Shown here: one piece after another, positions 1 to 64,000 of the stretch
How positions within the stretch are numbered: position 1 is the stretch's first letter
Layout: each line of letters begins with the position of its first letter
Virus record (IMG/VR): IMGVR_UViG_3300033067_001435
Span: 2,744 to 66,743 of that record
Length of the DNA stretch: 64,000 bases
Strand: one strand, 5' to 3'
DNA from: a virus
Taxonomy: Duplodnaviria > Caudoviricetes
Notes under the pieces: generated by a model
Told to the model about the DNA's origin: nothing
What the model saw: the letters and a program-made list of their open reading frames with translations, nothing else
The model's database searches: none
Program-made: the position numbers and the translations under genes

Positions 1-2365
1 CAACTGCTTCTAATTCCCTGACTACTTTATCAAATTCTTTTGCTATTGAAAGGTCTGATTCAACCTTTTCTAACTTTGAAATTAATAGTCTATAGGAGTC
101 AAATTCACTTGTATATGCGTCAAGTAACTTCGGCATGTTTTTAATGGCCTCTTGTGCATCCTTAACAAACTCATTGTTAGTACAGAACTGACAGTTTGGA
201 TCATATTCATGTTTATCAAGATGTTCTTTTTTGCTTTGTGCTATCTTATATTCATTCAATGAACCTTCGTATTTCCTTTTACTCTGATTTACTTTTGTTT
301 GTATATCCCGGTATTTGTCAACTAACTCTGAATAACTGTTAGATGTTCCACCTCTCTTTACAACTCTCTGCAATTCTTTTTTCTGAGTAAGTAATTCATT
401 TTCTTGTAATATGGTAGATTGTAGGTCAGAACCTGCGCTATTTCGAGCCATTATGTAATATTCTATTTGGCTTTTAATATGTGATATGTTTAGTGTAGAG
501 TCTGTTTTCTGATACTCCTTACTTAGTATTATGATTTGTGCATTGGTTTCTTTTATTTCAGATTCTACTTCTTTTAGTTGATCATCTATTCGGTTAAGTT
601 CTTGCTTCAATACACCAATTTGATTAGATAATATTGAGGATTTTTCTGTTAAATCATCCTTCTCAAGTTCTTTAATTAAAGTTTGATATTCCTTAGATTC
701 ATCTTTTGCAAGTTTAAATAGATCATCATATATGAAAATATCAAGAAACTTGTAAAGTAATTCTTTTCTATCTTTTTGAGTTGTATCAACAAAATTCTGG
801 TTATCATATTGTGTTGACATTGATACCATTACAAAATCATCATAACTTCCCAAGTAGTCTCTTATTGCATAATTTGTCTTATCTCTATCTTCTCTATTTA
901 ATCTAACCTCAATACCATCTTCTTCTGTCCAAAAATTAACATCAACCTTTACACTCCCAGTTTTTTCATTCAAGGTTCCAGTTCTTTCTATGTAATATAT
1001 CTGACCCGCTAATTCAAAAGACAGTTTACAATAGAAACTTTTCTTTGAATTATTTAGTACATGACTTGCCTTTGTTGCACGAGTTGATTTGTCAAAAATT
1101 ACAAAAGTTAGAATATCAAAAAGAGCAGACTTTCCACTATAATTTTTAGCAAATAATCCGTACAATCCTTTAAAGTTTGTGAAGTCAATGTAGTTATCAT
1201 CTCCATAAGAAAACATATTTGAAAATTCTAATCTAAGAGGTTTCCATGTTATGTTTCTAACACCATTTTGTGTAGGCAATCGTTTGTTTAATTCAAAATT
1301 TAACTTACATAGATCGTCTATATCTTCGGAATCTACATTGGGATTTACACTCAAGAATTTTTTCATTATACCATTTTGGTATTCTACATCCCGGCTATCT
1401 CCAAGTAACTCTTCTCTGGCTTCTATAGAATTGAATGCAGTTGATATTTTCTGCAATGATAACTCTACTATTTTGTATCGCTCCGAAAGTTCACGTTTGA
1501 ACTCCTCAAGTTGGTGTAACTGCGTATTTTCATGTTTAATTCTAACCCGCAAATTTTTAGGTAAGTAATCTGGAATGTCACACTTTCCGTTTATTAGATG
1601 GAAGGTAAAGTACCCAAACTCATTATCAAGTTTTACAAGTTCTGACTTTCTATTCTTTACATCCCAAACCAAAAATCCATGTCTATCTATTGACTCTCCA
1701 TGATCTTGTTGAATTGCAGAACCACTATATTTTACAACTGGTAATTTACCTCTAACCTTTGATTTGCCAGTTCCAGAGGTATATGGTTGAACTGTCTGCT
1801 CCATGTGAATATCACCAAGCATAACAATGTCAAATCCATCAAATACAGAGGTATTAGTACCATGTTGAATGGTAATCAAGTCAGTTCTTGAGCCTATTAA
1901 TGGACCATGATGAAGGGCTATTTTAAACTCATCATCAATGTCCTTTGCATGAACCCATTTATCTGGGCTATCAAATATCCCAAACAAGGAAAATGTTGTA
2001 TCCATCAGCCTATAAACACCACTATCCTTCCAATAATGTAAATTTGGATGGTTCATAGCATCTACAACTGGTGTAAGTGCATCAAGTCTATTTGAGTTAG
2101 AAAGGTTTCCATCATGGTTGCCGGGTGTTAAAACTGTTGTACAGGTATCAGCACAATCTTTTAAGAACCTTGAAACAATCTGGAAAAGTTCGGGGGACAT
2201 TTCTGTTTTTGAGTGAACAACATCCCCACCAATGAATATTATAGAGTTTTCGTCTTTGTGTTTTTTAACGTACAATATGAAATTTCTAAGTACGGAATTG
2301 AATTCTTTATGCCTCTGATATAGACGAAAATGTATATCAGATATGTGGAATATTTTGGTTATCAA
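1..2365 (-). CDS. sbcCD: Fused Mre11/SbcD nuclease - Rad50/SbcC ATPase (runs off left edge, 3'-partial)
   Basis: Absent from the ORF track because it has no stop in the window. Hand translation from TTG 2365 gives SDIH, GGD, PGNHD, HHG and LGDIH metallophosphoesterase motifs. The frame continues without a stop (checked codon by codon 2040-1246) into WKPLRLEFSNMFSYG, Walker A KNYSGKS, coiled coil and zinc hook DPNCQFC (~190). Confidence 0.9.
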   Translation of the reverse strand, partial: MITKIFHISDIHFRLYQRHKEFNSVLRNFILYVKKHKDENSIIFIGGDVVHSKTEMSPELFQIVSRFLKDCADTCTTVLTPGNHDGNLSNSNRLDALTPVVDAMNHPNLHYWKDSGVYRLMDTTFSLFGIFDSPDKWVHAKDIDDEFKIALHHGPLIGSRTDLITIQHGTNTSVFDGFDIVMLGDIHMEQTVQPYTSGTGKSKVRGKLPVVKYSGSAIQQDHGESIDRHGFLVWDVKNRKSELVKLDNEFGYFTFHLINGKCDIPDYLPKNLRVRIKHENTQLHQLEEFKRELSERYKIVELSLQKISTAFNSIEAREELLGDSRDVEYQNGIMKKFLSVNPNVDSEDIDDLCKLNFELNKRLPTQNGVRNITWKPLRLEFSNMFSYGDDNYIDFTNFKGLYGLFAKNYSGKSALFDILTFVIFDKSTRATKASHVLNNSKKSFYCKLSFELAGQIYYIERTGTLNEKTGSVKVDVNFWTEEDGIEVRLNREDRDKTNYAIRDYLGSYDDFVMVSMSTQYDNQNFVDTTQKDRKELLYKFLDIFIYDDLFKLAKDESKEYQTLIKELEKDDLTEKSSILSNQIGVLKQELNRIDDQLKEVESEIKETNAQIIILSKEYQKTDSTLNISHIKSQIEYYIMARNSAGSDLQSTILQENELLTQKKELQRVVKRGGTSNSYSELVDKYRDIQTKVNQSKRKYEGSLNEYKIAQSKKEHLDKHEYDPNCQFCTNNEFVKDAQEAIKNMPKLLDAYTSEFDSYRLLISKLEKVESDLSIAKEFDKVVRELEAV

Positions 2366-2376
2366 AATTTTTTATT

Positions 2377-2724
2377 TTAATTATTATGAGTTTCAATCTT
2401 TATAGAAGTCCAATTTTTTTGGTTTCTTAATACAACATTATAACCTTCCATGCAAAAATCACAAACCTTACTAAATATATCATCGGGAAAATACCCATCA
2501 TCAACTTCTTTTAGACTTTCTGGCCAGTTTGTGGTATCAAATAGAGATTTAAACTGATACCAACTTATATTTTCATCTAATAATTTAATAGACTTTACAC
2601 TTTTAAACATATTTTTAACTTGATTTACTGCATTTTCTTCGGTATCTGTGAATATAATTGCTGGTAAATCTTTTTTATCATCATTATAAGATATTATTAC
2701 CCAATAACCTGTTAATTTTTTCAT
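2377..2724 (-). CDS. Hypothetical protein
   Basis: 115 aa ORF tightly packed with neighbours. Confidence 0.6.
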   Translation of the reverse strand: MKKLTGYWVIISYNDDKKDLPAIIFTDTEENAVNQVKNMFKSVKSIKLLDENISWYQFKSLFDTTNWPESLKEVDDGYFPDDIFSKVCDFCMEGYNVVLRNQKNWTSIKIETHNN

Positions 2725-2727
2725 ACT

Positions 2728-3144
2728 TTAGTAATTAATTACTTTGTAAACTAAATTATATTTTTTAGATAGTTCTATCATGGATTTTGTTCCGGGAGAT
2801 TTTTTATCCCAAAAAAGTATCGCATGACTAGCAATCTTGGCCATCTCTTCATTTCTAATTGGTCCGGCTGCTGCATTGTACTTTCCACCATTTCTTTTGT
2901 GTCTAACCTTGGCTCTTGGATCATCAATATCATCCCACTTTGCTGGCATTTCTATTAATTCAAATCCCCAATCTTTTGCAAACCATTCCCCAAGTGAATC
3001 GGCTCCGTTTGCTTTGCCTGATATTATTTGAATTTTTGGAGGAGTTTCTTCCGGGTTTATATTTTCAAGTATAAACTTTTTTGTTTCTGCTTCAAGTAGT
3101 TTATAATTGAAAAAATCTCTCCCTCCTGCTATTATTAATTTCAT
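2728..3144 (-). CDS. YspA/DUF2493-like SLOG-family nucleotide-binding protein
   Basis: LIIAGGRDF, SGKANGADSLG, AAGPIRNEEM, FWDKKSPGT motifs. Confidence 0.8.
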   Translation of the reverse strand: MKLIIAGGRDFFNYKLLEAETKKFILENINPEETPPKIQIISGKANGADSLGEWFAKDWGFELIEMPAKWDDIDDPRAKVRHKRNGGKYNAAAGPIRNEEMAKIASHAILFWDKKSPGTKSMIELSKKYNLVYKVINY

Positions 3145-3314
3145 GGTTTTTCTGATTTAACATATGTCAACAGTAGTGATACTGCAAATATATAATAAAG
3201 TATATTTGAGGCTTGATATGCACCACTTGATATTATTAATAGAATGAACCATACTATCATGGTTACTATTAATGATGCTACTATCATGCCAATGTATTGA
3301 AATATTGAATCCAT
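3141..3314 (-). CDS. Small two-TM membrane protein (57 aa)
   Basis: Hand-translated MDSIFQYIGMIVASLIVTMIVWFILLIISSG...; fills the gap; ATGA overlap with next gene. Confidence 0.6.
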   Translation of the reverse strand: MDSIFQYIGMIVASLIVTMIVWFILLIISSGAYQASNILYYIFAVSLLLTYVKSEKP

Positions 3315-3315
3315 A

Positions 3316-3546
3316 TTAATTTGGTTTATAGTTAAAAGCGTTAACCTTCAATAATCTTAAATCGGCTAACTTTACTCGTATTACTTTTTTTGTTTTAGGT
3401 GTTTTTAAAAAACAGTGTATATTATCTATGTCAATATGTTCAAGTATCCACACACATCCAGCATTTGCCCATGAAAGGTGATATTTATGTCCTACTGTTG
3501 GACATTTTGTTTTTTGATACTCTTCACCAAGTTCTTTATTTATCAT
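3316..3546 (-). CDS. Hypothetical protein
   Basis: 76 aa ORF, ATGA overlap with primase stop. Confidence 0.6.
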   Translation of the reverse strand: MINKELGEEYQKTKCPTVGHKYHLSWANAGCVWILEHIDIDNIHCFLKTPKTKKVIRVKLADLRLLKVNAFNYKPN

Positions 3547-4499
3547 TTGTTTAATTTACTTAATATGTTAAATTTTGTACTTGTTGTCTCTGTTACTTTT
3601 TTTGCATTATCAATGTATTCCCAAACCTTTTGATGTCCAAGACTTGTTGGATCATGGTAGATGGTATGATCGTGTAACTTAGTCTGTTCTTCATCTACTG
3701 GAAACTTGGTTATGTAAACCTCTATTCCATGATCAAGAAACCATTGGCTATATCTCATAATGTCCTTTACTGCATCTCCATCAAGACATAAGTAAACAAC
3801 CTTTACATTCTCATCCAATATTTTTTTAAAGAGGGATTTTGATATTTGCTTTCCATTTAATGGAATGGCATTTCTTCGAACAATAATGGCATCAAGTTTA
3901 GATTCTACCAGTATAATCGGTTCTGACCAATTTATTAAACCTTCATCGAATATTTGATCTTTTTCTATTGCTGTTGGAGTAGCAAACTTAAACAATGCTA
4001 ATGGATTGAAACTTCTACCAGTTAGGTAAGTCAAGGTTCCATTTTCATTGTAGAATGGGAACACAATCATATCTTTGTATTTACCACTTGTACAATATCC
4101 AATTCTGTGTTTGAATATATCTAATGAGGTAACACCTCTACCAAATAAATAACTTATAGCCTTATTGTAAAATAGCCCTGTACTGGGCTTCCATAAAGGT
4201 TCAAACTCCTTTGGAAGGGTTAAACCTTGAACAACATCTTTTTTTTGATTGTAAGTCTCTACAAATAAAGACTTAGCCTTTGTAATTACTTGAGAAGGTG
4301 CTACAAGTTTATGTAAAAGTATTGTTACTTTACTTCCATTGGTTCCACATACCCAACACTTCCACTTACCAGTTCCAAGGCTAACACCTAACTTTGGCTT
4401 GTGATGGTTGCAAAATGGGCATGAAAACTGATAGTAATCTCTGTTTGTCTTATGACCTTGACCCAGAACAGACTCAAGGAGTTGTAGTTTTTCGGACAT
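3543..4499 (-). CDS. dnaG: DNA primase (DnaG/T4 gp61-like)
   Basis: Zn finger CPFCNHH...WKCWVC, IVFPFYN, TOPRIM LVES..D and CLDGDA. Start moved to MSEK (4499) because the ORF-track start 4544 overlaps a promoter. Confidence 0.88.
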   Translation of the reverse strand: MSEKLQLLESVLGQGHKTNRDYYQFSCPFCNHHKPKLGVSLGTGKWKCWVCGTNGSKVTILLHKLVAPSQVITKAKSLFVETYNQKKDVVQGLTLPKEFEPLWKPSTGLFYNKAISYLFGRGVTSLDIFKHRIGYCTSGKYKDMIVFPFYNENGTLTYLTGRSFNPLALFKFATPTAIEKDQIFDEGLINWSEPIILVESKLDAIIVRRNAIPLNGKQISKSLFKKILDENVKVVYLCLDGDAVKDIMRYSQWFLDHGIEVYITKFPVDEEQTKLHDHTIYHDPTSLGHQKVWEYIDNAKKVTETTSTKFNILSKLNK

Positions 4500-4513
4500 A
4501 AAAGCGTTTTTCG

Positions 4514-4545
4514 CAAAGGTATGGTATACTTTTGACATTACCAAA
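4514..4545 (-). promoter_or_regulatory. Bacteroidota-type sigma-70 promoter of primase
   Basis: TTTG-N20-TACCTTTG on minus strand. Confidence 0.75.
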
Positions 4546-4556
4546 TTTTTTTAGTC

Positions 4557-5207
4557 TTATCGTGCGTACTCCGAATCGTATACATCCTGAGTCAATCCAA
4601 AATCAACTAACACAACTTTGTCTGATCCTTCATCCTTTACAATCCCATAAGAATTTGCTCTTACTAAGTCCCCTACTGGCATATCCATTGATTGCATTAA
4701 TTCACACATTTCATTATAGAACTGATCTTCTTGAATTATGTCGGCTGCTGATTCATCTTCTAATGAGTAACTTGGGCCATATCTACTTGGTTTAACATTT
4801 TCGTAGTAGAACTTGGATAACATTGTACAGTAGTCTTTAAATGAATATCCCATTATGCTTTTAAACTTTGAAGTTGATAACTTACTTGCGAGTTGCATTT
4901 CTACCCATAATCCATTATCATCACTTTCATACACTTTAGCAAATAAATTATCAAAGTAACTATCTTGTCCTAATTGTATCTCAGTATTACATTGGGCAAC
5001 ACCTTTGGAATTTTTTGCTAATTTAAGAACTTTTTCATTATCTATTTTATAAACTATTCTCCCGGAACCACTTATCATCTTAGTTAAGTTTTGATCACAG
5101 TATTTCTGCCTTTGTGAGAATGATTTTAAACTCGCAAATTCTTGAACATCCCAATTTACTGGATAATCCTCTCCAATTATTGATTCATATATTTTCTTTA
5201 ATTTCAT
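4557..5207 (-). CDS. Protein kinase-like protein with MKLK leader
   Basis: GSGRIVY loop, VLKL, NTE, GDLVRAN catalytic loop, VDFG; N-terminus MKLKKIYESIIGE. Confidence 0.7.
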   Translation of the reverse strand: MKLKKIYESIIGEDYPVNWDVQEFASLKSFSQRQKYCDQNLTKMISGSGRIVYKIDNEKVLKLAKNSKGVAQCNTEIQLGQDSYFDNLFAKVYESDDNGLWVEMQLASKLSTSKFKSIMGYSFKDYCTMLSKFYYENVKPSRYGPSYSLEDESAADIIQEDQFYNEMCELMQSMDMPVGDLVRANSYGIVKDEGSDKVVLVDFGLTQDVYDSEYAR

Positions 5208-5656
5208 TAAACACTCCTTAAAAAGTCTTTGAATGCTTGGTCAAATTTTACCCCACGGAACTGCCCACTTCCTATTGCATCATTGTAGTACGAGTCATCT
5301 CCAAGTACATTGGCTCTCATTTGAAAGTAACACTCTAAAAAGTTAACTTGTCCTTTAGTTTGAGCAAAGGCAAGTATCTCAAATTCGAAATTTTCACTGC
5401 CTAACCTTTTAATGTCTTCAAGTAATGGCTTACAACTGCCCATGTAATCCTTCCAGTTGCTCTCTACACGACTTTTTTTCTTTTTAGTTACCTTCACACC
5501 AGTTTTAAGTGTGACTCGCTTAGAAGTCGTTTTAGCGGCTGTTAAATATTTTCTACCAATATACTTTCTCCCATCTGGTCCTGTAATCTTATAGATGAAT
5601 CCAAATGATCCGTCTGGTAATTCGAAGTCTTCACTTCCTTTGTATTTCCAATTCAT
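5207..5656 (-). CDS. GIY-YIG endonuclease
   Basis: GFIYKIT...KYIGRK, Y.GS, FEILAF, LE and YYN motifs. Confidence 0.8.
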   Translation of the reverse strand: MNWKYKGSEDFELPDGSFGFIYKITGPDGRKYIGRKYLTAAKTTSKRVTLKTGVKVTKKKKSRVESNWKDYMGSCKPLLEDIKRLGSENFEFEILAFAQTKGQVNFLECYFQMRANVLGDDSYYNDAIGSGQFRGVKFDQAFKDFLRSV

Positions 5657-5868
5657 TATACTATTTTTAGTTTGTCTAAAATATATTTTATAAGTTCATC
5701 TAATGCCTGTGGTACTGGTGTAGAAATTCCTATTCCTGATTTATCAAAAATATCAGCACCTTTTCTTCTAAAGTCTTTTAAATAAAGTTCTCTTTTCCCC
5801 TCATTTAACGCTTTAGCAGTTTCTTCTCTAATAATTTTAATTAATTTATTCTTTGTTTCTGTTTTCAT
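5656..5868 (-). CDS. Hypothetical protein with KIIREE..LNE motif
   Basis: 70 aa ORF; shared amphipathic motif. Confidence 0.6.
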   Translation of the reverse strand: MKTETKNKLIKIIREETAKALNEGKRELYLKDFRRKGADIFDKSGIGISTPVPQALDELIKYILDKLKIV

Positions 5869-5898
5869 ACTACTTACCTGTCTTTTAAATGTTGAATT

Positions 5899-6399
5899 TT
5901 ATATTTTTAATTTTTTTACTGAACTTATATCTACATCATACAAAAAAGTTGGGTCTAAATAAACTAATTGCCCTTTAATTCTTCCTACATTTTTAGGGTC
6001 CATGTCAGTTGGAAAATATTGTGAATTAGAATTAAACCAATTTTCCAACGCATCAGATTCTTCCCAAGAAATATTTCCTGTTTCTGCTTTTTGAGATATA
6101 ATAACCCACATCTTATTTTTAATATCATCTGCTACTAATTCGTACATTTTATATACTTTTGGTATTGGCAAATATGAATTTTCTTGTCCTATTACAAATC
6201 CTTGAACATCTTTGTCATCATCTGTTATTTTAAGTACCTTCCCTCCACCAATATCAAATACATCACTTCTTGTCCTTCCACCAATAAAAGAATTTACTTT
6301 TACTTTTAATGCTTTTTCTATCCTTGGTATGTATTTATCATAACCTTGTTTAGAATCAAGTTCTTTTATAATGGTTTCATATATTTGTTTTAGTTTCAT
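5899..6399 (-). CDS. Minimal protein kinase-like protein with MKLK leader
   Basis: DVFDIGGGKVLKIT, IPKVY, TDMDPKN (D-x4-N), LVYLDP; leader MKLKQIYETIIKE. Confidence 0.6.
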   Translation of the reverse strand: MKLKQIYETIIKELDSKQGYDKYIPRIEKALKVKVNSFIGGRTRSDVFDIGGGKVLKITDDDKDVQGFVIGQENSYLPIPKVYKMYELVADDIKNKMWVIISQKAETGNISWEESDALENWFNSNSQYFPTDMDPKNVGRIKGQLVYLDPTFLYDVDISSVKKLKI

Positions 6400-6401
6400 A
6401 T

Positions 6402-6938
6402 TTACCTCAAAACAGGAATATTATTAGCGAGTGATCTTGTGCTGTAGAAGGCTGGGTCAAGATATACTAATTCTCCTTTACTGTTAATGCCTACATTTTC
6501 GGATGTTACATCACCGGGAACATACCTTGTGTTTTCTTCAAACCAATTTTGTATATATGTACGTTGTTTTATTGTAGCCTTAATAGGTTTAACCTTTTCC
6601 ACTATTGCAACCCATAGGTCTTTTCCACTAAGTGGACTGGTTATACTATAATTATGTTTGCTTATTTCTGATTGATCTATTTTATACAAACTATAAACTT
6701 TTGGAATTGGGTATGTTGGATTTTTAACTCCAATATATAATCCAGCAGCATCATAATCAGTGGAGGTTATTTTTAGTACCTTATCCCCTAAATCAAATAC
6801 ATCACTCATTGTTCCACTATGTATTGGGGAGCCTACTTTTATATTAAGTTTATCTTCTAAGTATGGTATAAGTTGTGCAAACCCATGTTCTGGATGCCAT
6901 TCTGCTATTATATTTTCTAATATACTCTTTAATTTCAT
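6402..6938 (-). CDS. Minimal protein kinase-like protein, tandem paralogue of 5899-6399
   Basis: SGTMSDVFDLGDKVLKIT, IPKVY, GDVTSEN, LVYLDP; leader MKLKSILENIIAE. Confidence 0.6.
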   Translation of the reverse strand: MKLKSILENIIAEWHPEHGFAQLIPYLEDKLNIKVGSPIHSGTMSDVFDLGDKVLKITSTDYDAAGLYIGVKNPTYPIPKVYSLYKIDQSEISKHNYSITSPLSGKDLWVAIVEKVKPIKATIKQRTYIQNWFEENTRYVPGDVTSENVGINSKGELVYLDPAFYSTRSLANNIPVLR

Positions 6939-8681
6939 TTAACTATCCCATTTTACAGATATATTTAGGTTTACATCATCCCTCATTTGCAATGGCTGGC
7001 TTAATTTTGCTACTGCTACTAATTCTCTTTTTTCATTGTATAGACCTATTGCTGTTGCGTATGGAAACAATGCACCTTCTGCAAGAGAACCTGTCATTTC
7101 ATCAATTATTAAATCAGAGTTAGGGTTTACCAAAGTTGTAGGATTTTGAGAAAGGTTAAAACTTCCGGCTGGAATCCTTACTAAACACTCATATGAGTAT
7201 ATCATGTGAGTAGACCTAAATTTCAATGTCCAATCATTAACCATTGCATTGTTGTATTTAGATTCATGTCCTGATATAACAACGTTTCCAGACTTATAAA
7301 ATACATTACCAACCACAGCAGTTTGATAAGAAGCCATTCCATTACTATTAGCAAGTGTTACTACATTATTACTGGTAAGTGCTTTATTGTAAATTCTAAT
7401 TTCATCTAAATATCCAGTATATGATGTCTTATAGTTTTGATTATCAGAACCAAACATTAAACAGTGATTGTTTATTGGATGATTTGTGTTATCTGTCTTT
7501 GATTGTGCTAAATTTCCATTTACATATAAACTAACCATTGATCCTGATTTTGTTACTGCCACGTGAACAAAATTTGATGTATATGATGATGATAATGTAC
7601 AAGTATTGATTCCATCACTTCTTCTAAACTCTAATATACGAGAGGTAGGTAGTCCTGTTGCAGTATCATTGTATATCCTAAAATCATACGGAAACACATT
7701 AGTATCTTCGTCTATGTAAGATGCTGATGTATATGTATTTTTCACAGTCAACCCATTAGAATTTACCCAAGGTTGGTTTCCATATTTCTCTTTCCATATA
7801 GTTCCTTTCTTAGATATGACAGTATTATACGGATATGTTAGATTAAATTGCTCATCTTGAGCATTTTTCATCCAAAATGCAATGGTAAAATCTTCATTTG
7901 ATGCAAAATTAAAATCTGGTCTATCCTTTGTTAATATATATGAATTACTATCAAAAAATACAGAAAATCCAGACGCTGTTGTATTTAAGTCTATTCCATT
8001 TGATAATTTAATATTTTTACTAAAACTTGGCACATCAGGGCTAAATGTCTTAGATTTATAAGTAACATCACCTTCTATAATGCAATCATTTCCTGAATTA
8101 TTTGGTATAACATCATCGTGTGATAAGTGTTTAAGTTCTTTAAATTTCCTAAACTCGTCATTAAATCCCCAATACGCTACAAGATTGTAACTATCCGAAA
8201 ATGATCCTGTATCTATTGATGGATCATATAAATTTCCATTTCCATCATCATTTAAGTAAAAACCAGATGCAGTTATTTCTACCGATCTCGGCTTTATTGA
8301 TTCCCCATAATCAAGATATGGTATTGATATTATAGATGCACTAACTCCTAAAAACTTATATGTGAACCTTTCATTTGAATGTTCAAATGTTTTATATGGA
8401 TCGTATGGGTTTCTATAGAACTGAGCATCAATACTACTCCAAATTAAACTTTTATATGATCCATCAAACGAATTAGTTTCATAAGTATTTTGTGAATCAG
8501 TGCCTAATTTTAATTTCCCTGTAGGATACCTTGCTTCCAATAGTTTATACCCACTCCCTGTTTGAGGAAGTGATCCAGAATAAAACTGAGACCTCTGAAC
8601 AATAAACTTTTTAAATACCTTTGTAGGTGTGAGAGTAAAGTCTTGAGGCAGAACTGTTTGGTAAACATGTGGTATGCTCAT
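6939..8681 (-). CDS. Virion structural protein with LamG/ConA-like domain and shared C-terminal tail-attachment-like domain
   Basis: LVAYWGFND, DFTIAFWMK, HVAVTKSG, LYVNG, GYLDEIRIYNKAL; C-terminal IGLYNEKRELVAVAKLSQP. Confidence 0.75.
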   Translation of the reverse strand: MSIPHVYQTVLPQDFTLTPTKVFKKFIVQRSQFYSGSLPQTGSGYKLLEARYPTGKLKLGTDSQNTYETNSFDGSYKSLIWSSIDAQFYRNPYDPYKTFEHSNERFTYKFLGVSASIISIPYLDYGESIKPRSVEITASGFYLNDDGNGNLYDPSIDTGSFSDSYNLVAYWGFNDEFRKFKELKHLSHDDVIPNNSGNDCIIEGDVTYKSKTFSPDVPSFSKNIKLSNGIDLNTTASGFSVFFDSNSYILTKDRPDFNFASNEDFTIAFWMKNAQDEQFNLTYPYNTVISKKGTIWKEKYGNQPWVNSNGLTVKNTYTSASYIDEDTNVFPYDFRIYNDTATGLPTSRILEFRRSDGINTCTLSSSYTSNFVHVAVTKSGSMVSLYVNGNLAQSKTDNTNHPINNHCLMFGSDNQNYKTSYTGYLDEIRIYNKALTSNNVVTLANSNGMASYQTAVVGNVFYKSGNVVISGHESKYNNAMVNDWTLKFRSTHMIYSYECLVRIPAGSFNLSQNPTTLVNPNSDLIIDEMTGSLAEGALFPYATAIGLYNEKRELVAVAKLSQPLQMRDDVNLNISVKWDS

Positions 8682-9418
8682 TATGCACTTTGTATTTGTT
8701 TTTCTAAATCAGAAATTTGGTTATCAATTTTTTGCCCTTTTGATTGTAGAGCAGGTATTAGTCTCTGGAAAAATCCTTTTATTGAATTCCAAATATCTCC
8801 AATTCCCTCAGTTGTAAAGGATACATTACCTTTTGTATTTCCTATTTTTTCACAGGCTTTTAACTCAATTAAAATTTTTTCTTTTACATCCTGATTAACT
8901 AATGTCATAGCATAATCGAGCACTTTTTCATAATTGTAAGTTGCTGGTGATGCTTGAAACCTATTTATTTTCATAATAAGATTTTTTATCTTAACTATTC
9001 TAACATCATCCTTCTTTAATTGTTCCATAAAGTCCCACAGGTTTTCTTTAAGTATATTATCTGCCTGTTTTTGTAAATCATCAAATCCATATTCTTTTTT
9101 AATTGCGTCAATTTTTGCTTGTGCTTCTGCAAGTTTTTTTTGTAGATCGTTTAATTTAGTGATGGCATCTTTAACTTTTTTTGTTATTTTAGTTGCTTCA
9201 CTAATTACACTCTCTGACAAGTATTTGTTTATAAAACTTAACACCTCTTCTAAAGATGAACAACCTCTACTTCCCATTGACATTTCCAATGAATAAGGTT
9301 CATTTTTGGGATATGAAGATTTCATATTATTTGCAGGATAGTAAACTGCCCTATCGTATACTTTTGCAAGTATTTTATTACCTTTCTTTAATAAAGCCCT
9401 TCCATTTACAAATTTCAA
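8681..9418 (-). CDS. Hypothetical coiled-coil protein
   Basis: 245 aa with heptad-rich segments; in structural module. Confidence 0.65.
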   Translation of the reverse strand: MKFVNGRALLKKGNKILAKVYDRAVYYPANNMKSSYPKNEPYSLEMSMGSRGCSSLEEVLSFINKYLSESVISEATKITKKVKDAITKLNDLQKKLAEAQAKIDAIKKEYGFDDLQKQADNILKENLWDFMEQLKKDDVRIVKIKNLIMKINRFQASPATYNYEKVLDYAMTLVNQDVKEKILIELKACEKIGNTKGNVSFTTEGIGDIWNSIKGFFQRLIPALQSKGQKIDNQISDLEKQIQSA

Positions 9419-9441
9419 ATCATTTTTATTGTATACTTCTG

Positions 9442-10830
9442 TTAAGGCTTTTTTTTTTGATAGGAACTTTTGAAGTTTTTTATTTCTTCTCTGATTATTT
9501 TTTTAATCTGTTCTTCGAGTTTAATTTCCTTCTCTTTACCTAAGTCAATTTCCTTTGGTTTTTCAGTATCAGGTGTTTTCTCCCTTGCTTTAGGTTTTGG
9601 AACTTCAACTGTTTTTGGTAATTCATCTTCTGCATTACCACCTTTTTCAACATTAAACCCTTTTGTTAGTGCTGCATGTTCGGCTGCTTCTTTTGTTGGA
9701 AATCCTACATTAGAAATACACTCCTGTTCCCCATTGTTATCAATGTAAAACCAAAACTTTCCATCTTCTTTTTTTATGGTTACGAATACACCCTTAGATA
9801 TAACTTCACTGAGTTTCATCTTAGAATTCTTTTTTGATTCTTTTAATCCAAACTTATCTAAACCTTTTTGAGTTAAATCAATTGCATATTTATCATATCC
9901 AATAGAAGTAACCTTAATTAAACCAGTCTGTTTTTGTATTGCAAAATATTTTTCTGCTTCACTCTTGTTTACATGTAATTTTTCATGTGGTGTACTTCTA
10001 TGTTTATCAACTACAACTTGAATTTTATCTGTTGTATTTTCTTTTATTGTTGATTCTCCAACATTTGTCTTTTTTCTATTTCGAACAGCATCACTATCAT
10101 TATCAAACATCTCAGTATTGTAATATATTATATCATTACCTGTCTGACTTGTCATTCCAACTTTCATTGGTGATATTTTTATTGCTTTAAAGAATGCATT
10201 GTCATTATTTTTTACATTGGAAAATGCTCTACCTTCTTTTTTCCAAGATGTAACCATTTTTAAAATTCGATCAGCATTATTTACAGGAGTTTCTTTAATT
10301 GTTGATTCACCAACACTTGGTTTTGCATTTTTATTCTTCTTAATCGCTTTATTATACATTTTTAGAATGTTTCTTAAAGTTGGTATTCCATCCAATTCCA
10401 TGTTTTCTTTCTTAATAAAGTCAACACTTTTACCGGCTCCTCCCATAGATTGTTCATAAGTTATTTTTAAAATTCCATTCTTATAAACTATTGGTTCATA
10501 TATAACAGGTTCTTCCCAAGTACTTGAGTTATCAACTACTGGAATTGGATCACCATCACTATCTATTGCAGAGGCGATTACTTTATTTATTCCATCAACT
10601 AACCTTTGAATCTTTGGATCGTTTGTTGCTGGTCCTTCTTGTATATTTTTCATTGTTGATTCCTGTACTTTTTTTGGAATTAATTTTTCTACTCTAACTT
10701 TCATAATACCTTTACCGTTTACTGTTGGCAATCCATAGTCATCTAAACCGATCTCTTTGACAGTTACTTTGTGATTCTTAAATTTTCCTGTTAAGATCAC
10801 ATCTCCTATTTCTATTGGAATGTTTATCAC
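9442..10830 (-). CDS. Modular protein with repeated (G)ESTIKE linkers (candidate processed head polyprotein)
   Basis: VQESTMKNIQE, VGESTIKE twice, LKESKK..MKLSE; C-terminal IKKIIREEIK. Confidence 0.65.
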   Translation of the reverse strand: MINIPIEIGDVILTGKFKNHKVTVKEIGLDDYGLPTVNGKGIMKVRVEKLIPKKVQESTMKNIQEGPATNDPKIQRLVDGINKVIASAIDSDGDPIPVVDNSSTWEEPVIYEPIVYKNGILKITYEQSMGGAGKSVDFIKKENMELDGIPTLRNILKMYNKAIKKNKNAKPSVGESTIKETPVNNADRILKMVTSWKKEGRAFSNVKNNDNAFFKAIKISPMKVGMTSQTGNDIIYYNTEMFDNDSDAVRNRKKTNVGESTIKENTTDKIQVVVDKHRSTPHEKLHVNKSEAEKYFAIQKQTGLIKVTSIGYDKYAIDLTQKGLDKFGLKESKKNSKMKLSEVISKGVFVTIKKEDGKFWFYIDNNGEQECISNVGFPTKEAAEHAALTKGFNVEKGGNAEDELPKTVEVPKPKAREKTPDTEKPKEIDLGKEKEIKLEEQIKKIIREEIKNFKSSYQKKKP

Positions 10831-10834
10831 TTAA

Positions 10835-11395
10835 TTACCAATAATTTGTAACAAACTCAAGAAAATTTCTAAGTTCTTTTATTGTCTTTTCTGGTACATC
10901 TTTTGTATGTATTTGTTCTATTTTTAAATATAGATTTTCTCCACCAGTTGTAAACTCTACGATTATTCCTCCGGGACCAGTAACTTTACCTGTCGTTTCT
11001 TGTGGATCATAAGTTCCTCTAAAGCCCTCTTTTATAAAAGCGTCAAGTATACGTTCTGCATTTGAAACCAAATTACTTCTGTCTACTTTTTTTAAGTCTT
11101 TACTACCTTCATTGAACCTTTTATTACTTTCAAACTGTTGAGACCTATCCCTGTCACTTGATACAAAATCCAAACACTTCTGCTTTTCTTGTGAAGATAG
11201 TTTATCCCATTCTTCTTGACCACCAGCATATTCTATAGCATCTTGAAGTTGTTCTCCTGATTGCTCATAACTTGCCTTTCCAGCCATTCTGCCTGCTGAA
11301 ACTGGGTCTTGAAAATCATCATATTCTTTTAAAGATTTTCCAGTTTTTATAACCTTATATAATTCTTTTAGTTTCATGTCTTTTCCTTTATTCAT
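10835..11395 (-). CDS. Hypothetical protein with MKLK leader
   Basis: MKLKELYK at codon 7 (probable start 11377); SLKE and FNEG motifs. Confidence 0.65.
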   Translation of the reverse strand: MNKGKDMKLKELYKVIKTGKSLKEYDDFQDPVSAGRMAGKASYEQSGEQLQDAIEYAGGQEEWDKLSSQEKQKCLDFVSSDRDRSQQFESNKRFNEGSKDLKKVDRSNLVSNAERILDAFIKEGFRGTYDPQETTGKVTGPGGIIVEFTTGGENLYLKIEQIHTKDVPEKTIKELRNFLEFVTNYW

Positions 11396-13007
11396 ACTTT
11401 AAATCAATTTGTACAAGGGATTCTTCTGTGTAAGTTTTAAGTATAGGCTTACTTATCTTAGCCACTGCAAGTAATTCTTTATTTTCATTATATAAACCCA
11501 CTTGTGTAATATATACTTTTGGATTTCCATAGAAATCATCTATAATTTGACCATCACTTCCTGTTTGATAACTTGGATTGTTGGTAAAGTTATATTCTCC
11601 GTTTTTTATTCTAATGAAATACTGTTCTATGTATTCATATTTAACCTTCCTTGCTTGAAATCCTAAAATATCTCCACTTGCATCTGTATAAAGGGCTGAA
11701 CCTGACATTGCTGTGAATAATTTCATAGCATTATCACCCAATACATCACTACCTGTTACTGTCAAAAACGATGATGATAAATCTAACAAATCTGCATCTA
11801 ATAGGATTGTTCCAAGTCTTGGATATGATAACCCATAAACATGTGGCTGTGATTTATTGTACACACCATCCTCAAGGCTTCCAGAGACCATGTAGAACAC
11901 TTCTCCCCCTCTTCCTACAAGATGAGCCTTAGACTCGCTTACAGGTTGATAGAAGCCATTGTAGGCTGTTGTAGACAAATCTGTTTCAAGGTTCAACCTT
12001 GAGTCATCAATAAGACGTAATATATTTCCTGATTGTCCTAATTTGACGTTGGAACCTGTATGAGCATTCCTATTTCCATTGCCAGTTAAGAACTGAGAAC
12101 CTGATAGTGAATGTAAATTAATTTCTACATTTCCTTCATCAAGTCTATCTCCAAATCTATCTCTATAAACATCAATTGCATAGAAGTGCTGAATTTCCTT
12201 TGCTCCAATTTTAAACCTTCGTTCTGTTGGATTTAAACACAAACTTCTATATTGACCATATACTGCATTACTTGGCGACATCCAATCATATCCGCCCAAA
12301 TCCCTACTTCCGCTTCCATCATCGTGACCATAAGCAATCGAAAAATGTTTTGCAGGAGCACAATGTGAATCACAATTGGTTTGATAAATTGTTCTTCTAT
12401 AACTAGAACTTGTTTCTGTGCTACAAGTAAAGAAATTTATCATATTACCAATTACACTTCCTGTTGCATCAAGCCATATACCATAATAAATTTTATTTAC
12501 TTGGGTTGGTAATTTATCATCTGTAGTCAGTTTTGTATAAACTCTACCAGAACTAATCTCTATTGGTGGAGTTGGTGGAACTGGAACAGGAGGTATAACA
12601 GGAGTTGGTGGAGGTATAACTATTACAGGTGGAGGAGGTGGTGGAGGAACAGTTGGTGTTGGAGGTGGTGGAATTGGTTGTGTTAATTCTAATACACAAT
12701 CATCCCAACTATTGTCTTGAACCAAATCTTCGCTTTCAATTCTAAATACATATTGGTTTCCAACTGTTTGAGTTGGTGTGACTCTCATAGAAGAATTTAA
12801 CCATAGTCCATTAAAATCGTAATCTTCGTTAGCCTGTATATTAATTGTCCAGTTTTGACCTGTAACTAAAACAGGAGACGTTGATACATCTCCAATGTAG
12901 TTACCATTACCAGTAGTTGCGCCACTAATAATGAACCTTTGTGGAAGAGATAATGGATTTCTAACCACAACCCTAACTGTCCAATTTCCTTGTATGTTTA
13001 ATGGCAT
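11388..13007 (-). CDS. Virion structural protein: lectin-like N-domain, poly-Pro stalk, core paralogous to 13618-15072
   Basis: ESEDLVQDNSWDDCVL motif, PPPP linker, C-terminal VGLYNENKELLAVAKISKP. Confidence 0.75.
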   Translation of the reverse strand: MPLNIQGNWTVRVVVRNPLSLPQRFIISGATTGNGNYIGDVSTSPVLVTGQNWTINIQANEDYDFNGLWLNSSMRVTPTQTVGNQYVFRIESEDLVQDNSWDDCVLELTQPIPPPPTPTVPPPPPPPVIVIPPPTPVIPPVPVPPTPPIEISSGRVYTKLTTDDKLPTQVNKIYYGIWLDATGSVIGNMINFFTCSTETSSSYRRTIYQTNCDSHCAPAKHFSIAYGHDDGSGSRDLGGYDWMSPSNAVYGQYRSLCLNPTERRFKIGAKEIQHFYAIDVYRDRFGDRLDEGNVEINLHSLSGSQFLTGNGNRNAHTGSNVKLGQSGNILRLIDDSRLNLETDLSTTAYNGFYQPVSESKAHLVGRGGEVFYMVSGSLEDGVYNKSQPHVYGLSYPRLGTILLDADLLDLSSSFLTVTGSDVLGDNAMKLFTAMSGSALYTDASGDILGFQARKVKYEYIEQYFIRIKNGEYNFTNNPSYQTGSDGQIIDDFYGNPKVYITQVGLYNENKELLAVAKISKPILKTYTEESLVQIDLKYE

Positions 13008-13603
13008 TATTTACTTTTAATATCTTTTAATATGTTTTTTAATTTCATATAATTCTCTTCAATTGCTTTATTTTTCAAAGCATCTACTCCCATTTTTACA
13101 TATCTTTGATAAGTGTTACTATCAACTGTTACATTTTTTCCTGAATTACTATCTGGTTCTCCAACAGGGCTTCCCCATATTTTCCACCCATTTTTTAATT
13201 TTTTAATAACAACCCTTTGTTCCTGTCCTTTAACAGTAAAAATATCATCAAAGTGATCTAAATTGTTTGTCAACGAAATTAAAAAACAATGTACAAAAAC
13301 ATTACCTGATGTTGCTGAATCTTTTAAAGATGTCATTTCTATATTCCTATTACTTTCGTTTATATGAGTTAATATACTAAATACTTGCCTTGCTATACTT
13401 ATAGGTATTTTAGGACGTAACTCATAAATTCCTTTTGGCTTCCCCTTTAAACCTTTCTTAGTCCAATCTGGGGATGTATTTGTAATACTATATTCCTTAT
13501 TGTTGTGATAATACATTAACTTAGGAGTGTATATTACCCAATCTAAATCATCAATAGGAAGTTTACTATGAATCACGTATAATGTTTTATCTTTATATCT
13601 CAT
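13007..13603 (-). CDS. Hypothetical protein
   Basis: 198 aa; ends with MKLKNILKDIK. Confidence 0.6.
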   Translation of the reverse strand: MRYKDKTLYVIHSKLPIDDLDWVIYTPKLMYYHNNKEYSITNTSPDWTKKGLKGKPKGIYELRPKIPISIARQVFSILTHINESNRNIEMTSLKDSATSGNVFVHCFLISLTNNLDHFDDIFTVKGQEQRVVIKKLKNGWKIWGSPVGEPDSNSGKNVTVDSNTYQRYVKMGVDALKNKAIEENYMKLKNILKDIKSK

Positions 13604-13617
13604 TGAATATTAACATT

Positions 13618-15072
13618 TTAAAATTCGAGTTTCATTTTAATTAACGCTTCTTTAGTAAATTTCTTTTGAAGTGGTTTACTTAATTTACCAACAGCAAGTA
13701 AATCTTTATTATCATTGTAAAGTCCTACTGTTGTGATGTAAATTGTTGGATCACCAATCATTGTTGGTTCTGCTAAGTCTCCTTCACTTCCTGTTACAAA
13801 AGTTGGGTTATTAGTAAAGTTATACTCCTGATTCTTTACTCTAACAAAGTAATGTGTTGATTTAACCTTTTCACCACTTCTACCTTGGAATCCTAACCTG
13901 TCACCACTTGCATCTGTATAAAGGGCTGAACCTGATAATGATGTAAATAACTTATATGCATTATCACCGGGAATTTCTGATCCAGTTACTGTTAAAAATG
14001 ATGCAGACATGTCAAGTCTATTTCCATCAAGTACAATTACACCTAATCTTCTATAAAGTTTTCCATAATAATGTGGTGCTGAACTGTTATAAATACCATC
14101 TTCAAGTGTTCCTGATACAATGTTGTAAACTTCACCGGCTGTCGTGACATCTGCTGATGCTACTCTACTGTCATCTACTAATCTTGTTACTGCTTGTGTT
14201 GGGAATACACTTACATTAGAACCTGTCCATGAGTTTTGGGTATGTGTGGCTAACCATTGTGAACCCGATAACCTTTGAAGATTTATTTCAAGGTTCCCTT
14301 CATCAATAAATTCACGCATACGCGCTCTATTTACATTTATAACATAAATTGAATCAGTTGCTGTTCCACCAATTACAAATCTTTGTTCATCTGCCTCAAG
14401 ACATAATTGCTTATATTGACCATAAATTGCACGGCTTGGTGTATCATTTATTTGACCACCTTCATCTGCTGAACCTGATCCTTGTTTGTGTCCCCAAGCA
14501 ACAGAAAATTGTGCCTCACTACCACATTCACCAGAACCGCTATTGAAAATTTCATAATAATATCTTTGTTGTGTTGAATTTTGTGCTGATGATGTGTAGA
14601 AAGTTAATAAGTTGCCTACATTTCCGCTCCATAAAGCACGAGTTATTGTTTCCTGTTGATTTGGTACAATATCACCTGTTTCGAACCTTGTCCAAATTCT
14701 ACCAGAACCTAAATTAGATGGTGGAAGAGGTGCTGGAAAGGTTGGAGTTGTTGGTAGTAATGGTCCGCCGGTTTGTCCTTCGGTTGGTTTAATGGTTCCT
14801 GTGTCTAATGATGGACCTGTTGGGATAACATTATGAACAACATTATTTTCATCAAGAACTAAGAAATCACCTTTAGTGGTTTCAAATCCTGAAACACTTA
14901 TTCCCGGTATGATTTGCTTTGTGGTTGGTTGCGTATTTTGTAACACACTTGGATCATTAGATACAGGAATTAATGTTAATCCTGCTCCTTCCATCTTAGA
15001 TTTCTGTGATTCATCTAACTTTTGGACCGTTCCACCTGTATTAGTAGCCACACCTTTTTTTATAAATGCCAT
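13618..15072 (-). CDS. Virion structural protein (tail/baseplate associated), paralogue of 11388-13007
   Basis: Long aligned core (AIYGQYKQLCLE, DEGNLEINL, RVKNQEYNFTNNP); C-terminal VGLYNDNKDLLAVGKLSKP. Confidence 0.75.
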   Translation of the reverse strand: MAFIKKGVATNTGGTVQKLDESQKSKMEGAGLTLIPVSNDPSVLQNTQPTTKQIIPGISVSGFETTKGDFLVLDENNVVHNVIPTGPSLDTGTIKPTEGQTGGPLLPTTPTFPAPLPPSNLGSGRIWTRFETGDIVPNQQETITRALWSGNVGNLLTFYTSSAQNSTQQRYYYEIFNSGSGECGSEAQFSVAWGHKQGSGSADEGGQINDTPSRAIYGQYKQLCLEADEQRFVIGGTATDSIYVINVNRARMREFIDEGNLEINLQRLSGSQWLATHTQNSWTGSNVSVFPTQAVTRLVDDSRVASADVTTAGEVYNIVSGTLEDGIYNSSAPHYYGKLYRRLGVIVLDGNRLDMSASFLTVTGSEIPGDNAYKLFTSLSGSALYTDASGDRLGFQGRSGEKVKSTHYFVRVKNQEYNFTNNPTFVTGSEGDLAEPTMIGDPTIYITTVGLYNDNKDLLAVGKLSKPLQKKFTKEALIKMKLEF

Positions 15073-15096
15073 TTTTTATTTTCCTATTTTAAAATT

Positions 15097-15414
15097 TCAA
15101 TATTTTTTTGGTGCTTCGTATCCATATAGAGTATATAATCCATCTAATGCATCTATCAATGTATTATACTTTGATAATCCACCATTGGTAACTTGTGCAT
15201 TAACTTTTCCTTGCCACTTGTACAACTTTACCTCTTGTCTTCTCTTAGGAATGTTTACAACAAGTTGATCATTTCCATACGTATCTACATCAGTACTAAA
15301 CTTAAAATTAGTATATTTCTTCTTATATGCATTGAGACTAATTGGTGTTATGTCAAATTCCTCTGACTCCTTTAACTTCCCATACATACTCTCATATAAT
15401 AATTTTAGTTTCAT
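15097..15414 (-). CDS. Hypothetical protein with MKLK leader
   Basis: MKLKLLYESMYGKLKE. Confidence 0.6.
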   Translation of the reverse strand: MKLKLLYESMYGKLKESEEFDITPISLNAYKKKYTNFKFSTDVDTYGNDQLVVNIPKRRQEVKLYKWQGKVNAQVTNGGLSKYNTLIDALDGLYTLYGYEAPKKY

Positions 15415-15779
15415 AGTCTTATCTCTAACTTCTTTATAGATTCTAATCTGTTCTTTATTTTATTAGATAATTCTGATGCAAGTAATAATAATTGCTCTCT
15501 ATTATTATTAACTTTTTCACCATATTTACGTATGTTATTTATCTCACGTTCTAACAATAAATCCAAATCTTTTTGCATTGATTCAAATTTATTTATCAAA
15601 GGTTCATTTGGTAAATATTCCTGACTCTTATATTCTTCAAAATTAAAGTAATCAAAAGATTTAACTATGGTTTCATTTTTTCGTTGAACCTTGTGTCTTA
15701 TTATCTTCTTAAACTTTCTCTTGAAAGGCTTCTTTAATTTTGAAAAGTCTAATCTCTTACTATCTGTTTCTATAATCAT
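15411..15779 (-). CDS. Hypothetical basic protein
   Basis: 122 aa, ATGA overlap. Confidence 0.55.
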   Translation of the reverse strand: MIIETDSKRLDFSKLKKPFKRKFKKIIRHKVQRKNETIVKSFDYFNFEEYKSQEYLPNEPLINKFESMQKDLDLLLEREINNIRKYGEKVNNNREQLLLLASELSNKIKNRLESIKKLEIRL

Positions 15780-15781
15780 TT

Positions 15782-16735
15782 TTATGGAAGTTTAATTGGT
15801 GCATTACCAGTTAACGGAATGTTAGGTGTAGTATTTGTAGTCACTTTTCTAACTGTTATATTGATTACAACGTTACCACCAGTCTCATTACCAACTATGG
15901 TTAATGTTGTTGATCTTGCTGCAAGGTTCAACATGTTTGCTGTTATTACAATACTCTTTCCTGATACAGTTACTGATGCTCCAATTTCACTCTCAGTTAA
16001 TGGTGCTGCAACCATATTTCCAGTACCTGAATACTGTTGTCCGGGTGCTGCCTGATCTACATACATTGAACAAACATCACTATCTGCTAAAGTGAATGAA
16101 TATCCAAAGGTTGTATTTCCATCTGTGTAGTTAATTGTTTGTGGAGTTATTGTAATACTTTGGCCCGGACTCAATGTAAATGAAGTCTGTGGAACTGATA
16201 CAACTGGAATTCTAACTGTCTTTCTTGGAAGAGTGACAAGTTTATATTTCATATTCTGAGTTTCATCAGGTACAGCCTCTGTTATTGGCATACTTTCAAG
16301 TACAATCCCATAATAAGCATTTCCTAATGGATGATCAGGATTCCACAATGAATAATCTATTTCATCATCTGCAAGCGCAAAATAACTTACATTAAACTCA
16401 TTACGTCCACGACTAAGTAGTTCCCTACCTTTTCGAGTTAATCATTTTGTTATCCAAAAGGCTTTTTATCCTCTTGTTCTTACAATTTATTTCTTGTAAG
16501 GTCGGCGTACATTTTCAACCAATTCATAAATCTGGTTGTCGGAGACTCTTGGAAGTTTTCTTGCTCTCTTATTGCTCAACTTCTACGCTCTACAAGGAAT
16601 TTTGATTTAAACCCCTCTCGGTATTGCCATTTCAGGTTTCACCGATTTTCCCCAATTTTTACCCTATCATTACTGATTGGGGCGACATTAATCTATCGCA
16701 TCTACAGTTATACTGGAATTTGATAAATATCCCAT
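15782..16735 (-). CDS. Intron-split virion structural protein (exon 1 16735-16695, exon 2 16442-15782; 233 aa)
   Basis: Spliced reading MGYLSNSSITVDAI|LTRKGRELLSRGRNEFNVSYFALADDEIDYSLWNPDHP...; 41+661=702 nt, in frame. The ORF track shows only the TTG-started 3' part. Confidence 0.85.
16443..16694 (-). ncRNA. Group I self-splicing intron, 252 nt, no internal ORF
   Basis: 5' exon ends in U, intron ends in G. P1 GCGAU/GUCGC (U.G at splice site); P10 UUAAU/AUUAA; P2 with GUAA loop; P3 UUGGGGA/UCUCCGA; P4-P5 AUCGGUGAAACC...GGCAAUACCGAG; P7 GAGCGUA/UACGC; P7.1 GAAGUU/AACUUC; P8 CAACCA/UGGUUG; P9 CUUACAA/UUGUAAG. Confidence 0.92.
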
Positions 16736-16749
16736 TTTTATTTGTCCTT

Positions 16750-17676
16750 TTATGTTTTATTTAAAATAATATTCTGTTTGAACTCTTTAACTTCTCTATC
16801 AAACAAATATTTAAACTCTTTATTATTGTGTATTTTTGAATGACATGACCTGCACACAAATATAAGATTATCAAAACTATCATTAGTTTTATTTTCATCT
16901 ATGTGGTGTAAGCATAATATTTTAGTATCATCTTTACATTTAAAACACACTCCGCTCTGTTGTTCCCTTAAAATCTTCCTATACTCCTTATCATAGAACT
17001 TCTCTGAATATGGAATATCTTTATTGGGATTAAACTTATGATGATTCTCCCCAGACCTATTTCTAATTATTTCATTGGTATTTTTATTAAGCCCTTTACT
17101 CCAAGACACCGATTCTCCTGATGCAAATTTATCTAATTTTGTTTTAGAAGACTTAGTACCAACTCTTTTGTAAATATCCTCTAACTCTTCTTTTGATTTT
17201 ATTTTAGTATAGTGGGTGTATGTTCCTTCTTTTGCTTGTCTTCTTTTAGTTTCTGTCATTTTAATAACCCGTCTGTCTCTTTCCTCAGTAGACATACTCT
17301 TCATAAATTTAGACCTTCTATCCCGTTCCTCCAAAGTAAAGATATGAGGATTCTCAGATAAACTCTTTTTAACAGATTTTGATAGTTTAGTGAGAGCATT
17401 TTTATACTCTTCTGAATTTTTATCATAAACTGTTTGCCAAGTGCCACCACCAGAATGTCCTCTTACATATTCGTTTACTTCGTAACCATTCACTTTTAGA
17501 GATTTACCACATCCACAAGCACATGTTGGAATCACTCCATCAAGTAAATATTTTATTGTGTAATCTGATTTAGTAATACCGTGTTCAGATTGAATGTGTT
17601 GTGTAAAAGCGCCTACTGAGTTGTGATCTTTTCCGCAAACTTTACAGATATAATCTGTTAATAAATTCTTTGCCAT
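16750..17676 (-). CDS. Free-standing HNH homing endonuclease with N-terminal C2H2 zinc finger
   Basis: CKVC...HIQSEH, CACGCG, C-terminal CFKC...LHHIDENKTNDSFDNLIFVCRSCHSKIH. Confidence 0.85.
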   Translation of the reverse strand: MAKNLLTDYICKVCGKDHNSVGAFTQHIQSEHGITKSDYTIKYLLDGVIPTCACGCGKSLKVNGYEVNEYVRGHSGGGTWQTVYDKNSEEYKNALTKLSKSVKKSLSENPHIFTLEERDRRSKFMKSMSTEERDRRVIKMTETKRRQAKEGTYTHYTKIKSKEELEDIYKRVGTKSSKTKLDKFASGESVSWSKGLNKNTNEIIRNRSGENHHKFNPNKDIPYSEKFYDKEYRKILREQQSGVCFKCKDDTKILCLHHIDENKTNDSFDNLIFVCRSCHSKIHNNKEFKYLFDREVKEFKQNIILNKT

Positions 17677-17700
17677 TATTTTAAAATTAAGTTGTTATTT

Positions 17701-17710
17701 CATAAATATC
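17701..17710 (-). promoter_or_regulatory. Candidate late promoter GATATTTATG
   Basis: 25 nt upstream of HNH start; motif recurs. Confidence 0.4.
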
Positions 17711-18602
17711 ATCTTCTAATCGTTTTTCTAAGATTGGCAGACTCTTCTTTTATGGTATCTTTGTTTTGAGTTGATATTTCTGTTCTTGATGTATTAACAT
17801 CTGGAAATTGATCTACCTGATCAAATATTATTTTCTCACTACCTTCTTCCAAGAACCTTACTGTTTTTATAGAGTATTGCTTTTGCATCCTTGATTGATT
17901 GTATTGGTATTCTGGTCTTAATTGCCCATCTACTTGTAATGTCATGGTTGTTTTAACCAATCTATCTTCACCGGGAACATTTACATTGTCGTGACTTACA
18001 TCTTGTATGTTTGTTCTAAATGTATTTATGTCTCCCCATACATGATCATTTGTTGTTAAAATTGAATGTATGACTTGGTTCATCTGTTCCTGTAAATCTG
18101 TCCAAATTATTAAGTCATATGTTATTCTAACGTATTCAGGAAAGGCTACTAAATAATATTCTATTGAATCTTTTTTTAGATATTGGCCTGATACTCTATC
18201 ATATTGCATTCCAAGGTTTTTATAAGGGAATAATTTATAGGTTGGACTTGAAATGTTACTCCTGTTCATCGGCAATCTATCATCATTTTGAACTGATGTT
18301 CTTCTAATGGAAATTAACGGTGCTAATACTTTCTTATCATCCCCTCTTAAATAACCATACTGTCTAATTTGAGACCATTTTTCTCCATTGGCAAACATTA
18401 CTGGAACTTGTATGGTTGTATTAATATCATCTACTCGAACCTTTATGTTTTCTGTTAGATGATAATATATTGCGTAATCTATGTCAAATAAAGTTATTTT
18501 TGGAACTTTAACTAAATCATTATCTCTCCTCATAACCTTTGATCTGTCAGAGGGAGAAGATATGTTACCTTCCTGATATGGTCTTATTATTGGGTTCGAC
18601 AT
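17709..18602 (-). CDS. Tail terminator/sheath stabiliser (T4 gp15-like)
   Basis: VPVMFANGEKW, PLISIRRT, PEYVRITYDLIIWT; next to neck gene. Confidence 0.7.
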   Translation of the reverse strand: MSNPIIRPYQEGNISSPSDRSKVMRRDNDLVKVPKITLFDIDYAIYYHLTENIKVRVDDINTTIQVPVMFANGEKWSQIRQYGYLRGDDKKVLAPLISIRRTSVQNDDRLPMNRSNISSPTYKLFPYKNLGMQYDRVSGQYLKKDSIEYYLVAFPEYVRITYDLIIWTDLQEQMNQVIHSILTTNDHVWGDINTFRTNIQDVSHDNVNVPGEDRLVKTTMTLQVDGQLRPEYQYNQSRMQKQYSIKTVRFLEEGSEKIIFDQVDQFPDVNTSRTEISTQNKDTIKEESANLRKTIRR

Positions 18603-18605
18603 AGT

Positions 18606-19154
18606 TTATAAATTTTTTGGAAATGTTTTTGATGATTTTGTTGTACTTATGCCTGACCTAATATCAACTAAATTTAATTGAGACATACGAGTTAAGTGGG
18701 TTTGTGCTATTATTGAAATATTGTATCCATGACTCCTGCTACTTCTACCTTCAACTTCTATTGGTAGAGTTTCATTATTCCTTCCCATCCAGTATTGTTG
18801 TTGATTTAGGTTGTCAACTTCATAATATTTACTATCGTATTTTATTATATCGCCCTCTTCAAGAAAAACATCATTATCTTTTAGATCATCTCTTAGGAAC
18901 TTAAATTGAAGTGTTTGAGTTGAATCTATTCCAGTGTCTACATCATTGAAGGTTGCTGCATCTTTATTTACAAGACAAAATAACCTTACTGGATTGTAGT
19001 AAACCTTTTTGTTAGATTCATTATAAATGTTTATTTCCATCTCAGGCAAAGCAAGTTTATACAGAGCACATTCTATTGAAATGAACCTGTTTATTAATTC
19101 ACGACTAAAATGCCGAACAAGTAAACGATCTCTCCCACTGGCGTATAATGGCAT
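18606..19154 (-). CDS. Neck/head-closure protein (T4 gp14-like)
   Basis: NIYNES..KVY, FLRDDL, LEEGDIIKYDSKYYEV. Confidence 0.65.
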   Translation of the reverse strand: MPLYASGRDRLLVRHFSRELINRFISIECALYKLALPEMEINIYNESNKKVYYNPVRLFCLVNKDAATFNDVDTGIDSTQTLQFKFLRDDLKDNDVFLEEGDIIKYDSKYYEVDNLNQQQYWMGRNNETLPIEVEGRSSRSHGYNISIIAQTHLTRMSQLNLVDIRSGISTTKSSKTFPKNL

Positions 19155-19156
19155 TA

Positions 19157-19654
19157 TTATCCTTTTGACGCATATTTTCCAATATAACTGTCTACTTTTT
19201 TATATCTTTGAGTAAGTTCATTTCTAAACTTATTAATTTCGTCATTAGTTATAGGTTTATTTGGGTCTGATAAATAACTGCATAAAGACCCTAAATCTTT
19301 TATAGCCTGATATAGTCTATTGTCTATTTCATTTTTATTATCTTCTTCTTTCAGAATACCTTCAACCAGACTTCTAATCCTTGCCCTTAATTTAGTTTCT
19401 ATGTTTTTTGACATTGTACTTGTTGGTTTTTTCACTTTTGATTCTCCTATTTTAACTTTTGTTGGAGCATTTGGTCTATCATAGTAAAATTCAGATGCTT
19501 CTGGTGTTAGTATGGCCTGACTAAATCCTTGTTTTTTTGCCTTTTGGTATATTACATCTAAATCTGGTCCTGTCATAAACTTTCTTTTACTTCCTTCGTC
19601 ATATGACCAAGTATAATATCCAGAACCTTCTCTGTCTACATATAGTTTTTGCAT
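19157..19654 (-). CDS. Hypothetical protein with LRARIRSLVEGILKE motif
   Basis: 165 aa. Confidence 0.6.
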   Translation of the reverse strand: MQKLYVDREGSGYYTWSYDEGSKRKFMTGPDLDVIYQKAKKQGFSQAILTPEASEFYYDRPNAPTKVKIGESKVKKPTSTMSKNIETKLRARIRSLVEGILKEEDNKNEIDNRLYQAIKDLGSLCSYLSDPNKPITNDEINKFRNELTQRYKKVDSYIGKYASKG

Positions 19655-19676
19655 TTTAATATCCTTTATATTTTAT

Positions 19677-19686
19677 TATAAATATG
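19677..19686 (-). promoter_or_regulatory. Candidate late promoter CATATTTATA
   Basis: In intergenic gap 23 nt upstream of start 19654. Confidence 0.45.
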
Positions 19687-19690
19687 ATTG

Positions 19691-22600
19691 TTATTTTACA
19701 ATCAAGTTACCTTCGATTACATTATTACCTACTTGTAATGTTTCTGGGGTTGTTATCCAAACGGTTACTACAGGACCACCATCAATTGTATTAGGTGAGT
19801 TTATATTAAAGTCTGGTCCTTCAAGTTTCGAACCTCTGAATCTGTGGTTGTTTGATGCAAAACATTCATTGTTTTGATAATTACCGCAATCTAAACTTCT
19901 GCTATAATACATTCCATAACTCATTGATACTGCTGTATACCATTGCTTTAAATAGTAACTTCCATATTGTCCTGATGATGAGTAATGATAAATGACCTTT
20001 TTATAGCAACAATTTGTTGTTGGATTTTCATAATAACTTTGTGTCTCTCCTTGACTACCGCTATATTCATTTACAATATCTAATAATCCACTTAAAGATG
20101 ATGTAGAGTTAGTTCCAAAGTGACTCCAAATTGAACCTGTTATTACAGTTGGATTCTTTATTGATCCAGTTGTGTAAAGGTATCTTGATTGTAAAGTTAG
20201 ATTTATAGATGCACTTGCTTGTAAATCTAAATACTCTCCACTACTTGTTGGTATTTGGTTTGGTATTGAAGTTTCCCATTGTGGATTTTCAATAGTTGGC
20301 CTCTTTGCAATTATTACTTTATTCCTGTGTAGTAATGGGTCTTCAATCAAAATACCAGAAATTAAGTCGGCTCTTCCGGGAACTAACTGTTTTATCTGTT
20401 CGAAGAATGTGTAGTCATACAATGCAAGTATTCTAATCAATGCATTAATGTCATTGTTCTTTGCATATTTTTGAAAATACTCATGTCTGAACCTTTTTAG
20501 TTCATCATACCCTTCTTTAAATTGATATTCGGGGTCTCCAATCCAAGAATCTAATTCAGCATAACCTGTGTGATTGTAAATTTCATTGTTTACATGATCA
20601 TTTGGAGCAAATACAATTGCCAATCTATTCGAATCAAATCCGGCTTTATCAAAAGCACTTTTTTCAGCACGAGATACTGGACTTAAATCCCTTGCTAAAA
20701 CTGAGTCTTCTAACCTTATCTTTTCAGACCTTAATGAATTTCCTCCAAGACTTGGAGTATAAATGTAAAAGGTTTCATTATCTGATGGATATTGTAATGA
20801 CTCTGAATATGCTGAAAATCCTTTAAATGATGCTGTTGTATCAAAACTTGCCCTTCTATTTGGTTGACTACTTGATACCTGTGTATATACAGCATGATCC
20901 CATCTTTGCGTATCAATGCCAAGTGGGTAGTATTTGTGTAAAGTATAAAAACTTGATGTTTCTGTGTTTCCGTGATATGCACTTGGATTCAATACATGAC
21001 TATCAAATATTGAACCTGATATTAATTCGAAATATTCTTTGTAGGCTTGTATGTTTCCTACAAACCTTGTACTTAATCCAGTACCTGTAGAACTTCCAGT
21101 TGTTCCACCAAGTATAACCATACTTGATGATGGTCTAAATGCAAGATATTGTCCCCATGCCCTGTAGAAGCCTCTGGATGCCGTAGGAGACGTTAAAACG
21201 ATTGATGAGGTATGTGATAGCCTTCCATACAAACAATCGTTTACCTGAGACACTGAGAGCCTTACAGGGGCATTCATGTTCGAACCTGTTAGAGGTGCAT
21301 CGACTCTAAGGTTTACTGTCCAAAAATCATTGTTGTAAAATGGTAAGTATGATGATGATGCTACAACATTACTAAATGCTGAACCACTGCTATCATAAGC
21401 CAGTGCGCTAAGTTTTAAATAACCATATTGGGCTGAACCTGAGTATGATTGGGAAAATGGAGATTTAGTTCTAATGTGAGCCAATTCAAGGTTCATATTA
21501 GTTTCACCAGAAATACCATCCTTAATAGCCCACAATGACATGGAAACAGATGATGATATTTCTGTTTTAAATCTAAATTCAATTGTATCTGTTACTCTTT
21601 CAATTCCATTCCACGAACCTGATGATATTGGAAGTGGTCTCCTTGGTATTTCTATATATTGACTTCCACTTACTTTTAAACTATAGTAATATCTATCTTC
21701 AATTAAAGTTGGTTTATCTGTAATTGGACTTGGGCCGCCATACTCTTTAATTCCAATCAAAGTTTGTGGAATTCCATATATTGACATCAATGCTTTAATT
21801 GACCTTGATGTTCCCTTTGTTTTTAGTAGATACGGAAGGTTATTTACAATCCTACGCCAAATCATATGAGTTTGGTCTTCATGTGACAATGAAAACATAG
21901 AACCTGTTGAAGCATATTGTCCTTGGTTATCAGTTCCAAGTTTGTATGTCCAAAGATCGGCTAACTGTCTTGTATTCTGTAATTCCCACCCAAAACTTGA
22001 TGCTATTGAAGATAATAATCCATTACTAACTCCACGTTTTGGATGTTCTTCTTTTTCATGGATTTGAGGCATTGCATTGATGTATGAATACAATAAATCA
22101 AAGTGCTCTCCAATCATTTCTACAAATAACACATATTCACTGTTTCCCGGCTCCATATATATGTGCTCAGGAATTGACCAATATAATCTATTTGTATTTT
22201 GCTCATCAAATTTACTTGCTGATGATAGCAAGGTTTGATACCAAGTTTCTGTAATTGAAGAAGATACAGACCAATTTACCCATTGTCCGTTTATTAATCT
22301 CTTTGGCCACGGCTGTATTGATCCACTTATGTCATGGCTGAACAAACTTGCTGTTGGTTCATAATATGACCATCTCTCAAATGGAGTGAATTGTGTGGCT
22401 ATCTGATCAATCCTTTTTTGATTTAGATCAATTGCACCAGATATAAAAATAGTATTGCTGGCTGTTGAATTCAACAGCACAGCGATTGATGAGGAGTATT
22501 CCTCAATCTTAGAAACTTTGTAGTGGAAATTTCTCAGCCTTTCTTCTGCTGATGAATAAAAGACAAAATTACCAAAGTCTGTGTAGTCTACATTTATCTT

Positions 22601-23431
22601 TACACCAGAACCTGATAACGACTGATCTATAATACGCTGAGATGTGTTCAGGTTTGCGTCTAAGAGATCATCCCAACTTTTGTAGGTCGTAGAGTTGGAA
22701 GAATATAAAGTCGTGTCTATGTCAAAATTTGGGCCTCTTAACTGATTTACATTTCCAGCAACTGTTGGATTTACTAAAATAACAGTATCAAGGTATGGAT
22801 CAATTACTTCAAAGTCAAACCACGCCTGATCCTTATCTTGTATTTCATCAAAGATTGGCTGGTACAACTTTACATAAAAGGTTGCCTCTTCAACTTCATC
22901 AAACCAAATATTAACAACCTTTTGTATCTGGTTAAAACCGAAGTTTATTACAAGGTTATTTAATATATTATTATCAGTTAAGGTTTGTATATATGCCTTA
23001 AATGTTCCGTATTCAGATAGAACCTTTTTGTCTACTGATAATTTTAATTCAGTTCTATCTGGACTTATGTCCTTTACAAAAACCTTTTTATTATCAAGGT
23101 TTCCCCAAGCATTTTGAAAGCAATTAATGGCTACAATATATGAGCCTCTACTAATATTTGCCTCTGCAAATGTAGATCGAATATCTACAAGTAGACTATT
23201 GCTTACATCTTCAAGAAAAGTATATTTTGCATCATGGTTTCCAATTAGATAATCACCATAAAACGAATATACATGAAGTTCAGACCTTTGATTTTTTACA
23301 AGGTTTGGGTCTTGTGGGATTAATACTACATCATCAAGTACAAATAAATCTTTATCAGACCACAATTGTCCATATTGGATTTGTAGTTCTGATAAAATTT
23401 TCTGTTTATTGATATACCGCTCTAAACTCAC
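19691..23431 (-). CDS. Large virion protein, baseplate wedge/tail protein I-like
   Basis: 1246 aa; NLPYLLKTKGTSRSIKALMSIYGIP segment typical of baseplate wedge proteins; Ser/Thr-rich beta regions. Confidence 0.7.
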   Translation of the reverse strand: MSLERYINKQKILSELQIQYGQLWSDKDLFVLDDVVLIPQDPNLVKNQRSELHVYSFYGDYLIGNHDAKYTFLEDVSNSLLVDIRSTFAEANISRGSYIVAINCFQNAWGNLDNKKVFVKDISPDRTELKLSVDKKVLSEYGTFKAYIQTLTDNNILNNLVINFGFNQIQKVVNIWFDEVEEATFYVKLYQPIFDEIQDKDQAWFDFEVIDPYLDTVILVNPTVAGNVNQLRGPNFDIDTTLYSSNSTTYKSWDDLLDANLNTSQRIIDQSLSGSGVKINVDYTDFGNFVFYSSAEERLRNFHYKVSKIEEYSSSIAVLLNSTASNTIFISGAIDLNQKRIDQIATQFTPFERWSYYEPTASLFSHDISGSIQPWPKRLINGQWVNWSVSSSITETWYQTLLSSASKFDEQNTNRLYWSIPEHIYMEPGNSEYVLFVEMIGEHFDLLYSYINAMPQIHEKEEHPKRGVSNGLLSSIASSFGWELQNTRQLADLWTYKLGTDNQGQYASTGSMFSLSHEDQTHMIWRRIVNNLPYLLKTKGTSRSIKALMSIYGIPQTLIGIKEYGGPSPITDKPTLIEDRYYYSLKVSGSQYIEIPRRPLPISSGSWNGIERVTDTIEFRFKTEISSSVSMSLWAIKDGISGETNMNLELAHIRTKSPFSQSYSGSAQYGYLKLSALAYDSSGSAFSNVVASSSYLPFYNNDFWTVNLRVDAPLTGSNMNAPVRLSVSQVNDCLYGRLSHTSSIVLTSPTASRGFYRAWGQYLAFRPSSSMVILGGTTGSSTGTGLSTRFVGNIQAYKEYFELISGSIFDSHVLNPSAYHGNTETSSFYTLHKYYPLGIDTQRWDHAVYTQVSSSQPNRRASFDTTASFKGFSAYSESLQYPSDNETFYIYTPSLGGNSLRSEKIRLEDSVLARDLSPVSRAEKSAFDKAGFDSNRLAIVFAPNDHVNNEIYNHTGYAELDSWIGDPEYQFKEGYDELKRFRHEYFQKYAKNNDINALIRILALYDYTFFEQIKQLVPGRADLISGILIEDPLLHRNKVIIAKRPTIENPQWETSIPNQIPTSSGEYLDLQASASINLTLQSRYLYTTGSIKNPTVITGSIWSHFGTNSTSSLSGLLDIVNEYSGSQGETQSYYENPTTNCCYKKVIYHYSSSGQYGSYYLKQWYTAVSMSYGMYYSRSLDCGNYQNNECFASNNHRFRGSKLEGPDFNINSPNTIDGGPVVTVWITTPETLQVGNNVIEGNLIVK

Positions 23432-23441
23432 TCATAACCTC

Positions 23442-23723
23442 TTATTTTGGATTCGCTTTCCAGATAGCATTTTTATCAAATGATTTAACAAATGACTTCT
23501 CGTTTCTTGGATTTAACAAGGCTGATACAAAATCCTGTCCATTTATTCTCTTAGAGCCTATTGCTTGCATTAAATCAATATACTCTATTTGATTTCTATC
23601 ACAAAAATCTTTTACTGCTTTTGGATTTGTGCCAGTTAACTGAGCAATTTTATCTATTTGTAATTGCTCATTTCCTTCTTTGATTACTTTTTCAACAAGT
23701 ATTCTAAGTCTTGATTTTTTCAT
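23442..23723 (-). CDS. Hypothetical protein with KSRLRILVEKVIKE leader
   Basis: 93 aa. Confidence 0.6.
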   Translation of the reverse strand: MKKSRLRILVEKVIKEGNEQLQIDKIAQLTGTNPKAVKDFCDRNQIEYIDLMQAIGSKRINGQDFVSALLNPRNEKSFVKSFDKNAIWKANPK

Positions 23724-23747
23724 ATAACTTTCCTTTTTTATTAATAT

Positions 23748-24542
23748 TTATCTGTATCTGTATAAATCGCCTGCACGAAGTGGTGGATTTGCATCGTTTA
23801 CATTACCCCTTACACCTTTTGCGGGTGCATTCCATCCGGCTGGTTTGTATATGTCACCTGTAGTTGGGTCTACAAAAGCAAATACTGAACGACTACCTTT
23901 CCCACCATATGTAGTGGTTGTGATCTTAACCCACCTCTTTCCGGGTACTGCATCAAAAACACTTGGCTCTAAAGTATATCCCTGCTTTTCAAAGTGTTCT
24001 TTCTCTGCTTTATTCAGTTTTTCAACATAATCAGCGATTGCTTGTTTGTTATCGCCACTTTCTTTTAAAGTTGGTGGTTGAATTGATTCTTCTATTGGGG
24101 TTCCAATTGAATGGTAGTAGTCTTTAACTGCTTTAATAAACTTCTGTATTTTTGCAATTGCATCAGCAGAGTTTTTGGCTTTTGTCTTCCTGAATTTAAC
24201 AGGAATTTGATCATAAACTTTGTAAGGATTTTTACTTTTTTCTGATAAGTCACTGGAAAATACTTCCATAACTCCATCAGTTGTTATTGTCATCTTAAAG
24301 TACTTACTGTTTTGAAATATCCCACTTGCCCATTTTTCCTTTGGCTCAAAACCAAACGTAGCATATAGTGTATCTGGACGGCCTAATGCCCCAACAGAAC
24401 AATTTACTATTGGAAGATGAATATTAACCTTTAGTTCGGCTCCAAATTCCATTGCACCTTCTTTTGTAGGTTCGAACAACTGTACTCCGTTTTCAACTAA
24501 GAACTTTTCCATGATGAGCATTACTTTTGATTTAGATTTCAT
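23748..24542 (-). CDS. Two-module hypothetical protein joined by an EES...LKES linker
   Basis: C-terminal module with VFAFVDPTTGDIYKPAGWNAPAKGVRGNV, a motif seen in small phage proteins. Confidence 0.65.
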   Translation of the reverse strand: MKSKSKVMLIMEKFLVENGVQLFEPTKEGAMEFGAELKVNIHLPIVNCSVGALGRPDTLYATFGFEPKEKWASGIFQNSKYFKMTITTDGVMEVFSSDLSEKSKNPYKVYDQIPVKFRKTKAKNSADAIAKIQKFIKAVKDYYHSIGTPIEESIQPPTLKESGDNKQAIADYVEKLNKAEKEHFEKQGYTLEPSVFDAVPGKRWVKITTTTYGGKGSRSVFAFVDPTTGDIYKPAGWNAPAKGVRGNVNDANPPLRAGDLYRYR

Positions 24543-24555
24543 TTTTATTTCCTTA

Positions 24556-24606
24556 CAAAGGTAGAATCTTTCTTTTAATTATAATTATCGTTAACAACCT
24601 ATTAAC
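24556..24606 (-). promoter_or_regulatory. Promoter cassette: TACCTTTG -7 box plus upstream box, no clear -33
   Basis: + strand caaaggta 24556-63 and ttaacaacctattaac 24591-606; same 35-bp offset as early cassettes. Confidence 0.6.
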
Positions 24607-25423
24607 TATTTAGTGCGGCTATTGCTGCTTCTGCTGCTGCTTGAGCAGCGTTTGCCTGTGCTATGGCTGCCTGACTTGCCGCTTCTGCTGCTTGTGCTTG
24701 TGCTTTTGCAGCATCTGCTGCCGCTTTATCTGCTGCTGCTTGAGCCTTAACTGTATCTATTTGCTGTTGTGCTGCTGCCGTTGCTGCACTTGCTATTGCT
24801 GCTCCTGATTTTACATTTGCATCCAACTGCTTTAATAACTCTGAGTTTGTTTTATCACTCATGTCCGCATTCCAAGCAGTTGATTTATCTGGTATTATAT
24901 CAGTTGCCTCTTCTATCTGTTCACATTGTGATTCTGGAATTACTCTAACAGACAATAAAGTTATTCCACGTTGAGCCAACATTACTTCAAGTGTTTTGTA
25001 GTTTGGTATCTTTTTCTTCTTACCATCTTCTATTATCCAGTATTGATAATTTTCTTTTGGTTGTGGAAGGGAATCTTTATCAAAACATCTAAATATTGAA
25101 CCTTCAATTAATGTAAATTTATCTGGTTCAATTACTTGAGGTGGAATAAAATATGAAAAGGTTGTATCAGTATAGTCCTTTAAGTTTTGATCAGTTACAA
25201 ATACCTTTTTTGGTATGTAGTTTAAGTAAACCTTATCTTTGTTTGTTGGTAATTCATATGCGCCCGCTCCATTCCTCTTTGACAAGGTGTAATTCCTTGC
25301 ATTTATACCATCCTGAGAAATAAAGTCATAAGTTTGGCCTTCAATAGGTATAACATATTGAAGTAGTTTGGCATTTGACGTAAATGCATCAAGATATGTT
25401 ATGTCATTTATTATTGTTTTCAA
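24602..25423 (-). CDS. Hypothetical virion-associated protein with Ala/Gln-rich C-terminal coiled coil
   Basis: 273 aa; AAAQQQ...AAEAAIAALNS tail. Confidence 0.65.
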   Translation of the reverse strand: MKTIINDITYLDAFTSNAKLLQYVIPIEGQTYDFISQDGINARNYTLSKRNGAGAYELPTNKDKVYLNYIPKKVFVTDQNLKDYTDTTFSYFIPPQVIEPDKFTLIEGSIFRCFDKDSLPQPKENYQYWIIEDGKKKKIPNYKTLEVMLAQRGITLLSVRVIPESQCEQIEEATDIIPDKSTAWNADMSDKTNSELLKQLDANVKSGAAIASAATAAAQQQIDTVKAQAAADKAAADAAKAQAQAAEAASQAAIAQANAAQAAAEAAIAALNS

Positions 25424-26178
25424 TTAACTTCCTCACAATAGTTCCAGTCTTTGAATTTCGGGTTTTTAGAACTAATACGAAGACTTAAAGTGGTATAGGG
25501 TATTTTTAATTGTGAGGATGCATCTTTTCTGGATGTATAAAATACTCCATTTATAACACAAGGTTTTCTATTTGGGTTATTTAGTGATATTTTAATCTTA
25601 GTTACTTCTTCCCTTTTTCGTTTAAACATATGACTATCCTCTCCACATCTTTTCCCTTTGCTGGCCTCACTTATCTTCTGTTTGGTTTTCTCTAAATGCC
25701 TTTTTCCAAATAAATAATGCTTTTCCCCACGAGTTTTTCCCTTCAAAGATTTACTTTGGTTTATTTTCGTTTCTACTGAGGAAGTTTTTCCAAAATTATG
25801 ATTTTTTTCTCCTAACTGTGCTTCACTCATCTTTTTCTTAGTTTCTTCTGAATGGGTACATTCATTATCGCCACCAGTTCTTGTGTTGTAGCATTCTTCA
25901 AGATTAACCATTTCTAAGGTAACTACATCTCTTTCGTGATCAGAGGCTTCTTTACGGGTTGGATAATCTGCTATTATTTCTTTGGTAAAATTACTTTTTC
26001 CGTACTTTTTAATAGCCTTTATCATAGTTCGACCACTTCCTAAATAACCATCTTCAAGGTTATTTGTTGAGTGAATTCCGTAGTAGTATTTACCGTTTAA
26101 AGTATTAGTTGTTTTATAAAAACAATTGTGCTTCTTTTCCATATTACCCTCTTTGTATTCTAAATATGTAATTTTCAT
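25420..26178 (-). CDS. GIY-YIG (Seg-like) homing endonuclease with NUMOD3 repeats
   Basis: CFYKTTNTLNGKYYYGIH...YLGSG, YNTRTGG, HSEETKKKMSEA...NHNFGK; probable start MEKK 26142. Confidence 0.85.
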   Translation of the reverse strand: MKITYLEYKEGNMEKKHNCFYKTTNTLNGKYYYGIHSTNNLEDGYLGSGRTMIKAIKKYGKSNFTKEIIADYPTRKEASDHERDVVTLEMVNLEECYNTRTGGDNECTHSEETKKKMSEAQLGEKNHNFGKTSSVETKINQSKSLKGKTRGEKHYLFGKRHLEKTKQKISEASKGKRCGEDSHMFKRKREEVTKIKISLNNPNRKPCVINGVFYTSRKDASSQLKIPYTTLSLRISSKNPKFKDWNYCEEVN

Positions 26179-27271
26179 CTACTACTCTAATAGTATCGCC
26201 CCCATCAAAAATTGATTTAAAGACAACTTTATAGTACCGCTCCGGCATAAGTGAGGAGCAATCGAGTTGAAAATAGTTGCCCTGCGCATCACAGTTTATT
26301 TTTGTGCCTATATCGTCATAATATACGATAATTTCATCAGTTTCTGTATCTTGTATTTGAAAGTAGGAACCTGTTGGCAATCGCTTTGAAATTAAATAGT
26401 TGCTTGAGGTTGCGTAAGTTTGTTGTGGATAACGATCCCTAACTCCTATTCGAACCTTTGGCTTTTCCTGCTCTTTATATCCTTCTCTAAGGTTCTTTAA
26501 ATACAAGACAAAATCATCGCTGCTAACCTCAGTAAATGAGCCTGTTCCTGATAAATCTGAATTGTCCCAAACTACTTCAAGTTTTGGTAAGAATATTGTA
26601 TGACTTTCAACACTAAAGAATTTAATGCTTCCAAAAACAGAAGTATCTTGTTCAATGTTGTCACTCAGTTTTACCATGAATCCATTATTCTGAATTGAAC
26701 CTGATAACCATCTTTTTACAATATCGGTTACATCCATTCTAACATCTGGCAATTCATGGTTGAAACTTTGACTGCAAACTGAACTGGTATACCAATTTCC
26801 TCCACCGGGAATAGTTCCAAATGATCCTGTAGATGTTGAATTATAAGAACTTGTTGACCAAATTTTTGTATCCAGTTTAGAATCTCTATATTTCCAACTC
26901 ACTCCATCTGTTATAATTGGGTTGTTATTAAAGAACCCTCTTCCATTTGACCATGAACCTGATACTGGATAAGCATATAATGTATAATTTACAGGTAACG
27001 CAATGGCTTCTGTTGCTCTTAAATTAAGATAGAACCTTGCATTAGAATTTATTTTTCCACTTACTACTGATGATGATATGTCAGTTAAATCAAATTGAAT
27101 CAATACCCTACTATTATATGTTGCAGCATAATAAACAGTACTGTCCCCTTCTAATGATGGAGAGCCTACTGCTTCTTTGCTAATCTCAAGTATTTGATCA
27201 ACTCCTGTGTTCTGTTCATTTGCTTGAGAATACAAGGTTGAATCTTTTAGTGGGTATATTGTTTTGTACAT
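26144..27271 (-). CDS. Virion structural protein, DNRLRE-like domain
   Basis: DSTLYS, RVLIQFDL, MDVTDIVKRWLSGSIQNNGFMVK, PKLEVVW. Confidence 0.7.
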   Translation of the reverse strand: MYKTIYPLKDSTLYSQANEQNTGVDQILEISKEAVGSPSLEGDSTVYYAATYNSRVLIQFDLTDISSSVVSGKINSNARFYLNLRATEAIALPVNYTLYAYPVSGSWSNGRGFFNNNPIITDGVSWKYRDSKLDTKIWSTSSYNSTSTGSFGTIPGGGNWYTSSVCSQSFNHELPDVRMDVTDIVKRWLSGSIQNNGFMVKLSDNIEQDTSVFGSIKFFSVESHTIFLPKLEVVWDNSDLSGTGSFTEVSSDDFVLYLKNLREGYKEQEKPKVRIGVRDRYPQQTYATSSNYLISKRLPTGSYFQIQDTETDEIIVYYDDIGTKINCDAQGNYFQLDCSSLMPERYYKVVFKSIFDGGDTIRVVDENYIFRIQRG

Positions 27272-27660
27272 TACTGATTATCCATGTATTTTTCTACTTT
27301 TTTATATACTTCAATTGCCTTATCTCTTGGAAGGTTTATCCTGATTACTTTTATCTCTTCATCTGGTTGTATTACTGCGTAAGCCAATTGTCTGTGGTGT
27401 CCATCAATTATATAATTATCCGAAGAAATTACAATTAAGGGAAGGTTCGCTCCTTTGGTTATATCTCTTATAATAGACATAACCTTTTTCTTATTTACCT
27501 GCTTTTGAGAATGCTTTAATTGCTTTGGTAAAACAGTATCTATTTGAACAGGTATTTTTGCTTTCTTTAATATTGTAAATGCATCAACTAAATCAGAACC
27601 TTTTATCTGTGGCATGTCACTTCTATCATAAATGCTTTCTAAAATATCTTTTAATTTCAT
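27271..27660 (-). CDS. ParB/Sulfiredoxin-like protein with MKLK leader
   Basis: LKHSQ, LIVISSDNYIIDGHHR; MKLKDILES. Confidence 0.75.
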   Translation of the reverse strand: MKLKDILESIYDRSDMPQIKGSDLVDAFTILKKAKIPVQIDTVLPKQLKHSQKQVNKKKVMSIIRDITKGANLPLIVISSDNYIIDGHHRQLAYAVIQPDEEIKVIRINLPRDKAIEVYKKVEKYMDNQ

Positions 27661-27947
27661 ATAGTACCCTCTTCAATAAAATAAGTAAACATATCCCAAG
27701 AATCGTTTGTTAGTGCTGATGACTTATCTAAATTATCTTCCCAAGGAATGAACCTTAAATTCTTTATATTTGCAATTATGTGTGGGTCTATATTATTCTT
27801 AAAACCCTGTCTAATTGAATATATGTGATCTAATTGATATGCTCCTACCTTACCTGACTTACCCCTGTATTTATAATTTTCTAATAAATGTACTGGCTGT
27901 CGGTTTGTTTCCTTCTTTACTATCCTATTGTATTCTTTGTATGTCAT
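27657..27947 (-). CDS. Small stand-alone HNH-like domain protein
   Basis: YQLDHIYSI...NLRFIPWEDNLDK. Confidence 0.6.
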   Translation of the reverse strand: MTYKEYNRIVKKETNRQPVHLLENYKYRGKSGKVGAYQLDHIYSIRQGFKNNIDPHIIANIKNLRFIPWEDNLDKSSALTNDSWDMFTYFIEEGTI

Positions 27948-29830
27948 ATTTCTACTGCTCGAATCAAAATATCACGTTTAGGAAAAGGGATTCTAAATAA
28001 ACTTGGATCAAGACTTGGATATAATATATCCCCTCTTGTTGCTGTTTTTAAATCATACTGGTTTCCACTATATCCTGAATTCTGATCTACTTTATTTATA
28101 AATTCTATTTTTTGTATTGATTGTACTCCATCTACTTTATCCAATTCATTTCTAATTGAAGATAAAAGTATTGGTTGGTTTATTTGTAGTTTTTCTGGCT
28201 TAAATAGTTCAATTAACTTTTCACTACATTTTAATAGAACCTCGTTGCTATTTTCATTTGGCCTAACAATTACGTCCACATTAATTCCCAAATCTATCAA
28301 AAATGGGTCTTTGATGTTTATTGCATCAGTCATAAGCCTATACTGCTTTAAATACTGCCTCAAGTTCTCTTTAATTGCTTCATTTGCTGGGATTGGGTTT
28401 CCAAGACTATCAGCAGCAAGGATGTAAAGGTTCAACGCAAATGGATTTGGTGTTCTCTCTTCGTTCCACTGTCCTAATTGAAAATCCTGTTCAACGTATG
28501 CCTTTGATATTCCGCCATATTTAGCAGGCATCGCAAAACATCTAAGTATATAATCTTCCTTAGTAACTGCCCTGTTTTGTGCAGCAAAGTTTGCCATTGC
28601 TTCCTGACGAATGTTATCCAGAGCCTTTCTATTTTGTCCGCCGAATGCTGGATAAGGATTATTTATTGACAACGAATTCTTTATGGTTTGAAGAACTGTA
28701 GAATCTGTTGAATCAATTGGGTCAATTATTTCGCTGGTTGTAATATCATTTATAGTGTTCGATGAAACATTATCTACAATACCATTTGCTACTGCATATT
28801 GAACTGTTAATATTGTATTGGCTGGAACACTCCCATATGTTCTTGTATATAAGAAGTTCATTGGATCAATGCTCACATCTACAACCCTTTCAAAATAATT
28901 AAGCCCTAATCCTACATTCATTGGATTTGGAACTATTTCCTCATCTGCTTCACTACTCAATCCTGAACCAAATTGTATTTCAGTAAAATCATCTTTCCTT
29001 AACCTTGATACGAACCTTCTTTCTGTTTGTTTATAGCAAAGTATATATGGAACTGAACTTCTATACTGGCTTAGTTTTGGATCGTTATATGGAAGGTTTC
29101 TAACTGATATTGGGACTAAATCTTGTGCCAAATACGGTACTTCATACCAAGTATTATTATCACTATCTGTAACCTTTACAACTTCTGTTACATTATCTTC
29201 ATCCAGTACAATTTTATCGTAAATTTTTGGATCAGAGAATTGGAATGTTTTGGTTTTTAATTCACCACTAACTGCTCGAACCTTTTTCTTCAATAGATAA
29301 TACTCTATTGCTCCATCACCAGTCACAGAATAAACTGTAATTGTAGTTGGATCAAAACTTGAACTGAATCTGAAATCTATTGCATCTTTAGTGTAAAATG
29401 GAACTGCATCTTTATCAGATGTAGCCACTTGCATATTCTCCTTTATATAGAGACCATACCTAAAATCTGGTTTTGTATTTGTACCAGAGCCAACTGATGG
29501 AACCAATTGAAACACATCTAAATCTACTGATGCCGGGACGACTGTTTTTGCCTTATATCCCATCCCCTGAGAAAGGTTGTATAGATTTATTCTCTCTTCT
29601 ACATTTGATAGTAGAGATTCTTGCAGATTTACGTCAGCAAAGAAGGCTAATGCATCGCCAACATAAGAAGCCATCTCGATCATCATCGTTCCCGGAGAAG
29701 CCTCATTAAAATCTGAAACTGTATTAGGAAAATATTGCTTTGCATGATTTATCAAAGCAATACGAAATTCTGCGAAATCCTTATTTACATAACTTACGTT
29801 TCTTTTATATCTACTATTAAGCATTGCCAT
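27944..29830 (-). CDS. Baseplate wedge subunit (T4 gp6/baseplate J-like)
   Basis: KDFAEFR, SDFNEASPG, EIQFGSG, AFGGQ, QNRAVTKEDY. Confidence 0.85.
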   Translation of the reverse strand: MAMLNSRYKRNVSYVNKDFAEFRIALINHAKQYFPNTVSDFNEASPGTMMIEMASYVGDALAFFADVNLQESLLSNVEERINLYNLSQGMGYKAKTVVPASVDLDVFQLVPSVGSGTNTKPDFRYGLYIKENMQVATSDKDAVPFYTKDAIDFRFSSSFDPTTITVYSVTGDGAIEYYLLKKKVRAVSGELKTKTFQFSDPKIYDKIVLDEDNVTEVVKVTDSDNNTWYEVPYLAQDLVPISVRNLPYNDPKLSQYRSSVPYILCYKQTERRFVSRLRKDDFTEIQFGSGLSSEADEEIVPNPMNVGLGLNYFERVVDVSIDPMNFLYTRTYGSVPANTILTVQYAVANGIVDNVSSNTINDITTSEIIDPIDSTDSTVLQTIKNSLSINNPYPAFGGQNRKALDNIRQEAMANFAAQNRAVTKEDYILRCFAMPAKYGGISKAYVEQDFQLGQWNEERTPNPFALNLYILAADSLGNPIPANEAIKENLRQYLKQYRLMTDAINIKDPFLIDLGINVDVIVRPNENSNEVLLKCSEKLIELFKPEKLQINQPILLSSIRNELDKVDGVQSIQKIEFINKVDQNSGYSGNQYDLKTATRGDILYPSLDPSLFRIPFPKRDILIRAVEI

Positions 29831-30845
29831 GACTATACTCTCCCTTCTTTATTTTAAGTCTAACCACATCCACGCTAACCCCCAATTCTACTGATAACTC
29901 TTTTATAGTACCATAAACTCGTCCAGTTACATGGTCTATAACTTTTTTAGCATTTGGGTTTTTAGAACCTGATTTATCCCACCTACCTACATTAGTGTAG
30001 TCTTTTTTTAATCCCTTTAAGTGGTCGGTATTTTCTAACTTTCGTCCCCTTAGAGTATTTCCTATTTTTACTCCTGCGCACTTTTTGCATACACAACTTA
30101 AATTATGACTATCTAATACACTGCTCCTTGTTGTGTAGTACATCACTGTGTTACAATTTGGGCAGTGTCTTGAAAATTTTTTATTATTAGTTTCTGAAAC
30201 CCTACTAACTCCGTCAGGTAGTGGCCACCTTTTTAACGAGATTACTCTATTTATTTCTTTTATTTTCATCCTTCTATCCTCAGATACTGTGTATTTTTTA
30301 CCGTAGTTTGGATTTCCACTACCTTTCATTCTTTCAGAGTGTTTTTTGTTTTGTTGCTCACTGTGTATTCTGTTAGATTGTATGCTACTTATTTTATTTT
30401 TAACTTCCTCAGTATGTTTTTTACCATACATAGGGTTTCCCTCACCAATCATAGCATCCTTTGTATATTCATTGGCTGATTTCCAGAAATCTAATAAATA
30501 AGTTTCAATATTCTCTCCAAAAAGCCTTTTCAAGGTTCTTCTTGCGACTCTTCTTATTAAGTTCCCAGATGAAATATTATACTTATACTCGTTTGATTTT
30601 CTATCAAAACACTCAGCAAGTATAATATGTGCTTTAAAATGGTCTTCGGGTGTAAGTATGATAAAATTATCTGACTCATTACTCCCGCCCATGAAGACTG
30701 GGAGTATGTGATGCTTGTGTTTGGCATACGACTCTATGTCCTTTTGCCTGCACTCAAGCAAAAAGTCTTCATAAGGCTTTAGCCTATCAACATCATAACC
30801 GTTTTTTTGAAAATGCACTAACAAGGTACTTCCTCCAATTTCCAT
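29817..30845 (-). CDS. Free-standing HNH homing endonuclease with NUMOD3 and C-terminal HTH
   Basis: HKHHILPVFMGGSNESDNFIILTPEDHFKAH, GEGNPMYGKKHTEE, KVIDHVTGRVYGTIKE. Confidence 0.85.
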   Translation of the reverse strand: MEIGGSTLLVHFQKNGYDVDRLKPYEDFLLECRQKDIESYAKHKHHILPVFMGGSNESDNFIILTPEDHFKAHIILAECFDRKSNEYKYNISSGNLIRRVARRTLKRLFGENIETYLLDFWKSANEYTKDAMIGEGNPMYGKKHTEEVKNKISSIQSNRIHSEQQNKKHSERMKGSGNPNYGKKYTVSEDRRMKIKEINRVISLKRWPLPDGVSRVSETNNKKFSRHCPNCNTVMYYTTRSSVLDSHNLSCVCKKCAGVKIGNTLRGRKLENTDHLKGLKKDYTNVGRWDKSGSKNPNAKKVIDHVTGRVYGTIKELSVELGVSVDVVRLKIKKGEYSHGNA

Positions 30846-31093
30846 ATTAATTTCCTTATAAATATCGGAATTTTAATATTGAACTGACCTTCTATCTGTT
30901 TTCGGTTTCTTGGTCTTGGAAGGTAGTTGTATTTATTTTCCTTTGCTTCAACTAAAGGTTCACTACACTCAAATTCAAAATTAAATAATTCTCTATATTC
31001 TATTTTTGGTTTTTTGACTGATGTATGAAAGTACTTCTGTGGTTCGAACCTTTGTTGGGGAATTCCAAATAAAGTAGCCTTTATTTTTGTCAT
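30818..31093 (-). CDS. Hypothetical protein
   Basis: 91 aa between gp25-like gene and HNH. Confidence 0.45.
   Translation of the reverse strand: MTKIKATLFGIPQQRFEPQKYFHTSVKKPKIEYRELFNFEFECSEPLVEAKENKYNYLPRPRNRKQIEGQFNIKIPIFIRKLIWKLEEVPC
30857..30866 (-). promoter_or_regulatory. Candidate late promoter GATATTTATA
   Basis: Just upstream of HNH start 30845. Confidence 0.4.
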
Positions 31094-31575
31094 GTTATAC
31101 TATAACTTATTCTGCCACCTTTTTGAAAGAAGGCAATTGTTTTATTTGCACCAGACTCCGTAACTGAAAACGTTATAACGATTTGCAAGGCATTTTCTGG
31201 ATCACCATTTAATCCGGGAACATCTGCTTTTGGTCTTACATCAATGTCATGGTTTACAATATATGGTAGCCAAAATCCTGCTTGTCTATATATTTCTGAT
31301 TCAAGTTCTAACCTTAATGAATCTACATTTTGCTCAAATAGATAGAATTGAATTCCAATTCCGAATTCTGGCTGCATGTACCTTTCACCCCTCTTAGTTA
31401 AGAGTAAATTAATGTAATTACTTATAGCCTGTTCTTCGGTTGTCCTTGACATAGCAAAAAAACCGTCTGATGCACGATCAGAACGGCCATTCATAGGTAA
31501 AAGAACTCCTAAAGTTCCATTTGCATCATCTTCTGGGTAGTATTTAACTGGCATTATGATACTCCATCTAACCAA
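31090..31575 (-). CDS. Baseplate wedge protein (T4 gp25-like)
   Basis: NYINLLLTKRGERYMQPEFG...LFEQ...WLPYI. Confidence 0.85.
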   Translation of the reverse strand: MVRWSIIMPVKYYPEDDANGTLGVLLPMNGRSDRASDGFFAMSRTTEEQAISNYINLLLTKRGERYMQPEFGIGIQFYLFEQNVDSLRLELESEIYRQAGFWLPYIVNHDIDVRPKADVPGLNGDPENALQIVITFSVTESGANKTIAFFQKGGRISYSIT

Positions 31576-32099
31576 CTCATGTCTTCTTCATCACTACCTT
31601 CCATTGCCGCCAAAAAATTAGACCTTAATCTTGATTTTTCAACTGGTGCTTGAGTTTGGTTCTGCCCTTGGGCTTTATTTGATTTGAACATTCCAGAGTA
31701 GTCTCTATTCATTGCTTCCAGTACATGGTTTGCATTTCCTGCTGATGCCATTGGTCTGCCAGATGCATCTGTTGGAAGATTTATTCCAGCCTCAATGATT
31801 TCATTCATCATTGGGTCTTCGTCTTCTTTTGGTATTGGAGCACACTCCATTAAAATTGAGTTAAGTACTGGGTCTTTACTCAATGGTCTTTGTTGTGGTC
31901 TACTTACATGGAATTGGTTTCTGAAATTCTTTTGAACCTCAACCAATTTATTTGTTGACTTAGCCTCAACAGGACGTTGTTGAAGTCTTGACTGAGAGAT
32001 TGATCCCTCTGTTAAAAGTTGTTTTCTGAAAATATTTAATTCTTTCCTAACAACCTTTGTTATAATTTCAACTAAAATAGTTGCTTCTTTTTGGGTCAT
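31554..32099 (-). CDS. Hypothetical protein with IITKVVRKEL...LLTE leader
   Basis: 181 aa. Confidence 0.6.
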   Translation of the reverse strand: MTQKEATILVEIITKVVRKELNIFRKQLLTEGSISQSRLQQRPVEAKSTNKLVEVQKNFRNQFHVSRPQQRPLSKDPVLNSILMECAPIPKEDEDPMMNEIIEAGINLPTDASGRPMASAGNANHVLEAMNRDYSGMFKSNKAQGQNQTQAPVEKSRLRSNFLAAMEGSDEEDMSWLDGVS

Positions 32100-32111
32100 A
32101 GCCCATTCTCC

Positions 32112-32369
32112 TTATTTTATTTTCATGCGTTGATTTACAATCTCAACATACTTTCCGTCTGGTTGAAGTTGGCAGAACGTTGCCCAGTAGTTTCCTCTCC
32201 GATACAGTCTTTGAGTAGCAATGGTATCTAATGCCCACCTTTTAATGTCATCAAAAGTTCCACCATCTCCTGCCTTTAAAAACTCTTGCTTAAACTGGTC
32301 AGAGTCTTCGTAAAAAGATATTCTAATTGTTCCAGTGATGTCTGCGGATTCAAGTTCTAAGAAATGCAT
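32112..32369 (-). CDS. Hypothetical protein
   Basis: 85 aa directly downstream of a promoter. Confidence 0.6.
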   Translation of the reverse strand: MHFLELESADITGTIRISFYEDSDQFKQEFLKAGDGGTFDDIKRWALDTIATQRLYRRGNYWATFCQLQPDGKYVEIVNQRMKIK

Positions 32370-32397
32370 ATAGTTTCTGTTTAAGTGAATGATACAC

Positions 32398-32448
32398 CAA
32401 AGGTAAATACTATTTTGGTTTGCACAAGTTCATTAACAATTTAATAAC
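32398..32448 (-). promoter_or_regulatory. Host-type promoter cassette
   Basis: TTG-N19-TACCTTTG with ttaacaatttaataac box at 35-bp offset. Confidence 0.7.
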
Positions 32449-32449
32449 A

Positions 32450-33475
32450 TTATGGCATTTTAAACTTTTGAAAATCAGATGCTTGTAGTTGTACATATTG
32501 TGCTACTGATGTTGCTGTTGCTGTTGGTCCGGCTGCGGTTGAATACTGGGACTGTCCTTGAGCAAGTTTAACATCTTCACCTAACCATTTTTTCAACCAA
32601 TCCATCAGGTCATCAAGATCAACTTTGTATTTTTCAGTTTGTAACATTATTTTCTTCCCTGTTAATATAACCTTTTCTTTTCCTATTAGAAATAGACTAT
32701 CATCATTTGCATTTATTACAACACGTTTTGAATTTACAACTATTTGAGCAATTGATTTTTGTCCTAATTGTTTAACATCACTATTCTTATCAAAACCACC
32801 TTTTAATTTTGGTAAACTTTGTTGTGAAGTTAAATAAATACTTGACTCATCTTTACTTATATCTTCAATTTCATACTTCGTTCCATCGCCCTTTTGCTTT
32901 GCAACCCTAAGCAACATAATTGGATCAGTATTTTTAGTACCTTTCCAAGTTGGTTTCTTTGAATATACACTATCATCACCAAGTATCGTTGAACCTAACC
33001 TTATACTACTTCCGGTTCTACTCTCAAACAAATCATCGCCCTCGAAAGGTTGTAATCTGTCTAATGGAGTAGGGTCTTTTGGCCACGAATATCCGGGAGT
33101 TTCTTTATCAGAATTACGTTCTGCGCCTCCATTACTGACAGATGCTTTTCGTTTCCATAGTCTTGGAAATTGATGACTTACAATATCATCAGTACCATTT
33201 ACAGGACTGAAATATAAAAATCCAGAATCTTTAACCTTTGATGTTGACCAATCATTTACAGGACCAGTGATGACGTAAACAAGTTCCCCAATGTGTGGAA
33301 TACGTCTATTGAATACAGCAGGTCTACAGAAAATATTTCTTACTTGGCCAAGATTCGAGTCATGTGAGCCTATTCTTATTTGTATAGAGCCAAGTGGCAA
33401 CGGATCACCTGTATCTGGGTCTTTTTGATTTGGTTTAAACGCATATTTTGTTTCTACTACCTCACAAATAACCAT
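32450..33475 (-). CDS. Baseplate hub/central spike (T4 gp5-like OB fold plus beta repeats)
   Basis: IPHIGELVYV, LQPFEGDDLFESRTGSSIRLGS, IVVNSKRVVINA. Confidence 0.65.
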   Translation of the reverse strand: MVICEVVETKYAFKPNQKDPDTGDPLPLGSIQIRIGSHDSNLGQVRNIFCRPAVFNRRIPHIGELVYVITGPVNDWSTSKVKDSGFLYFSPVNGTDDIVSHQFPRLWKRKASVSNGGAERNSDKETPGYSWPKDPTPLDRLQPFEGDDLFESRTGSSIRLGSTILGDDSVYSKKPTWKGTKNTDPIMLLRVAKQKGDGTKYEIEDISKDESSIYLTSQQSLPKLKGGFDKNSDVKQLGQKSIAQIVVNSKRVVINANDDSLFLIGKEKVILTGKKIMLQTEKYKVDLDDLMDWLKKWLGEDVKLAQGQSQYSTAAGPTATATSVAQYVQLQASDFQKFKMP

Positions 33476-33873
33476 TAACCTTCTCCTGCTGAACTGCCCG
33501 GAATATTTTTAGCCTGCTTTACTGACTCCATCAACATCTTTCTTTCATCTGCTGAAATTAATGAATCATCAAGTCCAGTATCTTTTGCTTTTACAGTTTG
33601 TGCTCTCTGTACAATAGCAGCCATTTTAACGAGCATGTCGTCGTTTGCAATGGCTGCCTTCTGCATATCAACCAATATTGGCATCATCACTACCATGTCA
33701 CTAAGTGTCTTTGTTAATGACATTATTCTCTGTGCTGTTGCTGTTATGTTTGCATTCTTCTCTTCTGAGTTTACATAAATTTTCTTTAATACATCTTCAA
33801 AAGATACCTCTTCTCCATTATCAAGGGTAAATAAGGGAGTTGAATTCTTCTGTGATTTCATTGTGGATTTCAT
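33475..33873 (-). CDS. Hypothetical helical protein
   Basis: 132 aa. Confidence 0.6.
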   Translation of the reverse strand: MKSTMKSQKNSTPLFTLDNGEEVSFEDVLKKIYVNSEEKNANITATAQRIMSLTKTLSDMVVMMPILVDMQKAAIANDDMLVKMAAIVQRAQTVKAKDTGLDDSLISADERKMLMESVKQAKNIPGSSAGEG

Positions 33874-34630
33874 CCGGTTCCTCTTCGTTTGGACAGTGTA
33901 TCAAGTAATTGTCCCAATTAACTACACCATTCTTTTGATATTCTGCATACATTGCTTTTTGTAGAGGCTTCATAACTTTGATTACATCTGTAATGTATTG
34001 AGTTTTAACATCTACCTGTTCTCTAACCATTATGTATAGAGCCTTTTTATTATAAATATCCAGACTTTTTACATTTTTAAACAAATTGAATATTGCCTCT
34101 GCGATTTGTTTTTCTCTATTTGTCAAAAATAAATGGTCTAAATGAGATATACCCCACTCAGACCATTTATAGCAAAAGTCTTCTAAATCTTCTAAATGTT
34201 CACTATTTGTGACTTCATTAATCACATTCCTTTTTAGGTCTATTTCCTCAATATCCCCTTTAAATTGTCTTTCCTCTTTTATCTTTTTCATTTCTGCCCA
34301 TATCCAGTTTATAGATATGCGATTGAAATAAGAAAAGGCTGAACCTTTGGATAGATTATACTTTTCTAATCTTGAGTGTAGGTGTATTACACACTCATGC
34401 TTCTTATCTTCGTATGTGTTGTATCCATGCTCGTGGAATTTTTTAGCATAAATTTGATTTTCTGCTAATTTATTTAGTGCTGGATAAATTACATTTGTAA
34501 AAACTCTCTCTCTATGGGTTGGATTATCAGATGTATTATACTCTACAATCGCCTCTTCGACATGCTGCCCGAAGTACATAATGTTATTATTGTTGTTTTT
34601 CAGAACCTTCCTCCTCTTCTGTTTCGACAA
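33821..34630 (-). CDS. Phage RNA polymerase sigma factor (probable late sigma)
   Basis: Region 2-like ECVIHLHSRLEKYNLSKGSAFSYFNRISINWI; C-terminal HTH-like segment. Confidence 0.7.
   Translation of the reverse strand: MSKQKRRKVLKNNNNNIMYFGQHVEEAIVEYNTSDNPTHRERVFTNVIYPALNKLAENQIYAKKFHEHGYNTYEDKKHECVIHLHSRLEKYNLSKGSAFSYFNRISINWIWAEMKKIKEERQFKGDIEEIDLKRNVINEVTNSEHLEDLEDFCYKWSEWGISHLDHLFLTNREKQIAEAIFNLFKNVKSLDIYNKKALYIMVREQVDVKTQYITDVIKVMKPLQKAMYAEYQKNGVVNWDNYLIHCPNEEEPDEIHNEITEEFNSLIYP
34051..34060 (-). promoter_or_regulatory. Candidate late promoter GATATTTATA (inside sigma gene)
   Basis: Exact motif ~180 nt upstream of the 33873/spike genes. Confidence 0.3.
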
Positions 34631-34940
34631 GCCTTAACTTCTCTTTTACGTTTTCAATAGCCGCCATTATGACTCGAAAAGCAAATCCAACTTCATCATC
34701 TGAACTGAAACTGCCTCTCTTATCAATTCGAACAAGTTCTTGGTAAGTCTGTGTGAATAATTCCAGAAAGTATTTGTGATACTTAATGGCCTCGTCTTCT
34801 ACTGATCCAATCTTATTACTATAAATTTGAATCGTTTCTTCAAACATATCATTTTGAGCAATTAAATTTCTTATTACAACTGCTGCCCCTATTAAAAGAC
34901 TTATCAAAATGAATATGATTATTATTAATACTGTTGTCAT
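34587..34940 (-). CDS. Membrane-anchored coiled-coil protein
   Basis: N-terminal hydrophobic helix. Confidence 0.6.
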   Translation of the reverse strand: MTTVLIIIIFILISLLIGAAVVIRNLIAQNDMFEETIQIYSNKIGSVEDEAIKYHKYFLELFTQTYQELVRIDKRGSFSSDDEVGFAFRVIMAAIENVKEKLRLVETEEEEGSEKQQ

Positions 34941-34954
34941 TTATTTTTTCCTAT

Positions 34955-35734
34955 TCATATTGCATCTGGGAATAATTTTGAAAAAGTGCTTAAAAGATTA
35001 CTATTACTTCCACTTGGTTGAGTTTTTACATCTACTTGAGGTTTAGCCTTTACTGTTGAAGTATTAAAATCAAACTTTCCTGTAGATGTTGCCCAACGTT
35101 CAAATTCGAACCTTGCTGCCATTAAATCTGCATGATGTAGTATTAACCCCATTGTGTTTTTTAATTTCTTGTCAAGGTCATATGATACTAAATATGGTTT
35201 ATTTGTATCATTGTACATACCATCTGTCAATTGGATGCCATACATTTCATTTTCTGAGTATTGTATTCCATAATGTTGCAACATGAAAAAGGTTCTATCA
35301 GTACTTTCCATGTATGCTAACTTTGGATTTGTAGCATATACTTTACCTTTACCCCTTGACCAAGATTCTTTATTAGTTATATAAAATTCTCTTCCTTCGC
35401 CCGGCATACCTAATTTACCTAAATCGTGCTTTAAGGCTGCAAATGATAGTTCTTCAACTGTAAAATTATCAACAATCATTCCAGAACCTTTCCAAAGGTC
35501 GTAATGTTTTATTGTATTATTATACACTCTCAATACATGATCAATATATCCACCCGGTATAGCGTTATGAAAGTAATCAAAACTTGATGCAGGAGCAGTT
35601 ACAATTCTCTCCTCAAGTTCATCATACATCCTATTCATTGAATTTTTACGACTTGGAGAAATTTCATTTATAATTTCTCTAAATGTGTTCCAATTAGATT
35701 GGATTTGTTTTGCTGATAAAACGAATTCTGACAT
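34955..35734 (-). CDS. HD-domain phosphohydrolase
   Basis: PASS...HNAIPGGYIDHVLRV, ALKHDLGK, LHHAD. Confidence 0.8.
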   Translation of the reverse strand: MSEFVLSAKQIQSNWNTFREIINEISPSRKNSMNRMYDELEERIVTAPASSFDYFHNAIPGGYIDHVLRVYNNTIKHYDLWKGSGMIVDNFTVEELSFAALKHDLGKLGMPGEGREFYITNKESWSRGKGKVYATNPKLAYMESTDRTFFMLQHYGIQYSENEMYGIQLTDGMYNDTNKPYLVSYDLDKKLKNTMGLILHHADLMAARFEFERWATSTGKFDFNTSTVKAKPQVDVKTQPSGSNSNLLSTFSKLFPDAI

Positions 35735-35746
35735 TGTTATTTTGTT

Positions 35747-36013
35747 TTAAATTGTCCAGCCATCTACTGGGATTAGTGTGTTGTAAGATTCCATGTGAAT
35801 TTCTGCACAGGGATTTGATATTTTATGTTCGATTGTTAATTTATGATTCATTTCGTCAATAATGGACTTATACTCATCATCTGTTATCTGAAATGCATCT
35901 CTTAAAGATAAACTTAATCCACACGCTTCTCTCCATTCATAACCATCATCAGATTTAATGGCTCTGTATTCGAGAAATTTTATTGTGTCTAAAATTAATT
36001 CTTTTGTTAGCAT
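35747..36013 (-). CDS. Hypothetical protein
   Basis: 88 aa. Confidence 0.55.
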   Translation of the reverse strand: MLTKELILDTIKFLEYRAIKSDDGYEWREACGLSLSLRDAFQITDDEYKSIIDEMNHKLTIEHKISNPCAEIHMESYNTLIPVDGWTI

Positions 36014-36015
36014 GT

Positions 36016-36546
36016 TTATAACGTTTTTGTTTCTATTCCAAGTAGTTGAAGTTCTGATATTGGTAATAAAGTACCTTCACTTAACTTCCAATACTCATCA
36101 ACGAACCTTTGCATGAATGATTTAAAAGATTTTGGACTTAAAAGGAAGTTCTTCATGGTATCATGTAACTTTGCCCTTGAGTACATTACTTTTGATTGAC
36201 TATTTACATGAACCTCATTCTCTAAGAAGAGGTGTATGAAATCAAAGTGTATAATGCCTCTAAAAGCGATAAGGATTGGCTGTGTGACATCTTTAAGGTA
36301 ATCAGCGAACAACCCGGCATCTTTAGAGCAAACATTGCCACAAACCAAATAAATGGGTAATTCATAGTCATCTGGTTTATTCATTAAAACTTCCCGAACC
36401 TTTGATGACATTGAAAATAATGTTTGAGGTTCAGACATATCAATCTCAAGCATTGATTCTACTTGTTCTGGATATGGATTAATGAATACAGTTTTATCAC
36501 CAGTTACTGTTCTCTTATCTTCATCGTATAAACTAAATGGCTTCAT
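36016..36546 (-). CDS. Hypothetical protein, possible degenerate ClpP fold
   Basis: LPIYLVC...FADYLKDVTQPILIAFRG...SKVMYS pattern; start moved from 36567 (overlaps promoter). Confidence 0.55.
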   Translation of the reverse strand: MKPFSLYDEDKRTVTGDKTVFINPYPEQVESMLEIDMSEPQTLFSMSSKVREVLMNKPDDYELPIYLVCGNVCSKDAGLFADYLKDVTQPILIAFRGIIHFDFIHLFLENEVHVNSQSKVMYSRAKLHDTMKNFLLSPKSFKSFMQRFVDEYWKLSEGTLLPISELQLLGIETKTL

Positions 36547-36556
36547 TTTATTTTCC

Positions 36557-36588
36557 GCAAGGTACAATATGTTTTCATATTTACCAAA
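36557..36588 (-). promoter_or_regulatory. Bacteroidota-type promoter
   Basis: TTTG-N20-TACCTTGC. Confidence 0.6.
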
Positions 36589-36654
36589 TTTATCTGTTAT
36601 TTTTTTTCCATGCTTCTAATTCTTGATGAGACATCATCTTAATTTCCGAATCAC

Positions 36655-37815
36655 TTAGAATTTTTTTTTACTTAAACTCTCTGATAGATGTTTTTCTAAA
36701 TCTTCTGTGAGTGTTCTATCTACTACTTTTCTCTTTCTTGGCTTCTTTTCTTGAACTGGAATCTTAACTTCATTTGGAAGTGTTTCTATTACTGATTCAA
36801 TTGGTTTTGGCTCTTCTGAAAAATGATCTGGTTCTAAACCTTCTATTTCAATATTGAAAGTTTTAGGATAATCCATTTCAGTTTCATCAGGTATTTTCTT
36901 TTCCCTTTTCTTTCTAACTTTTTTTACAGGAAGTACCACCTCTTCAACCATTGGAGGAATAGGCTCTTCCTCCACTTCAACAACTGGTTCTTTTACCTTC
37001 TCTTTAACCTTTTCCTCAATATTACCAAAGGCAAATAAAGCAGTCAATATTAAAGCAATTGAAAGTGGTTGGAATACAATCATTATTATTAACATAAACC
37101 AATTAACTACAGTAATCATAGATAGTCCTGTTGCTTCTGATGTATGTTTCAATGCACCAAGTTCTACCGAAACTTCATTACTGGCTTGAATTTCAATTAT
37201 CTTTAAATCATATGTTGAAATGGAATCATTAAGATTGTCTATCTTCTTTGATAGATCAGTACTAATTGCTGTGGAGTTATTTAGTTCTGATTGAACTCCT
37301 TTTTTTGAAGTAGATTGTATTTGAGTTAATACATTACCTCTTTTATCTACTGTTTGATATTGGTTATCTGTAGATAATGATTTTCTTAAATTGGAAATAG
37401 AACTGTTAACTTCTTCTCTCTCTTTTTTGTAATCATTTAATTGAACCTCAAACCTTTCTTTCTTTTTCTTAACTAATTCGATCCTCGATTCAACTATTTT
37501 GTCTTTATTGTATGTCATCTGATAACCATCAGATAAAAATCCATAAATTCCAATAGATGTAATTACAGATAACACAATAACTGCTGAACAAAGATAACCT
37601 CTTAGTAATTTTGGAAGTTTATCCCAATATATTTTCAAAGCAGATGCAGTAACTATATTTCCAAGTTCCAATGAAAATGCCATAAAGGTAGCACCTAACT
37701 GATGTCCTGCAAAAATTCTACCAATTCCGTAAATTGAATAGAATGATCCAATTACAGAAACAAATAATGCTGAAATTAAAATTATATATGGGAAAATTAC
37801 CTTTAGTCTATTCAT
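36655..37815 (-). CDS. Multi-pass membrane protein with long coiled coil
   Basis: Three N-terminal TM helices, coiled coil, further TM, acidic/Pro-rich tail. Confidence 0.7.
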   Translation of the reverse strand: MNRLKVIFPYIILISALFVSVIGSFYSIYGIGRIFAGHQLGATFMAFSLELGNIVTASALKIYWDKLPKLLRGYLCSAVIVLSVITSIGIYGFLSDGYQMTYNKDKIVESRIELVKKKKERFEVQLNDYKKEREEVNSSISNLRKSLSTDNQYQTVDKRGNVLTQIQSTSKKGVQSELNNSTAISTDLSKKIDNLNDSISTYDLKIIEIQASNEVSVELGALKHTSEATGLSMITVVNWFMLIIMIVFQPLSIALILTALFAFGNIEEKVKEKVKEPVVEVEEEPIPPMVEEVVLPVKKVRKKREKKIPDETEMDYPKTFNIEIEGLEPDHFSEEPKPIESVIETLPNEVKIPVQEKKPRKRKVVDRTLTEDLEKHLSESLSKKKF

Positions 37816-37979
37816 AGATATAGTTTGGGCATTAACTTAAAGTTATTTTTAAACTTTTAAGTTTTAGATTTGTTTAATTAATTACTTTAATAACTCAAGC
37901 AGTGCCTGCTTTCGTGGACGAAATTAAAAATTTCGATCCGTTGTATTAATTAAATACTTAATATTATTATTATATAATG

Positions 37980-38010
37980 CAAAGTTACAAGAAAAAATTA
38001 ACATATGCAA
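37980..38010 (-). promoter_or_regulatory. Bacteroidota-type promoter
   Basis: TTG-N20-TAACTTTG in AT-rich intergenic region. Confidence 0.65.
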
Positions 38011-38080
38011 TAGGTAGGGCTTAAAAAATGAGTTAACGATATGTTAAACATTAAAAAACTGCCCAATTTTAGGTATAAAA

Positions 38081-38124
38081 TACAAAAACCATCCACATAA
38101 TTAAACATGGATGGTTCTTTTTTT
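38081..38124. terminator. Bidirectional intrinsic terminator
   Basis: aaccatcca/tggatggtt stem flanked by A- and T-tracts. Confidence 0.75.
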
Positions 38125-38136
38125 GATGATTTGGTA

Positions 38137-38391
38137 TCAAAGACCTAATCTGTATTTTTGGAAAAAGACCGCTTTTGCTGTTTGACAAGTCTCAATGATC
38201 CTGTCCAATTCGGCTAAAGTGCATTCAAACTCCTTTTCTCCTATCAGGAGTTTACCGGCTTTTGTGTCTTGTTTTCTTGCCTCAAGAACTGCTTGAGATA
38301 CTTGGTTTACTTCAAAATCAATGGTTCCGAAATACGATCCAAACTTTTGTACTTTTTTTTGATCTATTGCATGTCGTTGATTAACGCTCAT
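38137..38391 (-). CDS. Hypothetical protein
   Basis: 84 aa. Confidence 0.6.
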   Translation of the reverse strand: MSVNQRHAIDQKKVQKFGSYFGTIDFEVNQVSQAVLEARKQDTKAGKLLIGEKEFECTLAELDRIIETCQTAKAVFFQKYRLGL

Positions 38392-38402
38392 ATTGAAAAT
38401 AT

Positions 38403-39131
38403 TTAGTCATTATAACTGCCAATATGGACAGTCAACTTGTAAATATCTTCTAATAATGTATAATCTAATGTAAACCTAACATCTTTAGGTAAATGTAAAA
38501 ACAATTCCTCAAAAGGATAATCTAAAAACCATTCATTTCCATCCATATTTCTCGCTAAAATGAAAATAACTGCTGTTTTTGTAGTAGAAATTGCGTGATT
38601 TAAAGTTTTGTTAAAATATTCCCATTTATCAAAACCATGAATTTCATTTAAGGTTCCAATGCAAATTGTATAGTCAGTGACTATGTTTGAATTGAAAAAA
38701 TCTCCATGAATTAAATTAATATCAGGAGATTTTTGTTTGCCTACTGATATTAAACTTCCTTTAGTTTCAAATCCAAAATATTGAACATCTTTTGAATAAG
38801 GTAGTGATCTATAAAAATCACCTCTACCTGCTCCAAAGTCTTTAATAGAGTAATTTGAATAAGGCAAACCTTTTAGAACCCAATCATAAATCTGCTTTTG
38901 CATTTCAAGGTCTGGATAACCAACAACCTCTGGATCATTCATTAGATAGTCCGGCAACTGTAACTGATTATTTATATTGTCAACTGGTAATGCTTCATCT
39001 AATCCATCATCTTCATAAGGTTCATTATTTTCGATAGTTAAACCATCTGTAGTTAGTTTAGTATAATACTTTACCTTTTCACTTGATTTAACCATTTCTT
39101 TTGTATCTTGTAATAAATCTTCTAATTTCAT
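38403..39131 (-). CDS. Class I SAM-dependent methyltransferase
   Basis: IKDFGAGRGDF, YFGFE, IHGDF, DYTICIGTLN. Confidence 0.75.
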   Translation of the reverse strand: MKLEDLLQDTKEMVKSSEKVKYYTKLTTDGLTIENNEPYEDDGLDEALPVDNINNQLQLPDYLMNDPEVVGYPDLEMQKQIYDWVLKGLPYSNYSIKDFGAGRGDFYRSLPYSKDVQYFGFETKGSLISVGKQKSPDINLIHGDFFNSNIVTDYTICIGTLNEIHGFDKWEYFNKTLNHAISTTKTAVIFILARNMDGNEWFLDYPFEELFLHLPKDVRFTLDYTLLEDIYKLTVHIGSYND

Positions 39132-39331
39132 TTCTTATTTAATTTTTCAGATAATTCAATTAATATATAACAAGGCTTTTCAATGTCATCAGTCAAGTTT
39201 TCCATTAAATGACCTCGTTCTAATTGAACATTGTAAAATGTTATCCCTTTCCGTTTCCATTTTCTCACTATTTGGCCCACTTCTTTGCTTCCTCTGTTGA
39301 AAACAAGAGCCGTCATATTTACTTTTAACAT
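39128..39331 (-). CDS. Hypothetical protein
   Basis: 67 aa, SH3-like pattern. Confidence 0.5.
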   Translation of the reverse strand: MLKVNMTALVFNRGSKEVGQIVRKWKRKGITFYNVQLERGHLMENLTDDIEKPCYILIELSEKLNKK

Positions 39332-39344
39332 ATTATTTTTATTT

Positions 39345-40280
39345 TTAAAGTGATAGTATCATGTCCAGAACAAGTGGTTGGGGACTCAAATCCCACTTCT
39401 CATAGTTGCCCCATTTGTTCTTAGGTGATACATTTGTATGACAAAATAACCCTTTAACCTTTCCATCCCTAATAGCAGGATCAAAATCAAATGCAGTGAA
39501 AGGGTCTTTTGAATTTTTTATTCTTTCTTTTAGTCCTTTGGTAACATCAATCCCTGTTTCATTGGCAATTTTAAGGATTAAGAACTTCATTGAGTGTATT
39601 TGATTTTCAGAGTACTTGTGATAGTATCTAAAACCCCTAAAATCCCGCTTTAAATCAACGATCTCCTTTGGGTTGACTATAACTCCCTTTCTAACTACAT
39701 TGCCCTTAGAATCAAGAATAGGATATGTTCTAAAATAGTTACCATCTTTTACCAGCCAACCAAAGTTACAAAGTTCAATTCCTATACTTGCCCTGTGTAC
39801 AACTGTATTTCCAATCCCAATGTGCCAACCATAATTTTTATATGAAGGCATACATTGTACAATTTCACCATCATACTTTCCATCTAATGTTTGTATGTTT
39901 ACTCCACCAATTACATACTCAGTTCCTACTTTACCTCTTGAATCTGTTTCCCAGTCATTTACAACTCCTAAAGGATTATTCCATCCGGCTGTGTGGTGAA
40001 GAAACAACCAATGCTTAGTTTCTTCTGTAGTGAAATATTCATCAGATTTTAATAAATACTTTTTAATAATATAGGTATTTTCCCTTAAATCACTTGAAAT
40101 AAAACCATCAGTTCCTTCTTTATATAATAATTCTTTTGTTGTATTATCTACAACACCTGATACTGGTAAATTATTTTTCAATTGATAGTTCCTTACAGCA
40201 GCCTCTGTGAATTCATCATACTGTCCTGTTTGAGGAAGTTTAAGAGTTTCTTGTACTTTCTTTATTTCTTCTATATTCAT
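39345..40280 (-). CDS. Endolysin: peptidoglycan-binding domain plus Amidase_2 N-acetylmuramoyl-L-alanine amidase
   Basis: TGQYDEFTEAAVRNYQ...SGVVD; FLHHTAG, SIGIELCN, FCHTNV...KWD. Confidence 0.88.
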   Translation of the reverse strand: MNIEEIKKVQETLKLPQTGQYDEFTEAAVRNYQLKNNLPVSGVVDNTTKELLYKEGTDGFISSDLRENTYIIKKYLLKSDEYFTTEETKHWLFLHHTAGWNNPLGVVNDWETDSRGKVGTEYVIGGVNIQTLDGKYDGEIVQCMPSYKNYGWHIGIGNTVVHRASIGIELCNFGWLVKDGNYFRTYPILDSKGNVVRKGVIVNPKEIVDLKRDFRGFRYYHKYSENQIHSMKFLILKIANETGIDVTKGLKERIKNSKDPFTAFDFDPAIRDGKVKGLFCHTNVSPKNKWGNYEKWDLSPQPLVLDMILSL

Positions 40281-40879
40281 ATTAAATATTTTATATTTCG
40301 AACCTTGAAAAGTTGTTTGCTTACATTACTGGTTGGCTCTAATATTCCTTCAAATACAAAAGGAATATTAGGTTTCTTTTTCATCCGGGAATATGCTTGA
40401 GCAGTTTTATGTAAACTTATGCCGTTACCTATTTTATCCATGCTACCATCTTTAGAAGCAAGATAAACACCATCTGATTCCAATCCCACAATAACAGCAT
40501 CTTGATTATAATTACGTGCAACACCAACACAAAATTTAACAAAATCTTCCCTCTTCATTTCAGTTGGCTTTGTAAATAATACACTTTCTTCAATAGAATG
40601 GGTTAGTTGTTCCGGCGTGGCATCTCTATAATCAATTCCATCAGGTGCTTCTTGCCAGTGACCTATTAATTGATACCCACCCATTTTTTGTGAGTTTAGA
40701 GAACCTAACATCTCTCTATTTAATGCTCTATTTTGTTGTAATGTATTAGAATATCTAAATGCAGTGGCTATGCAAAAGTCCTTGCCCTTTGCCATAGACA
40801 ATAACCTTGATAGTCCAGCCTCTGATATTTGCCCAACTCTACCAACCGTTATTTCATCATATATTTGTTTTAGTTTCAA
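40277..40879 (-). CDS. Conserved phage protein with MKLK leader
   Basis: MKLKQIYDEI...ISEAGLSRL, ATAFR, GHWQE, YNQDAV; TTG start. Confidence 0.65.
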   Translation of the reverse strand: MKLKQIYDEITVGRVGQISEAGLSRLLSMAKGKDFCIATAFRYSNTLQQNRALNREMLGSLNSQKMGGYQLIGHWQEAPDGIDYRDATPEQLTHSIEESVLFTKPTEMKREDFVKFCVGVARNYNQDAVIVGLESDGVYLASKDGSMDKIGNGISLHKTAQAYSRMKKKPNIPFVFEGILEPTSNVSKQLFKVRNIKYLI

Positions 40880-40910
40880 AATTCATACCTCTTTTATTTT
40901 AAATTTACTA

Positions 40911-40920
40911 TATAAATATC
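40911..40920 (-). promoter_or_regulatory. Candidate late promoter GATATTTATA
   Basis: Intergenic, 32 nt upstream of start 40879. Confidence 0.45.
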
Positions 40921-40933
40921 ATTTTTATTTTTG

Positions 40934-41431
40934 TTATGGTAAAGACTGAAATAAGGCTCCGCTCCAAGGTGCTGTTAATCCGGGAACAACACTTGATACA
41001 TATTGTCCTGTTAAAGTAATAATGTGAGTCCTAAAACAGGTAATCATCATATTCAACAAAATATTGAAGTCAAAGTTTTGAACAACTGGAATTCCTACCC
41101 AAGTTCCCGGACTAATTATAGTTACAACACCTGTTGGTCCTGTTATGACTAAGCCCGTCCAATACGATTGTATGAACGGGCCAATTTGATTTAGTATATG
41201 AACCTCTGATTGTGAGGCAAGGTTTGCATTACATTGAGTTAATATCTGTTGGTTTAATATTGGAAATTTTGGGATATTATTAATCAATTTACCACCACCT
41301 GACATTGTATCAAAATGCAGAGATACTGCCTGATGGTAAGCATCAGAAATAGTTTGGGCGAACTGTGGCACAGATATATGTTGTTGCCCAGTCAACACCA
41401 TGCATTTTGTTTTAAATAGACTCCAAGACAA
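40934..41431 (-). CDS. Hypothetical protein (possibly virion)
   Basis: 165 aa, TTG start with GGGAG upstream. Confidence 0.55.
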   Translation of the reverse strand: MSWSLFKTKCMVLTGQQHISVPQFAQTISDAYHQAVSLHFDTMSGGGKLINNIPKFPILNQQILTQCNANLASQSEVHILNQIGPFIQSYWTGLVITGPTGVVTIISPGTWVGIPVVQNFDFNILLNMMITCFRTHIITLTGQYVSSVVPGLTAPWSGALFQSLP

Positions 41432-41488
41432 CCGAGATCAACTCCCCAATAAATTCAAGTATAACAATAAACCAACATTTATCTTTTT

Positions 41489-41698
41489 TCATTGATTTTC
41501 TATTTTTAATATTTCGCCAAAATTTCCAATTGAAGTATTTTCCCCGAATCTATTCTTTATCACCTGATATGTAAGACCATCTTTCTTTACAAGAATAATA
41601 ATATGTGATCTATGAATTATATCAAAATCTTTAACAAGATGTCTCCAATTATTACTACCTTTTGGAAGGTCATTTTCATTTAATAGTAAAATGTTCAT
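41489..41698 (-). CDS. Hypothetical protein
   Basis: 69 aa. Confidence 0.5.
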   Translation of the reverse strand: MNILLLNENDLPKGSNNWRHLVKDFDIIHRSHIIILVKKDGLTYQVIKNRFGENTSIGNFGEILKIENQ

Positions 41699-41710
41699 TG
41701 TTTAATTCGT

Positions 41711-42397
41711 TTAAAAATCTTTACGGTTTGGATCGGCAACAGACACAACATCTAATTGAACCTCTTGCTTTAATGTTTCATTAAAATGTTTTCCACCTTT
41801 AACAAATGTTTGTCCTGAGTAATGACAATTATCACACATTGCTCCATCAGTAACTTCTGCTTGATCAAATAGTTGACAATTGGTAACACTTGATCTTTTG
41901 TTTACTCGTGCTCCAATGAATAGTTTAGATTTAATTACTATTGATTGACCATTAACACGAGAGCCATTATATAAAAATGAATCTGTAACAGTTGAACCTT
42001 CGGATACGTCTGAATTGTCTCCAATAAATGAATAATTCACAACTGATGATCCAAATATTCTGGCTTTTCCAGATACTGTGGAATTTTTAACAGTAGAATT
42101 ATCGCAAACTTTAGCCGATCCCATTATAACACTATTAACTAATCTTGCATTTTCAAAAACACAAGCAGTGTTAAATACCCAACTGTTATCATCTTGAGGA
42201 AGATTACTTTCTGATTGAATGTAACCACCAATCTCACCCTCCTTTATAGTAATAATTTTGTCAACATAGTCGTTACTTTCGGAGCCTTTAATAATTACAT
42301 CAAAAGTTTTTAAAGCATAAATTTTATATACTTTTAATGGCAATCTTTTAGTTCCATTAATTTGTATATACTGAGATTTCAATATCGTGTATTTCAT
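41711..42397 (-). CDS. Left-handed beta-helix (YdcK-like) protein
   Basis: GGYIQSESNL...SWVFNTACVFENARL followed by penta/hexapeptide repeats. Confidence 0.75.
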   Translation of the reverse strand: MKYTILKSQYIQINGTKRLPLKVYKIYALKTFDVIIKGSESNDYVDKIITIKEGEIGGYIQSESNLPQDDNSWVFNTACVFENARLVNSVIMGSAKVCDNSTVKNSTVSGKARIFGSSVVNYSFIGDNSDVSEGSTVTDSFLYNGSRVNGQSIVIKSKLFIGARVNKRSSVTNCQLFDQAEVTDGAMCDNCHYSGQTFVKGGKHFNETLKQEVQLDVVSVADPNRKDF

Positions 42398-42423
42398 AAT
42401 TTGGTTTTTGGTTAAATTAAATT

Positions 42424-42457
42424 GGTCTTATAGAAATAGTTACATCTCTATAAGACC
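42424..42457. terminator. Stem-loop, probable terminator
   Basis: ggtcttataga/tctataagacc 11-bp inverted repeat in intergenic gap; weak U-tract. Confidence 0.5.
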
Positions 42458-42462
42458 TTATT

Positions 42463-43017
42463 TTATACCCCTTGACAGAGGTAATTCGCTGCCTTACAAG
42501 CAATCTGGACATCAGTCCAATCGTTGCCTACCTTAACCATATCACCAATGTCTGATTTTACAGGATAGTTTCGGTTATATGGAATCTTTGCTAAACATTG
42601 GTAGCCAGCAGATGTTGCCCATCCTTTTGTTGCTGGAATCAATGGCTTAGAAAGAGTTTCTGCAATGTTGTTGTAGTCCAATTCGATGATGATGTCATCA
42701 CGAGTGAACACATTTTTTTCAACAAGATACTCAGCAAGTGCCATAGATAATTCACACTCCTTCCACAATTTCAAAAACACATCCGGCTTACCGTCTGACT
42801 TTCTGAAACTTGGAACTGTTTCTTTTGTGTAAACAAAGTGAACACCTTGCTTTCCATACCTGAACGCAACAACACTGAAATAGTGAATATTTCCTGCCAA
42901 CGAAATGGAGTCAGTTCCTACAAACACCTTCAAATCGTTGTGTGCTACTTTCTGCTCTATGCAGTGTTGTAGCAGGTCAATTGGGATTTTGTTGTGTTTA
43001 AAGATTCTTTTTTCCAT
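42463..43017 (-). CDS. RNase H-like YkuK (DUF458) family protein
   Basis: VFVGTDS, LWKECELS, IELDYN, AANYLC. Confidence 0.75.
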   Translation of the reverse strand: MEKRIFKHNKIPIDLLQHCIEQKVAHNDLKVFVGTDSISLAGNIHYFSVVAFRYGKQGVHFVYTKETVPSFRKSDGKPDVFLKLWKECELSMALAEYLVEKNVFTRDDIIIELDYNNIAETLSKPLIPATKGWATSAGYQCLAKIPYNRNYPVKSDIGDMVKVGNDWTDVQIACKAANYLCQGV

Positions 43018-43035
43018 TTTAAAATTGTTTAAGTG

Positions 43036-43470
43036 CTAATTTTCATTTCCCATTTCTTCAATCTCTTCTTGTGTTGTTTCTTCAATCTCTCCTGACTCAA
43101 AATCGTACTGAGGTTCGGTCATTAGAAATTTATGTATTTTGTTCATCAACTTCCTGTGTGGCATTTTAACTATTAATTGTTCACCAGAAAGTAGTAATAG
43201 TATTGACATGTTTTGGTCGTCTGGATATTCAAGTATCCTAAAAGAATCCATTACATCTTCCCTCTTAATCCATTCCCATAAAACCACACCGGGTTCTACC
43301 TTTTCGTTTTCCCCAATCTCTTGAACAGTCGCCCCAACAGATTTGGCTATATCTCTTATTCTTTTTGGATATAATTCCAAATTAAAAACCGGAAGATCAA
43401 TCCATTCGTTATTTTTCAATAAAACTTCCTCCTCATTTGTAAATGTAAATACTGTCATGGTTAGCAACAA
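43036..43470 (-). CDS. Hypothetical acidic protein
   Basis: 144 aa; TAG stop. Confidence 0.55.
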   Translation of the reverse strand: MLLTMTVFTFTNEEEVLLKNNEWIDLPVFNLELYPKRIRDIAKSVGATVQEIGENEKVEPGVVLWEWIKREDVMDSFRILEYPDDQNMSILLLLSGEQLIVKMPHRKLMNKIHKFLMTEPQYDFESGEIEETTQEEIEEMGNEN

Positions 43471-43717
43471 TCAAAACTGTAGAATCATCAACAGTTTCAA
43501 ATGTCCCCATTCTATTTAGGTAATCCCGGTAATAAACAACTCCATAGGCAATGCCTTCATCAAAAATAACCTTCTCAGGAACCCTAAAAAAATGTGGCAT
43601 TAGATAATAACCTATGCACAACCCAAAAAGTAAGAACAAACTGTTGTAGGCAAAATTAACTTTAGCCCTGATGTTCTTGTAATGCTTTCTTAATTGTATC
43701 ATTTGTGATCTTATCAA
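43433..43717 (-). CDS. Hypothetical membrane protein
   Basis: One TM helix. Confidence 0.5.
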   Translation of the reverse strand: MIRSQMIQLRKHYKNIRAKVNFAYNSLFLLFGLCIGYYLMPHFFRVPEKVIFDEGIAYGVVYYRDYLNRMGTFETVDDSTVLIVANHDSIYIYK

Positions 43718-43764
43718 TTTTCTTAATGGCTGCTTTTATTTTTTTACTCAATTTTTCTGTCATA

Positions 43765-44076
43765 TTAATTCCTATATTTTTCAGTAGGATCATGGTGTGA
43801 TCCAGTTACTCTTGAAAGAAGGGCAAATAAAGCAGCAATTGCGATTAAAACAAAAGCAATGTTACTGTTTACATTGTGATAACCAACAAAATTTTCAGGC
43901 AATAACCATGCCGCTCCCAAACCTAAAAGAAAGAACATCGCAGCCAGAAATCCAGCCGCTTGACTGGAACCATGTTGTTCCATTGCTTGATTTGCTCTCC
44001 ACTGATTAATATGGTTCAAGTCTTCTTGCGTGAAGAATTCTATTTTTGGCTTATGTTGATTGTGGTTGCTGCTCAT
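43765..44076 (-). CDS. Two-TM membrane protein
   Basis: Two hydrophobic helices; first gene after promoter 44103. Confidence 0.6.
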   Translation of the reverse strand: MSSNHNQHKPKIEFFTQEDLNHINQWRANQAMEQHGSSQAAGFLAAMFFLLGLGAAWLLPENFVGYHNVNSNIAFVLIAIAALFALLSRVTGSHHDPTEKYRN

Positions 44077-44102
44077 GTTATTGTTTGTTTAAAAGTACCT
44101 GA

Positions 44103-44134
44103 CAAAGATACTATACTAAATATCAATTATCAAA
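44103..44134 (-). promoter_or_regulatory. Bacteroidota-type promoter
   Basis: TTTG-N20-TATCTTTG. Confidence 0.75.
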
Positions 44135-44638
44135 ATTTTCTAACAACTTTCTTGTTAATAATTTCTTAACGAGAGAATTTCCCACAACTTGAGGGTTATA
44201 TCCCTTAAATTCAAGGTAATTAATCCCAAAATAGTCAGCCAAAAAACCACCAACTGCTCCACTTCTGTTTATCCCGGCTGTGCAATGGAGTATCCAGCCT
44301 TTAGCATTTTCATTTGCCTTGACAAACTCAAATATGGTATTAGCCATATCTTCATTGAAAAGTTTCATTTCGTCAGCCTCTGTATTTTCCACTCCAAACT
44401 TCCTCCACAACTGATGGTTCAGTGGAATTTCTTCTTCTGCATCATCGAACCAAAGGTTCAGTACATTATGGGCAGAATCTAAGATAGTCTCAGAACTACC
44501 ACCAAACATTTCCTTTCCAGTATGACCAATAGGTTCATGGATTGATATGAAGGCATAAGATTCTTTTTGTTCTGGTGTTAAACCAGATACAAATTTTTTA
44601 AAATCATGGCGAGACAAAACTAAAATGTGATTGTTCAT
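44123..44638 (-). CDS. Cys-based (CX5R) protein tyrosine/dual-specificity phosphatase
   Basis: LHCTAGINRSG; LWFDD acid loop. Confidence 0.85.
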   Translation of the reverse strand: MNNHILVLSRHDFKKFVSGLTPEQKESYAFISIHEPIGHTGKEMFGGSSETILDSAHNVLNLWFDDAEEEIPLNHQLWRKFGVENTEADEMKLFNEDMANTIFEFVKANENAKGWILHCTAGINRSGAVGGFLADYFGINYLEFKGYNPQVVGNSLVKKLLTRKLLENFDN

Positions 44639-45198
44639 GGATAATAAAGTAAGGTTGACGCATTCTTTTTAATTTCTACGTCTGGTGGAAGTGTTAATTG
44701 TGAAAGGTTAAATGGAACTGTGATTAGATGAAAACCGGATTTTGTTGGAATACAAGCAACAACATTAATGTGGTCGAATCCAGATTGACAAGCATTTATT
44801 TCTTTTGCAAGTTGATATAGATCAATAGACTTGTTATCAATATCAACTACCCAATACTTAACCTCATTGCCTTGACACGAGTCGTGACAATGACTTAAAA
44901 GGTTCATTGGATTATAAGAATTAGTTTCCAACCGCTCTACAATGCCTTTAGCAATCTTCCAAGAAACCTGTTTATCAGATTTTGGATTAAGGTTTATATA
45001 ACATCGAGCATTATATTCAGTACAAACTAACTCTACTGCCTTCATTATGAATTTTAGTTTTTCCTCAGAAGAAACAAACCATTCTGTAATTAAACGAGTA
45101 GCCTTGTCATGCCCATCTTTTGAACGCTGCATGACTTGAATATGATATGATCCAAGATCAAACCTCAATAGTGGAAGTATCAGATTTAGGTTGTTCAT
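44635..45198 (-). CDS. Conserved phage protein, possible AEP/primase-polymerase-like fold
   Basis: RCYINLN, WVVDID, PTKSGFHLIT. Confidence 0.5.
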   Translation of the reverse strand: MNNLNLILPLLRFDLGSYHIQVMQRSKDGHDKATRLITEWFVSSEEKLKFIMKAVELVCTEYNARCYINLNPKSDKQVSWKIAKGIVERLETNSYNPMNLLSHCHDSCQGNEVKYWVVDIDNKSIDLYQLAKEINACQSGFDHINVVACIPTKSGFHLITVPFNLSQLTLPPDVEIKKNASTLLYYP

Positions 45199-45494
45199 TA
45201 TTCATCAATGTTTACATTATAAACTAAAACAATTGTTTCCCCATTAAATCCAAATATAGCATAACTATCTTTTTCTCCGAAAGTTTCTGCTATGTAAGCA
45301 TCCAATACTTCATCACTTGTAAAGGTTTTGCAATTAATTAAAGCATTAATTCCAGTTAAGCCACCATTTACGTGTGGAATAACAAATTTGAAATTGTAGT
45401 CCTTAACCTTTTTCTTCTTTTGAGTCAAGGCAGTTTCCTTGAGTTGGTTAAAGAAATCTTCAACCGTTATTTTTTCAACAGTTCCGTCTTTCAT
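45198..45494 (-). CDS. Hypothetical protein
   Basis: 98 aa. Confidence 0.55.
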   Translation of the reverse strand: MKDGTVEKITVEDFFNQLKETALTQKKKKVKDYNFKFVIPHVNGGLTGINALINCKTFTSDEVLDAYIAETFGEKDSYAIFGFNGETIVLVYNVNIDE

Positions 45495-46111
45495 GCTGCA
45501 TGATGGTCTTTATCAGACACAAACTTCCTATTTTTTAGTAAGTCTATGACATCAGTTAATTTATATGGTGCATAATTGTTGCCATCAACCCCTACATCCA
45601 TTTTACGGCCATTTCCGAACCTTTGATCTCCAACCCAGTGTTGGTGTCCATGTAGATGAAAAGAATCCCTTCCAAGGCCATCCCAAGACGAAATAGGGTG
45701 ATGATACAAGTGAAACAACAAACTGCCAACAGACAATTTTAAATCGGCTTGCCGTGTAGTAAACAAATGATCGTAATGTCCTTTGCAAATATGTTCATCA
45801 TGGTTTCCAGTAACCAAGTGAATGGTTTTAACATTCAACATCTTCCTGAAAATTTCAATGTTGGCTTTACCAGCAAAACTCCAATCTCCAAGATGGAACA
45901 AAATTCCATCTTCTGGAATAATAGAGTTAAATTGGTTTGCCATAAACTCAGTCATTTGTTGGGGAGTGTCAAAATCCCTAACTTTTAACTGGTTTCCATC
46001 TCCTTGCCTATCAACACTCCATGAAGTTGTTCCACGAGTAATGTTTACATGGAACGCATGAGTGTCAGAGGTAATGTATATTTTATCTAATAGTTCAAAT
46101 GGTAGTTTCAT
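45491..46111 (-). CDS. Calcineurin-like metallophosphoesterase
   Basis: SDTH, HLGDW, GNHD, HHP, HGHQH, DVGVD. Confidence 0.88.
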   Translation of the reverse strand: MKLPFELLDKIYITSDTHAFHVNITRGTTSWSVDRQGDGNQLKVRDFDTPQQMTEFMANQFNSIIPEDGILFHLGDWSFAGKANIEIFRKMLNVKTIHLVTGNHDEHICKGHYDHLFTTRQADLKLSVGSLLFHLYHHPISSWDGLGRDSFHLHGHQHWVGDQRFGNGRKMDVGVDGNNYAPYKLTDVIDLLKNRKFVSDKDHHAA

Positions 46112-46113
46112 AT

Positions 46114-46302
46114 TTAATCAATTTTAATCCAAAGTTTCCTTGAGTAAAATTCCTCATCAGAAATAAACATTCGTTTTCCTCTAAACAAATAAAATAAGAG
46201 ATCAGTCCCTCGTTGGGCATTTCTGCCCTTTTTAATGTTTACAGATTGGCAAGTTTGTTTATGTTCAAACCGGCCTAAGTTTTTAATATTCGAAAGTTTC
46301 AT
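46114..46302 (-). CDS. Hypothetical protein
   Basis: 62 aa. Confidence 0.55.
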   Translation of the reverse strand: MKLSNIKNLGRFEHKQTCQSVNIKKGRNAQRGTDLLFYLFRGKRMFISDEEFYSRKLWIKID

Positions 46303-46311
46303 CTTCTTGTT

Positions 46312-46461
46312 TTACTTTTGACCACCTTTCAGTAGTTTGTATGCAATAAGCATACCTAATGTTAATACGATTGTCGCTGTATAACTTTCAGTTATTTGGT
46401 AAACAATGACTGATACAGCCAGTAACCAAACAGTGTTTAAAATTATGCTATCGTTTTTCAT
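46312..46461 (-). CDS. Small two-TM membrane protein (49 aa)
   Basis: Hand-translated MKNDSIILNTVWLLAVSVIVYQ...; first gene after promoter. Confidence 0.55.
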   Translation of the reverse strand: MKNDSIILNTVWLLAVSVIVYQITESYTATIVLTLGMLIAYKLLKGGQK

Positions 46462-46483
46462 TTTCTTGCTTGTTTTAATAGAA

Positions 46484-46534
46484 CAAAAGTAAAGGTCTGA
46501 ACCTTACGATCCAAACCTTTATCATGTCATTAAC
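46484..46534 (-). promoter_or_regulatory. Promoter cassette
   Basis: TTTG-N20-TACTTTTG with ttatcatgtcattaac box at 35-bp offset. Confidence 0.75.
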
Positions 46535-46537
46535 AAT

Positions 46538-46732
46538 TTAATAACGTTTCAACCAATCGTTTATTTTATCCTGTTGCTTTAAACTGAAAATAGTCCAATC
46601 CAAATCCCAAGTAATATAAACAAGATTGAAAGTTAAAATACGGAATAATACACAGCCAAGTCTTATAAAATTTCCAATGATTTGCATAATCCAGTGACCT
46701 ACATTGAAACCATCTTTGTACATGTATCTCAT
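46538..46732 (-). CDS. Hypothetical protein
   Basis: 64 aa. Confidence 0.5.
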   Translation of the reverse strand: MRYMYKDGFNVGHWIMQIIGNFIRLGCVLFRILTFNLVYITWDLDWTIFSLKQQDKINDWLKRY

Positions 46733-47583
46733 ACTAAAGTGTTTATAAGAGTTCGCCCTACCTCTGAGGTAAATACTGGAATGTCATCATCAATATCCCA
46801 ATCATCTACATAAACTCCCCACTTCGGTTCAGGCAAACCATAATTTTCCCACCACATATTTTCGTTACCTTTCAATGACTCAAGAGTAACTTTTTTGGTA
46901 AGGTCTTTTTTAGTTCTAACCTTATAACACGCTGAACCTCGTTTTTGACAGGTTGGAATGTTATTCCAGTTAATACCTTTTTGAAAACACATTTCCTGCA
47001 TTTGATCTCCATTCTTTCCTTGTAGTTCCTTGTGTGGATACAAACTTTGGGCAAGCATAGAAATGCTATTTTTAGTAGCATCGTTTTGTCTCCAAACAAA
47101 ATAATTGGTTACGTCATCTTTTGGAACATTGAAAGCACGAGCATCAAAGTTTGCAAGGTTTATGGTTAAACGGTGAATTGCTTCCTCCTTATCAAGATCA
47201 CAACCCCACCATGTATCTACCTTGCTAATAAACCTTAATTGATTAAAAATTCCGGTAGCCATTGAAGCAGCAATTGACTCCATCTTATTTTGACAATAGT
47301 CAAACCAAGCATCAGTAGTCAAAGTGTCATAGTCAGTCAACAACAGAGAAATTTCATCTGATTGTACATATCCAAATTTACAACCCTGAATGTTCTTACA
47401 GAGATATAACATGGTTCGCTGCATGTCTTCTATCAAACCTTCATCAAAAGGCTTTTTAAGACCCTTTGTGTAGGTGTGGAAGGCTTTACCATCAATCCTG
47501 ATGATAACTGGTGTTCTACGAGTAAGAAACCGTCTGTTCCTTCGTTCATAGAAATCTTTCATTCGATCATCAATACTAATCAT
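46729..47583 (-). CDS. thg1: tRNA(His) guanylyltransferase / Thg1-like 3'-5' polymerase
   Basis: RIDGKAFH, YVQSDEISLL, FDARAF, NYFVWRQNDATKNS. Confidence 0.92.
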   Translation of the reverse strand: MISIDDRMKDFYERRNRRFLTRRTPVIIRIDGKAFHTYTKGLKKPFDEGLIEDMQRTMLYLCKNIQGCKFGYVQSDEISLLLTDYDTLTTDAWFDYCQNKMESIAASMATGIFNQLRFISKVDTWWGCDLDKEEAIHRLTINLANFDARAFNVPKDDVTNYFVWRQNDATKNSISMLAQSLYPHKELQGKNGDQMQEMCFQKGINWNNIPTCQKRGSACYKVRTKKDLTKKVTLESLKGNENMWWENYGLPEPKWGVYVDDWDIDDDIPVFTSEVGRTLINTLV

Positions 47584-47798
47584 CAGTTTGAAAATTTTCC
47601 AAGTTTAAGATTTTTGTACATAGTGTATTCATCTGCTGATATTTCTTTCCAGTATGTAACAATCCAATCTACTCCTAAATTTTTTTGTGCAGACATTAAA
47701 ATAAAGGGATGACTATTTTCATCAACCCATTGAAGAGTTATGGTACTATTGCCCACCTGCCTTTCAAAAACAGCGTAATAAAACGGTATTGTATTCAT
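47583..47798 (-). CDS. Hypothetical protein
   Basis: 71 aa. Confidence 0.55.
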   Translation of the reverse strand: MNTIPFYYAVFERQVGNSTITLQWVDENSHPFILMSAQKNLGVDWIVTYWKEISADEYTMYKNLKLGKFSN

Positions 47799-47803
47799 AA
47801 AAA

Positions 47804-48178
47804 TTAACTTTCTGAGTAAAAATTGAATTTATTCCCTTCAAAATGAAGGAGTTTATTTGATTGAAGTTTCTCAAGGAGGTATTCTCTTTGAATGTGAGTT
47901 AGGTTCGTAACTTTTAATCTCCAACTTGGAGACCAAAAAAATTCAGGTGATCCAGTATCAGCCCAGTTAGGATGTATAACCTTTGGATCACGCCAATATA
48001 GTTCAAAAGTAACCCCTTCAAGAGGGATATTTTCTGTGATATGTCGCATAAGAAAGGTTAAAACTTGCCTTTCTGTATTGTCTGACATGTGATCCCATTC
48101 AACCCTTATATCAGTTTCCTGAAAACCATGACCATCATCAGCATAGTCATCCCAAATGTTTATAGGAATTTCTTTCAT
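47804..48178 (-). CDS. Hypothetical protein
   Basis: 124 aa. Confidence 0.6.
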   Translation of the reverse strand: MKEIPINIWDDYADDGHGFQETDIRVEWDHMSDNTERQVLTFLMRHITENIPLEGVTFELYWRDPKVIHPNWADTGSPEFFWSPSWRLKVTNLTHIQREYLLEKLQSNKLLHFEGNKFNFYSES

Positions 48179-48495
48179 TGTGATTGTAATTTATGTACTT
48201 TATACTTGAGTATCCGTTCCTTTAAATCTGCTTCAACCCTATCCCTTCCACAATTTACAGTAGCAGGGTTTTTCATAATAATATCAACAGCATCATCAAA
48301 AGAAATGTACTTAATGAAACTCCTTTTTCTACAAGTAGAGTATCCAGTATTGACATCAAATGTATGATCATGTACACTGTTAACAAAGACATCATTCCCT
48401 TCAACCCTGCAAACAACCCTTACAATATTTCTATCATCAAATTTATGTTGGTGAAATGTAATCAAATCACCGGGAGAAAAAGATAGTGGATTCAT
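48175..48495 (-). CDS. Hypothetical protein
   Basis: 106 aa, ATGA overlaps. Confidence 0.6.
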   Translation of the reverse strand: MNPLSFSPGDLITFHQHKFDDRNIVRVVCRVEGNDVFVNSVHDHTFDVNTGYSTCRKRSFIKYISFDDAVDIIMKNPATVNCGRDRVEADLKERILKYKVHKLQSQ

Positions 48496-49232
48496 CTTGC
48501 TTCGGTTGTTGGTTTAAGCCACACTTGATCAAAAATGTAGTTAAATAGTTCAGTATTCAATTCCTTTAAAGCGTATAACCTTTCAAGTGTTTTTCTTGTA
48601 TCAAACCTGAACATTTTATCGAGTTCTTCTCTAACTCGTTCAGTAGATACAGTTTCAAAGAAACGATCCACATTAAGGTTTTCAATTCCATCAACAATGT
48701 CGTTGGACATATTGAATTTTTTTGTGATGGAAAAACGAATTGCTCTTAATACCCGGAGAGGATCATCATTGAATGATGTAATAGCGTTTACAGGACAAAC
48801 CAACATCTTGTTATGAAGATCATACATACCACCAAATGGATCAATTAAGGTTCCATCTAAAGAACGGGCAATGGCATTAACTGTAAAGTCCCTACGCCTA
48901 AGATCATCTTCCAAGGTTCCAACTCGACAAATTTTTGGTCGGCGAGTTCCTTCCTGAAAACCTTCTTCATAACGGGCCATTACAAAGTCTGCTACTAAAC
49001 CTTCATGCTGATGACCTTTTGGGAATTTAGCCCTGATGGTAAACATTTCGTGCGTTACCAAAAATACTTGATAACCTTCAAGTTCAATGCAAGCATTAAA
49101 CCATAAAAAAGCCATAGCAGGATCAGCACTTGGAGCACCTTCAATTACAACTGTGTAGTCAATGTCCTTAGACTTTAAACCCAACAGGGAGTCTCGTACT
49201 GCTCCTCCAACTTCATAAAGTGTGTATTTCAT
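48492..49232 (-). CDS. cca: tRNA nucleotidyltransferase (CCA-adding/poly(A) polymerase class II), short form
   Basis: VGGAVRDSLLG...DID, DLRRRDFTVNA, DDPLRVLRAIRF, ERVREEL. Confidence 0.92.
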   Translation of the reverse strand: MKYTLYEVGGAVRDSLLGLKSKDIDYTVVIEGAPSADPAMAFLWFNACIELEGYQVFLVTHEMFTIRAKFPKGHQHEGLVADFVMARYEEGFQEGTRRPKICRVGTLEDDLRRRDFTVNAIARSLDGTLIDPFGGMYDLHNKMLVCPVNAITSFNDDPLRVLRAIRFSITKKFNMSNDIVDGIENLNVDRFFETVSTERVREELDKMFRFDTRKTLERLYALKELNTELFNYIFDQVWLKPTTEAR

Positions 49233-49243
49233 TTATTTTTTAT

Positions 49244-49489
49244 TTAGATTTTTGCAATTGCAACAATACCATCACAAAACACCCACAGATTTATATCTTG
49301 AATAGGTTGTTCGGTAACAAAAAATTCCTCCAAAAGCATTCTTTGATTATTCAAAATAGTAACAAGTCCAGATGTAATAACAACAAGAATTGTACAATTA
49401 TGCTTTTTTTGGAATTGAAGTATCTTTGGCATTAAAAATTCAACCCCAGCATTCACAACACCAGTTTTGGCATCAGTAGTGTATGTCAT
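49244..49489 (-). CDS. Hypothetical protein
   Basis: Start moved to MTYTT (ORF-track start 49558 overlaps upstream gene). Confidence 0.5.
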   Translation of the reverse strand: MTYTTDAKTGVVNAGVEFLMPKILQFQKKHNCTILVVITSGLVTILNNQRMLLEEFFVTEQPIQDINLWVFCDGIVAIAKI

Positions 49490-49496
49490 AATTTTG

Positions 49497-49748
49497 TTAT
49501 TTAAACAAGTCCAAACGTTTTTCGCCAAATAAACTTTGACGATTGAGAACCTTAACATAGTTTTTTGTAAACATCTGTTGGTATAGATTTATCTTAAACT
49601 CAACAGGAGACAGGCTATTGACATTCTCAAATGCCATAAACCTAAGTTCATTACCATGAGGACCGGGTTCTATGAAGATGACAGTACCCTCAGTAAAAGA
49701 GTCGGCTACATACCAACCAACATTATTAAATATTTCTTCGAATTTCAT
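49497..49748 (-). CDS. Hypothetical early protein (weakly like 54974-55243)
   Basis: 83 aa, first gene after promoter cassette. Confidence 0.6.
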   Translation of the reverse strand: MKFEEIFNNVGWYVADSFTEGTVIFIEPGPHGNELRFMAFENVNSLSPVEFKINLYQQMFTKNYVKVLNRQSLFGEKRLDLFK

Positions 49749-49773
49749 CTTTCAGTTCGTTTAATTAATGAAG

Positions 49774-49824
49774 CAAATATACAAACAAATTAACCTTTGT
49801 CAACCCCATTAGGAACTTATTAAC
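49774..49824 (-). promoter_or_regulatory. Early promoter cassette
   Basis: GTTAATAAGTTCCTAA box, TTGACA-N16-TATATTTG. Confidence 0.85.
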
Positions 49825-49825
49825 A

Positions 49826-50236
49826 TTAAGTGCTCTGAAAGATTAATCTTTTTCTCATTGTAATTCGAAAGAAACAACCTTGCCCACAATACAGTTTAAA
49901 GGTTAAACCTTTATAAATGTATTTTTGAGTTAGAAACATCTCTTTACATGGTCTGGAATTGCCCTTTTCTGAAATAGCATCAAACAATAAATTAAACAAG
50001 TTTGAAGTAGTTAAAATTCCTTTTTTATAATATCTTTCCTCAAATCTCTTTTCCCATTCACATAAGTTAACCACAAATGATAGGAATTCAGAATCACTCA
50101 TAAGTGATATTTTATTCCGCATCACTTGAACCCTTTTCTCAGTGCGCTGGGATTGTCTAAACAACATATCAGCAAATGATGCTGCTGATTTAGTATATTC
50201 CGGGGAATTCATAAACTCAATTAATTTCTCATTCAT
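49826..50236 (-). CDS. Hypothetical protein
   Basis: Start moved to MNEKL; ends LYCGQGCFFRI. Confidence 0.6.
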   Translation of the reverse strand: MNEKLIEFMNSPEYTKSAASFADMLFRQSQRTEKRVQVMRNKISLMSDSEFLSFVVNLCEWEKRFEERYYKKGILTTSNLFNLLFDAISEKGNSRPCKEMFLTQKYIYKGLTFKLYCGQGCFFRITMRKRLIFQST

Positions 50237-50240
50237 GTTT

Positions 50241-50537
50241 TTATGATTTAAATTGATCAAGGAATACAATATCGTTTTTAACCTTAATACCACATTCTTC
50301 ACATACTTTGAAGAATTGTAACTGGGTTAATTTCAGGCCAAGTTCCCTTTTAAATACAGGGAATTTACAACCTATCCTTCTCCTATCGAATCGGTTAATC
50401 TCTTCGCAGACTCTTTTAACTTCGTTGTAGAAAGTGATGTTGTCTACTTCAACAACTGTCTTTGTTATTTTTATCATAACTGGCTTGCAAGTATTAATAG
50501 TGACAGTAAAAACAGTATGGCCAATAGATATGGCCAA
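50241..50537 (-). CDS. Hypothetical protein
   Basis: 98 aa. Confidence 0.5.
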   Translation of the reverse strand: MAISIGHTVFTVTINTCKPVMIKITKTVVEVDNITFYNEVKRVCEEINRFDRRRIGCKFPVFKRELGLKLTQLQFFKVCEECGIKVKNDIVFLDQFKS

Positions 50538-50552
50538 AAACTGCTTGGTTTC

Positions 50553-51584
50553 TTATAGTTTCGCATATTCAGGTTCTATCTTTTTCCAAATGTGTTTCGA
50601 GTAATCTTTTCCATCCAACATAGCAAAAAGAACTGATGCAATTAAAGGTGCATCTGGATGAACCAATCGGTTTACCTCTTCTGCAAAATCCTTTCGGCTA
50701 TAATTTTTAGTTAATAACCCAATAAACATAATTTCATGTATGGATTTCAACTTATGGTATTGATCAGTCAATAGTTCTTCGAAATCGTGAACCTTATCAT
50801 AAAATTCATCTGGAACATCATTTAAGATCGAAGAAACTGGTTCACCGGCTGCCAATGCTTCCCAAATGCTTGTAGTCGAAAGGTTAGTCATTTGACGATG
50901 AAGTTTAATGTAATCTTCAAACTTAATCTTACAACGTTGTCCATTACTGAACCTTACAACAAAACCTTCACTGTTTTTCCAGTTTAGTTGCTTGATGTTT
51001 TTCCAGTCAAGACCATCAAACTTTTTAACAACTAAATCTACATACATTGGAAATGCCTCTGTAAAGGCAGAAAGTTCTAACTCTTGACCTGATGTTGAAA
51101 ATATACCAGTTATAATTAAATTAGGTTCTGGATATGAAACTACTATCTGCTCAAAACCTATCAGTTCAAAACAGTATGTAAGTTTTCTATTCGGATATTT
51201 TATGAAAATTGGATACTTTTCAATTAACAACCTTTTAGCCTCAATTGCATAAGGAGATGTAAATGATCCACGAGATGCTACAATCATTTCTCCTGCATAC
51301 CAAAACACAAGGATTAATGATCCATCCAATTTTTCGAATACTTCAAATTGATCAGTAGCCTCATGCTTTTCCTCTTCCATGTTGAAAAACTTAGGAAAAC
51401 CTTTAGCAATAATTTTACCATCTATATCAGTCACAAGACCACGACACATCAATGTGATCTCATCCCAATGCCCACCATATTGAGTTTCTGGTGTATAGTT
51501 CCAGATAATCAATGGAAGGTTCGGGTGAACCTGATTGAAGATCAAGCCACGAGATTTGTAGTCGTTTAAAATATCAATATTCAT
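50553..51584 (-). CDS. rnl1: RNA ligase 1 (T4 Rnl1-like)
   Basis: CRGLV, FPKFFN, motif I EKLDGS, SRGSF, FELIG, EGFVV, KIKFEDY. Confidence 0.9.
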   Translation of the reverse strand: MNIDILNDYKSRGLIFNQVHPNLPLIIWNYTPETQYGGHWDEITLMCRGLVTDIDGKIIAKGFPKFFNMEEEKHEATDQFEVFEKLDGSLILVFWYAGEMIVASRGSFTSPYAIEAKRLLIEKYPIFIKYPNRKLTYCFELIGFEQIVVSYPEPNLIITGIFSTSGQELELSAFTEAFPMYVDLVVKKFDGLDWKNIKQLNWKNSEGFVVRFSNGQRCKIKFEDYIKLHRQMTNLSTTSIWEALAAGEPVSSILNDVPDEFYDKVHDFEELLTDQYHKLKSIHEIMFIGLLTKNYSRKDFAEEVNRLVHPDAPLIASVLFAMLDGKDYSKHIWKKIEPEYAKL

Positions 51585-51981
51585 CTTCTAAAATTTCGTT
51601 AAGGATTTCTAATGCAATTTTGTTTGAACGATCAGCCTCTTCTTTAGTTTGAAACCGGAACTGTTCAAAGAAGAAATAGTTCGGGAGAGCAACTGGTTGT
51701 CCATACAATTGAAAAATTTGTTCAGGAGTCCATTCGAACAACCTGTCATACATTTCACTGTATGATGGATGGTCATGCAGAATCGGAAATGACTCAAACA
51801 CGAACTTACATTTTTCAATGAAGTAGTTGTATTCAGTTTTAGTCCAAGAAATAAAGTCTTCAAAGGTTGAAAACCTTGACTCTTCTAAACTAATGTATTT
51901 GCCACTTAGTTGACTAAACTGATTTAAACAGTCTCGAAAAATGATTCCTGCAACAGTAGTTTTTGAATTATCACTTAGCAT
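51574..51981 (-). CDS. Hypothetical protein
   Basis: 135 aa. Confidence 0.55.
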   Translation of the reverse strand: MLSDNSKTTVAGIIFRDCLNQFSQLSGKYISLEESRFSTFEDFISWTKTEYNYFIEKCKFVFESFPILHDHPSYSEMYDRLFEWTPEQIFQLYGQPVALPNYFFFEQFRFQTKEEADRSNKIALEILNEILEDEY

Positions 51982-51992
51982 ACTTTTGTTAT

Positions 51993-52274
51993 TTATTTAA
52001 GTTCAGAAATAGGTCGTGCAACTATTCTGGTTTTCAAAAGTTTCCTTTCACCGGATTCCAGTTTTCCTGAGAAACTACTAACCCAATGTTCTTCGATGGT
52101 GATGGTTTTGTCAGTCTCTTTGAGAATTTTCCCAACTTTGGACTCATTACCATAATTCCACAACATGGTATCTCCTACTTTCAATTCACCAGCAGGAGTT
52201 CCTTTTACATTACCAATGCCTTGAAGATAAGTGGTTCCGGCTGGTTGTATTTTTGTTGATGGTGTGTATCTCAT
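51993..52274 (-). CDS. Hypothetical SH3-like protein
   Basis: Start moved to MRYTP because the ORF-track 5' part overlaps a promoter. Confidence 0.6.
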   Translation of the reverse strand: MRYTPSTKIQPAGTTYLQGIGNVKGTPAGELKVGDTMLWNYGNESKVGKILKETDKTITIEEHWVSSFSGKLESGERKLLKTRIVARPISELK

Positions 52275-52309
52275 GTTTTGCGTTTTGCCCTTGGGCTTTA
52301 AGTACCTGA

Positions 52310-52371
52310 CAAAGATATGGGCCTGATCCTTATGAACCAAGCCCATGCCTTATGGTTAACAATCTATTAAC
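52310..52371 (-). promoter_or_regulatory. Promoter cassette, upstream box shifted by 11 bp
   Basis: TTG-N20-TATCTTTG; ttaacaatctattaac at 52356. Confidence 0.7.
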
Positions 52372-52374
52372 TAT

Positions 52375-52503
52375 TTAATCATTCATACGATTATAATAAT
52401 CACGATCATACTTTGCTGCTTTTGCCAAGTAAATTTGACGTTTTACAAATTTAATGAGGGTTGGGCCAAGTACAATGGCCGCAATAAAATAAATATATGT
52501 CAT
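52375..52503 (-). CDS. Small membrane protein (42 aa)
   Basis: MTYIYFIAAIVLGPTLIK; start moved from 52566. Confidence 0.5.
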   Translation of the reverse strand: MTYIYFIAAIVLGPTLIKFVKRQIYLAKAAKYDRDYYNRMND

Positions 52504-52504
52504 G

Positions 52505-52645
52505 TTAGTCTGGTCGTTTAACTTTTGTTTGTGAGTTCGCTCCTGCATTGTAGGCGTTTTCAACAATAGCCTTGACAGAAGGGTTTGTGTTTAAATAATG
52601 CTGCCAATCGGCAGATAACGTTTTGAAATATTGTTGAAAAGTCAT
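52505..52645 (-). CDS. Small hypothetical protein (46 aa)
   Basis: Hand-translated MTFQQYFKTLSADWQHYL...; fills gap. Confidence 0.5.
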   Translation of the reverse strand: MTFQQYFKTLSADWQHYLNTNPSVKAIVENAYNAGANSQTKVKRPD

Positions 52646-52659
52646 AATGTGATATTTTG

Positions 52660-52700
52660 TTGTTTGGGCCAACCAAAATGATCAGCCCAAACAATTTTTT
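52660..52700 (+). terminator. Stem-loop with T-tract on + strand
   Basis: ttgtttgggc/gcccaaacaa then tttttt. Confidence 0.5.
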
Positions 52701-53499
52701 AATTCAGTACTGTAAATTCTGCATCTTGAACAGTTGCATAAGACATTGCCAATTCAAACAACTGCTGATTGAATACTGTATCAGCAACAGCAGATTTGAG
52801 CGGACGACCTTTCCGCTTCATTCCCTCAACTTTGAACCCTCCGATTGTCAAGGCTTCCTGAACACGGTTGTAGACCTTCCAGAGGCTTGAACCTTCATCT
52901 TCTGGTCGAAGTACCTCAGCAACATTTGAAACGTTTGCATCAGTCTTTACGTTGTCCCAGCGAAGTGCCAAAGCCTGACGGGTAAAGGCTTCGATTTGGC
53001 TGTCAGACAGTGTGATAGCAGCCATTTCTTTTTGTTTTGCAACAGCAATTTCTAAATTTTTGAGGAATCCCATTGCAACCTCAAAGGCTGCTTCTGCTGG
53101 TGTTCCCATATGTCTAACAGAAAATTGACCAAATTCTTTGGTTGCGATAACCAAGCCATTCGAACAGATTATTCTGTAAATTCCCACATAAACTTTTAAT
53201 GGTGAGGTTCCATCGTAGGAGTTCATAATCACGATTTCTGGTTTGAGCCATTCATCGTTTAATTCTACAGGGTTAATAGCCCGCATTTTAACTACGTGTT
53301 TACCTCTCCCTTCTGTGTCTTTACCTTTCCGGTTTTTCTTTACCGAAATAGAGACCAACTCAAAAATTCCCAGTTCTAAAATTTCTTCGATCAAAACTCT
53401 GGTGTCCATTTGTTGGTAATATTTAGACATTACCTTTGTGGTTTGAATCGCTGGGTTCAGAACATTAATGTCAAAGTTTACTACTGCGGATGGATTCAT
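52699..53499 (-). CDS. DUF932/DUF945-family protein
   Basis: PEIVIMNSYDGTS...GIYRIICSNGLV, VRHMG, LWKVYNRVQE. Confidence 0.85.
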   Translation of the reverse strand: MNPSAVVNFDINVLNPAIQTTKVMSKYYQQMDTRVLIEEILELGIFELVSISVKKNRKGKDTEGRGKHVVKMRAINPVELNDEWLKPEIVIMNSYDGTSPLKVYVGIYRIICSNGLVIATKEFGQFSVRHMGTPAEAAFEVAMGFLKNLEIAVAKQKEMAAITLSDSQIEAFTRQALALRWDNVKTDANVSNVAEVLRPEDEGSSLWKVYNRVQEALTIGGFKVEGMKRKGRPLKSAVADTVFNQQLFELAMSYATVQDAEFTVLN

Positions 53500-53545
53500 G
53501 TCAAAAATTGTTTAGTGTGATTGACTGTTTGTCTGTTTGATGAAG

Positions 53546-53596
53546 CAAAGATACAAACAAGTTAAGACTTGTCAAGTCTATTAACAACCTATTAAC
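53546..53596 (-). promoter_or_regulatory. Early promoter cassette
   Basis: GTTAATAGGTTGTTAA box, TTGACA-N16-TATCTTTG. Confidence 0.85.
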
Positions 53597-53943
53597 TAAA
53601 GAGTCGCCTTAAATTGTTTAAGGTTAACAAGTTTTAATTTTTTACTAACTTCCATAATCTGCCTTTTGTTTTCAGTAGTAGCCTTTTCAAGTCGATCTTT
53701 TTCGGCTAATAGTGGCTTAAATTCCTCAAATATAGGCTCATTTTCTGGTATTGGGAGAAAGTAATTCTTTTCATAGTATTCGGAAATTTGATTATCTCCT
53801 GATACAAATCGCTTGTCCTTCCTAATTCCAGTTATAAGGACTCTATTTCTTTCGTTCGAAATAGGAAATGGATCATCAAATGGAGTATCCCCGCAATATA
53901 AAGCATAAAAAGGTTTAAATGATGCATTTTCCTTTATCCACAT
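53596..53943 (-). CDS. Hypothetical protein
   Basis: 115 aa. Confidence 0.55.
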   Translation of the reverse strand: MWIKENASFKPFYALYCGDTPFDDPFPISNERNRVLITGIRKDKRFVSGDNQISEYYEKNYFLPIPENEPIFEEFKPLLAEKDRLEKATTENKRQIMEVSKKLKLVNLKQFKATL

Positions 53944-54104
53944 ATCAATGGCTTTTTTACAGCAGAAAAGGATTTTTTATCCTTGATCTCTGTATCATAG
54001 TAATCTGACACTGATTTAAAGGTTTCATCACTTAGATTAAATGATATTTCAAAATTGCGATATACCTCAATAGGTACATCAGAACGATCTTTGTATTCAA
54101 ACAT
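53934..54104 (-). CDS. Small hypothetical protein (56 aa)
   Basis: Hand-translated MFEYKDRSDVPIEVY... Confidence 0.5.
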   Translation of the reverse strand: MFEYKDRSDVPIEVYRNFEISFNLSDETFKSVSDYYDTEIKDKKSFSAVKKPLICG

Positions 54105-54123
54105 GTTTTTTGGTTTTAAAGTG

Positions 54124-54489
54124 TTAATTATACATCGCTTGGTATTGCCCTATAATTGCGGTAGCCATTCCATCAGCAATAAGTTGAAGAAGTTCAACCA
54201 AAGTCTCATCCTTAGCCAGCCACAATTCTCCATATTCGGCTACCAACTCTTTGTTTTGGAGACAACCATTCATCCCTTCTGTAAGTTCACTCCAAAGCAA
54301 TTCTTTGGTGAATATGGCACTTTCTACCTTTTCAGATAGAACTTCACCTGTAGTCATTATAATGGCGTTGGTAATGAACGTTGAGTACTTGTCCATGTCA
54401 TCATTACTTATCAAAATGCCCCACATGTGAGCAATTGAAAGTTTAGCATACAAGGTTTCTATTTCTTCTTTTGAAACGAGATGATTCAT
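54124..54489 (-). CDS. Hypothetical protein
   Basis: 121 aa. Confidence 0.55.
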   Translation of the reverse strand: MNHLVSKEEIETLYAKLSIAHMWGILISNDDMDKYSTFITNAIIMTTGEVLSEKVESAIFTKELLWSELTEGMNGCLQNKELVAEYGELWLAKDETLVELLQLIADGMATAIIGQYQAMYN

Positions 54490-54692
54490 AGTTTTTTACT
54501 TAATTTAGCAATGATGACGAGAAAAGTTAGTAAAAGAACAATTGGAAAGGTTAGAGGTGCTGTAAAAATAGCACCAATTATATTAACTCTGTATTTTGAT
54601 ACAAGGTGAAGATACTTATCTTTCATCATACCATAAACCACAAAGGAATATAATACGATAGTACAAGTACAGTAAATTAATAAAAGAATCAT
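54486..54692 (-). CDS. Two-TM membrane protein
   Basis: Hydrophobic, 68 aa. Confidence 0.55.
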   Translation of the reverse strand: MILLLIYCTCTIVLYSFVVYGMMKDKYLHLVSKYRVNIIGAIFTAPLTFPIVLLLTFLVIIAKLSKKL

Positions 54693-54889
54693 TCTGGTAA
54701 TGTTATGGATTTTAGTTGAAGAACTGACTTCATTTTGTTCAGGTTGATTTGACCAATGAAATCGTATATTACTTTTTCTGAGATGTAATACACTCCTTCA
54801 ACTTCTATCAAGTCACCTGTTTCAATGTTAACGTGGAAACAGGCTTGCCGGATGTAATCAATGGCTGGAATTAAACTTATGTAAACCAT
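54689..54889 (-). CDS. Hypothetical protein
   Basis: Start moved to MVYIS (54931 overlaps -7 box). Confidence 0.5.
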   Translation of the reverse strand: MVYISLIPAIDYIRQACFHVNIETGDLIEVEGVYYISEKVIYDFIGQINLNKMKSVLQLKSITLPE

Positions 54890-54928
54890 GTCAGTGTCAG
54901 TTATTTTACTCCTTGTGGGTTTGTGATG

Positions 54929-54959
54929 CAAAGATACAAACTTTATTTTAGTTTGTCAA
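54929..54959 (-). promoter_or_regulatory. Early promoter
   Basis: TTGACA-N17-TATCTTTG; partial upstream box. Confidence 0.8.
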
Positions 54960-54973
54960 TAGAAAATAAAAAC

Positions 54974-55243
54974 TTATTTTAAAGTTCCTTGTATGGTTTT
55001 TTCGTTTACAATCCTAAAACGTTGGTTTGTCATAGACTTGTGAAATGTACAAGAGTCTGTTTTATTGAATGTTGCAAACAAATCTACCATAACAACTTGT
55101 CCAATTGTATCCATTTGAAGGTAGACTCCTTTATCAAATTTTTCGCCTCGAATGGCTACATTCTGATCAAACATCAATTTCAAGGCTTCATAAAAATTAA
55201 GGGTATATTCCATTTTAAATTGTGGTTTGAGTGATTGATTCAA
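54974..55243 (-). CDS. Small protein, possibly DUF2829/Tad2-like
   Basis: LNFYEALKLM...AIRGEKFDKGVYL...MTNQRFRIV. Confidence 0.45.
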   Translation of the reverse strand: MNQSLKPQFKMEYTLNFYEALKLMFDQNVAIRGEKFDKGVYLQMDTIGQVVMVDLFATFNKTDSCTFHKSMTNQRFRIVNEKTIQGTLK

Positions 55244-55976
55244 CTTTATAAACAGTTAATACATGGTTTCTGGCTTCAAAGCAGGAATCGTAGATTACAC
55301 CATCAACAACACAAGAAATGTGATTTTTAGTGCCAATTACAAAGATTCCAGTTTTAGGAAGTTTATTTATGATATTACCAATAACAGAACCTTTAAATGG
55401 CTTTTGATGGTTTTGCATCCATTTACTAAAGTAAGTTTCAAAAGACAAACCACGAGATTCAAAAATCCCTTTCCAGTCATTGAGCCATTCGTTTCTTTGC
55501 CGATCTTCTCTCCAACCCTTTTCGTATAGAAGATCATAGGACTCTTTGTATGTAATATTCAGACACTTTGCAACTGTCCAAATTTGGCAATCACCTTTTT
55601 TATCAATACCGGCTTCTTTGACAACACTTTGAGAAGTTTTAACATAATCGTAGGAATAACGAGATTTAACCTTTTTAACAATCTTAGGTTCGTTTTCCCG
55701 GTAAAACCGTTTGAACTTAATTCCCCTAACACATTTCCTACCCCGTCCCCAACCATATTCAGATTCACTGAAAAGTACGTTGTACCAACGACCTTTCAAT
55801 TCAACAACCCAAGCATCTGTGAAATCATAGTCTGCATCAAAATTATTCTTGATGAGACCTTCCTGAACAATAACAGCATCTTTAAATTTAGGTTGTTCTG
55901 TGAAGAATCTCTCTAATGCTCCTTGTGTTCTCCAACTTCTGAGATTGTTATCCTTAGTCAATTCTAAAAGTGTCAT
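55215..55976 (-). CDS. Phage protein with putative Cys-His-Asp (papain-like) C-domain
   Basis: GDCQIWTVA...Y..L, NHISCVVDGVIYDS. Confidence 0.55.
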   Translation of the reverse strand: MTLLELTKDNNLRSWRTQGALERFFTEQPKFKDAVIVQEGLIKNNFDADYDFTDAWVVELKGRWYNVLFSESEYGWGRGRKCVRGIKFKRFYRENEPKIVKKVKSRYSYDYVKTSQSVVKEAGIDKKGDCQIWTVAKCLNITYKESYDLLYEKGWREDRQRNEWLNDWKGIFESRGLSFETYFSKWMQNHQKPFKGSVIGNIINKLPKTGIFVIGTKNHISCVVDGVIYDSCFEARNHVLTVYKVESITQTTI

Positions 55977-56003
55977 AGATTGTTAATTGAATGAATGATA
56001 TGA

Positions 56004-56054
56004 CAAATATAAGGTCTATTTTTGAAATGTCAATACCATTAACAAATTATTTGC
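56004..56054 (-). promoter_or_regulatory. Early promoter cassette
   Basis: TTGACA-N16-TATATTTG; ttaacaaattatttgc box at 35-bp offset. Confidence 0.8.
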
Positions 56055-56598
56055 TTTTGTTCTTTTTGATGTTTTCTAGGTGATCAACATCTTGAGGAGT
56101 ACCCAGAAAGTTAACCTGTTCAAATAATTGTATTAACACATCATCACTAATTGGATCATCATAGTATGAGTAATGAACATCCCAACGAGTGCCATTAGGA
56201 TCGGTTATATCCTTTTGAGCATAACGATCAAGGTCTTTGAAATAAATTAGAGTACCATTGTAATTCACAGGAAATTCATTGTTCATATAAGAGAATATTG
56301 TGGTAATTCTCTGTTTACCATCAATTACTTTCAATGTACGATGTGTTTTATAAACTTGTTCTACAACTACAAATTTCAAAGTAGATGCACCTCGAAGTAA
56401 GGACAATATGAATTGCTCTTTTTGTAAATCAGTCCAAACCAAACCACGTTGTAAGTTACAATCATAAGTAGGCAAGTAAACATCAAAATCAATTGAATTG
56501 TATAATTTATTTGCCTTTAATCGGGTGAAACTGTCAATGTATAATCCCTGATTAATGGAGTGTTTATATTTTGGCTGAAAGAAATCTCGTGTAAACAT
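56047..56598 (-). CDS. Stand-alone DUF262 (GmrSD/ParB-like N-terminal) domain protein
   Basis: LQRGLVWT, FILSLLRG, IDGKQRITT, FEQVN. Confidence 0.85.
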   Translation of the reverse strand: MFTRDFFQPKYKHSINQGLYIDSFTRLKANKLYNSIDFDVYLPTYDCNLQRGLVWTDLQKEQFILSLLRGASTLKFVVVEQVYKTHRTLKVIDGKQRITTIFSYMNNEFPVNYNGTLIYFKDLDRYAQKDITDPNGTRWDVHYSYYDDPISDDVLIQLFEQVNFLGTPQDVDHLENIKKNKSK

Positions 56599-56602
56599 GG
56601 AA

Positions 56603-57112
56603 TTATTGCTTAATGGTGATCGAAAGGTTTGGGAATATGTTCTGTAAAGTGTTTACAAGGAATTCTAATTCCATCTCTTTAATTTTGTATCCACTGTTAT
56701 ATGGTCGGCATTTATCCGAAATCCAATCAAAGTTGAACCAATTAGTGTAGATAGAATTATCTTTCTCAAAAGACATTCCAGTGATAGTAACACCATTTTC
56801 TTTATTGGCTTGAATATTTTCTTTGATCTCTTTCGAAACCCTGATGACTTTTGGAATCATCTTTTTAACCTTTTCGTATTGCTCAATATCACCCTGAGAA
56901 AGGAGATTGTTGTTAAGCAGGAAGGTTTCAAGGCAGTCAAAACCGATGTTGAATTTTTCACCTTTTGGATTTTCGACAGTTGCAATATTTGCTATCAGTT
57001 TACCACAGTTGTCACAAGTGCAACCAAAGCCTTCCAACAGAGGAATGTATTTTTTGTCAACTACTGTGTAGTTAACGTTAAGTGAAAGTTTGCGCTGAAT
57101 GATGTTTTTCAT
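56603..57112 (-). CDS. Zinc-binding hypothetical protein
   Basis: CDNCGKLI...IGFDC; start moved to MKNII (ORF-track start overlaps promoter). Confidence 0.6.
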   Translation of the reverse strand: MKNIIQRKLSLNVNYTVVDKKYIPLLEGFGCTCDNCGKLIANIATVENPKGEKFNIGFDCLETFLLNNNLLSQGDIEQYEKVKKMIPKVIRVSKEIKENIQANKENGVTITGMSFEKDNSIYTNWFNFDWISDKCRPYNSGYKIKEMELEFLVNTLQNIFPNLSITIKQ

Positions 57113-57163
57113 AAGATGTCTTGTTTGTATTGACCGTTTTGTTCCCCTTGTGAGTTGTTTCAA

Positions 57164-57214
57164 CAAAGATACAAACAAGTTAAGGATTGTCAAGTAGGTT
57201 AACAACCTATTAAC
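57164..57214 (-). promoter_or_regulatory. Early promoter cassette
   Basis: GTTAATAGGTTGTTAA, TTGACA-N16-TATCTTTG. Confidence 0.85.
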
Positions 57215-57216
57215 AT

Positions 57217-57969
57217 TTACCAAGTATCAATACCATCATTGGTTTTAAAAACAATTCGATCTTCAAAGAGCCAAAAACTAACAGTTCTATTTTTTTGATG
57301 ATCTTCAAACCCTATAACCTTTGCATCATTACCATGATGGTTAATGTGATAGTGAGTAGCCGAGTATTTGTAGATGGTATGATCGTGGGTAGTATCAATC
57401 CTATTATAAAGTTCATCTACCTTATAAGCAGGAACACCGAATAACTCAGTTAAATGCTTTGCAGTTTCACCCCAAATATCATCATCAAATGAAATTAACT
57501 CAGTGTCAAAAACAAAAAAATCTCGTTCATCGTATATACCCGGCCTAAGTTCATTATACCTGTTAAAATACATATTTGAATAATCTAAGGTTAGAGAATC
57601 ATCTGTAAGGATAGTCCTAATATCAACCTCAAATAATTCATTGTATTTGTATTTACACAATAATGATTTAAAATCAGTTACAAGATTTATAGTATTAACA
57701 CCATCAGTATTATCCCGGTTTGTCGTTTGCCTGCGAATTTTGCCATCTTTTTCAGTAAACCTTTTCGCCCAATCAGCAAATAATCCATAGAAATATTCAC
57801 CAGTTGAATCTATGATCTTCTTATATTTGTCTGATAACAGAAGTGAATGTTGTACATCACAAATATACTGGGTTTTTGTTTGACGAGTTATTCGGCGAAG
57901 CCAATTAGATTGAAACCCTTCGTTATGAATCCACTGAGTGTGGAGATATTTACCAACTAAATTTTCCAT
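57217..57969 (-). CDS. Hypothetical protein
   Basis: 250 aa. Confidence 0.6.
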   Translation of the reverse strand: MENLVGKYLHTQWIHNEGFQSNWLRRITRQTKTQYICDVQHSLLLSDKYKKIIDSTGEYFYGLFADWAKRFTEKDGKIRRQTTNRDNTDGVNTINLVTDFKSLLCKYKYNELFEVDIRTILTDDSLTLDYSNMYFNRYNELRPGIYDERDFFVFDTELISFDDDIWGETAKHLTELFGVPAYKVDELYNRIDTTHDHTIYKYSATHYHINHHGNDAKVIGFEDHQKNRTVSFWLFEDRIVFKTNDGIDTW

Positions 57970-57988
57970 GTTTTATTGTTTTGAATGT

Positions 57989-58309
57989 TTACCAGCACAT
58001 GTAATCACAACGGAGTATAATATCTCCATTATCATCAGAGTCGGATTTTGAAACACTTCCTGCACCCATAACGTATTCTATCCAATAGAAAACATCTGCC
58101 AATTGCTTGTTTTCAATGATAGAATGTGGCACTCGCATAGTTACAGACTTGTAAGGGATTTCATCCTTAAAGTAAGGACAGTCGTCTTGACTTCTGCCAA
58201 TTATCATCCCATTATTTCCTTGTATATATGCACCCCACACATCTTCTTTAGTAAGGGTAATTGCAACTGGGTAGCGAGGTTCGGAGATTTGAAAAGTGAT
58301 GTTTTCCAT
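57989..58309 (-). CDS. Hypothetical protein
   Basis: 106 aa, first after promoter. Confidence 0.6.
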   Translation of the reverse strand: MENITFQISEPRYPVAITLTKEDVWGAYIQGNNGMIIGRSQDDCPYFKDEIPYKSVTMRVPHSIIENKQLADVFYWIEYVMGAGSVSKSDSDDNGDIILRCDYMCW

Positions 58310-58364
58310 GAGAAGTCTTGTTTTAAATGTTTGACTGTTTGATCCCCTTGTGGGTTTGATAGAA

Positions 58365-58415
58365 CAAAGATACTAACCTTTTAACCTTTGTCAAGTCCGT
58401 TAGGAACTTATTAAC
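58365..58415 (-). promoter_or_regulatory. Early promoter cassette
   Basis: GTTAATAAGTTCCTAA, TTGACA-N16-TATCTTTG. Confidence 0.85.
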
Positions 58416-58442
58416 AAAAATGGCCAACATTGCTGTCAGCCA
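58416..58442 (-). terminator. Intrinsic terminator
   Basis: TGGCTGACA-GCAA-TGTTGGCCA then TTTTT. Confidence 0.75.
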
Positions 58443-58472
58443 TTCCCATTAAACCAAATATATGTCAAACGT

Positions 58473-59300
58473 TCAATAATTGAAATTTTTTGGATTCAGA
58501 TTTGTCCTTAAAAATGCTCCAAAATCTTCCCGATATTCGAAGTTAAAATCCATCGCAAAGGACAATTCATCAGTGAGTTCATTTAACTTATTTTTCCAGT
58601 TATTAAATGCTGTCAAAACAGCAGGATCATATAACCCAGCATTTTGAAATCGTTCAGTCAATTGAGTAGAAAGGTTCAACCATGATTTAATGCTTGGGCG
58701 ATCAAAGAACAACTGAATGCTTTCATCAAGTGTAATAGTATTGTTCAATTTGGCTTGCTGTCCAGAGATTCGAAGCCTTAATTTTTCCTCATTTTGGATG
58801 AATGCGTCCAGTACTTCTTTGCAACGTTGCACTCGTTCTGGTCGTGTTAGATCATCCCAATCATAAGCATTCAATGTTCTCGCATATGCACTAAATGCAG
58901 TATTTTCGAATACATTGTTTAAGTCTGTGATGTATTGAAGAACTACATTTTTAGTGAAATTTTCTCCATTATAATCCTTGTGGAGGGCTTCGAAAATCTC
59001 ATTGAATTTCTTTAGTTTGCTCATTGGTTCAGGTTTTGTTTCGATGATAGGTTCACTGTTTACTGGTTTTCCAGTAGATTTTTCTTTACACAATTCTAAG
59101 ATTGCATTGGTGATTGAGTTATTCTCTCGCCGAATTTCTTCATTAGAAGAACCTCCATTCCATTCAGCACGTTTATTTGCAGAATAACGTGACTTCAATA
59201 GAAGTACATCATTTGCATGATATGGTTCAATTATTTGTTCGAGTCGATCCAATGCTGTTTCAATGCGACCTTGACTCAGAAATTCTCTTACTATTTGCAT
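58473..59300 (-). CDS. Protein with N-terminal EAD11-like effector-associated domain
   Basis: IVREFLSQGRIETALDRL...DVLLLKSRY...G.SS.EEIRRENNSITNAILEL; helical C-domain. Confidence 0.65.
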   Translation of the reverse strand: MQIVREFLSQGRIETALDRLEQIIEPYHANDVLLLKSRYSANKRAEWNGGSSNEEIRRENNSITNAILELCKEKSTGKPVNSEPIIETKPEPMSKLKKFNEIFEALHKDYNGENFTKNVVLQYITDLNNVFENTAFSAYARTLNAYDWDDLTRPERVQRCKEVLDAFIQNEEKLRLRISGQQAKLNNTITLDESIQLFFDRPSIKSWLNLSTQLTERFQNAGLYDPAVLTAFNNWKNKLNELTDELSFAMDFNFEYREDFGAFLRTNLNPKNFNY

Positions 59301-59308
59301 AATTTTAT

Positions 59309-59779
59309 TTAGGTTAAAATTCTGGTGATTGATGGTGAAATGTTTATCATTCCAAACCGATCTATTAATTTAGACCTAAATTCGGAATATTCAAGTATTG
59401 TATCTTCTACTTTTTTATCTAACTCTTTTGGAGACATGATCCAAGTTATGGTATCATTATCATCAGTTATGAAACTGTCAGTTGGGTCTAACTCATCAGT
59501 TTCAGTATTGTATATTGAAATATTTATATACCCTTCATCTGTACCAAATGTAACAGTTTGATGGAACACATTCATTTCACTGATTAAACCTTGAATGAAT
59601 TCCAAGTCGAGATGTTTAACCTGCCGTCTAAGTGGTTGTCCGCATTGAATGCAAAACAATGCATTAGGACCATATTCTAAATTTGGATGATTTTTACAAC
59701 CAAAATATTCTACAGTTGCTTCTGGTTTATCTGGTACTTGAATTAGTACACTCTTATATAAATAAATTGATCTTGACAT
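59309..59779 (-). CDS. Hypothetical protein with zinc ribbon
   Basis: GCKNHP...FCIQCGQPL. Confidence 0.6.
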   Translation of the reverse strand: MSRSIYLYKSVLIQVPDKPEATVEYFGCKNHPNLEYGPNALFCIQCGQPLRRQVKHLDLEFIQGLISEMNVFHQTVTFGTDEGYINISIYNTETDELDPTDSFITDDNDTITWIMSPKELDKKVEDTILEYSEFRSKLIDRFGMINISPSITRILT

Positions 59780-59780
59780 A

Positions 59781-60008
59781 TTATTTCAGCCAGTTTAGGA
59801 ATCTCATAACGAAATCCAGTTTTTCTTTTTTGAAGGTTTTATTTTTTGGATTGAATATATAACCATTAATTTTAATCAACCCATTAACTACTACAAGGTA
59901 ATTTGATTTTGATTTAACATAATCTGGTAACTCAGTTCGTACACCATCTACTTCAATGTAGTTGTCTTCCTGATTAATGGTATGACCATTCTGTGTTATT
60001 TTGTTCAT
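59781..60008 (-). CDS. Hypothetical protein
   Basis: 75 aa. Confidence 0.55.
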   Translation of the reverse strand: MNKITQNGHTINQEDNYIEVDGVRTELPDYVKSKSNYLVVVNGLIKINGYIFNPKNKTFKKEKLDFVMRFLNWLK

Positions 60009-60010
60009 AA

Positions 60011-60241
60011 TTAATTGTGGCTTTTTGAAAATACAAGCATTAATGACAATAGTTGTTGTGGTGTAACTGATATAACTCCTGTATCATAAACTTTTTCAAA
60101 GGTGTCATCATCTGTCAGATAAGCATACATCTGAATTTGATTGTTTTCAAAAAAGGTTATCCAGTGGGTTATGGTATTGGATAAACGGACATGACCGTAA
60201 CCTTTAGGTTTATATCCAAATTGAGTTATAGACTTTTGCAT
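60011..60241 (-). CDS. Hypothetical protein
   Basis: 76 aa. Confidence 0.55.
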   Translation of the reverse strand: MQKSITQFGYKPKGYGHVRLSNTITHWITFFENNQIQMYAYLTDDDTFEKVYDTGVISVTPQQLLSLMLVFSKSHN

Positions 60242-60384
60242 ACAAATATTAATAATGTTAATAACAATAATAGTAGAGTTATAACCAAAGGAAGACTTCT
60301 ATTTGGTTCTGTTTTAACAGAAGGTAATTTCTTCTTTAATCTACCTTCTGTATGAGTTTGATATTTGTATCTAAACCTGCCCAT
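60226..60384 (-). CDS. Small tail-anchored membrane protein (52 aa)
   Basis: Hand-translated; basic N-terminus, C-terminal LVITLLLLLLTLLIFV. Confidence 0.5.
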   Translation of the reverse strand: MGRFRYKYQTHTEGRLKKKLPSVKTEPNRSLPLVITLLLLLLTLLIFVCKSL

Positions 60385-60390
60385 TTAACA

Positions 60391-60954
60391 TTAAGGTTTT
60401 ACCCAATCAGGTTTAAAGTAATACAAGGCTTCACGATTGTCGTACTCAGCAGGTTCAAAGGTGACATTGCTAACATCAATCTTAACTTCTTTCTTGATGC
60501 GTTTCAATGCATCCTTTTCAGTTTTAGCAAAGAGTGAACCTTGACGTTTCCCATCAATGAACCAAATGAATCGCTTTGTTGCCGGATCATTGTAGTACCC
60601 ACATGATATTGGGTCATAGAAGATAACTTCAAGGTTTTGAGTGTTCAAAAAACGAACAAAGGAATTTGGAGTGTCTTCATAAAGGTTCAACGAAACGTAA
60701 TCTTGATGTTTGCGCATGAACTTTGCAATCAACTCAATGACTTCTAGTCTTGAAGATTGAATTTGAAAAGTTGCACCACGAAAATCCTTTTCATCACCAG
60801 CCTTTAAAAATTCAACAGTGCAAGAACTAGCAGCAACAGAACTGTCCAGATAACCTTTCCGGCTAAAAATAATGTCCATTGGAAGGGATGTAGCCCATTC
60901 GTATTTTTTACGAGGTTCGTAAACACGGACTCCAAGAATCTTTAAATCTGACAT
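60391..60954 (-). CDS. Hypothetical protein
   Basis: Start moved to MSDLK. Confidence 0.6.
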   Translation of the reverse strand: MSDLKILGVRVYEPRKKYEWATSLPMDIIFSRKGYLDSSVAASSCTVEFLKAGDEKDFRGATFQIQSSRLEVIELIAKFMRKHQDYVSLNLYEDTPNSFVRFLNTQNLEVIFYDPISCGYYNDPATKRFIWFIDGKRQGSLFAKTEKDALKRIKKEVKIDVSNVTFEPAEYDNREALYYFKPDWVKP

Positions 60955-61001
60955 AGGAAAAGAATTTAGTGTGTGATTGAATTCCTTGCGGATTAACAAA
61001 A

Positions 61002-61052
61002 CAAAGATACAAACAAATTAACCATTGTCAAGTTCATTGGGAACTTATTAAC
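61002..61052 (-). promoter_or_regulatory. Early promoter cassette
   Basis: GTTAATAAGTTCCCAA, TTGACA-N16-TATCTTTG. Confidence 0.85.
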
Positions 61053-61055
61053 ACA

Positions 61056-61295
61056 TTAAATTATGTGGCTCCAAGAGATTAAGTAGTATGAATCATTTCG
61101 GTCTTCTTCACTTTTTACAACAAAACCATCAAACTATAACCTTTTAATTGAGTTAGGAGTCAAATAATGTGTATATGTTGTATAGTTCCCTGCTTTACAG
61201 GCATGTTTTATTTTAAGATAAGCATCCTCTAAATCAGGAGTTATCATAGTAGAGATTGTATTTGTTGTTATTTTATTTGCTTCCTTAGCAGTCAT
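61056..61295 (-). pseudogene. Small phage gene with in-frame TAG at codon 54 (nonsense allele or readthrough)
   Basis: MTAKEANK...IKHACKAG...IKRL*FDGFVV...YYLISWSHII; TAG at 61134-61136. Confidence 0.55.
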
Positions 61296-61311
61296 ATCAT
61301 TGTAGTTTTAA

Positions 61312-61425
61312 TTATTTAAAAAGGAGGGATAGTAGACCAATAGCACCATATATCAGCAATAGTAGTCCTATTAATGTTAATAGTGACATTAGCATTTCAA
61401 CTAATGGATTGTAGTTTTTACGCAT
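61312..61425 (-). CDS. Small single-TM protein (37 aa)
   Basis: Hand-translated MRKNYNPLVEMLMSLLTLIGLLLLIYG... Confidence 0.45.
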   Translation of the reverse strand: MRKNYNPLVEMLMSLLTLIGLLLLIYGAIGLLSLLFK

Positions 61426-61435
61426 TTTAAGTTAT

Positions 61436-61723
61436 TTAATCTTCGAAATTGTCTTTATCTTTGTTTCGCCCCGATACAATTAAAACAAGGAGTACAATTG
61501 GCCAAATTGACATAGTCAATACCATTGTTCTCATTACATCAAAATATCGGGCCGGAGTCATTATCCTGTAAGACGGCATTCGCATATTAGCATAAACCAA
61601 ATACACAACAAAGCCAATAGTATACCACCACAACATAAACTCATAGGTAATTGGAGTGAAATTTGCTATCAGCAAGATTATTACGCCAACTACAATAAAA
61701 GCCTGAAAAATAGATTTAGTCAT
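61436..61723 (-). CDS. Three-TM membrane protein
   Basis: Hydrophobic helices. Confidence 0.6.
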   Translation of the reverse strand: MTKSIFQAFIVVGVIILLIANFTPITYEFMLWWYTIGFVVYLVYANMRMPSYRIMTPARYFDVMRTMVLTMSIWPIVLLVLIVSGRNKDKDNFED

Positions 61724-62018
61724 TTTTGAGTGATTTTAATTGTTGATAATTATATTCAGCCCAAACCTTATAATCTTTCAGTTTAGAAAGACCAAAAGGT
61801 TCGTTAATTTGATAGATCATGTTTCTGTCAGCCATTTTCTTTGTACCAGTTCTCTTAATGGTCAACTTACCTTTAATAATTTCGGCATATATTTCAAAGT
61901 CAATTATTAATTCATCAGACTCACTAACCACTTTACCATAATAAGCCCTAAACAATGGACCAAACTCAGAGGTATCTGGCAGATAGTAAATGACTGTTAT
62001 GAAATCACCTTTTTCCAT
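61716..62018 (-). CDS. Hypothetical protein
   Basis: Start moved to MEKGD. Confidence 0.55.
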   Translation of the reverse strand: MEKGDFITVIYYLPDTSEFGPLFRAYYGKVVSESDELIIDFEIYAEIIKGKLTIKRTGTKKMADRNMIYQINEPFGLSKLKDYKVWAEYNYQQLKSLKND

Positions 62019-62020
62019 GT

Positions 62021-62185
62021 TTACCAAGTTTGATAAAGTTTACCATCAAGTGTTTCGTTGGTTGGTGTAATCACCTTCCAGTTCCAAGGAATATTACAGA
62101 GGTTTTGAAACCACATCTTACACTCAAGAAGAGTATAACAAGTTTTTACTGTAATTGATTCAGACTTACTTTGAATTTGATACAT
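62021..62185 (-). CDS. Small hypothetical protein (54 aa)
   Basis: Hand-translated MYQIQSKSES... Confidence 0.45.
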   Translation of the reverse strand: MYQIQSKSESITVKTCYTLLECKMWFQNLCNIPWNWKVITPTNETLDGKLYQTW

Positions 62186-62192
62186 GATCTTA

Positions 62193-62669
62193 TTATTTTG
62201 TCAACAAAGTTTCAATCAAGTCTTTGCTGAGATGCATGATAACCTTATTGGAATACTGAGTTCCATAAAGTGCAACTCTTGGATCAATGTGATATTCGTT
62301 ACAGAGACCAATAATTGTGTTTATTATTGTGGTTTGTTCTTGCTCATCATAAGGAATAGTAACATATCCTAAACGGTTGTATTTACTACTCCATTCATAA
62401 GGGAGTTTGAAAGCAATTTCGTTTACTCGATTACCTTGTTCTATCAAGAACGTTTTCTGCAAACTGGCATTTGTAGTGTTTTTTACTTTTTTGCCGCCAA
62501 TAACATATCGCATTGCTTTTGCAGCACAATCAACACCAAAATAAGTAACAAGACCATCAGTAAGACATTCAAGAGCAACAGTTCTTTTAAGTCCTTTTCG
62601 GCCACAGCACTCACATTCTTCTTTTTCAGAAATGCCAAGAAATTTATATAATTTTTCTGCTTGTTCCAT
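62193..62669 (-). CDS. Zinc-binding hypothetical protein
   Basis: CECCGRKGL...YFGVDCA; start moved to MEQAE (ORF-track start crosses promoter). Confidence 0.6.
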   Translation of the reverse strand: MEQAEKLYKFLGISEKEECECCGRKGLKRTVALECLTDGLVTYFGVDCAAKAMRYVIGGKKVKNTTNASLQKTFLIEQGNRVNEIAFKLPYEWSSKYNRLGYVTIPYDEQEQTTIINTIIGLCNEYHIDPRVALYGTQYSNKVIMHLSKDLIETLLTK

Positions 62670-62702
62670 GTGATGTATTGTTTTTAAACAATTTTGATAG
62701 AA

Positions 62703-62753
62703 CAAAGATACGAACCTTTTAACCTTTGTCAAGTCTATTAGGAATTTATTAAC
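62703..62753 (-). promoter_or_regulatory. Early promoter cassette
   Basis: GTTAATAAATTCCTAA, TTGACA-N16-TATCTTTG. Confidence 0.85.
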
Positions 62754-62758
62754 ACAAT

Positions 62759-62971
62759 TTAGAGGATGTTTACAATACCTTTCACAATATCGTGAATTTC
62801 CCAATTTGAGTTATCATTGATTCGATCAATGAAGTGTGGTGGTGGAGTAAGGTCATCACAACATTTAGTTATAAGTTCAATTAAAATGGTCCTTGCTTCT
62901 TCTATTGATTCAGCAAAAATCATTTCAAAATTTAACTCAAGGTTCGATTGATGATAGATGAATAGTTTCAT
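62759..62971 (-). CDS. Hypothetical protein
   Basis: 70 aa. Confidence 0.55.
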   Translation of the reverse strand: MKLFIYHQSNLELNFEMIFAESIEEARTILIELITKCCDDLTPPPHFIDRINDNSNWEIHDIVKGIVNIL

Positions 62972-63195
62972 AGTCTATTATATTCCTCCACAGCACTATT
63001 GTAATCAGAAACAGAGAAAACCCTATTAAAGGTTCGAACCTCAAAGAATGTATAGGCAGTTCCTTCATAATCAAGTTTGGTTACAACATAAAAATACTTA
63101 TAATCCCCAAACTCTTCAATACAGTGTTCTGAAATAGTAGTTAACAATGGAGTGTTTTCGTTAACTGTAAAAGGTTTAATATTTTGATTGTTCAT
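62968..63195 (-). CDS. Hypothetical protein
   Basis: 75 aa, ATGA overlaps. Confidence 0.55.
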   Translation of the reverse strand: MNNQNIKPFTVNENTPLLTTISEHCIEEFGDYKYFYVVTKLDYEGTAYTFFEVRTFNRVFSVSDYNSAVEEYNRL

Positions 63196-63437
63196 CGCTT
63201 TAGAAATGTATATTCATTAATAGTTGTATCAGCCTCTGTCAAAAAGAACCCTTCATCAAATAAGGTTCTATTCACTCGAATCGCTGTAAATTTACTGTAG
63301 TCTGTATACCGAATGACAATCTCATGTATTTCCTTACTTGGATCATATACAGCAGCATTACCACATGTAGCACTTACAAATATACGACCTTGATTAAGGT
63401 TCTGATGAGATAAGATTTTATCAATTATATTAGCCAT
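63192..63437 (-). CDS. Hypothetical protein
   Basis: 81 aa. Confidence 0.55.
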   Translation of the reverse strand: MANIIDKILSHQNLNQGRIFVSATCGNAAVYDPSKEIHEIVIRYTDYSKFTAIRVNRTLFDEGFFLTEADTTINEYTFLKR

Positions 63438-63448
63438 AATGTTAAAGT

Positions 63449-63670
63449 TTAAGAAAATACATTGTTTAGGTTTATAATGTTGGTGATACCATAACCAGTA
63501 TATGTGTATTCAACATTATTTATATACTCAAGTACACACTTAGATACTCTATCTAAGTCTTCCACTGGATCACCTGATGGTTTGAAATTACTAATTCGAA
63601 TATTTGCATATGATACGATCTGACCAAAATTAAAAACATTGAAGGTCACGTAAAGACAGATTTCTTTCAT
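63449..63670 (-). CDS. Hypothetical protein
   Basis: 73 aa. Confidence 0.55.
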   Translation of the reverse strand: MKEICLYVTFNVFNFGQIVSYANIRISNFKPSGDPVEDLDRVSKCVLEYINNVEYTYTGYGITNIINLNNVFS

Positions 63671-63673
63671 AGT

Positions 63674-63853
63674 TTATTTTTTAAATGCAAGTAAGGTTAC
63701 AAGTGTGATAATGAAAAGGTCCAACCAGATGAACATTGTTCGACCTTCAAGGTTATCCCAATATATTACTGTAAAGATGAGGGAAAGCAATAACCAAATG
63801 AACACAGTCGATTCAATTAATACTTTCCACCATCGCATTAAGAATGATTTCAT
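63674..63853 (-). CDS. Small two-TM membrane protein (59 aa)
   Basis: Hand-translated MKSFLMRWWKVLIESTVFIWLLL... Confidence 0.5.
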   Translation of the reverse strand: MKSFLMRWWKVLIESTVFIWLLLSLIFTVIYWDNLEGRTMFIWLDLFIITLVTLLAFKK

Positions 63854-63859
63854 AGTTTT

Positions 63860-64000
63860 TTATTTTACGAGATAACGAAAGTGGGGACATTGAATTGGTC
63901 CCCAAGCAAGGATGGTGAATGCGCGAACAATTTTATTTCCATCAGTAATGATAGTCTCAAAATTGAAATCAAGTCTGGTAGACTTCAAGGTTAAGTTATT
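63860..64000 (-). CDS. Hypothetical protein (5'-partial)
   Basis: Open frame from edge ...TILAWGPIQCPHFRYLVK*. Confidence 0.5.
   Translation of the reverse strand, partial: NNLTLKSTRLDFNFETIITDGNKIVRAFTILAWGPIQCPHFRYLVK

Follow-up and report, generated by a model that had tools for sequence, protein, structure and literature searches.

A shared leader heads eight genes in the window

In the window, the whole 64,000-nucleotide stretch of phage DNA analysed here, eight minus-strand genes open with MKLK-x-(I/L)-(Y/L)-(E/D/K) or the variant MKLEDLL, as read from their N-termini. The leader is about 13 residues long, lies at the extreme N-terminus and is carried by at least six types of cargo. 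The contig represents about 36% of a T4-like myovirus genome of ~185 kb. The leader genes, two tentative relatives and the relevant neighbours are listed below, with the Glu-Ala junction, where given, marked by an arrow.

4557..5207, minus strand: leader MKLKKIYESIIGE (codons 5169-5207) on a minimal protein-kinase-like enzyme (N-terminus, AF2, Foldseek)
5207..5656, minus strand: SegE-type GIY-YIG homing endonuclease inside the kinase cluster, a plastic region (PF19835, 105 bits)
5656..5868, minus strand: tentative weak leader relative, MKTETKNKLIKIIREE..., on a 70-aa protein between kinase genes (N-terminus)
5899..6399, minus strand: leader MKLKQIYETIIKE on a 166-aa protein, paralogue of 6402 and possibly a minimal kinase (N-terminus, 41% identity)
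6402..6938, minus strand: leader MKLKSILENIIAE on a 178-aa protein, paralogue of 5899 (N-terminus, 41% identity)
9442..10830, minus strand: 462-aa polyprotein-like ORF, modules joined by repeated VGESTIKE linkers (sequence; no family match)
10835..11377, minus strand: leader MKLKELYKVIKTGKSLKE on a 180-aa acidic protein with no family match (start at the internal ATG 11377)
15097..15414, minus strand: leader MKLKLLYESMYGKLKE on a 105-aa protein with no family match (N-terminus read)
23442..23723, minus strand: candidate weak leader relative, MKKSRLRILVEKVIKE..., on a 93-aa protein (its first 16 residues contain LVE and IKE sites)
27271..27660, minus strand: leader MKLKDILESIYDRSD on a ParB/Srx-like domain; the baseplate wedge gene lies immediately upstream (phrog_2859)
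27944..29830, minus strand: gp6-like baseplate wedge protein, our anchor for finding relatives (phrog_219, phrog_10646; 47% identity to Mel-JY01)
38403..39131, minus strand: variant tag MKLEDLL, an acidic variable linker and a SAM-dependent methyltransferase-like core (homologue alignment)
39345..40280, minus strand: endolysin (PG_binding_1 and Amidase_2 domains) between the SAM-lyase and methyltransferase cargo genes
40277..40879, minus strand: leader MKLKQIYDEITV...GQISE↓AG, TTG start, on a SAM lyase of the T3 SAMase-type anti-restriction fold (PF23780, fold)

An earlier note on this DNA had proposed that these genes share a leader, and all eight N-termini were found at the positions it gave, on the minus strand. 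The 10835 leader is present as claimed but does not open the longest ORF, which starts at 11395 (MNKGKD...); it begins at the internal ATG 11377, which is preceded by an SD-like AAGGA site. The 23442 candidate stays tentative because the leader HMM does not reach 8 bits on it. Scanning also turned up a motif copy at 13048, which belongs in frame to the C-terminal end of ORF 13007-13603 and is not a separate leader.

The leader is conserved as a peptide

The motif heads eight ORFs of at least 60 aa in the real sequence and none in each of 30 Markov-shuffled genomes. When N-terminal 12-mers were compared all-against-all by BLOSUM, leader pairs scored 25-43 and the remainder about 21 or less. A leader HMM, one of the checks suggested by the earlier note, returned eight N-terminal matches over the window and no internal-window decoys. 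Coincidence is ruled out as the source of the motif. The leader codons vary synonymously (TTA/CTA, AAA/AAG, GAA/GAG), and comparison of the DNA upstream of the leader genes showed no conservation. Thus, selection acts on the leader peptide and not on a DNA repeat. The full consensus, MKLK-x-(I/L)-(Y/L)-E-x-(I/L)-(I/L)-x-E, is an amphipathic N-terminal helix. The leaders have a helical hydrophobic moment of 0.45, equal to that of the T4 capsid-targeting sequence (CTS; 0.45) and above the 0.28 of other N-termini (leaders versus others, p 0.0006).

The shared tag could also serve as a recognition sequence for a modifying enzyme, in the manner of RiPPs, for example for a radical-SAM maturase. Radical_SAM was found in 0/5 records (this contig and four relatives, two of them complete), whilst the controls matched in 14/14. 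The radical-SAM version of this reading is largely refuted, and we give the reading as a whole hardly any weight.

Kinase-like cargos and the question of common descent

The AF2 model of the 4557 product has a mean pLDDT of 89.7, and residues 1-14 are the sole segment below 50. Every Foldseek match is kinase-like (APH(2''), MTR kinase, ULK1, Bud32), including all those with E <1e-3, and there is a weak profile match to SteC. K62 (in VLK) and D202-x-G204 are invariant in 62 homologues. As modelled, this putative kinase has a protein-kinase-like fold with a beta3 Lys and a DFG-type motif. Across 120 homologues the core begins with (E/D)YPxSW and is preceded by variable leaders, which in this family close with (L/I/M)-x-(E/D) immediately ahead of the conserved core.

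The products of 5899 and 6402 are 41% identical, the only clear paralogue pair among the leader genes, and an orthologue of 6402 in a related contig (L149) retains a leader. By hhalign, 6402 can be matched to the family of the 4557 kinase across the glycine loop and VLK, though weakly (probability 18%); from these comparisons, 4557, 5899 and 6402 may share a fold. The products of 5899, 10835 and 15097 had no family match in searches of Pfam, PHROG and NCBIfam. The description of the cargos as non-homologous therefore holds for most of them, which are mutually different, but not for the pair 5899/6402, nor cleanly for 6402 and 4557.

This paralogy, the possible distant relationship to 4557 and the location of leader genes in plastic regions with homing endonucleases are what one would expect if the common N-terminus came from descent of diverged paralogues, or were a recombination joint left by cassette exchange. 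We consider such an origin very improbable, since the cargos differ in fold or family (kinase-like, SAM lyase, ParB-like, methyltransferase, ADP-ribosyltransferase, NUDIX, GNAT) and the leader DNA is conserved no further than the peptide requires.

SAM lyase, methyltransferase and ParB-like cargos

The 40277 product matches PF23780 at 31.1 bits (cut-off 28 bits). Its AF2 model has a pLDDT of 82.9, with the leader helix (residues 3-12) at about 53 and only residues 1-12 loose. The best fold matches are the T3 SAM lyase (8bb1/7ock; TM 0.57 on the target, rmsd 2.7 Å) and Svi3-3. E20 is invariant across 47 homologues. Residues 17-30, around the Glu-Ala junction, fall inside the predicted fold, which, if the model is right, counts against cleavage at this junction.

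In the 38403 family, about 55 homologues keep M(K/R)LEDLL almost unchanged, followed by a hypervariable linker of 10-150 aa and then a core of the form ...PDYLxNDPEVVGYPD...DFGAGRGD. Some homologues match PF13847/PF13649. The leader HMM scores the 38403 variant at 14 bits, and no (I/L/V/M)-x-E motif lies nearby.

The ParB/Srx assignment of 27271 rests on phrog_2859 (E 1e-20) only, because the match to PF08857 ParBc_2 (E 0.003, 18.1 bits) is below the 23.6-bit Pfam gathering threshold. Its sole candidate site is ILE at residues 6-8, so that cleavage there would leave part of the tag attached. Close orthologues of 27271 retain the leader, and a 55%-identity orthologue (in L128) begins at the MPQI core without it.

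The kinase, SAM-lyase and methyltransferase cargos, like the ParB-like one, have some orthologues that lack the leader. The earlier note had spoken of a leader grafted onto its cargos. This is only partly right: the kinase, SAM-lyase and methyltransferase families occur joined to their leaders in many phages and now and then have lost them, so that these leaders were not newly grafted in this genome.

Judged by its linkers, the polyprotein-like ORF 9442-10830 may also be cut by an (I/L)xE protease.

Leader genes lie in the virion and lysis half

All eight leader genes are confined to the half of the sequence with virion and lysis genes (8/52 genes versus 0/50 in the other half, p 0.006). This agrees with the earlier proposal that they lie in or near the late module, and the motif is not equally common in early genes (0/50). 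Starts led by an SD site, typical of the virion half, are found in 5/8 leader genes. The T4 late promoter motif is not enriched, so that it does not show the promoter class of these genes. The leader genes are insertions between baseplate and tail genes that are syntenic with Mel-JY01; in the window their neighbours are tail and baseplate genes and not head genes. The complete relative G022 has a cluster of leader-type genes immediately after the capsid gene.

A protease motif in the leader and a T4-type protease in relatives

A protease motif of the L/I-X-E type is present in 7/8 window leaders, 38403 being the exception. In the lineage as a whole, 39/42 leaders have (I/L/V/M)-x-E within residues 4-20, compared with 27% of 1910 other N-termini (p 9e-19); besides 38403, two lineage leaders have no such motif nearby. 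Leaders often hold two candidate cleavage sites. (I/L)-x-E is a short motif and common in proteins rich in Glu, Ile and Leu, as the 27% background reflects.

Head genes and a prohead protease were searched for on the contig and are absent; as the contig is without the head module, those of this phage are extrapolated from relatives. Peptidase_S77, the T4-type prohead protease, is found in Mel-JY01 and in the complete relatives G022 and G024, and in 6/10 related records; all complete phages with the kinase family have it (8/8). All the complete relatives encode a gp23-like capsid protein whose cleavage site, in alignment, reads (I/L/V)-x-E↓A: the counterparts of LTE65↓A in T4 gp23 are ISE↓A, LRE↓A and VTE↓A.

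In related contigs, the cargos that carry the leader fall into 28 BLAST-distinct families, among them protein-kinase-like, SAM lyase, ParB-like, methyltransferase, three ADP-ribosyltransferase families, Zeta-toxin kinase, NUDIX, GNAT and DnaJ. None of the cultured phages searched carries these cargo genes, and our literature search found no paper on Mel-JY01 and no proteomics paper on close relatives. Different phages have different tag 'dialects', each common to unrelated neighbouring genes (permutation p 0.02).

Two further readings have to be weighed against these data. MK-rich, AT-rich starts are frequent in AT-rich phages, and lone MKLK-x-LLE N-termini occur in many unrelated viral contigs, of which only 3/8 complete ones have S77. 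The tag might thus have no sorting role and serve expression or stability, as a structure-free, AT-rich translation start or an N-terminal stability signal common to late accessory genes. We regard this as improbable: 13 residues are conserved with helical periodicity and a terminal Glu despite synonymous codon variation, most late genes are without the leader, M(K/R)LEDLL is kept beside the hypervariable linker in the 38403 family, and the dialects differ between phages.

The second reading is an address or assembly signal for a site other than the capsid interior, such as the lumen of the tail or baseplate, the cell membrane or a compartment made by the phage, or a helix by which the proteins dock to a common chaperone or partner. 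It would fit the interleaving of leader genes with baseplate and tail-fibre genes, the variant tag without a protease motif and the ability of amphipathic N-terminal helices to bind membranes or partner proteins. The motif enrichment and the strict co-occurrence with S77 in complete genomes point instead to head maturation, as does the position of leader-type genes directly after the capsid gene in G022, and we know of no precedent for enzyme loading into T4-type tails via an N-terminal tag. A non-capsid address therefore appears unlikely, though it deserves some consideration.

A candidate capsid-targeting tag

We consider the leader to be probably a lineage-specific capsid-targeting sequence that works like the T4 CTS and is unlike it in sequence. 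The reading as a portable T4-like tag is partly supported: the indirect tests (protease and capsid site in relatives, motif enrichment, the position of the leader outside the fold, gene context and the set of cargos) all agree with it. We infer packaging, cleavage after Glu and delivery of the leader proteins. Through the leader helix, accessory enzymes made late would attach to the scaffolding core as the prohead assembles, the Peptidase_S77 prohead protease would then probably clip the leader at an (I/L/V)-x-E site, and the clipped enzymes would remain in the head alongside the DNA. On infection they would enter the host ahead of any phage gene expression, as pre-made effectors for host take-over and anti-defence. 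The cargo types resemble known or predicted injected proteins, namely ADP-ribosyltransferase (T4 Alt), ParB (P1 DdrB) and anti-restriction proteins.

More speculatively, each S77-protease lineage of large and jumbo phages might have its own tag dialect that co-evolves with the scaffold. This would give plug-and-play, single-domain injected effectors, an unbundled counterpart of polyvalent proteins; here a SAM lyase and kinases, packaged in advance, could be among them, acting ahead of phage transcription and disarming SAM-dependent defences (type I/III restriction, BREX) at DNA entry.

If the tag works as proposed, it would allow the set of proteins that uncultured T4-like and jumbo phages inject to be read from sequence only. 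Injected proteins act first in infection and are otherwise invisible in genomes. Counter-defences that are expressed early elsewhere (SAM lyase), as well as host-modifying kinases and ADP-ribosyltransferases, could then be delivered ready-made. A second capsid-loading tag, unrelated in sequence to that of T4, would also make T4-style protein packaging available as a tool in phages that infect other hosts, probably Bacteroidota or cyanobacteria.

Comparison with known systems

T-even internal proteins are diverse defence proteins with only the CTS in common (PMC3012670). Cleavage by the T4 protease gp21 follows L/I-X-E, and 10 residues at the start of IPIII are enough for packaging (PMC9026906). 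As in T4 IPI, IPII, IPIII and Alt, the window has a short amphipathic N-terminal tag with an MK start and an I/L-x-E end on otherwise unrelated proteins. The cargo here would likewise be anti-defence and host-modifying, and relatives of this phage have an S77 protease and a gp23-like capsid protein with the aligned (I/L/V)-x-E↓A site. The leader HMM scored T4 N-termini at 3.9 bits or less, did not single out IPII or IPIII and showed no similarity to MKTYQEFIAE. Thus, the likeness to the T4 CTS is physical, not homologous. The tag here is also longer (~13 residues), most cargos are recognisable enzymes and not small basic proteins, and, unlike T4 internal protein genes, the leader genes are dispersed over the baseplate, tail and lysis module.

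Polyvalent proteins of phages and conjugative elements have been proposed to be injected with DNA (Iyer, Burroughs, Anand, de Souza, Aravind 2017, PMC5512222). Their effector repertoire is the same (ART-PolyVal, ParB/Srx, Zeta-toxin kinase, methylase, NUDIX, GNAT), but they carry many domains per chain, whereas here each small tagged protein has one domain and only ORF 9442-10830 is polyprotein-like. The giant phages phiKZ, 201phi2-1 and SPN3US have head and ejection proteins with propeptides, and a diverged gp21-type protease cleaves many of the proteins inside their heads after Glu (PMC9026906); these systems differ by their S/A-X-E sites, the lack of a single shared leader and largely paralogous internal proteins. 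The Dar proteins of P1 (DarA, DarB, DdrB, Hdf) are anti-restriction proteins, including ParB-like and methylase proteins, that are packaged in the head and injected (PMC5512222). Their incorporation is hierarchical and dependent on partner proteins, with no common short N-terminal tag. Finally, the SAM lyases of T3/T7 (gp0.3-type 'SAMase') and Svi3-3 share the fold and Pfam family of the 40277 cargo. The known SAM lyases are early-expressed, about 150 aa long and leaderless, whereas 40277 has an N-terminal extension of ~20 residues and adjoins the endolysin gene.

The leader peptide in the window

Each of eight ORFs reads with an N-terminal peptide of about 13 residues, of the form MKLK-x-(I/L)-(Y/L)-(E/D/K) or the variant MKLEDLL, in line with the shared leader claimed by the earlier note. 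We name the genes by their lower coordinate and refer to the protein behind the leader as the cargo. Every gene in the window lies on the minus strand, and the GC content of window and contig is about 32-33%.

Leader-bearing ORFs
4557-5207, minus strand: leader MKLKKIYESIIGE, N-terminus of ORF
5899-6399, minus strand: leader MKLKQIYETIIKE, N-terminus of ORF
6402-6938, minus strand: leader MKLKSILENIIAE, N-terminus of ORF
10835-11377, minus strand: leader MKLKELYKVIKTGKSLKE, begins six codons inside the longest ORF, at an ATG preceded by a separate SD-like site
15097-15414, minus strand: leader MKLKLLYESMYGKLKE, N-terminus of ORF
27271-27660, minus strand: leader MKLKDILESIYD, N-terminus of ORF
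38403-39131, minus strand: variant leader MKLEDLLQD, N-terminus of ORF
40277-40879, minus strand: leader MKLKQIYDEITVGRVGQISE, TTG start

A scan of all start codons on the 66.7-kb contig found the motif on 8 ORFs of at least 60 aa, versus 0 in 30 Markov-shuffled genomes. When every N-terminal 12-mer was compared with every other in an unbiased way, leader pairs scored 25-43, against a background of at most about 21. The leader codons vary at synonymous sites and the DNA upstream of the leaders is unrelated; thus, the peptide is the conserved entity. A role in translation or stability is a poor fit to 13 residues of helical conservation under this synonymous variation. A ninth motif match, at 13048, was rejected as a separate leader, being the C-terminal tail of ORF 13007-13603 (198 aa). 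The final 13 residues of this ORF, MKLKNILKDIKSK, followed by the stop (13007-13048, minus strand), resemble the leader and may be a leader remnant or a chance likeness; the gene that follows begins at an overlapping ATG.

The eight leader genes are all located in the first 41 kb, amid baseplate, tail and endolysin genes (8/52 in this virion half versus 0/50 in the other, p 0.006). SD-like GGAG/GAGG/AGGA/AAGG sites precede 19/52 genes below 41 kb and 2/50 above (p 4e-5), and 5/8 leader genes have such a start. Two styles of translation initiation appear to exist in the window, paralleling its division into a virion and an early half. The T4 late promoter motif TATAAATA was not enriched.

Relatives of the phage

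The baseplate and tail genes of the contig are syntenic with 156-186 kb of the Microcystis phage Mel-JY01 (190 kb), for which we found no publication; the gp6-like wedge proteins share 47% identity. Flavobacterium 'immuto' phages and an uncultured 484-kb phage are further-off relatives, and 11 kb of sequence gave no megablast match among cultured phages. Mel-JY01 has no homologues of the leader-bearing genes, which are insertions between conserved virion genes and adjoin homing endonucleases. Four homing-endonuclease-type genes (25420-26178, 29817-30845, 16750-17676 and 5207-5656, all minus strand) lie amid the baseplate and tail genes, two of the phrog_314/655 type, one HNH and one SegE GIY-YIG. 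The closest large relative, G020 (IMGVR_UViG_3300010938_000012, 99 kb), shows 85-91% amino-acid identity in shared genes and a GC content of 42.5%, compared to 33% for the present contig.

Cargo proteins

The cargos had been described as non-homologous; 5899 and 6402 are in fact paralogues (41% identity), while all other pairs lack BLAST similarity. Paralogy of all leader bearers is ruled out by the differing cargo folds. 40277 matches PF23780 at 31 bits (cut-off 28 bits), and the best fold matches of its model (pLDDT 82.9) are T3 SAM lyase and Svi3-3; from Pfam and predicted fold together, we assign it as a SAM lyase. The significant Foldseek matches of the 4557 model (pLDDT 89.7) are all kinase-like folds, and the VLK lysine and D-x-G of its family are invariant in 62 homologues, so that 4557 is predicted to have a protein-kinase-like fold. 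6402 aligns weakly to the 4557 kinase family; thus, the three 'kinases' 4557, 5899 and 6402 may share one fold. 27271 is ParB-like by a sub-threshold Pfam match and a PHROG match, and 38403 is a methyltransferase from the Pfam domains of its homologues and its own DFGAGRGD motif. Searches of Pfam, PHROG and NCBIfam yielded no family assignment for 10835 and 15097, and the NCBIfam search gave no matches for any of the eight leader proteins. The neighboring ORF 9442-10830 (minus strand, 462 aa), which has no family match, resembles a polyprotein jointed at (I/L)xE, its modules being linked by VGESTIKE (twice) and a GLKE-S...MKLSEVI joint.

The leader across the lineage

N-termini fitting MKL-xx-(I/L/M/V)-(Y/L/F) were collected from loci around two conserved anchors and from three relatives fetched in full. 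This gave 42 distinct leader N-termini heading 28 BLAST-distinct cargo families; among the annotated cargos are ART-PolyVal ADP-ribosyltransferases from three separate families, a Zeta-toxin/AAA_33 kinase, NUDIX, GNAT and DnaJ. An (I/L/V/M)-x-E within residues 4-20 is found in 39/42 leaders; the figure for 1910 N-termini of other proteins is 27% (p 9e-19). We also counted N-terminal matches to a leader HMM at 8 bits or more.

Leader HMM matches in this contig and related viral records
This contig: 8
G021: 7
G020: 5
G022: 4
Mel-JY01: 1

Internal windows, used as decoys, gave 0 or 1 match; the census is partly circular because the training set was drawn from the same genomes, yet it also recovered new members. 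Two Mel-JY01 proteins, at 60276-60926 and 62056-62718, begin MIKL(K/M)SL.... A DNA pattern scan of IMG/VR returned mostly single matches per genome or paralogue arrays, which do not define the lineage. Families of 125-133 aa starting MKLKKLLES... or MKLKKLLEG... recur in this survey (L014, L018, L068, L090, L117 and numerous further IMG/VR loci, apparently marine), as do leucine-rich-repeat-like paralogue arrays starting MKLKQLFES...; neither had a match among cultured phages.

In loci of the 4557 kinase family, the particular version, or dialect, of the kinase leader is often common to unrelated neighbor genes, for example MKIIITESQ..., MKIGxxY.E and MK(D/E)xI(K/R)xILRE. A permutation test lends modest support to this sharing (12.3 versus 10.4 +/- 0.9, p 0.02).

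Position of the leader relative to the fold

The conserved core of 120 kinase homologues starts at (E/D)YPxSW; the 0-30 residues in front of it form a helical leader ending in (L/I/M)-x-(E/D), and three homologues are leaderless. Among 71 SAM lyase homologues, most of which begin MKLK, MKIK or MKFK, the core (A/S)(G/S)LSRL comes after an (I/L/V)-x-E. E20 of 40277 is invariant in 47 homologues. About 55 methyltransferase homologues have a near-invariant M(K/R)LEDLL and then a hypervariable linker. The ParB-like cargo keeps the tag in close orthologues and has divergent tags in more distant ones; one orthologue at 55% identity begins straight at the MPQI core, without a tag. In the 4557 model, pLDDT falls below 50 in residues 1-14 only. 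The loose part of the 40277 model is confined to helix 3-12 (pLDDT about 53), and residues 17-30 belong to the predicted fold, which makes cleavage at E20|A21 doubtful.

Prohead protease and capsid cleavage site

The contig, an IMG/VR fragment estimated by CheckV to be 36% complete, does not carry a Peptidase_S77 (S77) prohead protease of the T4 gp21 type. Mel-JY01 encodes this protease and a T4-like capsid protein, and the protease is also present in both complete IMG/VR relatives, G022 (172 kb, terminal repeats) and G024 (181 kb). In G022 it maps to C1:7201-7827, and a gp22-like scaffold gene to 10537-11481. Members of the kinase family are encoded by many contigs 140-390 kb long; S77 was found in 8/8 complete ones and in 15/23 overall, with the misses confined to incomplete records. 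We aligned gp23 from the T4 record to the capsid proteins of the relatives, and its cleavage site LTE65|A coincides with ISE|A, LRE|A and VTE|A. This alignment makes a T4-like (I/L/V)-x-E specificity plausible for the protease of the lineage. The S77 ORFs of G021 (C1:41626-43353, equal to L264:1626-3353) and G023, 575-587 aa long, are split in frame by about 370 residues bearing a LAGLIDADG_3 domain, an insertion that is intein-like.

Interpretation and comparison with known systems

We favor, with some reserve, a putative capsid-targeting tag of the kind of the T4 capsid targeting sequence (CTS), which is coherent on all indirect tests. The earlier note's proposal of a portable head-packaging tag is thus partly supported; the lack of sequence similarity to the T4 CTS and the questionable cut in 40277 speak against it. 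An address for some other destination, such as the tail, the membrane or a partner protein, seems unlikely. A leader recognized by a radical-SAM enzyme was rejected, as no such enzyme was found in five records (this contig and four relatives), while all 14 control genomes matched.

We found no description in the literature of a CTS-type tag in this lineage. In T4, gp21 cleaves after L/I-X-E, and the first 10 residues of internal protein IPIII are enough for packaging (PMC9026906); IPII and IPIII read MKTYQEFIAE|A in the T4 record. The internal proteins of T-even phages are diverse defence proteins with the CTS alone in common (PMC3012670). By every indirect criterion the present tag behaves like the T4 CTS; however, the sequences are dissimilar, the leader HMM fails to single out the T4 internal proteins, and the likeness is confined to an amphipathic character, with a hydrophobic moment of 0.45 in both. 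Polyvalent proteins have been proposed to be injected (PMC5512222), and their domain repertoire is mirrored by the cargo list of the lineage, but the tagged proteins here are single, with ORF 9442-10830 as the sole polyprotein-like case.

Follow-up and report, generated by a model that had tools for sequence, protein, structure and literature searches.

The occurrence of group I introns in structural genes of phages and collaborative (trans) homing are both already established. In prophages of the Bacillus cereus group, group I introns designated TMP-IVS1, TMP-IVS2 and TMP-IVS3 lie in tape-measure genes (Tourasse and Kolsto, 2008; PMC2504315), and in the Cluster J mycobacteriophages introns in capsid and tail genes have been confirmed by RT-PCR (Pope et al., 2013; PMC3706429). 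Collaborative homing is represented by the psbA intron of cyanophage S-PM2, which is paired with F-CphI, and by T4 mobE, which is paired with an nrdB intron lacking I-TevIII (PMC6083498, PMC2790892; reviewed in PMC3984707).

The locus described here lies in a 64,000-nt stretch of DNA (the window) from a virus of the Caudoviricetes (IMG/VR record IMGVR_UViG_3300033067_001435), in which a 252-nt insert interrupts a gene close to its start codon. The explanation favored for this arrangement, with a probability of roughly 0.88 for the whole, is that the insert is a functional, ORF-less IA-type group I intron, that it is selfish, and that homing in trans is its likeliest means of spread. The identity of the insert as an intron, taken by itself, is highly probable from the comparisons set out below. 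All features of the locus are encoded on the minus strand and are given in window coordinates.

The interrupted gene and its exon junction

Exon 1 (16695–16735, minus strand) is preceded by a Shine-Dalgarno-like AAGGA and consists of 13 codons and 2 nt from the ATG at 16735, ending in GAU GCG AU. Exon 2 (15782–16442, minus strand) begins with A UUA ACU CGA AAA GGU, in which the first A completes the codon left open by exon 1, and comprises 219 codons and a stop codon at 15784–15782, as read from translation of the minus strand. Between them is the 252-nt insert (16443–16694, minus strand), the last base of which is G16443 and within which no ORF exceeds 30 aa on the sense strand or 52 aa on the antisense strand. 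The insertion site is 41 nt from the start codon and divides codon 14 as AU-A, in phase 2. The initial annotation had placed the intron after codon 14; the gene is indeed split at that codon, but the codon itself is divided, and the coordinates, P1, P10 and terminal G given there are all correct.

Removal of the insert restores the N-terminus MGYLSNSSITVDAILTRKGRELL, as read in intronless homologues, and the ligated junction predicted for the spliced RNA is GAUGCGAU joined to AUUAACUCG; at intronless junctions of the L055 type the corresponding sequence is GATGCTAT followed by ACTAAC. Relatives of the host protein are encoded at 17 IMG/VR loci, with the junction uninterrupted in 11 of them. 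Intronless homologues read MGYL..VDAI LT.KGRELL across the junction, and the VDAI LT.KG motif, which had been proposed as a check on the intron, is read through without interruption in 13 intronless alleles, including those of L054, L055, Flavobacterium phage immuto_2-6A and Microcystis phage Mel-JY01. The homologues in the latter two phages start MGYLDN..TVDAILTKKGRELLA, and L054 and L055, whose protein is 95–96% identical to that of the window, read MGYLSNQSITVDAILTRKGRELLSRGRNE. Relative to L055 the insert is a clean indel, the blastn alignment breaking off at L055 position 3000 and resuming at 3002.

The exon-2 protein has 7547 homologues at E ≤ 1e-5, most of them 233 aa in length, which equals 14 + 219 residues. 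A minority of the homologues have been called at 219, 212, 211 or 197 aa and start at or after the beginning of exon 2, for example with MT(K/R)RGRELL, and the longest ORF in the gene of the window starts at TTG 16348 and is 188 aa long. The expectation that automatic calling would truncate this gene is therefore borne out by this ORF and by the shortened public calls.

Reading on from exon 1 (A GAU UAA), translation of unspliced RNA would meet an in-frame UAA at 16688–16690 (minus strand), which is intron nt 5–7, and UAA or UGA occupies the same three positions in all six orthologous intron copies. Group I introns that interrupt protein-coding genes often contain a stop codon in this frame, a feature that has been linked to the exclusion of ribosomes from the folding core (PMC3984707). 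The UAA would halt ribosomes on the unspliced transcript, and the spliced product would be a tail-module protein of 233 aa whose C-terminal domain is Ig-like.

The host protein matched no Pfam or PHROG family, and only "hypothetical" viral clusters in the protein atlas. An AlphaFold model was made of a 96%-identical intronless protein (pLDDT 63), of which the confident part, residues 94–215, is a beta-sandwich that matches the BIG2/Ig-like domains found in decoration proteins, major tail proteins and proteins of Hoc type. The same-strand block contains baseplate-wedge-like genes at 27944–29830 (PHROG 219, E 4.7e-14) and 6939–8681, and in immuto a gene with a tail-fiber annotation lies three genes downstream of the homologue. 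The neighborhood and the Ig-like C-terminal domain suggest that the host gene is likely a virion structural gene, as had been proposed, but family assignment lends this no support; its placement in the tail or baseplate is suggested by the neighborhood. Downstream, at 13618–15072 (minus strand), is a gene for a 484-aa protein that has been assigned to no family and is present as two to three tandem paralogues in L034, L044, L001 and L002.

Helices and covariation of the predicted intron core

The transcript would fold into the standard core, from P1 to P10 with a P3/P7 pseudoknot. P1 (16682–16699, minus strand) is formed by exon GCGAU (16699–16695) and the guide GUCGC (16686–16682), with a U·G wobble (U16695·G16686) at the splice site. 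It is 100% paired in the six orthologues and 89.5% paired in a set of 42 family members (see below), in which all five pairs covary with the differing host exons and the commonest terminal pair is U·G (19 of 35). The P10 guide UUAAU (16687–16691, minus strand) pairs with AUUAA of exon 2 (16442–16438), the pairing being 96.7% in the orthologues and 62.7% across the family. P2 (16662–16681, minus strand) is a hairpin with a GNRA loop (GUAA) in which five of eight pairs are changed on both sides among the orthologues, and in L039 its stem is wholly rewritten and carries a GCAA loop.

The 5′ strand of P3, UUGGGGA (16649–16655, minus strand), is followed by J3/4 (AAA) and has UCUCCGA (16545–16539) as its partner. 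Among the orthologues P3 is 100% paired with two double changes, UUGGGGA/UCUCCGA being replaced by UCGGUCA/UGACCGA, and in the family it is 83% paired. The P4-P5-P6 domain (16595–16645, minus strand) is supported by pair counts and by the Rfam alignment of a family member, L046, in which all three helices have the same positions. Within it, P4 (16645–16641 with 16622–16618) shows a U-A to A-U change among the orthologues, P5 (16637–16626) is weak, with 2–3 bp only, and P6 occupies 16616–16595. The 5′ strand of P7, G-(bulged A)-GCGUA (16584–16590, minus strand), pairs with UACGCC (16509–16504). P7 is 100% paired in the 42 sequences, its G115-C198 pair is invariant (42/42), and in L063 and L064 two of its G-C pairs are both replaced by A-U; the pseudoknot that it forms with P3 contains the presumed G-binding G-C pair.

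Extra pairings between P7 and P3′ are a mark of subgroup IA (PMC3984707). Here this position is occupied by a single hairpin, P7.1 (16552–16583, minus strand), with an inner extension in some relatives and no separate P7.2; four of its six pairs show double changes and pairs 1–4 are formed in all 42 sequences. The 3′ part of the core (16455–16538, minus strand) consists of P8 (16538–16516), J8/7 (AAAAUG), P7′, P9 (16500–16479) and P9.1 (16476–16455). In the 42 members, 97.5, 98.6 and 99.3% of cells are paired in P8, P9 and P9.1, with five, six and seven pairs, respectively, altered on both sides. On such a fold, exogenous guanosine would bind in P7 and cleavage would occur after U16695 in the U·G pair of P1, whereupon the terminal G16443 would take the place of the guanosine and P10 would guide ligation of exon 1 to exon 2; both catalysis and splicing in vivo are predicted in this way from the sequence.

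The statistical comparison used an alignment of the six orthologous introns (A1), in which helices were placed manually and P7 and P10 were entered as pseudoknots, and a covariance model built from it (R1), to which P3 and P7 pairing was not fitted, so that the family pair counts for these two helices (83 and 100%) are conservative. In A1, 95.2% of cells are paired and 22 pairs show double changes; none of 500 shuffles was as good, and controls in which the layout was slid gave 34–46%. R1 has a single match in the window, at 306.6 bits, scores 127.8 bits on L046, and yields the 42 strong, distinct family members referred to above. Across these, 89.9% of cells are paired, compared with 67.5% in shuffled and 36–43% in slid controls (0/500 shuffles as good), double changes occur in 62 of 73 pairs, and the covariation score is 0.471 as against 0.136 for shuffled alignments. 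Folded as a single sequence, the window intron gives z = −3.75.

Searched with the Rfam group I model (RF00028), the window gave no group I match at the gathering score or at E ≤ 10. The same model does match L046 over its full length (42.5 bits, E 1e-7 to 1e-9; gathering score 50), and its alignment places P3, P4, P5, P6, R, P3′, P8, S and P9 as in the manual layout, with an R-like element GUAGAGCGUA and an S-like element GAAAAUGUACGCC. The P7 strands of the window correspond to the R and S elements of Rfam, and relative to RF00028 the P7.1 of L046 is a 28-nt insertion between R and P3′. The group I model search that had been suggested thus leaves the window copy unmatched but recovers a family member with the same helix layout. 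The family therefore shares the helix order and the R- and S-like elements of Intron_gpI, although the window copy is missed even at E = 10 and the best member tested falls at 42.5 of the 50 bits required; the miss is read as low sensitivity of the model to this IA-type family, not as counter-evidence on the fold. Together with the intronless homologues, the fold and its covariation uphold the initial annotation of an ORF-less, IA-like and unannotated group I intron.

Failure of RF00028 to recognize the window copy, together with the truncated products given by gene callers, could instead be taken to mean that the insert is a dead relic and that the gene is either broken or yields an N-terminally truncated product initiated internally, for instance at TTG 16348. 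This is very improbable: all core helices are intact, with compensatory changes across lineages whose host proteins are 66–78% identical, the exon bases of P1 and P10 are held fixed, and exon 1 retains its start codon, its AAGGA and its 14 conserved residues. Translational bypass of the 252 nt and an assembly artifact were also considered and were rejected because the same insert, with compensatory changes, occurs in several independent metagenomes.

Distribution and descent of the intron family

Orthologous introns occupy the same site in L014, L034, L039/L044, L063, L064 and L071. Scans of IMG/VR and metagenomes for the junction pattern returned mostly contigs that other searches had also found, together with four chance high-GC matches; L071 was the only new one. 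Beyond this site, a core motif search detected the intron family at 49 IMG/VR loci, and blastn detected it in 61 GenBank phage records, from phages of Staphylococcus, Clostridium, Clostridioides, Enterocloster, Bacillus and Arcanobacterium. The family occupies unrelated genes in unrelated phages and is often found in tape-measure genes, as in Arcanobacterium phage TPWB06 and the Staphylococcus 6ec-like phages. The rarity of introns in tail and other structural genes, on which the initial annotation had remarked, was therefore overstated, both in view of the described cases (PMC2504315, PMC3706429) and of the relatives of this intron in tape-measure genes.

Several family members have features of their own. 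In TPWB06 (L003:2386–2639; PQ358086.1) the GenBank record divides the tape-measure gene into two CDS with a small antisense ORF and leaves the intron unannotated; the P1 of this intron is UGGGU/GCCCA, its P10 is AAUAAC/GUUAUU, and its removal fuses the two frames in register (L G - N N M A A Q E). L046 has introns at 1883–2157 and 2274–2551 (minus strand), approximately 120 nt apart, and the second, different intron there passes the RF00028 gathering score at 65.6 bits. L019 has two copies of the family (3812–4077 and 13379–13631, minus strand). In L008, L011, L020, L012, L017, L033, L042, L049 and L052 the introns contain coding sequence in the 5′ half or in P9 and are likely endonuclease-bearing versions; tblastn found no close homologue of the HNH protein of the window (see below) among the ORFs of these nine.

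The initial annotation had proposed splicing as a gate on the synthesis of a late structural protein. A regulatory gate of this kind would delay or tune synthesis of the host protein, for example through competition between exon-1 translation and P1 folding, and the position of the insert would lend itself to such a role, since ribosomes on unspliced RNA would cover P1 before reaching the UAA when the site is only 41 nt from the start codon. Neither the sequence nor the comparisons bear any regulatory sign, however: close relatives have no intron, the same intron family resides in many unrelated genes, the Rfam search of the window detected no riboswitch or other sensor, and an in-frame stop is general in group I introns of protein genes (PMC3984707). 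Regulatory gating is accordingly considered quite unlikely, and the data agree with a selfish element that is phenotypically neutral.

Alleles approximately 95% identical in protein differ in whether they contain the intron. All six intron-bearing alleles keep GA(U/C)GCGAU immediately before the insertion site and AUUAAC after it, and the 13 intronless alleles vary freely at the synonymous positions there (for example GCU AU-A CUA, GCC AU-A CUU and UGU AU-U UUG, with the site at the hyphen). The fixed exon bases are those that P1 and P10 require, and co-conversion fits the pattern too.

Between the window and L056 the intron is 97–98% identical, whereas the HNH gene is 62–83% and exon 2 68–83% identical, and this island of intron identity could result from lateral spread that was recent and involved short conversion tracts. 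Intron identities of 97.6, 96.4, 87.4, 78.9 and 72.2% are, however, found at host-protein identities of 94.5, 96.0, 77.9, 65.8 and 69.8%, respectively. Intron identity thus drops alongside host divergence, so that the island may reflect constraint, not recent transfer, and strong constraint with mostly vertical descent of the intron is a possible alternative.

The intron and its family recall the tape-measure introns of the B. cereus group, which are also small, mostly ORF-less and of IA type, occupy conserved sites in a tail structural gene, have a P3-P7 core that is more conserved than the periphery, and are missed by gene callers, which may split the gene. The host gene here differs in encoding a 233-aa protein and in belonging to an environmental phage lineage related to immuto and Mel-JY01, and the two sets of introns are likened here by description. 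The introns of the Cluster J phages likewise reside in virion genes, those for capsid and minor tail proteins, were found against intronless relatives, follow an exon-1 U, end in G, include one that is ORF-less, and occur in genomes rich in free-standing HNH genes. In Cluster J, splicing has been demonstrated by RT-PCR and N-terminal sequencing and the fold is loosely assigned, whereas in the present case support for the fold is strong and splicing is a prediction.

The upstream HNH gene and the proposed mobility of the intron

Immediately upstream of the interrupted gene is a free-standing gene for a 308-aa HNH endonuclease (16750–17676, minus strand) with an intact CxxC..HH..N..CxxCH..H motif and a C2H2-like zinc finger at its N-terminus. 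Its stop codon lies 14 nt before the exon-1 ATG, which places the end of the gene 55 nt from the insertion site. The protein matches HNH families of PHROG (best E 7.5e-8) and scores 18.7 bits against Pfam HNH, below the cut-off of 21.4. Relative to L055 the gene is a separate indel of approximately 930 nt. It adjoins the intron in five of seven intron-bearing lineages (the window, L014, L034, L039/L044 and L063), and neither L054, L055 nor any other of the 13 intronless alleles has it; the two remaining intron-bearing lineages, L064 and L071, also have no HNH gene.

The intron would most likely spread by DNA-level homing with an endonuclease supplied in trans, and the best candidate for this enzyme is the adjacent HNH protein. 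The arrangement resembles known collaborative pairs in that the insertion site is the candidate target, both intron and endonuclease are polymorphic among relatives, the intron of the window has no endonuclease ORF, and an intact HNH gene adjoins the interrupted gene. It differs in that the enzyme, predicted here from sequence, is an HNH protein with a C2H2-like finger encoded upstream of its candidate target, and in that intron and HNH gene are separate in some relatives and have diverged to clearly unequal degrees. The HNH proteins are 40–60% identical where the introns are 87–98% identical, which speaks against recent joint transfer and weakens the claim that the two move as one unit. A partnership between them is proposed tentatively, at slightly below even odds.

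Other ORFs occur in the same spacer. In two intronless lineages (L057:1952–2923 and L060:660–1733, the latter representing L060/61), ORFs upstream of the same target gene have their N-terminal 210–230 residues in common with the HNH protein of the window (26–35% identity), and their C-terminal domain differs. Beyond the zinc finger these ORFs have no match in Pfam, PHROG or PDB, although the C-terminal domain may contain a nuclease-like IEFDE..H motif. The arrangement looks like catalytic-domain swapping among homing endonucleases, and the presence of such ORFs beside an uninterrupted target indicates that the spacer upstream of the host gene is a probable hot spot for endonuclease genes. In L060 a 96-aa duplicate fragment of the C-terminal domain (2650–2940) directly precedes the target gene. 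In L054, the closest intronless relative, the spacer that matches the HNH position contains a 60-aa ORF (2035–2217) with a NUMOD3-like IPWNKG motif, perhaps all that is left of an endonuclease gene that has decayed. Elsewhere in the window, a second homing endonuclease gene that is also free-standing (29817–30845, minus strand; PHROG 655, E 6.5e-24) overlaps the end of the baseplate-wedge-like gene at 27944–29830 (minus strand), and the tail module thus contains more than one selfish nuclease.

These observations bear on a second reading, in which the intron is genuine but has no partner in the HNH gene, the upstream space being a landing site for independent endonuclease genes (intronless homing) and the intron having arrived and persisted separately. 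The intron without HNH in L064 and L071, the far greater divergence of the HNH gene, the zinc-finger ORFs with another C-terminal domain in intronless L057 and L060/61, the IPWNKG ORF of L054 and the second endonuclease beside the baseplate gene would all be expected from it, and it is a serious possibility, though rated somewhat below even odds. Against it, the HNH gene of the window type accompanies intron-bearing alleles exclusively (five lineages, as against 0/13 intronless), and the 55-nt spacing matches the geometry of collaborative pairs already described (PMC2790892, PMC6083498, PMC3984707).

A further arrangement, which appears unlikely, would have the 5′ end of the tail-module gene contested by nucleases that share a zinc-finger module and differ in their C-termini, an HNH C-terminus in the lineage of the window and another domain in the L057 and L060 nucleases. 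The intron would split the target and so protect its carrier as an "immunity" insert, and would pass between co-infecting phages separately from the nuclease genes.

The preferred reading, a selfish group I intron that most likely homes in trans, leaves the general picture of group I intron function and homing unchanged. It adds an environmental lineage of non-Firmicute type (the relatives of immuto and Mel-JY01) to the phages with introns in the tail module. It also identifies a family of small phage introns of IA type that is widespread and escapes the Rfam group I model, and as a consequence public records contain truncated or split genes, such as the 219-aa calls of the host protein and the tape-measure gene of TPWB06 with its two CDS. 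Many phage annotations could be mended with a covariance model derived from this intron family. Finally, the alleles form a natural series, in which the intron and the HNH gene occur together, the intron or a nuclease-like ORF occurs by itself, or both are absent, and this series could be used for tests of collaborative homing.

Follow-up and report, generated by a model that had tools for sequence, protein, structure and literature searches.

Organization of the locus

The window analysed here (the whole stretch of 64,000 nt, positions 2,744 to 66,743 of IMG/VR record IMGVR_UViG_3300033067_001435) comes from a virus of the Caudoviricetes, plausibly a phage of Bacteroidota. We examined a locus within it where a free-standing HNH nuclease gene directly precedes a gene, here called the target gene, that is interrupted by a short intron. 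All features of the locus lie on the minus strand, in the order HNH gene, exon 1, intron, exon 2:

17688..17678, minus strand: motif AATTTTAAAAT, 1 nt upstream of the HNH ATG
17676..16750, minus strand: HNH gene, 308-aa ORF, stop codon TAA at 16752..16750
16749..16736, minus strand: spacer from the HNH stop to the target-gene ATG, 14 nt, AAGGACAAATAAAA, with an SD-like AAGGA
16735..16695, minus strand: exon 1, 41 nt, MGYLSNSSITVDA plus 2 nt, ending in GCGAT
16694..16443, minus strand: intron, 252 nt, last nucleotide G, ORF-less
16442..15782, minus strand: exon 2 of the 233-aa target gene

A preliminary description of this DNA had placed the HNH stop 55 bp from the intron insertion site, which the coordinates confirm at 55 nt, and just before exon 1, which also stands except that the spacer measures 14 nt and not 15 bp. 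It further credited the HNH gene with a late-like motif of its own. The motif AATTTTAAAAT is indeed present and is enriched in the window, with four copies against 1.1 expected, all on the minus strand and three of them directly upstream of ATGs in the virion region; the copy 5' of the HNH gene, on the other hand, is not conserved in relatives. Scans for sigma-70 promoters and terminators did no better than on shuffled sequence. An AAGGA(A/C)AA element 5' of the target gene is kept in relatives, whether or not they have a nuclease gene.

The target protein (233 aa) has a conserved N-terminal part of about 90 aa and, in an AlphaFold model, a C-terminal Ig-like beta-sandwich. Searching BFVD with this model, which is confident for the C-terminal Ig-like domain only, returned BIG2-like, decoration and tail proteins. 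The protein has no Pfam or PHROG match, and the Atlas yields unnamed viral clusters only. Neighbouring genes have baseplate-wedge PHROG matches, and it is plausible that the target is a virion gene.

A group I intron interrupts the target gene

By its predicted fold, the interruption is a genuine group I intron of IA-like type. The exon junction, GTAGATGCGAT/ATTAACTCGA, is as the preliminary description had read it: predicted splicing restores ...ITVDAILTRKGRELL..., and the resulting 233-aa protein aligns colinearly, junction included, with uninterrupted homologues (Flavobacterium phage immuto, Microcystis phage Mel-JY01). Thirteen intronless alleles were found among the relatives. The intron had also been described as lacking an ORF, and there is none of at least 40 aa on its sense strand; likewise the eight introns found at this same site contain no ORF remnant, and their P6 and P7.1 loops are short.

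The predicted fold runs from P1 to P9.1 and includes the P3/P7 pseudoknot, the P4-P6 domain, P8 and J8/7. It is backed by covariation: over 57 pairs, 98.7% of alignment cells are paired, against 33-42% when the alignments are slid, a level reached in 0 of 500 shuffles, and 22 of the 57 pairs show compensatory change. The fold has a z-score of -3.75. Its main elements are:

16682..16691, minus strand: internal guide sequence, UUAAU (P10, with exon 2 AUUAA) then GUCGC (P1)
16505..16588, minus strand: predicted catalytic core, from covariation
16584-16588, minus strand: P7 5' strand, GCGUA
16552-16583, minus strand: P7.1 hairpin
16539-16545, minus strand: P3 3' strand
16516-16538, minus strand: P8
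16510-16515, minus strand: J8/7, AAAAUG
16505-16509, minus strand: P7 3' strand, UACGC

The last five nucleotides of exon 1, GCGAU, form the 5' strand of P1 and pair with GUCGC, with a G.U at the splice site. P1 is paired in all sequences (100%) and covaries in L039, where exon GCUGU faces guide GCAGC; P10 covaries in L030 (GUGAU) and in L032 (UAGU with ACUG). P7 covaries as well (GCGUA/UACGC versus GCAUA/UAUGC), and both P7.1 and P3 carry compensatory changes. An initial manual assignment of P7, CAAGAG (16546-16551) with CUUUUG near the 3' end, was ruled out by distant relatives, in which P7 is GCGUA/UACGC and CUUUUG forms part of a P9.1 hairpin nearby.

Subgroup IA is marked by additional helices between P7 and P3' (P7.1/P7.2). 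P7.1 is present here and covaries, whereas a P7.2 hairpin was not found, so that the IA-like assignment leans on the layout of the T4 td and Staphylococcus phage Twort introns. We take the intron to share with these IA2 introns (td and Twort orf142) the order P7, P7.1, P3', P8, J8/7, P7', and presumably also the GNRA-capped P2, the A-rich J3/4 and the 3' tail ending ...AACAAAAUG; it differs from them in the P7.2 hairpin.

The Rfam model Intron_gpI (RF00028) gave no match in the window, either at the gathering threshold or at E values up to 10. It also gave none in seven related loci, among them annotated split terminase and RecD genes, so we regard the missing match as a blind spot of the model rather than as evidence against the intron. 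The DNA of the intron core is 69-79% identical to that of introns splitting terminase and RecD genes in Staphylococcus and Bacillus phages. These relatives encode their own endonucleases, of the LAGLIDADG and NUMOD3 types, which are unrelated to the HNH protein here; in Bacillus phage PJN02 the ORFs lie near the intron 5' end. With a covariance model of the intron 3' half, no second intron of the same family was detected in the window.

The adjacent nuclease combines a zinc finger with an HNH domain

The 308-aa protein encoded upstream consists of an N-terminal C2H2 zinc finger, a CxCGC motif, a helical middle and a C-terminal HNH domain, and two of these parts can be placed on the DNA:

17581..17652, minus strand: C2H2-type zinc finger, presumed DNA-binding module, YICKVCGKDHNSVGAFTQHIQSEH
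16828..16947, minus strand: HNH core and CxxC...CxxC zinc site, CFKC...CLHHIDENKTND..NLIFVCRSCHSKIH

A profile of the family matches classical C2H2 fingers in PDB (E 1e-6), with weak matches to zf-C2H2-type Pfams. In an alignment of 14 sequences (40-64% identity) the residues C244, C247, H257, H258, D260, N265, N270, C275, C278, H279 and H283 are invariant, a set that takes in the His, Asn, His catalytic residues and the zinc site. PHROG HNH families match at E 7.5e-8; for Pfam HNH (PF01844) the window protein reaches 18.7 bits against a cut-off of 21.4, which the L006 homologue passes with 21.8. Structure matches are confined to the HNH cores of Cap5, IscB, McrA and Cas9, and Foldseek against PDB (E up to 0.001) returned no full-length structural analogue. 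The family is tiny, with 11 matches among 5.8 billion proteins. Its dN/dS of 0.11-0.24, read with dS saturated, indicates purifying selection, and the gene is intact and appears to encode an active nuclease.

Intron and nuclease co-occur among relatives

The preliminary description had suggested surveying relatives for joint occurrence of the intron and the HNH gene, and the outcome of the survey favours the idea. Every locus with a member of the HNH family (window, L006, L009, L016, L030/31, L032, L038, L039) has the intron at the same site, eight of eight, and the close relatives L007 and L008, with 95% amino acid identity in the target protein, have neither. A single locus, L017, retains the intron without any nuclease gene. 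On the tree of target proteins, independent contrasts all point the same way (four of four), giving a sign test p of 0.125, the minimum possible with four pairs.

In all eight loci the HNH gene ends somewhere between 14 nt ahead of the target-gene ATG and 32 nt into the intron; the L032 frame extends across exon 1 and on into the intron. With the HNH stop so near the insertion site, one break there could co-convert the intron and the HNH gene together. The same closeness is a confounder: at about 55 nt apart, any recombination that replaces the region alters both elements, and linkage alone can give co-occurrence.

A second type of nuclease occupies the same slot. It has its N-terminal half in common with the HNH protein and a different, non-HNH domain at its C-terminus, and it occurs only beside intronless alleles, in five lineages (L010, L019, L007 as remnants, L013-15 as a remnant, and L163). 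Its C-terminal domain has no Pfam, PHROG, NCBIfam or PDB-sequence match; a single motif, ...YFADAY...IWIEFDE..H, makes it a candidate restriction-endonuclease-like domain. Which of the two types is present tracks the intron state in four of four contrasts, with both types in one linked slot. Because the N-terminal half is shared and the non-HNH type is seen only beside intronless alleles, the need for the intron appears to track the HNH domain.

The intron shows signs of recent lateral movement

The histories of the intron and of its surroundings differ. Nucleotide identity of the intron is 96.8-97.6% within the closest trio (window, L009 and L006), a comparison to be read with the facts that the contigs are metagenomic and that a 97%-identical segment of 252 nt is a place where assembly chimeras can arise. 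In the same trio exon 2 is 77-83% and the HNH gene 65-71% identical, with synonymous sites saturated, and identity over 20 kb of backbone stays at 66-77%; the HNH gene has diverged along with the backbone. That phages with synonymous saturation in both exons and HNH genes have introns about 97% identical points to recent movement of the intron without the HNH gene. No co-conversion tract flanking the intron is visible beyond about 10 nt. Taken at face value, these alignments show signs that the ORF-less intron moved laterally, and recently, between diverged phages.

Collaborative homing and its alternatives

Collaborative homing means that a free-standing nuclease cuts alleles lacking the intron at the place where the intron inserts, and that the intron itself confers immunity. 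We consider this trans homing the best reading of the intron and HNH pair, with a confidence that we would put at about even. The intron and the upstream zinc-finger/HNH gene would then form one linked selfish cassette. In a mixed infection, target genes lacking the intron would be cut or nicked by the HNH protein in the conserved VDAILTRKGRE segment, either right at the insertion site or no more than a few tens of nucleotides away; repair by recombination from the donor would copy in the intron and sometimes the adjacent HNH gene too; and a carrier of the HNH gene would be spared self-cutting, its recognition site being split by the intron. Such a collaborative-homing pair is what the preliminary description had proposed. 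The co-occurrence and the lateral movement of the intron speak for it, and the differing histories of the two elements, the four contrasts with their p of 0.125 and the linkage confounder hold it back, as do L017, whose intron has no nuclease gene beside it, and two further free-standing endonuclease genes of the window, of the NUMOD3 type, whose products could act in trans.

A more elaborate scheme, which we offer tentatively and think rather unlikely in its entirety, would bring in the second nuclease type. Domain-swapped homing endonucleases with a common zinc-finger half would contest one slot; the HNH type could be maintained only alongside an ORF-less intron interrupting its target, with the intron serving as an immunity element, and the non-HNH type would live with intronless alleles. 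The cassettes would replace one another between related phages, and an intron once lost would be re-acquired laterally.

A possible objection to collaborative homing is that the HNH protein targets DNA near its own slot, at the 5' end of the gene or upstream of it, and not the insertion site. The intron would then be a passive neighbour that is sometimes co-converted, and immunity would come from polymorphism of the target or from insertion of the nuclease gene itself. This kind of trans homing, or hitch-hiking, has a precedent in T4 MobE with the nrdB intron (PMC2790892), and it suits an HNH gene whose divergence parallels the backbone. It also suits the second nuclease type, whose presence in the slot beside intronless alleles implies that members of the superfamily do not need the intron in order to persist. 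It predicts, however, some genomes with the HNH gene and no intron, of which there is none in eight, and the near-absence of flanking co-conversion fits a break at the insertion site mildly better than a distant one. We judge this alternative unlikely.

We give a similarly low probability to the view that the intron and the HNH gene came to a recombination hot spot as separate selfish elements and stay together only through their spacing of about 55 nt, being passed on or exchanged as a block. The target gene would not be a substrate of the HNH protein, and the intron would spread by general recombination or with another nuclease, for example one of the NUMOD3 type. The decoupled histories described above are what this view expects, and once phylogeny is corrected for, the association falls short of significance. 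Relatives vary, moreover, in the stretch that separates the target gene from the upstream 297-aa gene, where L006, L007 and L009 have additional small ORFs; the window holds two other free-standing endonuclease genes, of the NUMOD3 type (25420-26178 and 29817-30845); and the related introns elsewhere encode unrelated LAGLIDADG and NUMOD3 endonucleases. Against it, the switch between the HNH and the second type follows the intron state in all four contrasts, and purifying selection maintains the HNH gene.

Endonuclease turnover (PMC10448857) concerns the origin of the pair and is compatible with trans homing in the present day. The intron's own endonuclease would have been purged, and the HNH gene would be a later free-standing arrival or would have moved out of the intron. 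Related introns with internal endonuclease ORFs, the ORFs near the intron 5' end in phage PJN02 and the overlap of the L032 HNH frame with the intron 5' end lean in this direction. We nevertheless think it very unlikely, given the short loops and the lack of any ORF remnant in the eight introns at the site, and given that the N-terminal half of the HNH protein is common to free-standing nucleases beside intronless alleles, which points to a free-standing ancestry. A role for the HNH protein outside homing, such as helping splicing or acting in DNA packaging or processing, could likewise account for the purifying selection and for the tight coupling to the start of the target gene, and is the least probable of the alternatives in view of the patchy distribution (the gene is wholly absent from L007 and L008), the very small family and an architecture typical of homing endonucleases.

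Comparison with known systems

Among ideas on how a ribozyme and a free-standing nuclease came to be joined in mobile group I introns, collaborative homing is the leading one, yet to our knowledge it rests on very few cases. The locus described here is a candidate new one, predicted from sequence, in another phage group and another gene, and its nuclease has a new architecture that joins a C2H2 finger to an HNH domain. The natural set of alleles makes the idea testable: intron with HNH gene, intron alone, intronless with the sister nuclease, empty sites, and the overlap of HNH gene and intron. At stake are whether the intron acts as the immunity device of the nuclease, and whether such a pair arises from nuclease turnover or from convergence on one site.

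The model case is the psbA intron of cyanophage S-PM2 with the free-standing F-CphI (Zeng, Bonocora and Shub 2009, as presented in PMC3984707; for the F-CphI family, PMC6083498). F-CphI has an Endo VII-type catalytic motif, in contrast to the HNH nuclease here; cleavage at the insertion site, demonstrated for S-PM2, is a prediction here; and in our case the target is a gene of the virion region, with the nuclease gene on its upstream side, right next to exon 1.

T4 MobE resembles the proposed pair in that an adjacent free-standing HNH nuclease mobilises an intron, in nrdB, unable to move alone (PMC2790892). MobE places its nick at a distance from the insertion site, and in nrdB a defunct endonuclease ORF is still present in the intron; the intron here has no ORF remnant. 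In Vibrio phage ICP1 a terminase intron adjoins a T5orf172 endonuclease gene, in what have been called 'HEG islands' (PMC10448857). Both the nuclease family and the gene are different in our case, and the natural variation consists of two alternative nuclease types for one slot, matched to presence or absence of the intron. Introns interrupt phage structural genes also in a Cluster J mycobacteriophage, in capsid and tail genes and in another host phylum (PMC3706429); a partnership with a neighbouring free-standing endonuclease is not known to be part of that description.

[quoted passage not shown] Our pair differs from them in host gene, in phage group and in the lineage of its HNH protein, which has a C2H2 finger and a C-terminal zinc-type HNH domain with a fold like the Cap5, IscB and McrA cores, and it has been studied through computation. 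The preliminary description had seen in the window a possible intermediate towards such a composite intron, and the L032 allele, with its HNH frame running on into the intron, fits that idea.

Layout of the locus

All relevant genes of the locus lie on the minus strand. The coordinates, distances and junction sequence of the preliminary description are correct, save that the spacer before the target gene measures 14 nt rather than 15.

Features of the locus (window coordinates)
to 17709, minus: 297-aa gene, upstream of the HNH ORF with a 32-nt gap
17676 (start) to 16750 (stop), minus: 308-aa HNH ORF
14 nt between the HNH stop and the target-gene ATG, minus: spacer containing the SD-like AAGGA
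16735..16695, minus: exon 1 of the target gene, 41 nt, ATG...GCGAT
16694..16443, minus: intron, 252 nt, with terminal G
16442..15782, minus: exon 2 of the target gene

Joining the exons by script gives a 233-aa protein (MGYLSNSSITVDAILTRKGRELL...) that aligns without gaps across the junction with the uninterrupted proteins of Flavobacterium phage immuto and Microcystis phage Mel-JY01. We label the target a virion gene from an Ig-like C-terminal domain and baseplate-wedge matches in neighboring genes; the Flavobacterium phage homologs suggest a Bacteroidota host. In the diverged target-gene alleles L039:1820-1860 and L163:1955-1965, ATC or ATT replaces the ATG of MGYL, perhaps through use of a non-canonical start or through decay. 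The region from the 297-aa gene to the nuclease slot is variable: its small ORFs differ from one close relative to the next (L006:531-1097, L009:1617-2530, L007:2697-3035). The motif AATTTTAAAAT occurs four times in the window (13615-13625, 15086-15096, 17678-17688 and 43016-43026, all minus strand) against 1.1 expected by chance, and three of them precede virion-region ATGs by 1-13 nt.

The insert and its neighbor

The 252-nt insert is, by comparative analysis, a group I intron. In P1 the exon GCGAU pairs with the guide GUCGC, leaving a U.G pair at the splice site, and in P10 UUAAU pairs with AUUAA of exon 2. The window copy was aligned with seven further full copies from the same site (L006, L009, L016, L017, L030, L032, L038), and a fold model comprising P1, P2 (GNRA loop), P3, P4, P5, P7, P7.1, P8, P9 and P9.1 was scored on this alignment: 98.7% of cells pair, as against 33-42% for slid controls, and no shuffle scored as high. 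Compensatory changes affect 22 of the 57 pairs, and the most diverged copies (L039, L030, L032) show P1 and P10 covarying with the exons. The order of elements (P7, P7.1, P3', P8, J8/7, P7') agrees with the subgroup IA layout of td and Twort; P7.2 was not found in the intron. An early pseudoknot reading of the fold was wrong and was replaced by a local P9.1 hairpin. That the window copy lacks an ORF of its own, as described earlier, was confirmed.

Upstream lies an intact gene, under selection, for a predicted HNH endonuclease. Its protein matches PHROG HNH families (E ~1e-7), scores slightly under the cut-off for Pfam HNH, and has as the sole structural matches of its model the HNH cores of Cap5, IscB, McrA and Cas9. 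The family is small (11 matches among 5.8 billion clustered proteins); all 14 aligned members (40-64% identity) retain the CxxC...CxxC zinc site and the H, N and H residues without change, dN/dS is 0.11-0.24, and a classical C2H2 finger forms the N-terminus.

Co-occurrence among relatives

Target-gene loci were taken from IMG/VR, and both IMG/VR and JGI metagenomes were scanned with an HNH profile. The relatives are metagenomic contigs, in which the conserved 252-nt segment may seed chimeric assemblies. Which of the loci carry the intron was confirmed by covariance model.

States of the target-gene loci
HNH and intron: window, L006, L009, L016, L030/L031, L032, L038, L039 (8/8 loci with this HNH)
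Intron, no nuclease gene: L017
Neither: L008, L011, L012, L018, L020-L022, immuto, Mel-JY01

The survey proposed in the preliminary description thus found the intron at every HNH locus, and also one intron, at L017, that has no nuclease gene. The HNH gene always adjoins the target gene: in the window it ends 14 nt short of the ATG, and in L030 and L039 its stop codon falls within exon 1. In the 292-kb contig L032 (L032:3004-3828) the HNH ORF passes through exon 1 and stops 32 nt into the intron, so that nuclease gene and intron physically overlap. The C2H2 finger at the N-terminus is missing from this L032 ORF. In a maximum-likelihood phylogeny of the target protein, each state shows four changes, and all four independent contrasts agree, although four pairs cannot bring p below 0.125. 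L038:532-2132 combines an HNH identical to that of L006 with an exon 2 99% identical in protein to that of the window; it arose either through natural recombination at the intron or through chimeric assembly across it.

A second nuclease type occupies the same slot. The L010 and L013 proteins have the zinc finger, a CxCGC motif and the middle region in common with the HNH proteins, but carry another conserved domain at the end (...YFADAY...IWIEFDE..H). Copies are intact (L010:2952-3923, L019:3036-3932), frameshifted (L007:3059-3923) or reduced to a C-terminal remnant (L013-15; L015:2967-3233), with another in a 484-kb uncultured phage (L163:1346-1855). Intact or decayed, they lie directly upstream of intronless alleles only; the HNH type therefore accompanies the intron, and the second type its absence. 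The nuclease homologs P0017, P0019 and P0021 resemble mosaics of the two types.

Proposed homing and its alternatives

Between the window and L009, nucleotide identity is 97.6% for the intron, 77% for exon 2 and 70% for the HNH gene; the values for L006 are 96.8%, 83% and 65%. Synonymous sites are saturated in exon 2 and HNH alike (pS 0.63-0.86), and the L009 genome is 66-77% identical to the window everywhere across 20 kb. Constraint does not account for the near-identical introns, since their loops are free to vary among less closely related copies. Near-identical introns amid diverged exons, HNH and backbone show that the intron was exchanged recently and alone, with almost no flanking co-conversion.

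To move without an ORF, the intron depends either on a nuclease acting in trans or on ordinary recombination. For the former, the HNH at the locus is the first suspect, yet it stayed behind when the intron moved. The two would be reconciled by a cycle in which the intron is lost, the HNH then cleaves its own genome, and the intron is regained from a co-infecting phage.

We consider collaborative or trans homing, in the sense of PMC3984707 and PMC2790892, the best explanation of the locus, and give it an even chance. The intron and the HNH gene may instead be independent elements kept together by linkage: they are ~55 nt apart, so linkage alone could also yield the co-occurrence. Another reading has a MobE-like HNH cutting nearby, not at the insertion site. 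Nuclease turnover (PMC10448857) is a further rival, as is a non-homing role for the HNH. Arrangements of the same kind are already known from S-PM2, T7-like phages, T4 and ICP1; new here are the nuclease architecture, the virion-region target and a natural allele set suited to a decisive cleavage test.

Related introns and other endonuclease genes

Rfam RF00028 gave no match to the window intron (601-base search, E up to 10), nor to related introns splitting annotated terminase and RecD genes (E up to 0.1), so its negative is uninformative. The intron core is 69-79% identical to introns of Staphylococcus, Bacillus, Clostridium and Arcanobacterium phages, and a 20-nt core pattern is present in >116 IMG/VR contigs. 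Related loci are L023-L026 and L047-L162, and the annotated genes interrupted by relatives include those for terminase, RecD and the tape measure; introns with related cores encode their own LAGLIDADG or NUMOD3 endonucleases, unlike the ORF-less window copy.

The virion region of the window holds two further free-standing homing-endonuclease-like genes (25420-26178 and 29817-30845, minus strand), with no intron of this family near them. One encodes NUMOD3 with an I-TevI-type DNA-binding tail (phrog_314, E 1.5e-44), the other HNH plus NUMOD3 (phrog_655).

Follow-up and report, generated by a model that had tools for sequence, protein, structure and literature searches.

The gene, its transcription signals and its surroundings

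The gene considered here lies on the minus strand of a viral DNA stretch of 64,000 nucleotides (hereafter the window, meaning the whole stretch that was analysed) and encodes a protein in which an EAD11 domain is joined through a linker to an all-helical domain that apparently occurs in phages only. The gene, the parts of its product and the transcription signals on its two sides are located as follows:

58473..59300, minus strand: EAD11 gene, an open reading frame with ATG start, 275 aa (stop included), composed of EAD11, linker and phage-only helical domain
59082..59291, minus strand: EAD11 domain, residues 4-73, four helices (PF19964 match, reciprocal profile matches, pLDDT 86-95)
59025..59078, minus strand: linker, residues 75-92, predicted disordered (pLDDT <50), with length and sequence that vary across the family alignment
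58500..59018, minus strand: C-terminal all-helical domain, residues 95-267, predicted as two helical bundles (about 94-189 and 190-271)
58476..58502, minus strand: extreme C-terminal tail NLxPKNFNY, residues 267-275, conserved in the family alignment (pLDDT <50 at 272-275)
58411..58452, minus strand: terminator-like hairpin with a GCAA tetraloop (58430-58433) and a U-run, from RNA folding
61002..61031, minus strand: hybrid early-type promoter TTGACA-N16-TAnnTTTG, the nearest one upstream of the EAD11 gene
58365..58394, minus strand: next copy of the TTGACA-N16-TAnnTTTG cassette, just past the terminator, which starts the following transcription unit

The window belongs to an IMG/VR virus record of 66,743 bases that is estimated to be 36% complete. 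Its GC content is 31-35%, and 62 of its 63 open reading frames of at least 120 aa are on the minus strand. The PHROGs matches in the window are to an SbcCD-like nuclease, baseplate wedge proteins and an Rnl1-type RNA ligase. By baseplate wedge protein, Microcystis phage Mel-JY01 (47%) and Flavobacterium phage immuto (39%) are closest among cultured phages; by RNA ligase it is Tenacibaculum phage pT24. The stretch is one fragment of the genome of a large T4-like phage, the host of which is probably a member of the Bacteroidota.

Downstream of the stop codon the minus-strand RNA folds into the GCAA-loop hairpin, U-run included, at -21.2 kcal/mol (z -3.06, none of 200 shuffles as good), in agreement with the GNRA-loop terminator of its own that the earlier note had assigned to the gene; a simple consensus terminator scan did not list this hairpin. 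The promoter at 61002-61031 probably drives a five-gene unit (60999..58473) in which the EAD11 gene is the last. It is one of eight TTGACA-N15/16-TAnnTTTG promoters found at 49.7-62.7 kb (49774-62732), all of which are on the minus, that is the coding, strand, where 0.2 were expected. The TAnnTTTG part is what we take to be the -7 element of Bacteroidota sigma-A promoters, and in T4-like phages host-type promoters normally mark early genes. By this analogy we infer that the EAD11 gene is expressed early and read from host-type promoters. Several of the eight promoters have the spacer AAGGTTAA...GTTTG in common. On contigs of the source runs the cassette at 58365-58416 also occurs next to other sequence, which means that the phage genome or related genomes contain it more than once. 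Among the sequencing runs listed in a search for the gene there was no RNA run, and the source study was the sole real match; contigs from these runs gave no further information about divergence or habitat.

The genes around the EAD11 gene are mostly orphans, the exceptions being a small GmrSD_N/DUF262 protein and a DUF932 protein. The former (56047-56598, minus strand, 183 aa) consists only of the N-terminal GmrSD_N/DUF262 (ParB-like nuclease) domain (49.6 bits), belongs to the early accessory region in which the EAD11 gene lies, and has its own promoter cassette. A marine Tara Oceans scaffold that carries a member of the same protein family (L002) shares with the window an RNA ligase of 62% identity, the gene of the DUF932 protein (52699-53499, minus strand, versus L002:12217-13005; 77% identity), which is the most similar gene of this common region, and further genes, with the gene order retained. 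The genes that directly flank the EAD11 gene differ between the two. The synteny with differing flanks indicates that the EAD11 gene is accessory and belongs to a variable early region of related phages. An orphan reading frame of 156 aa with two CxxC pairs (zinc-ribbon-like; 59309-59779, minus strand) ends 8 bp before the EAD11 gene, and it is not a conserved partner, since it has no homologue on the syntenic scaffold. No NTPase core adjoins the EAD11 gene in the window or on that scaffold, and a search for EAD11 in the four closest complete phage genomes found it in none of them.

The protein family and its EAD11 domain

The exhaustive phmmer search of 1.84 billion representatives resulted in 24 proteins at E <=1e-3, with about 20 full-length relatives of 245-302 aa. 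The family comprises about 20 clusters, the two-domain layout is present in all of them, and all members are metagenomic; several are located on contigs of 83-224 kb (P0003, 223 kb; P0007, 139 kb; P0002 and P0005, about 83 kb). No relatives were found in 50,697 GenBank phages by DNA and tblastn searches, in IMG/VR by pattern scan (patterns A1, P0007, P0012 and P0019), or by scan of the A3 pattern over one genome per GTDB species. A word-index search, which is a weak test, gave no longer proteins with the EAD11 part or the C-terminal domain.

The Pfam EAD11 model (PF19964) matches residues 4-73 of the phage protein with E 2.4e-13 and 50.3 bits, the curated gathering cut-off being 26 bits, and the match covers positions 6-78 of the 80 in the model. 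The assignment of the first ~75 aa to EAD11, which had been made by eye, was thus upheld by the HMM search, and the domain is genuine. In the six-frame search of the whole 66,743-base virus record it is present as a single copy (54.1 bits). The control search of 14 well-known genomes with PF19964 gave nothing above the cut-off, so EAD11 is not a generic motif. In the reciprocal direction, a profile built from the N-terminal parts of the phage family alone retrieves cellular EAD11 domains at E 4e-21 to 6e-6.

The AlphaFold2 model, obtained with a 19-row family alignment, has a mean pLDDT of 82.9 and shows four helices within residues 2-75, disorder at 75-92, an all-helical region at 95-267 and disorder of the last four residues, which agrees with the description of the protein in the earlier note as a linker and a helical domain following the EAD11 part. 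This part is predicted to be small, non-catalytic, all-helical and N-terminal. In the wide VIA search with residues 1-82 the best 50 matches were helical bundles of a generic kind (best Z 8.6). These 50 contained no death-fold chain, a result that is still compatible with a relationship to that fold. The modelled domain has four helices versus the six-helix bundle of the death-like fold superfamily.

Such generic structural matches are what would be expected if the protein had no link to immunity and its EAD11-family four-helix module were an ordinary oligomerisation or interaction part, for example in host takeover or regulation. The same reading is favoured by the most divergent N-terminal parts of the family, which fall under the PF19964 cut-off (22.5 bits in P0009 and 14.7 bits in P0010, the C-terminal domains of which are still 45-48% identical to the query), and by the absence of EAD11 from most of the sampled potential hosts. 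It is weakened by the EAD11 match at E <0.01 in 18 of the 19 aligned family members, by the immune type of the cellular EAD11 domains that the phage-family profile retrieves, with E down to 4e-21, and by the empty result in the control genomes, and we regard it as unlikely.

The nearest EAD11 domains outside the phage family, with 38-41% identity, are those of EAD11-CHAT, EAD11-TIR and COR-A/COR-B-EAD11-CHAT proteins. Full-length relatives of the EAD11-CHAT protein were found in Bacteroidota MAGs, one of Saprospirales among them, and three Bacteroidota MAGs with such relatives contain 19, 5 and 8 EAD11 matches. In the 5 Mb Saprospirales MAG (G001; L008, L050, L053, L056, L059), several of the 19 matches are clustered on one contig (C23). 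The cellular EAD11 proteins examined include EAD11-CHAT (n=3), EAD11-TIR-AAA_35, which is a STAND-like NTPase (n=2), and SIR2-EAD11, and in several further ones the second domain matches nothing recognised. In a Bacteroidota MAG (L007:3382-5607) SIR2-EAD11 (minus strand) and EAD11-CHAT (plus strand) form a divergent, slightly overlapping pair. This compact natural arrangement, coupled by EAD11, could be used as a test system.

Effector-associated domains (EADs) are understood here in the sense of Kaur, Burroughs, Iyer and Aravind (eLife 2020, PMC7159879; eLife 2021, PMC8195603), as small adaptors for which homotypic binding and a linking of effectors with NTPase cores are predicted (PMC7159879). 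The cellular fusions of EAD11 to CHAT, TIR, SIR2 and STAND fit this pattern; the homotypic binding of EAD11 is itself a prediction (PMC7159879), and the EAD-wired conflict systems are known from comparative genomics only. The term "EAD11" is absent from the main text of both papers, and in the literature search neither the EAD11 domain nor EADs encoded by phages came up in any paper. Among evenly sampled Bacteroidota genomes only 4 of 301 (about 1%) exceeded the PF19964 cut-off, though the carriers have 2-19 copies each, and to call EAD11 frequent in Bacteroidota, as was done before, is therefore too strong.

The C-terminal domain and the differing evolution of the two parts

For the C-terminal domain, neither Pfam nor PADLOC gave a match. 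The only PHROGs match of the phage protein, to an endolysin at E 0.075, is at chance level, the sequence-profile search of PDB gave nothing below E 0.18, and Foldseek against PDB and BFVD gave nothing at E <=1e-3. The VIA matches of the domain are generic helical bundles with Z <8, while in the ESM Atlas no usable feature match and no look-alike was found (structure TM <=0.38). No polar residue of the domain is invariant among 19 sequences, and conservation is highest at L127, P202, W207 and further positions of hydrophobic or aromatic character, which argues against an enzyme.

Outside the phages, five EAD11-rich genomes and 401 sampled Bacteroidota genomes were searched with the C-domain profile, and neither set gave a convincing match. 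In nine of the 401 there were weak matches (17-22 bits, per-genome E 2e-4 to 7e-3), which were attributed to chance or helical composition. One weak match is a 307-aa reading frame (L071:1153-2076, minus strand) located between genes similar to the methylase and specificity subunits of a type I R-M system. Reading frames of 312-328 aa in three other Bacteroidota genomes resemble it and match positions 83-145 of the profile with about 18-20 bits; these repeated matches were also judged to be chance. The C-terminal part is apparently a new, phage-only and non-enzymatic helical domain family.

The end of the protein is a separate conserved element. Its consensus across the family is NLx(P/I)KNFNY, and 12 of 19 members retain the KNFN(Y) end (13 when the His variant is counted). 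The conservation of a tail that is predicted to be disordered suggests a short docking motif.

The two parts of the protein evolve differently. Among the eight closest members mean identity is 25% in the EAD11 part versus 51% in the C-domain, and the C-domain is the more similar in all 28 pairs; in the 82%-identical sibling the values are 66% and 89%. The relation is not uniform, since P0007 shares 46-49% identity with P0014/P0015 in EAD11 and only 25-29% in the C-domain, while towards P0001/P0003/P0006 this pattern is reversed and the C-domain is the more similar part. In AU tests the C-domain data rejected the EAD11 grouping (p 0.011), as the EAD11 data did the C-domain grouping (p 0.008), the groups having been named after the data were seen. 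These comparisons fit an EAD11 part that is exchanged, or in rapid turnover, on a stable payload, and that may be read as a specificity module tracking variable host partners. The faster change of EAD11 could also be due to relaxed constraint rather than to an arms race.

A tree built jointly from the phage and the cellular EAD11 domains gave no resolved branching, and a single origin of the phage family was neither established nor rejected (p-AU 0.10). This phylogeny lends no support to the proposal of the earlier note that the domain is host-derived, or to any one direction of transfer.

Possible function and comparison with known systems

The presence of a genuine EAD11 domain in a phage, its EAD11-CHAT and EAD11-TIR relatives in Bacteroidota and the early-type operon make interference with the EAD11 wiring of the host a reasonable proposal. 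The explanation that we prefer, with a probability of roughly 0.45, is that the protein acts as an early anti-defence or hijack factor docking on host EAD11 hubs. The EAD11 domain would be an address tag on an early accessory protein of a T4-like phage, and this tag would dock homotypically onto host TIR-STAND hubs and onto CHAT, TIR or SIR2 effectors. The phage-only helical domain would take the position that a killing enzyme has in the host proteins, with the result that effector recruitment or activation may be blocked or diverted and abortive-infection signalling may fail. The C-domain and the conserved tail would have a part in such a scheme.

Several observations restrict this explanation. 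The original proposal was that of a decoy, and as a bare decoy it does not stand: two thirds of the protein is the C-domain, which is better conserved than the adaptor (51% versus 25%) and so must have an activity of its own. For decoy action alone a domain of 180 aa of this kind would be superfluous, which counts against our preferred explanation, and the adaptor-only decoy reading was dropped because of the conserved second domain in the 275-aa protein. The absence of EAD11 from the four closest complete phage relatives is a further point against it. With EAD11 in about 1% of the sampled Bacteroidota genomes, most of the potential hosts may lack the target. A co-fold weighs neither for nor against the explanation: the phage EAD11 (residues 1-78) was paired with the EAD11 domain from the closest cellular EAD11-CHAT protein, used in place of the true host partner, and the pair scored 0.05 against a mark of 0.32.

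The conserved second domain together with the reassorted EAD11 part suggests a function beyond simple capping. One form that this may take is a modular targeted inhibitor, in which a constant phage-only payload with its docking tail would be combined with an exchangeable EAD11 tag, swapped among phages to follow host variants. We treat this form as doubtful; if true, it would represent a new anti-defence class and would give a first functional access to immunity wired by EAD11, until now a matter of prediction.

In a related scheme enzymes of the host would be put to use by the phage: the C-domain or the tail would select a target, and the EAD11 tag would bring a host CHAT protease, or an NADase of the TIR or SIR2 type, to it. 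The domain evidence for it is the same as for the preferred explanation, and the conserved C-domain with the conserved, predicted-disordered tail resembles the second binding surface of a bridging adaptor. This scheme has no candidate target, the literature search found no precedent for it, and recruitment of a suicide enzyme would be risky for a phage, so that it has to be considered very improbable.

The protein could also belong to a conflict module owned by the phage itself, as an EAD11-coupled effector or sensor with the EAD11-bearing core elsewhere in the phage or in the host, used for example in superinfection exclusion or competition; the C-domain would then represent a novel domain with an effector or recognition function. 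In favour of this possibility, exclusion genes are common in the variable early regions of T4-like phages, and the C-domain is the better conserved part. As the record is 36% complete, a phage-encoded EAD11 partner is possible and may sit in the missing 64% of the genome; the partner may also be in the host. The layout, with an N-terminal EAD and another domain, is that of cellular EAD-coupled effectors (PMC7159879). On the other side, there is only one EAD11 copy in the 66.7 kb and no NTPase core beside the gene in the window or on the syntenic scaffold, and the C-domain has neither an enzymatic signature nor an invariant polar residue and was not seen among cellular EAD11 proteins. A phage-owned module is rather improbable.

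Compared with the EAD11 family, the N-terminal 75 residues of the phage protein are a bona fide member. With the cellular EAD11-CHAT, EAD11-TIR, SIR2-EAD11 and EAD11-TIR-AAA_35 proteins it shares the adaptor (38-41% identity to the nearest of them), the size class and the layout of N-terminal EAD11, linker and second domain; the difference is in the second domain, for which the cellular proteins have a recognisable enzyme of cell death or immunity, or else an NTPase, and the phage family a phage-restricted helical domain with no catalytic signature. From the EAD-coupled conflict systems in general the protein differs in being phage-encoded and in a C-domain that is not a recognised effector or signalling domain in Pfam, PADLOC, PDB or BFVD; in the 36% of the genome that the record covers there is a single EAD11, with no NTPase core nearby.

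Among viruses of eukaryotes, vFLIP and the COP/POP-type proteins are adaptor-only inhibitors, and viral CARD-, PYD- and DED-only proteins act in the way that is proposed for the phage EAD11 protein. The likeness is one of concept only, in that a virus copies a homotypic immune adaptor by which signalling assemblies are capped or poisoned, while the domain superfamily and the hosts differ. The poxvirus pyrin-only proteins have been cited as the eukaryotic parallel of a phage inhibitor, pCARD (PMC10312443).

[quoted passage not shown] The strategy, which the earlier note did not know to be described, accordingly has a precedent in this adaptor-only inhibitor (PMC10312443). Both cases have a T4-like phage, a host-type immune homotypic adaptor without an enzyme and the same proposed action, interference with effector activation through the adaptor. 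They differ in that pCARD is adaptor-only, uses CARD and was demonstrated by experiment, while the protein described here combines EAD11 with a conserved domain of 180 aa. The decoy principle is thus already known, and what is new is another adaptor family, EAD11, in a protein that is not adaptor-only. The phage EAD11 protein is a natural probe of the predicted EAD11 coupling: if it binds and silences EAD11-linked TIR, CHAT, SIR2 or STAND proteins, the predicted homotypic coupling would be confirmed, and if it is inhibitory, the adaptor-mimic principle would extend from the CARD of pCARD to another adaptor family. Even if the anti-defence idea fails, the protein still represents a well-defined new phage-only domain family.
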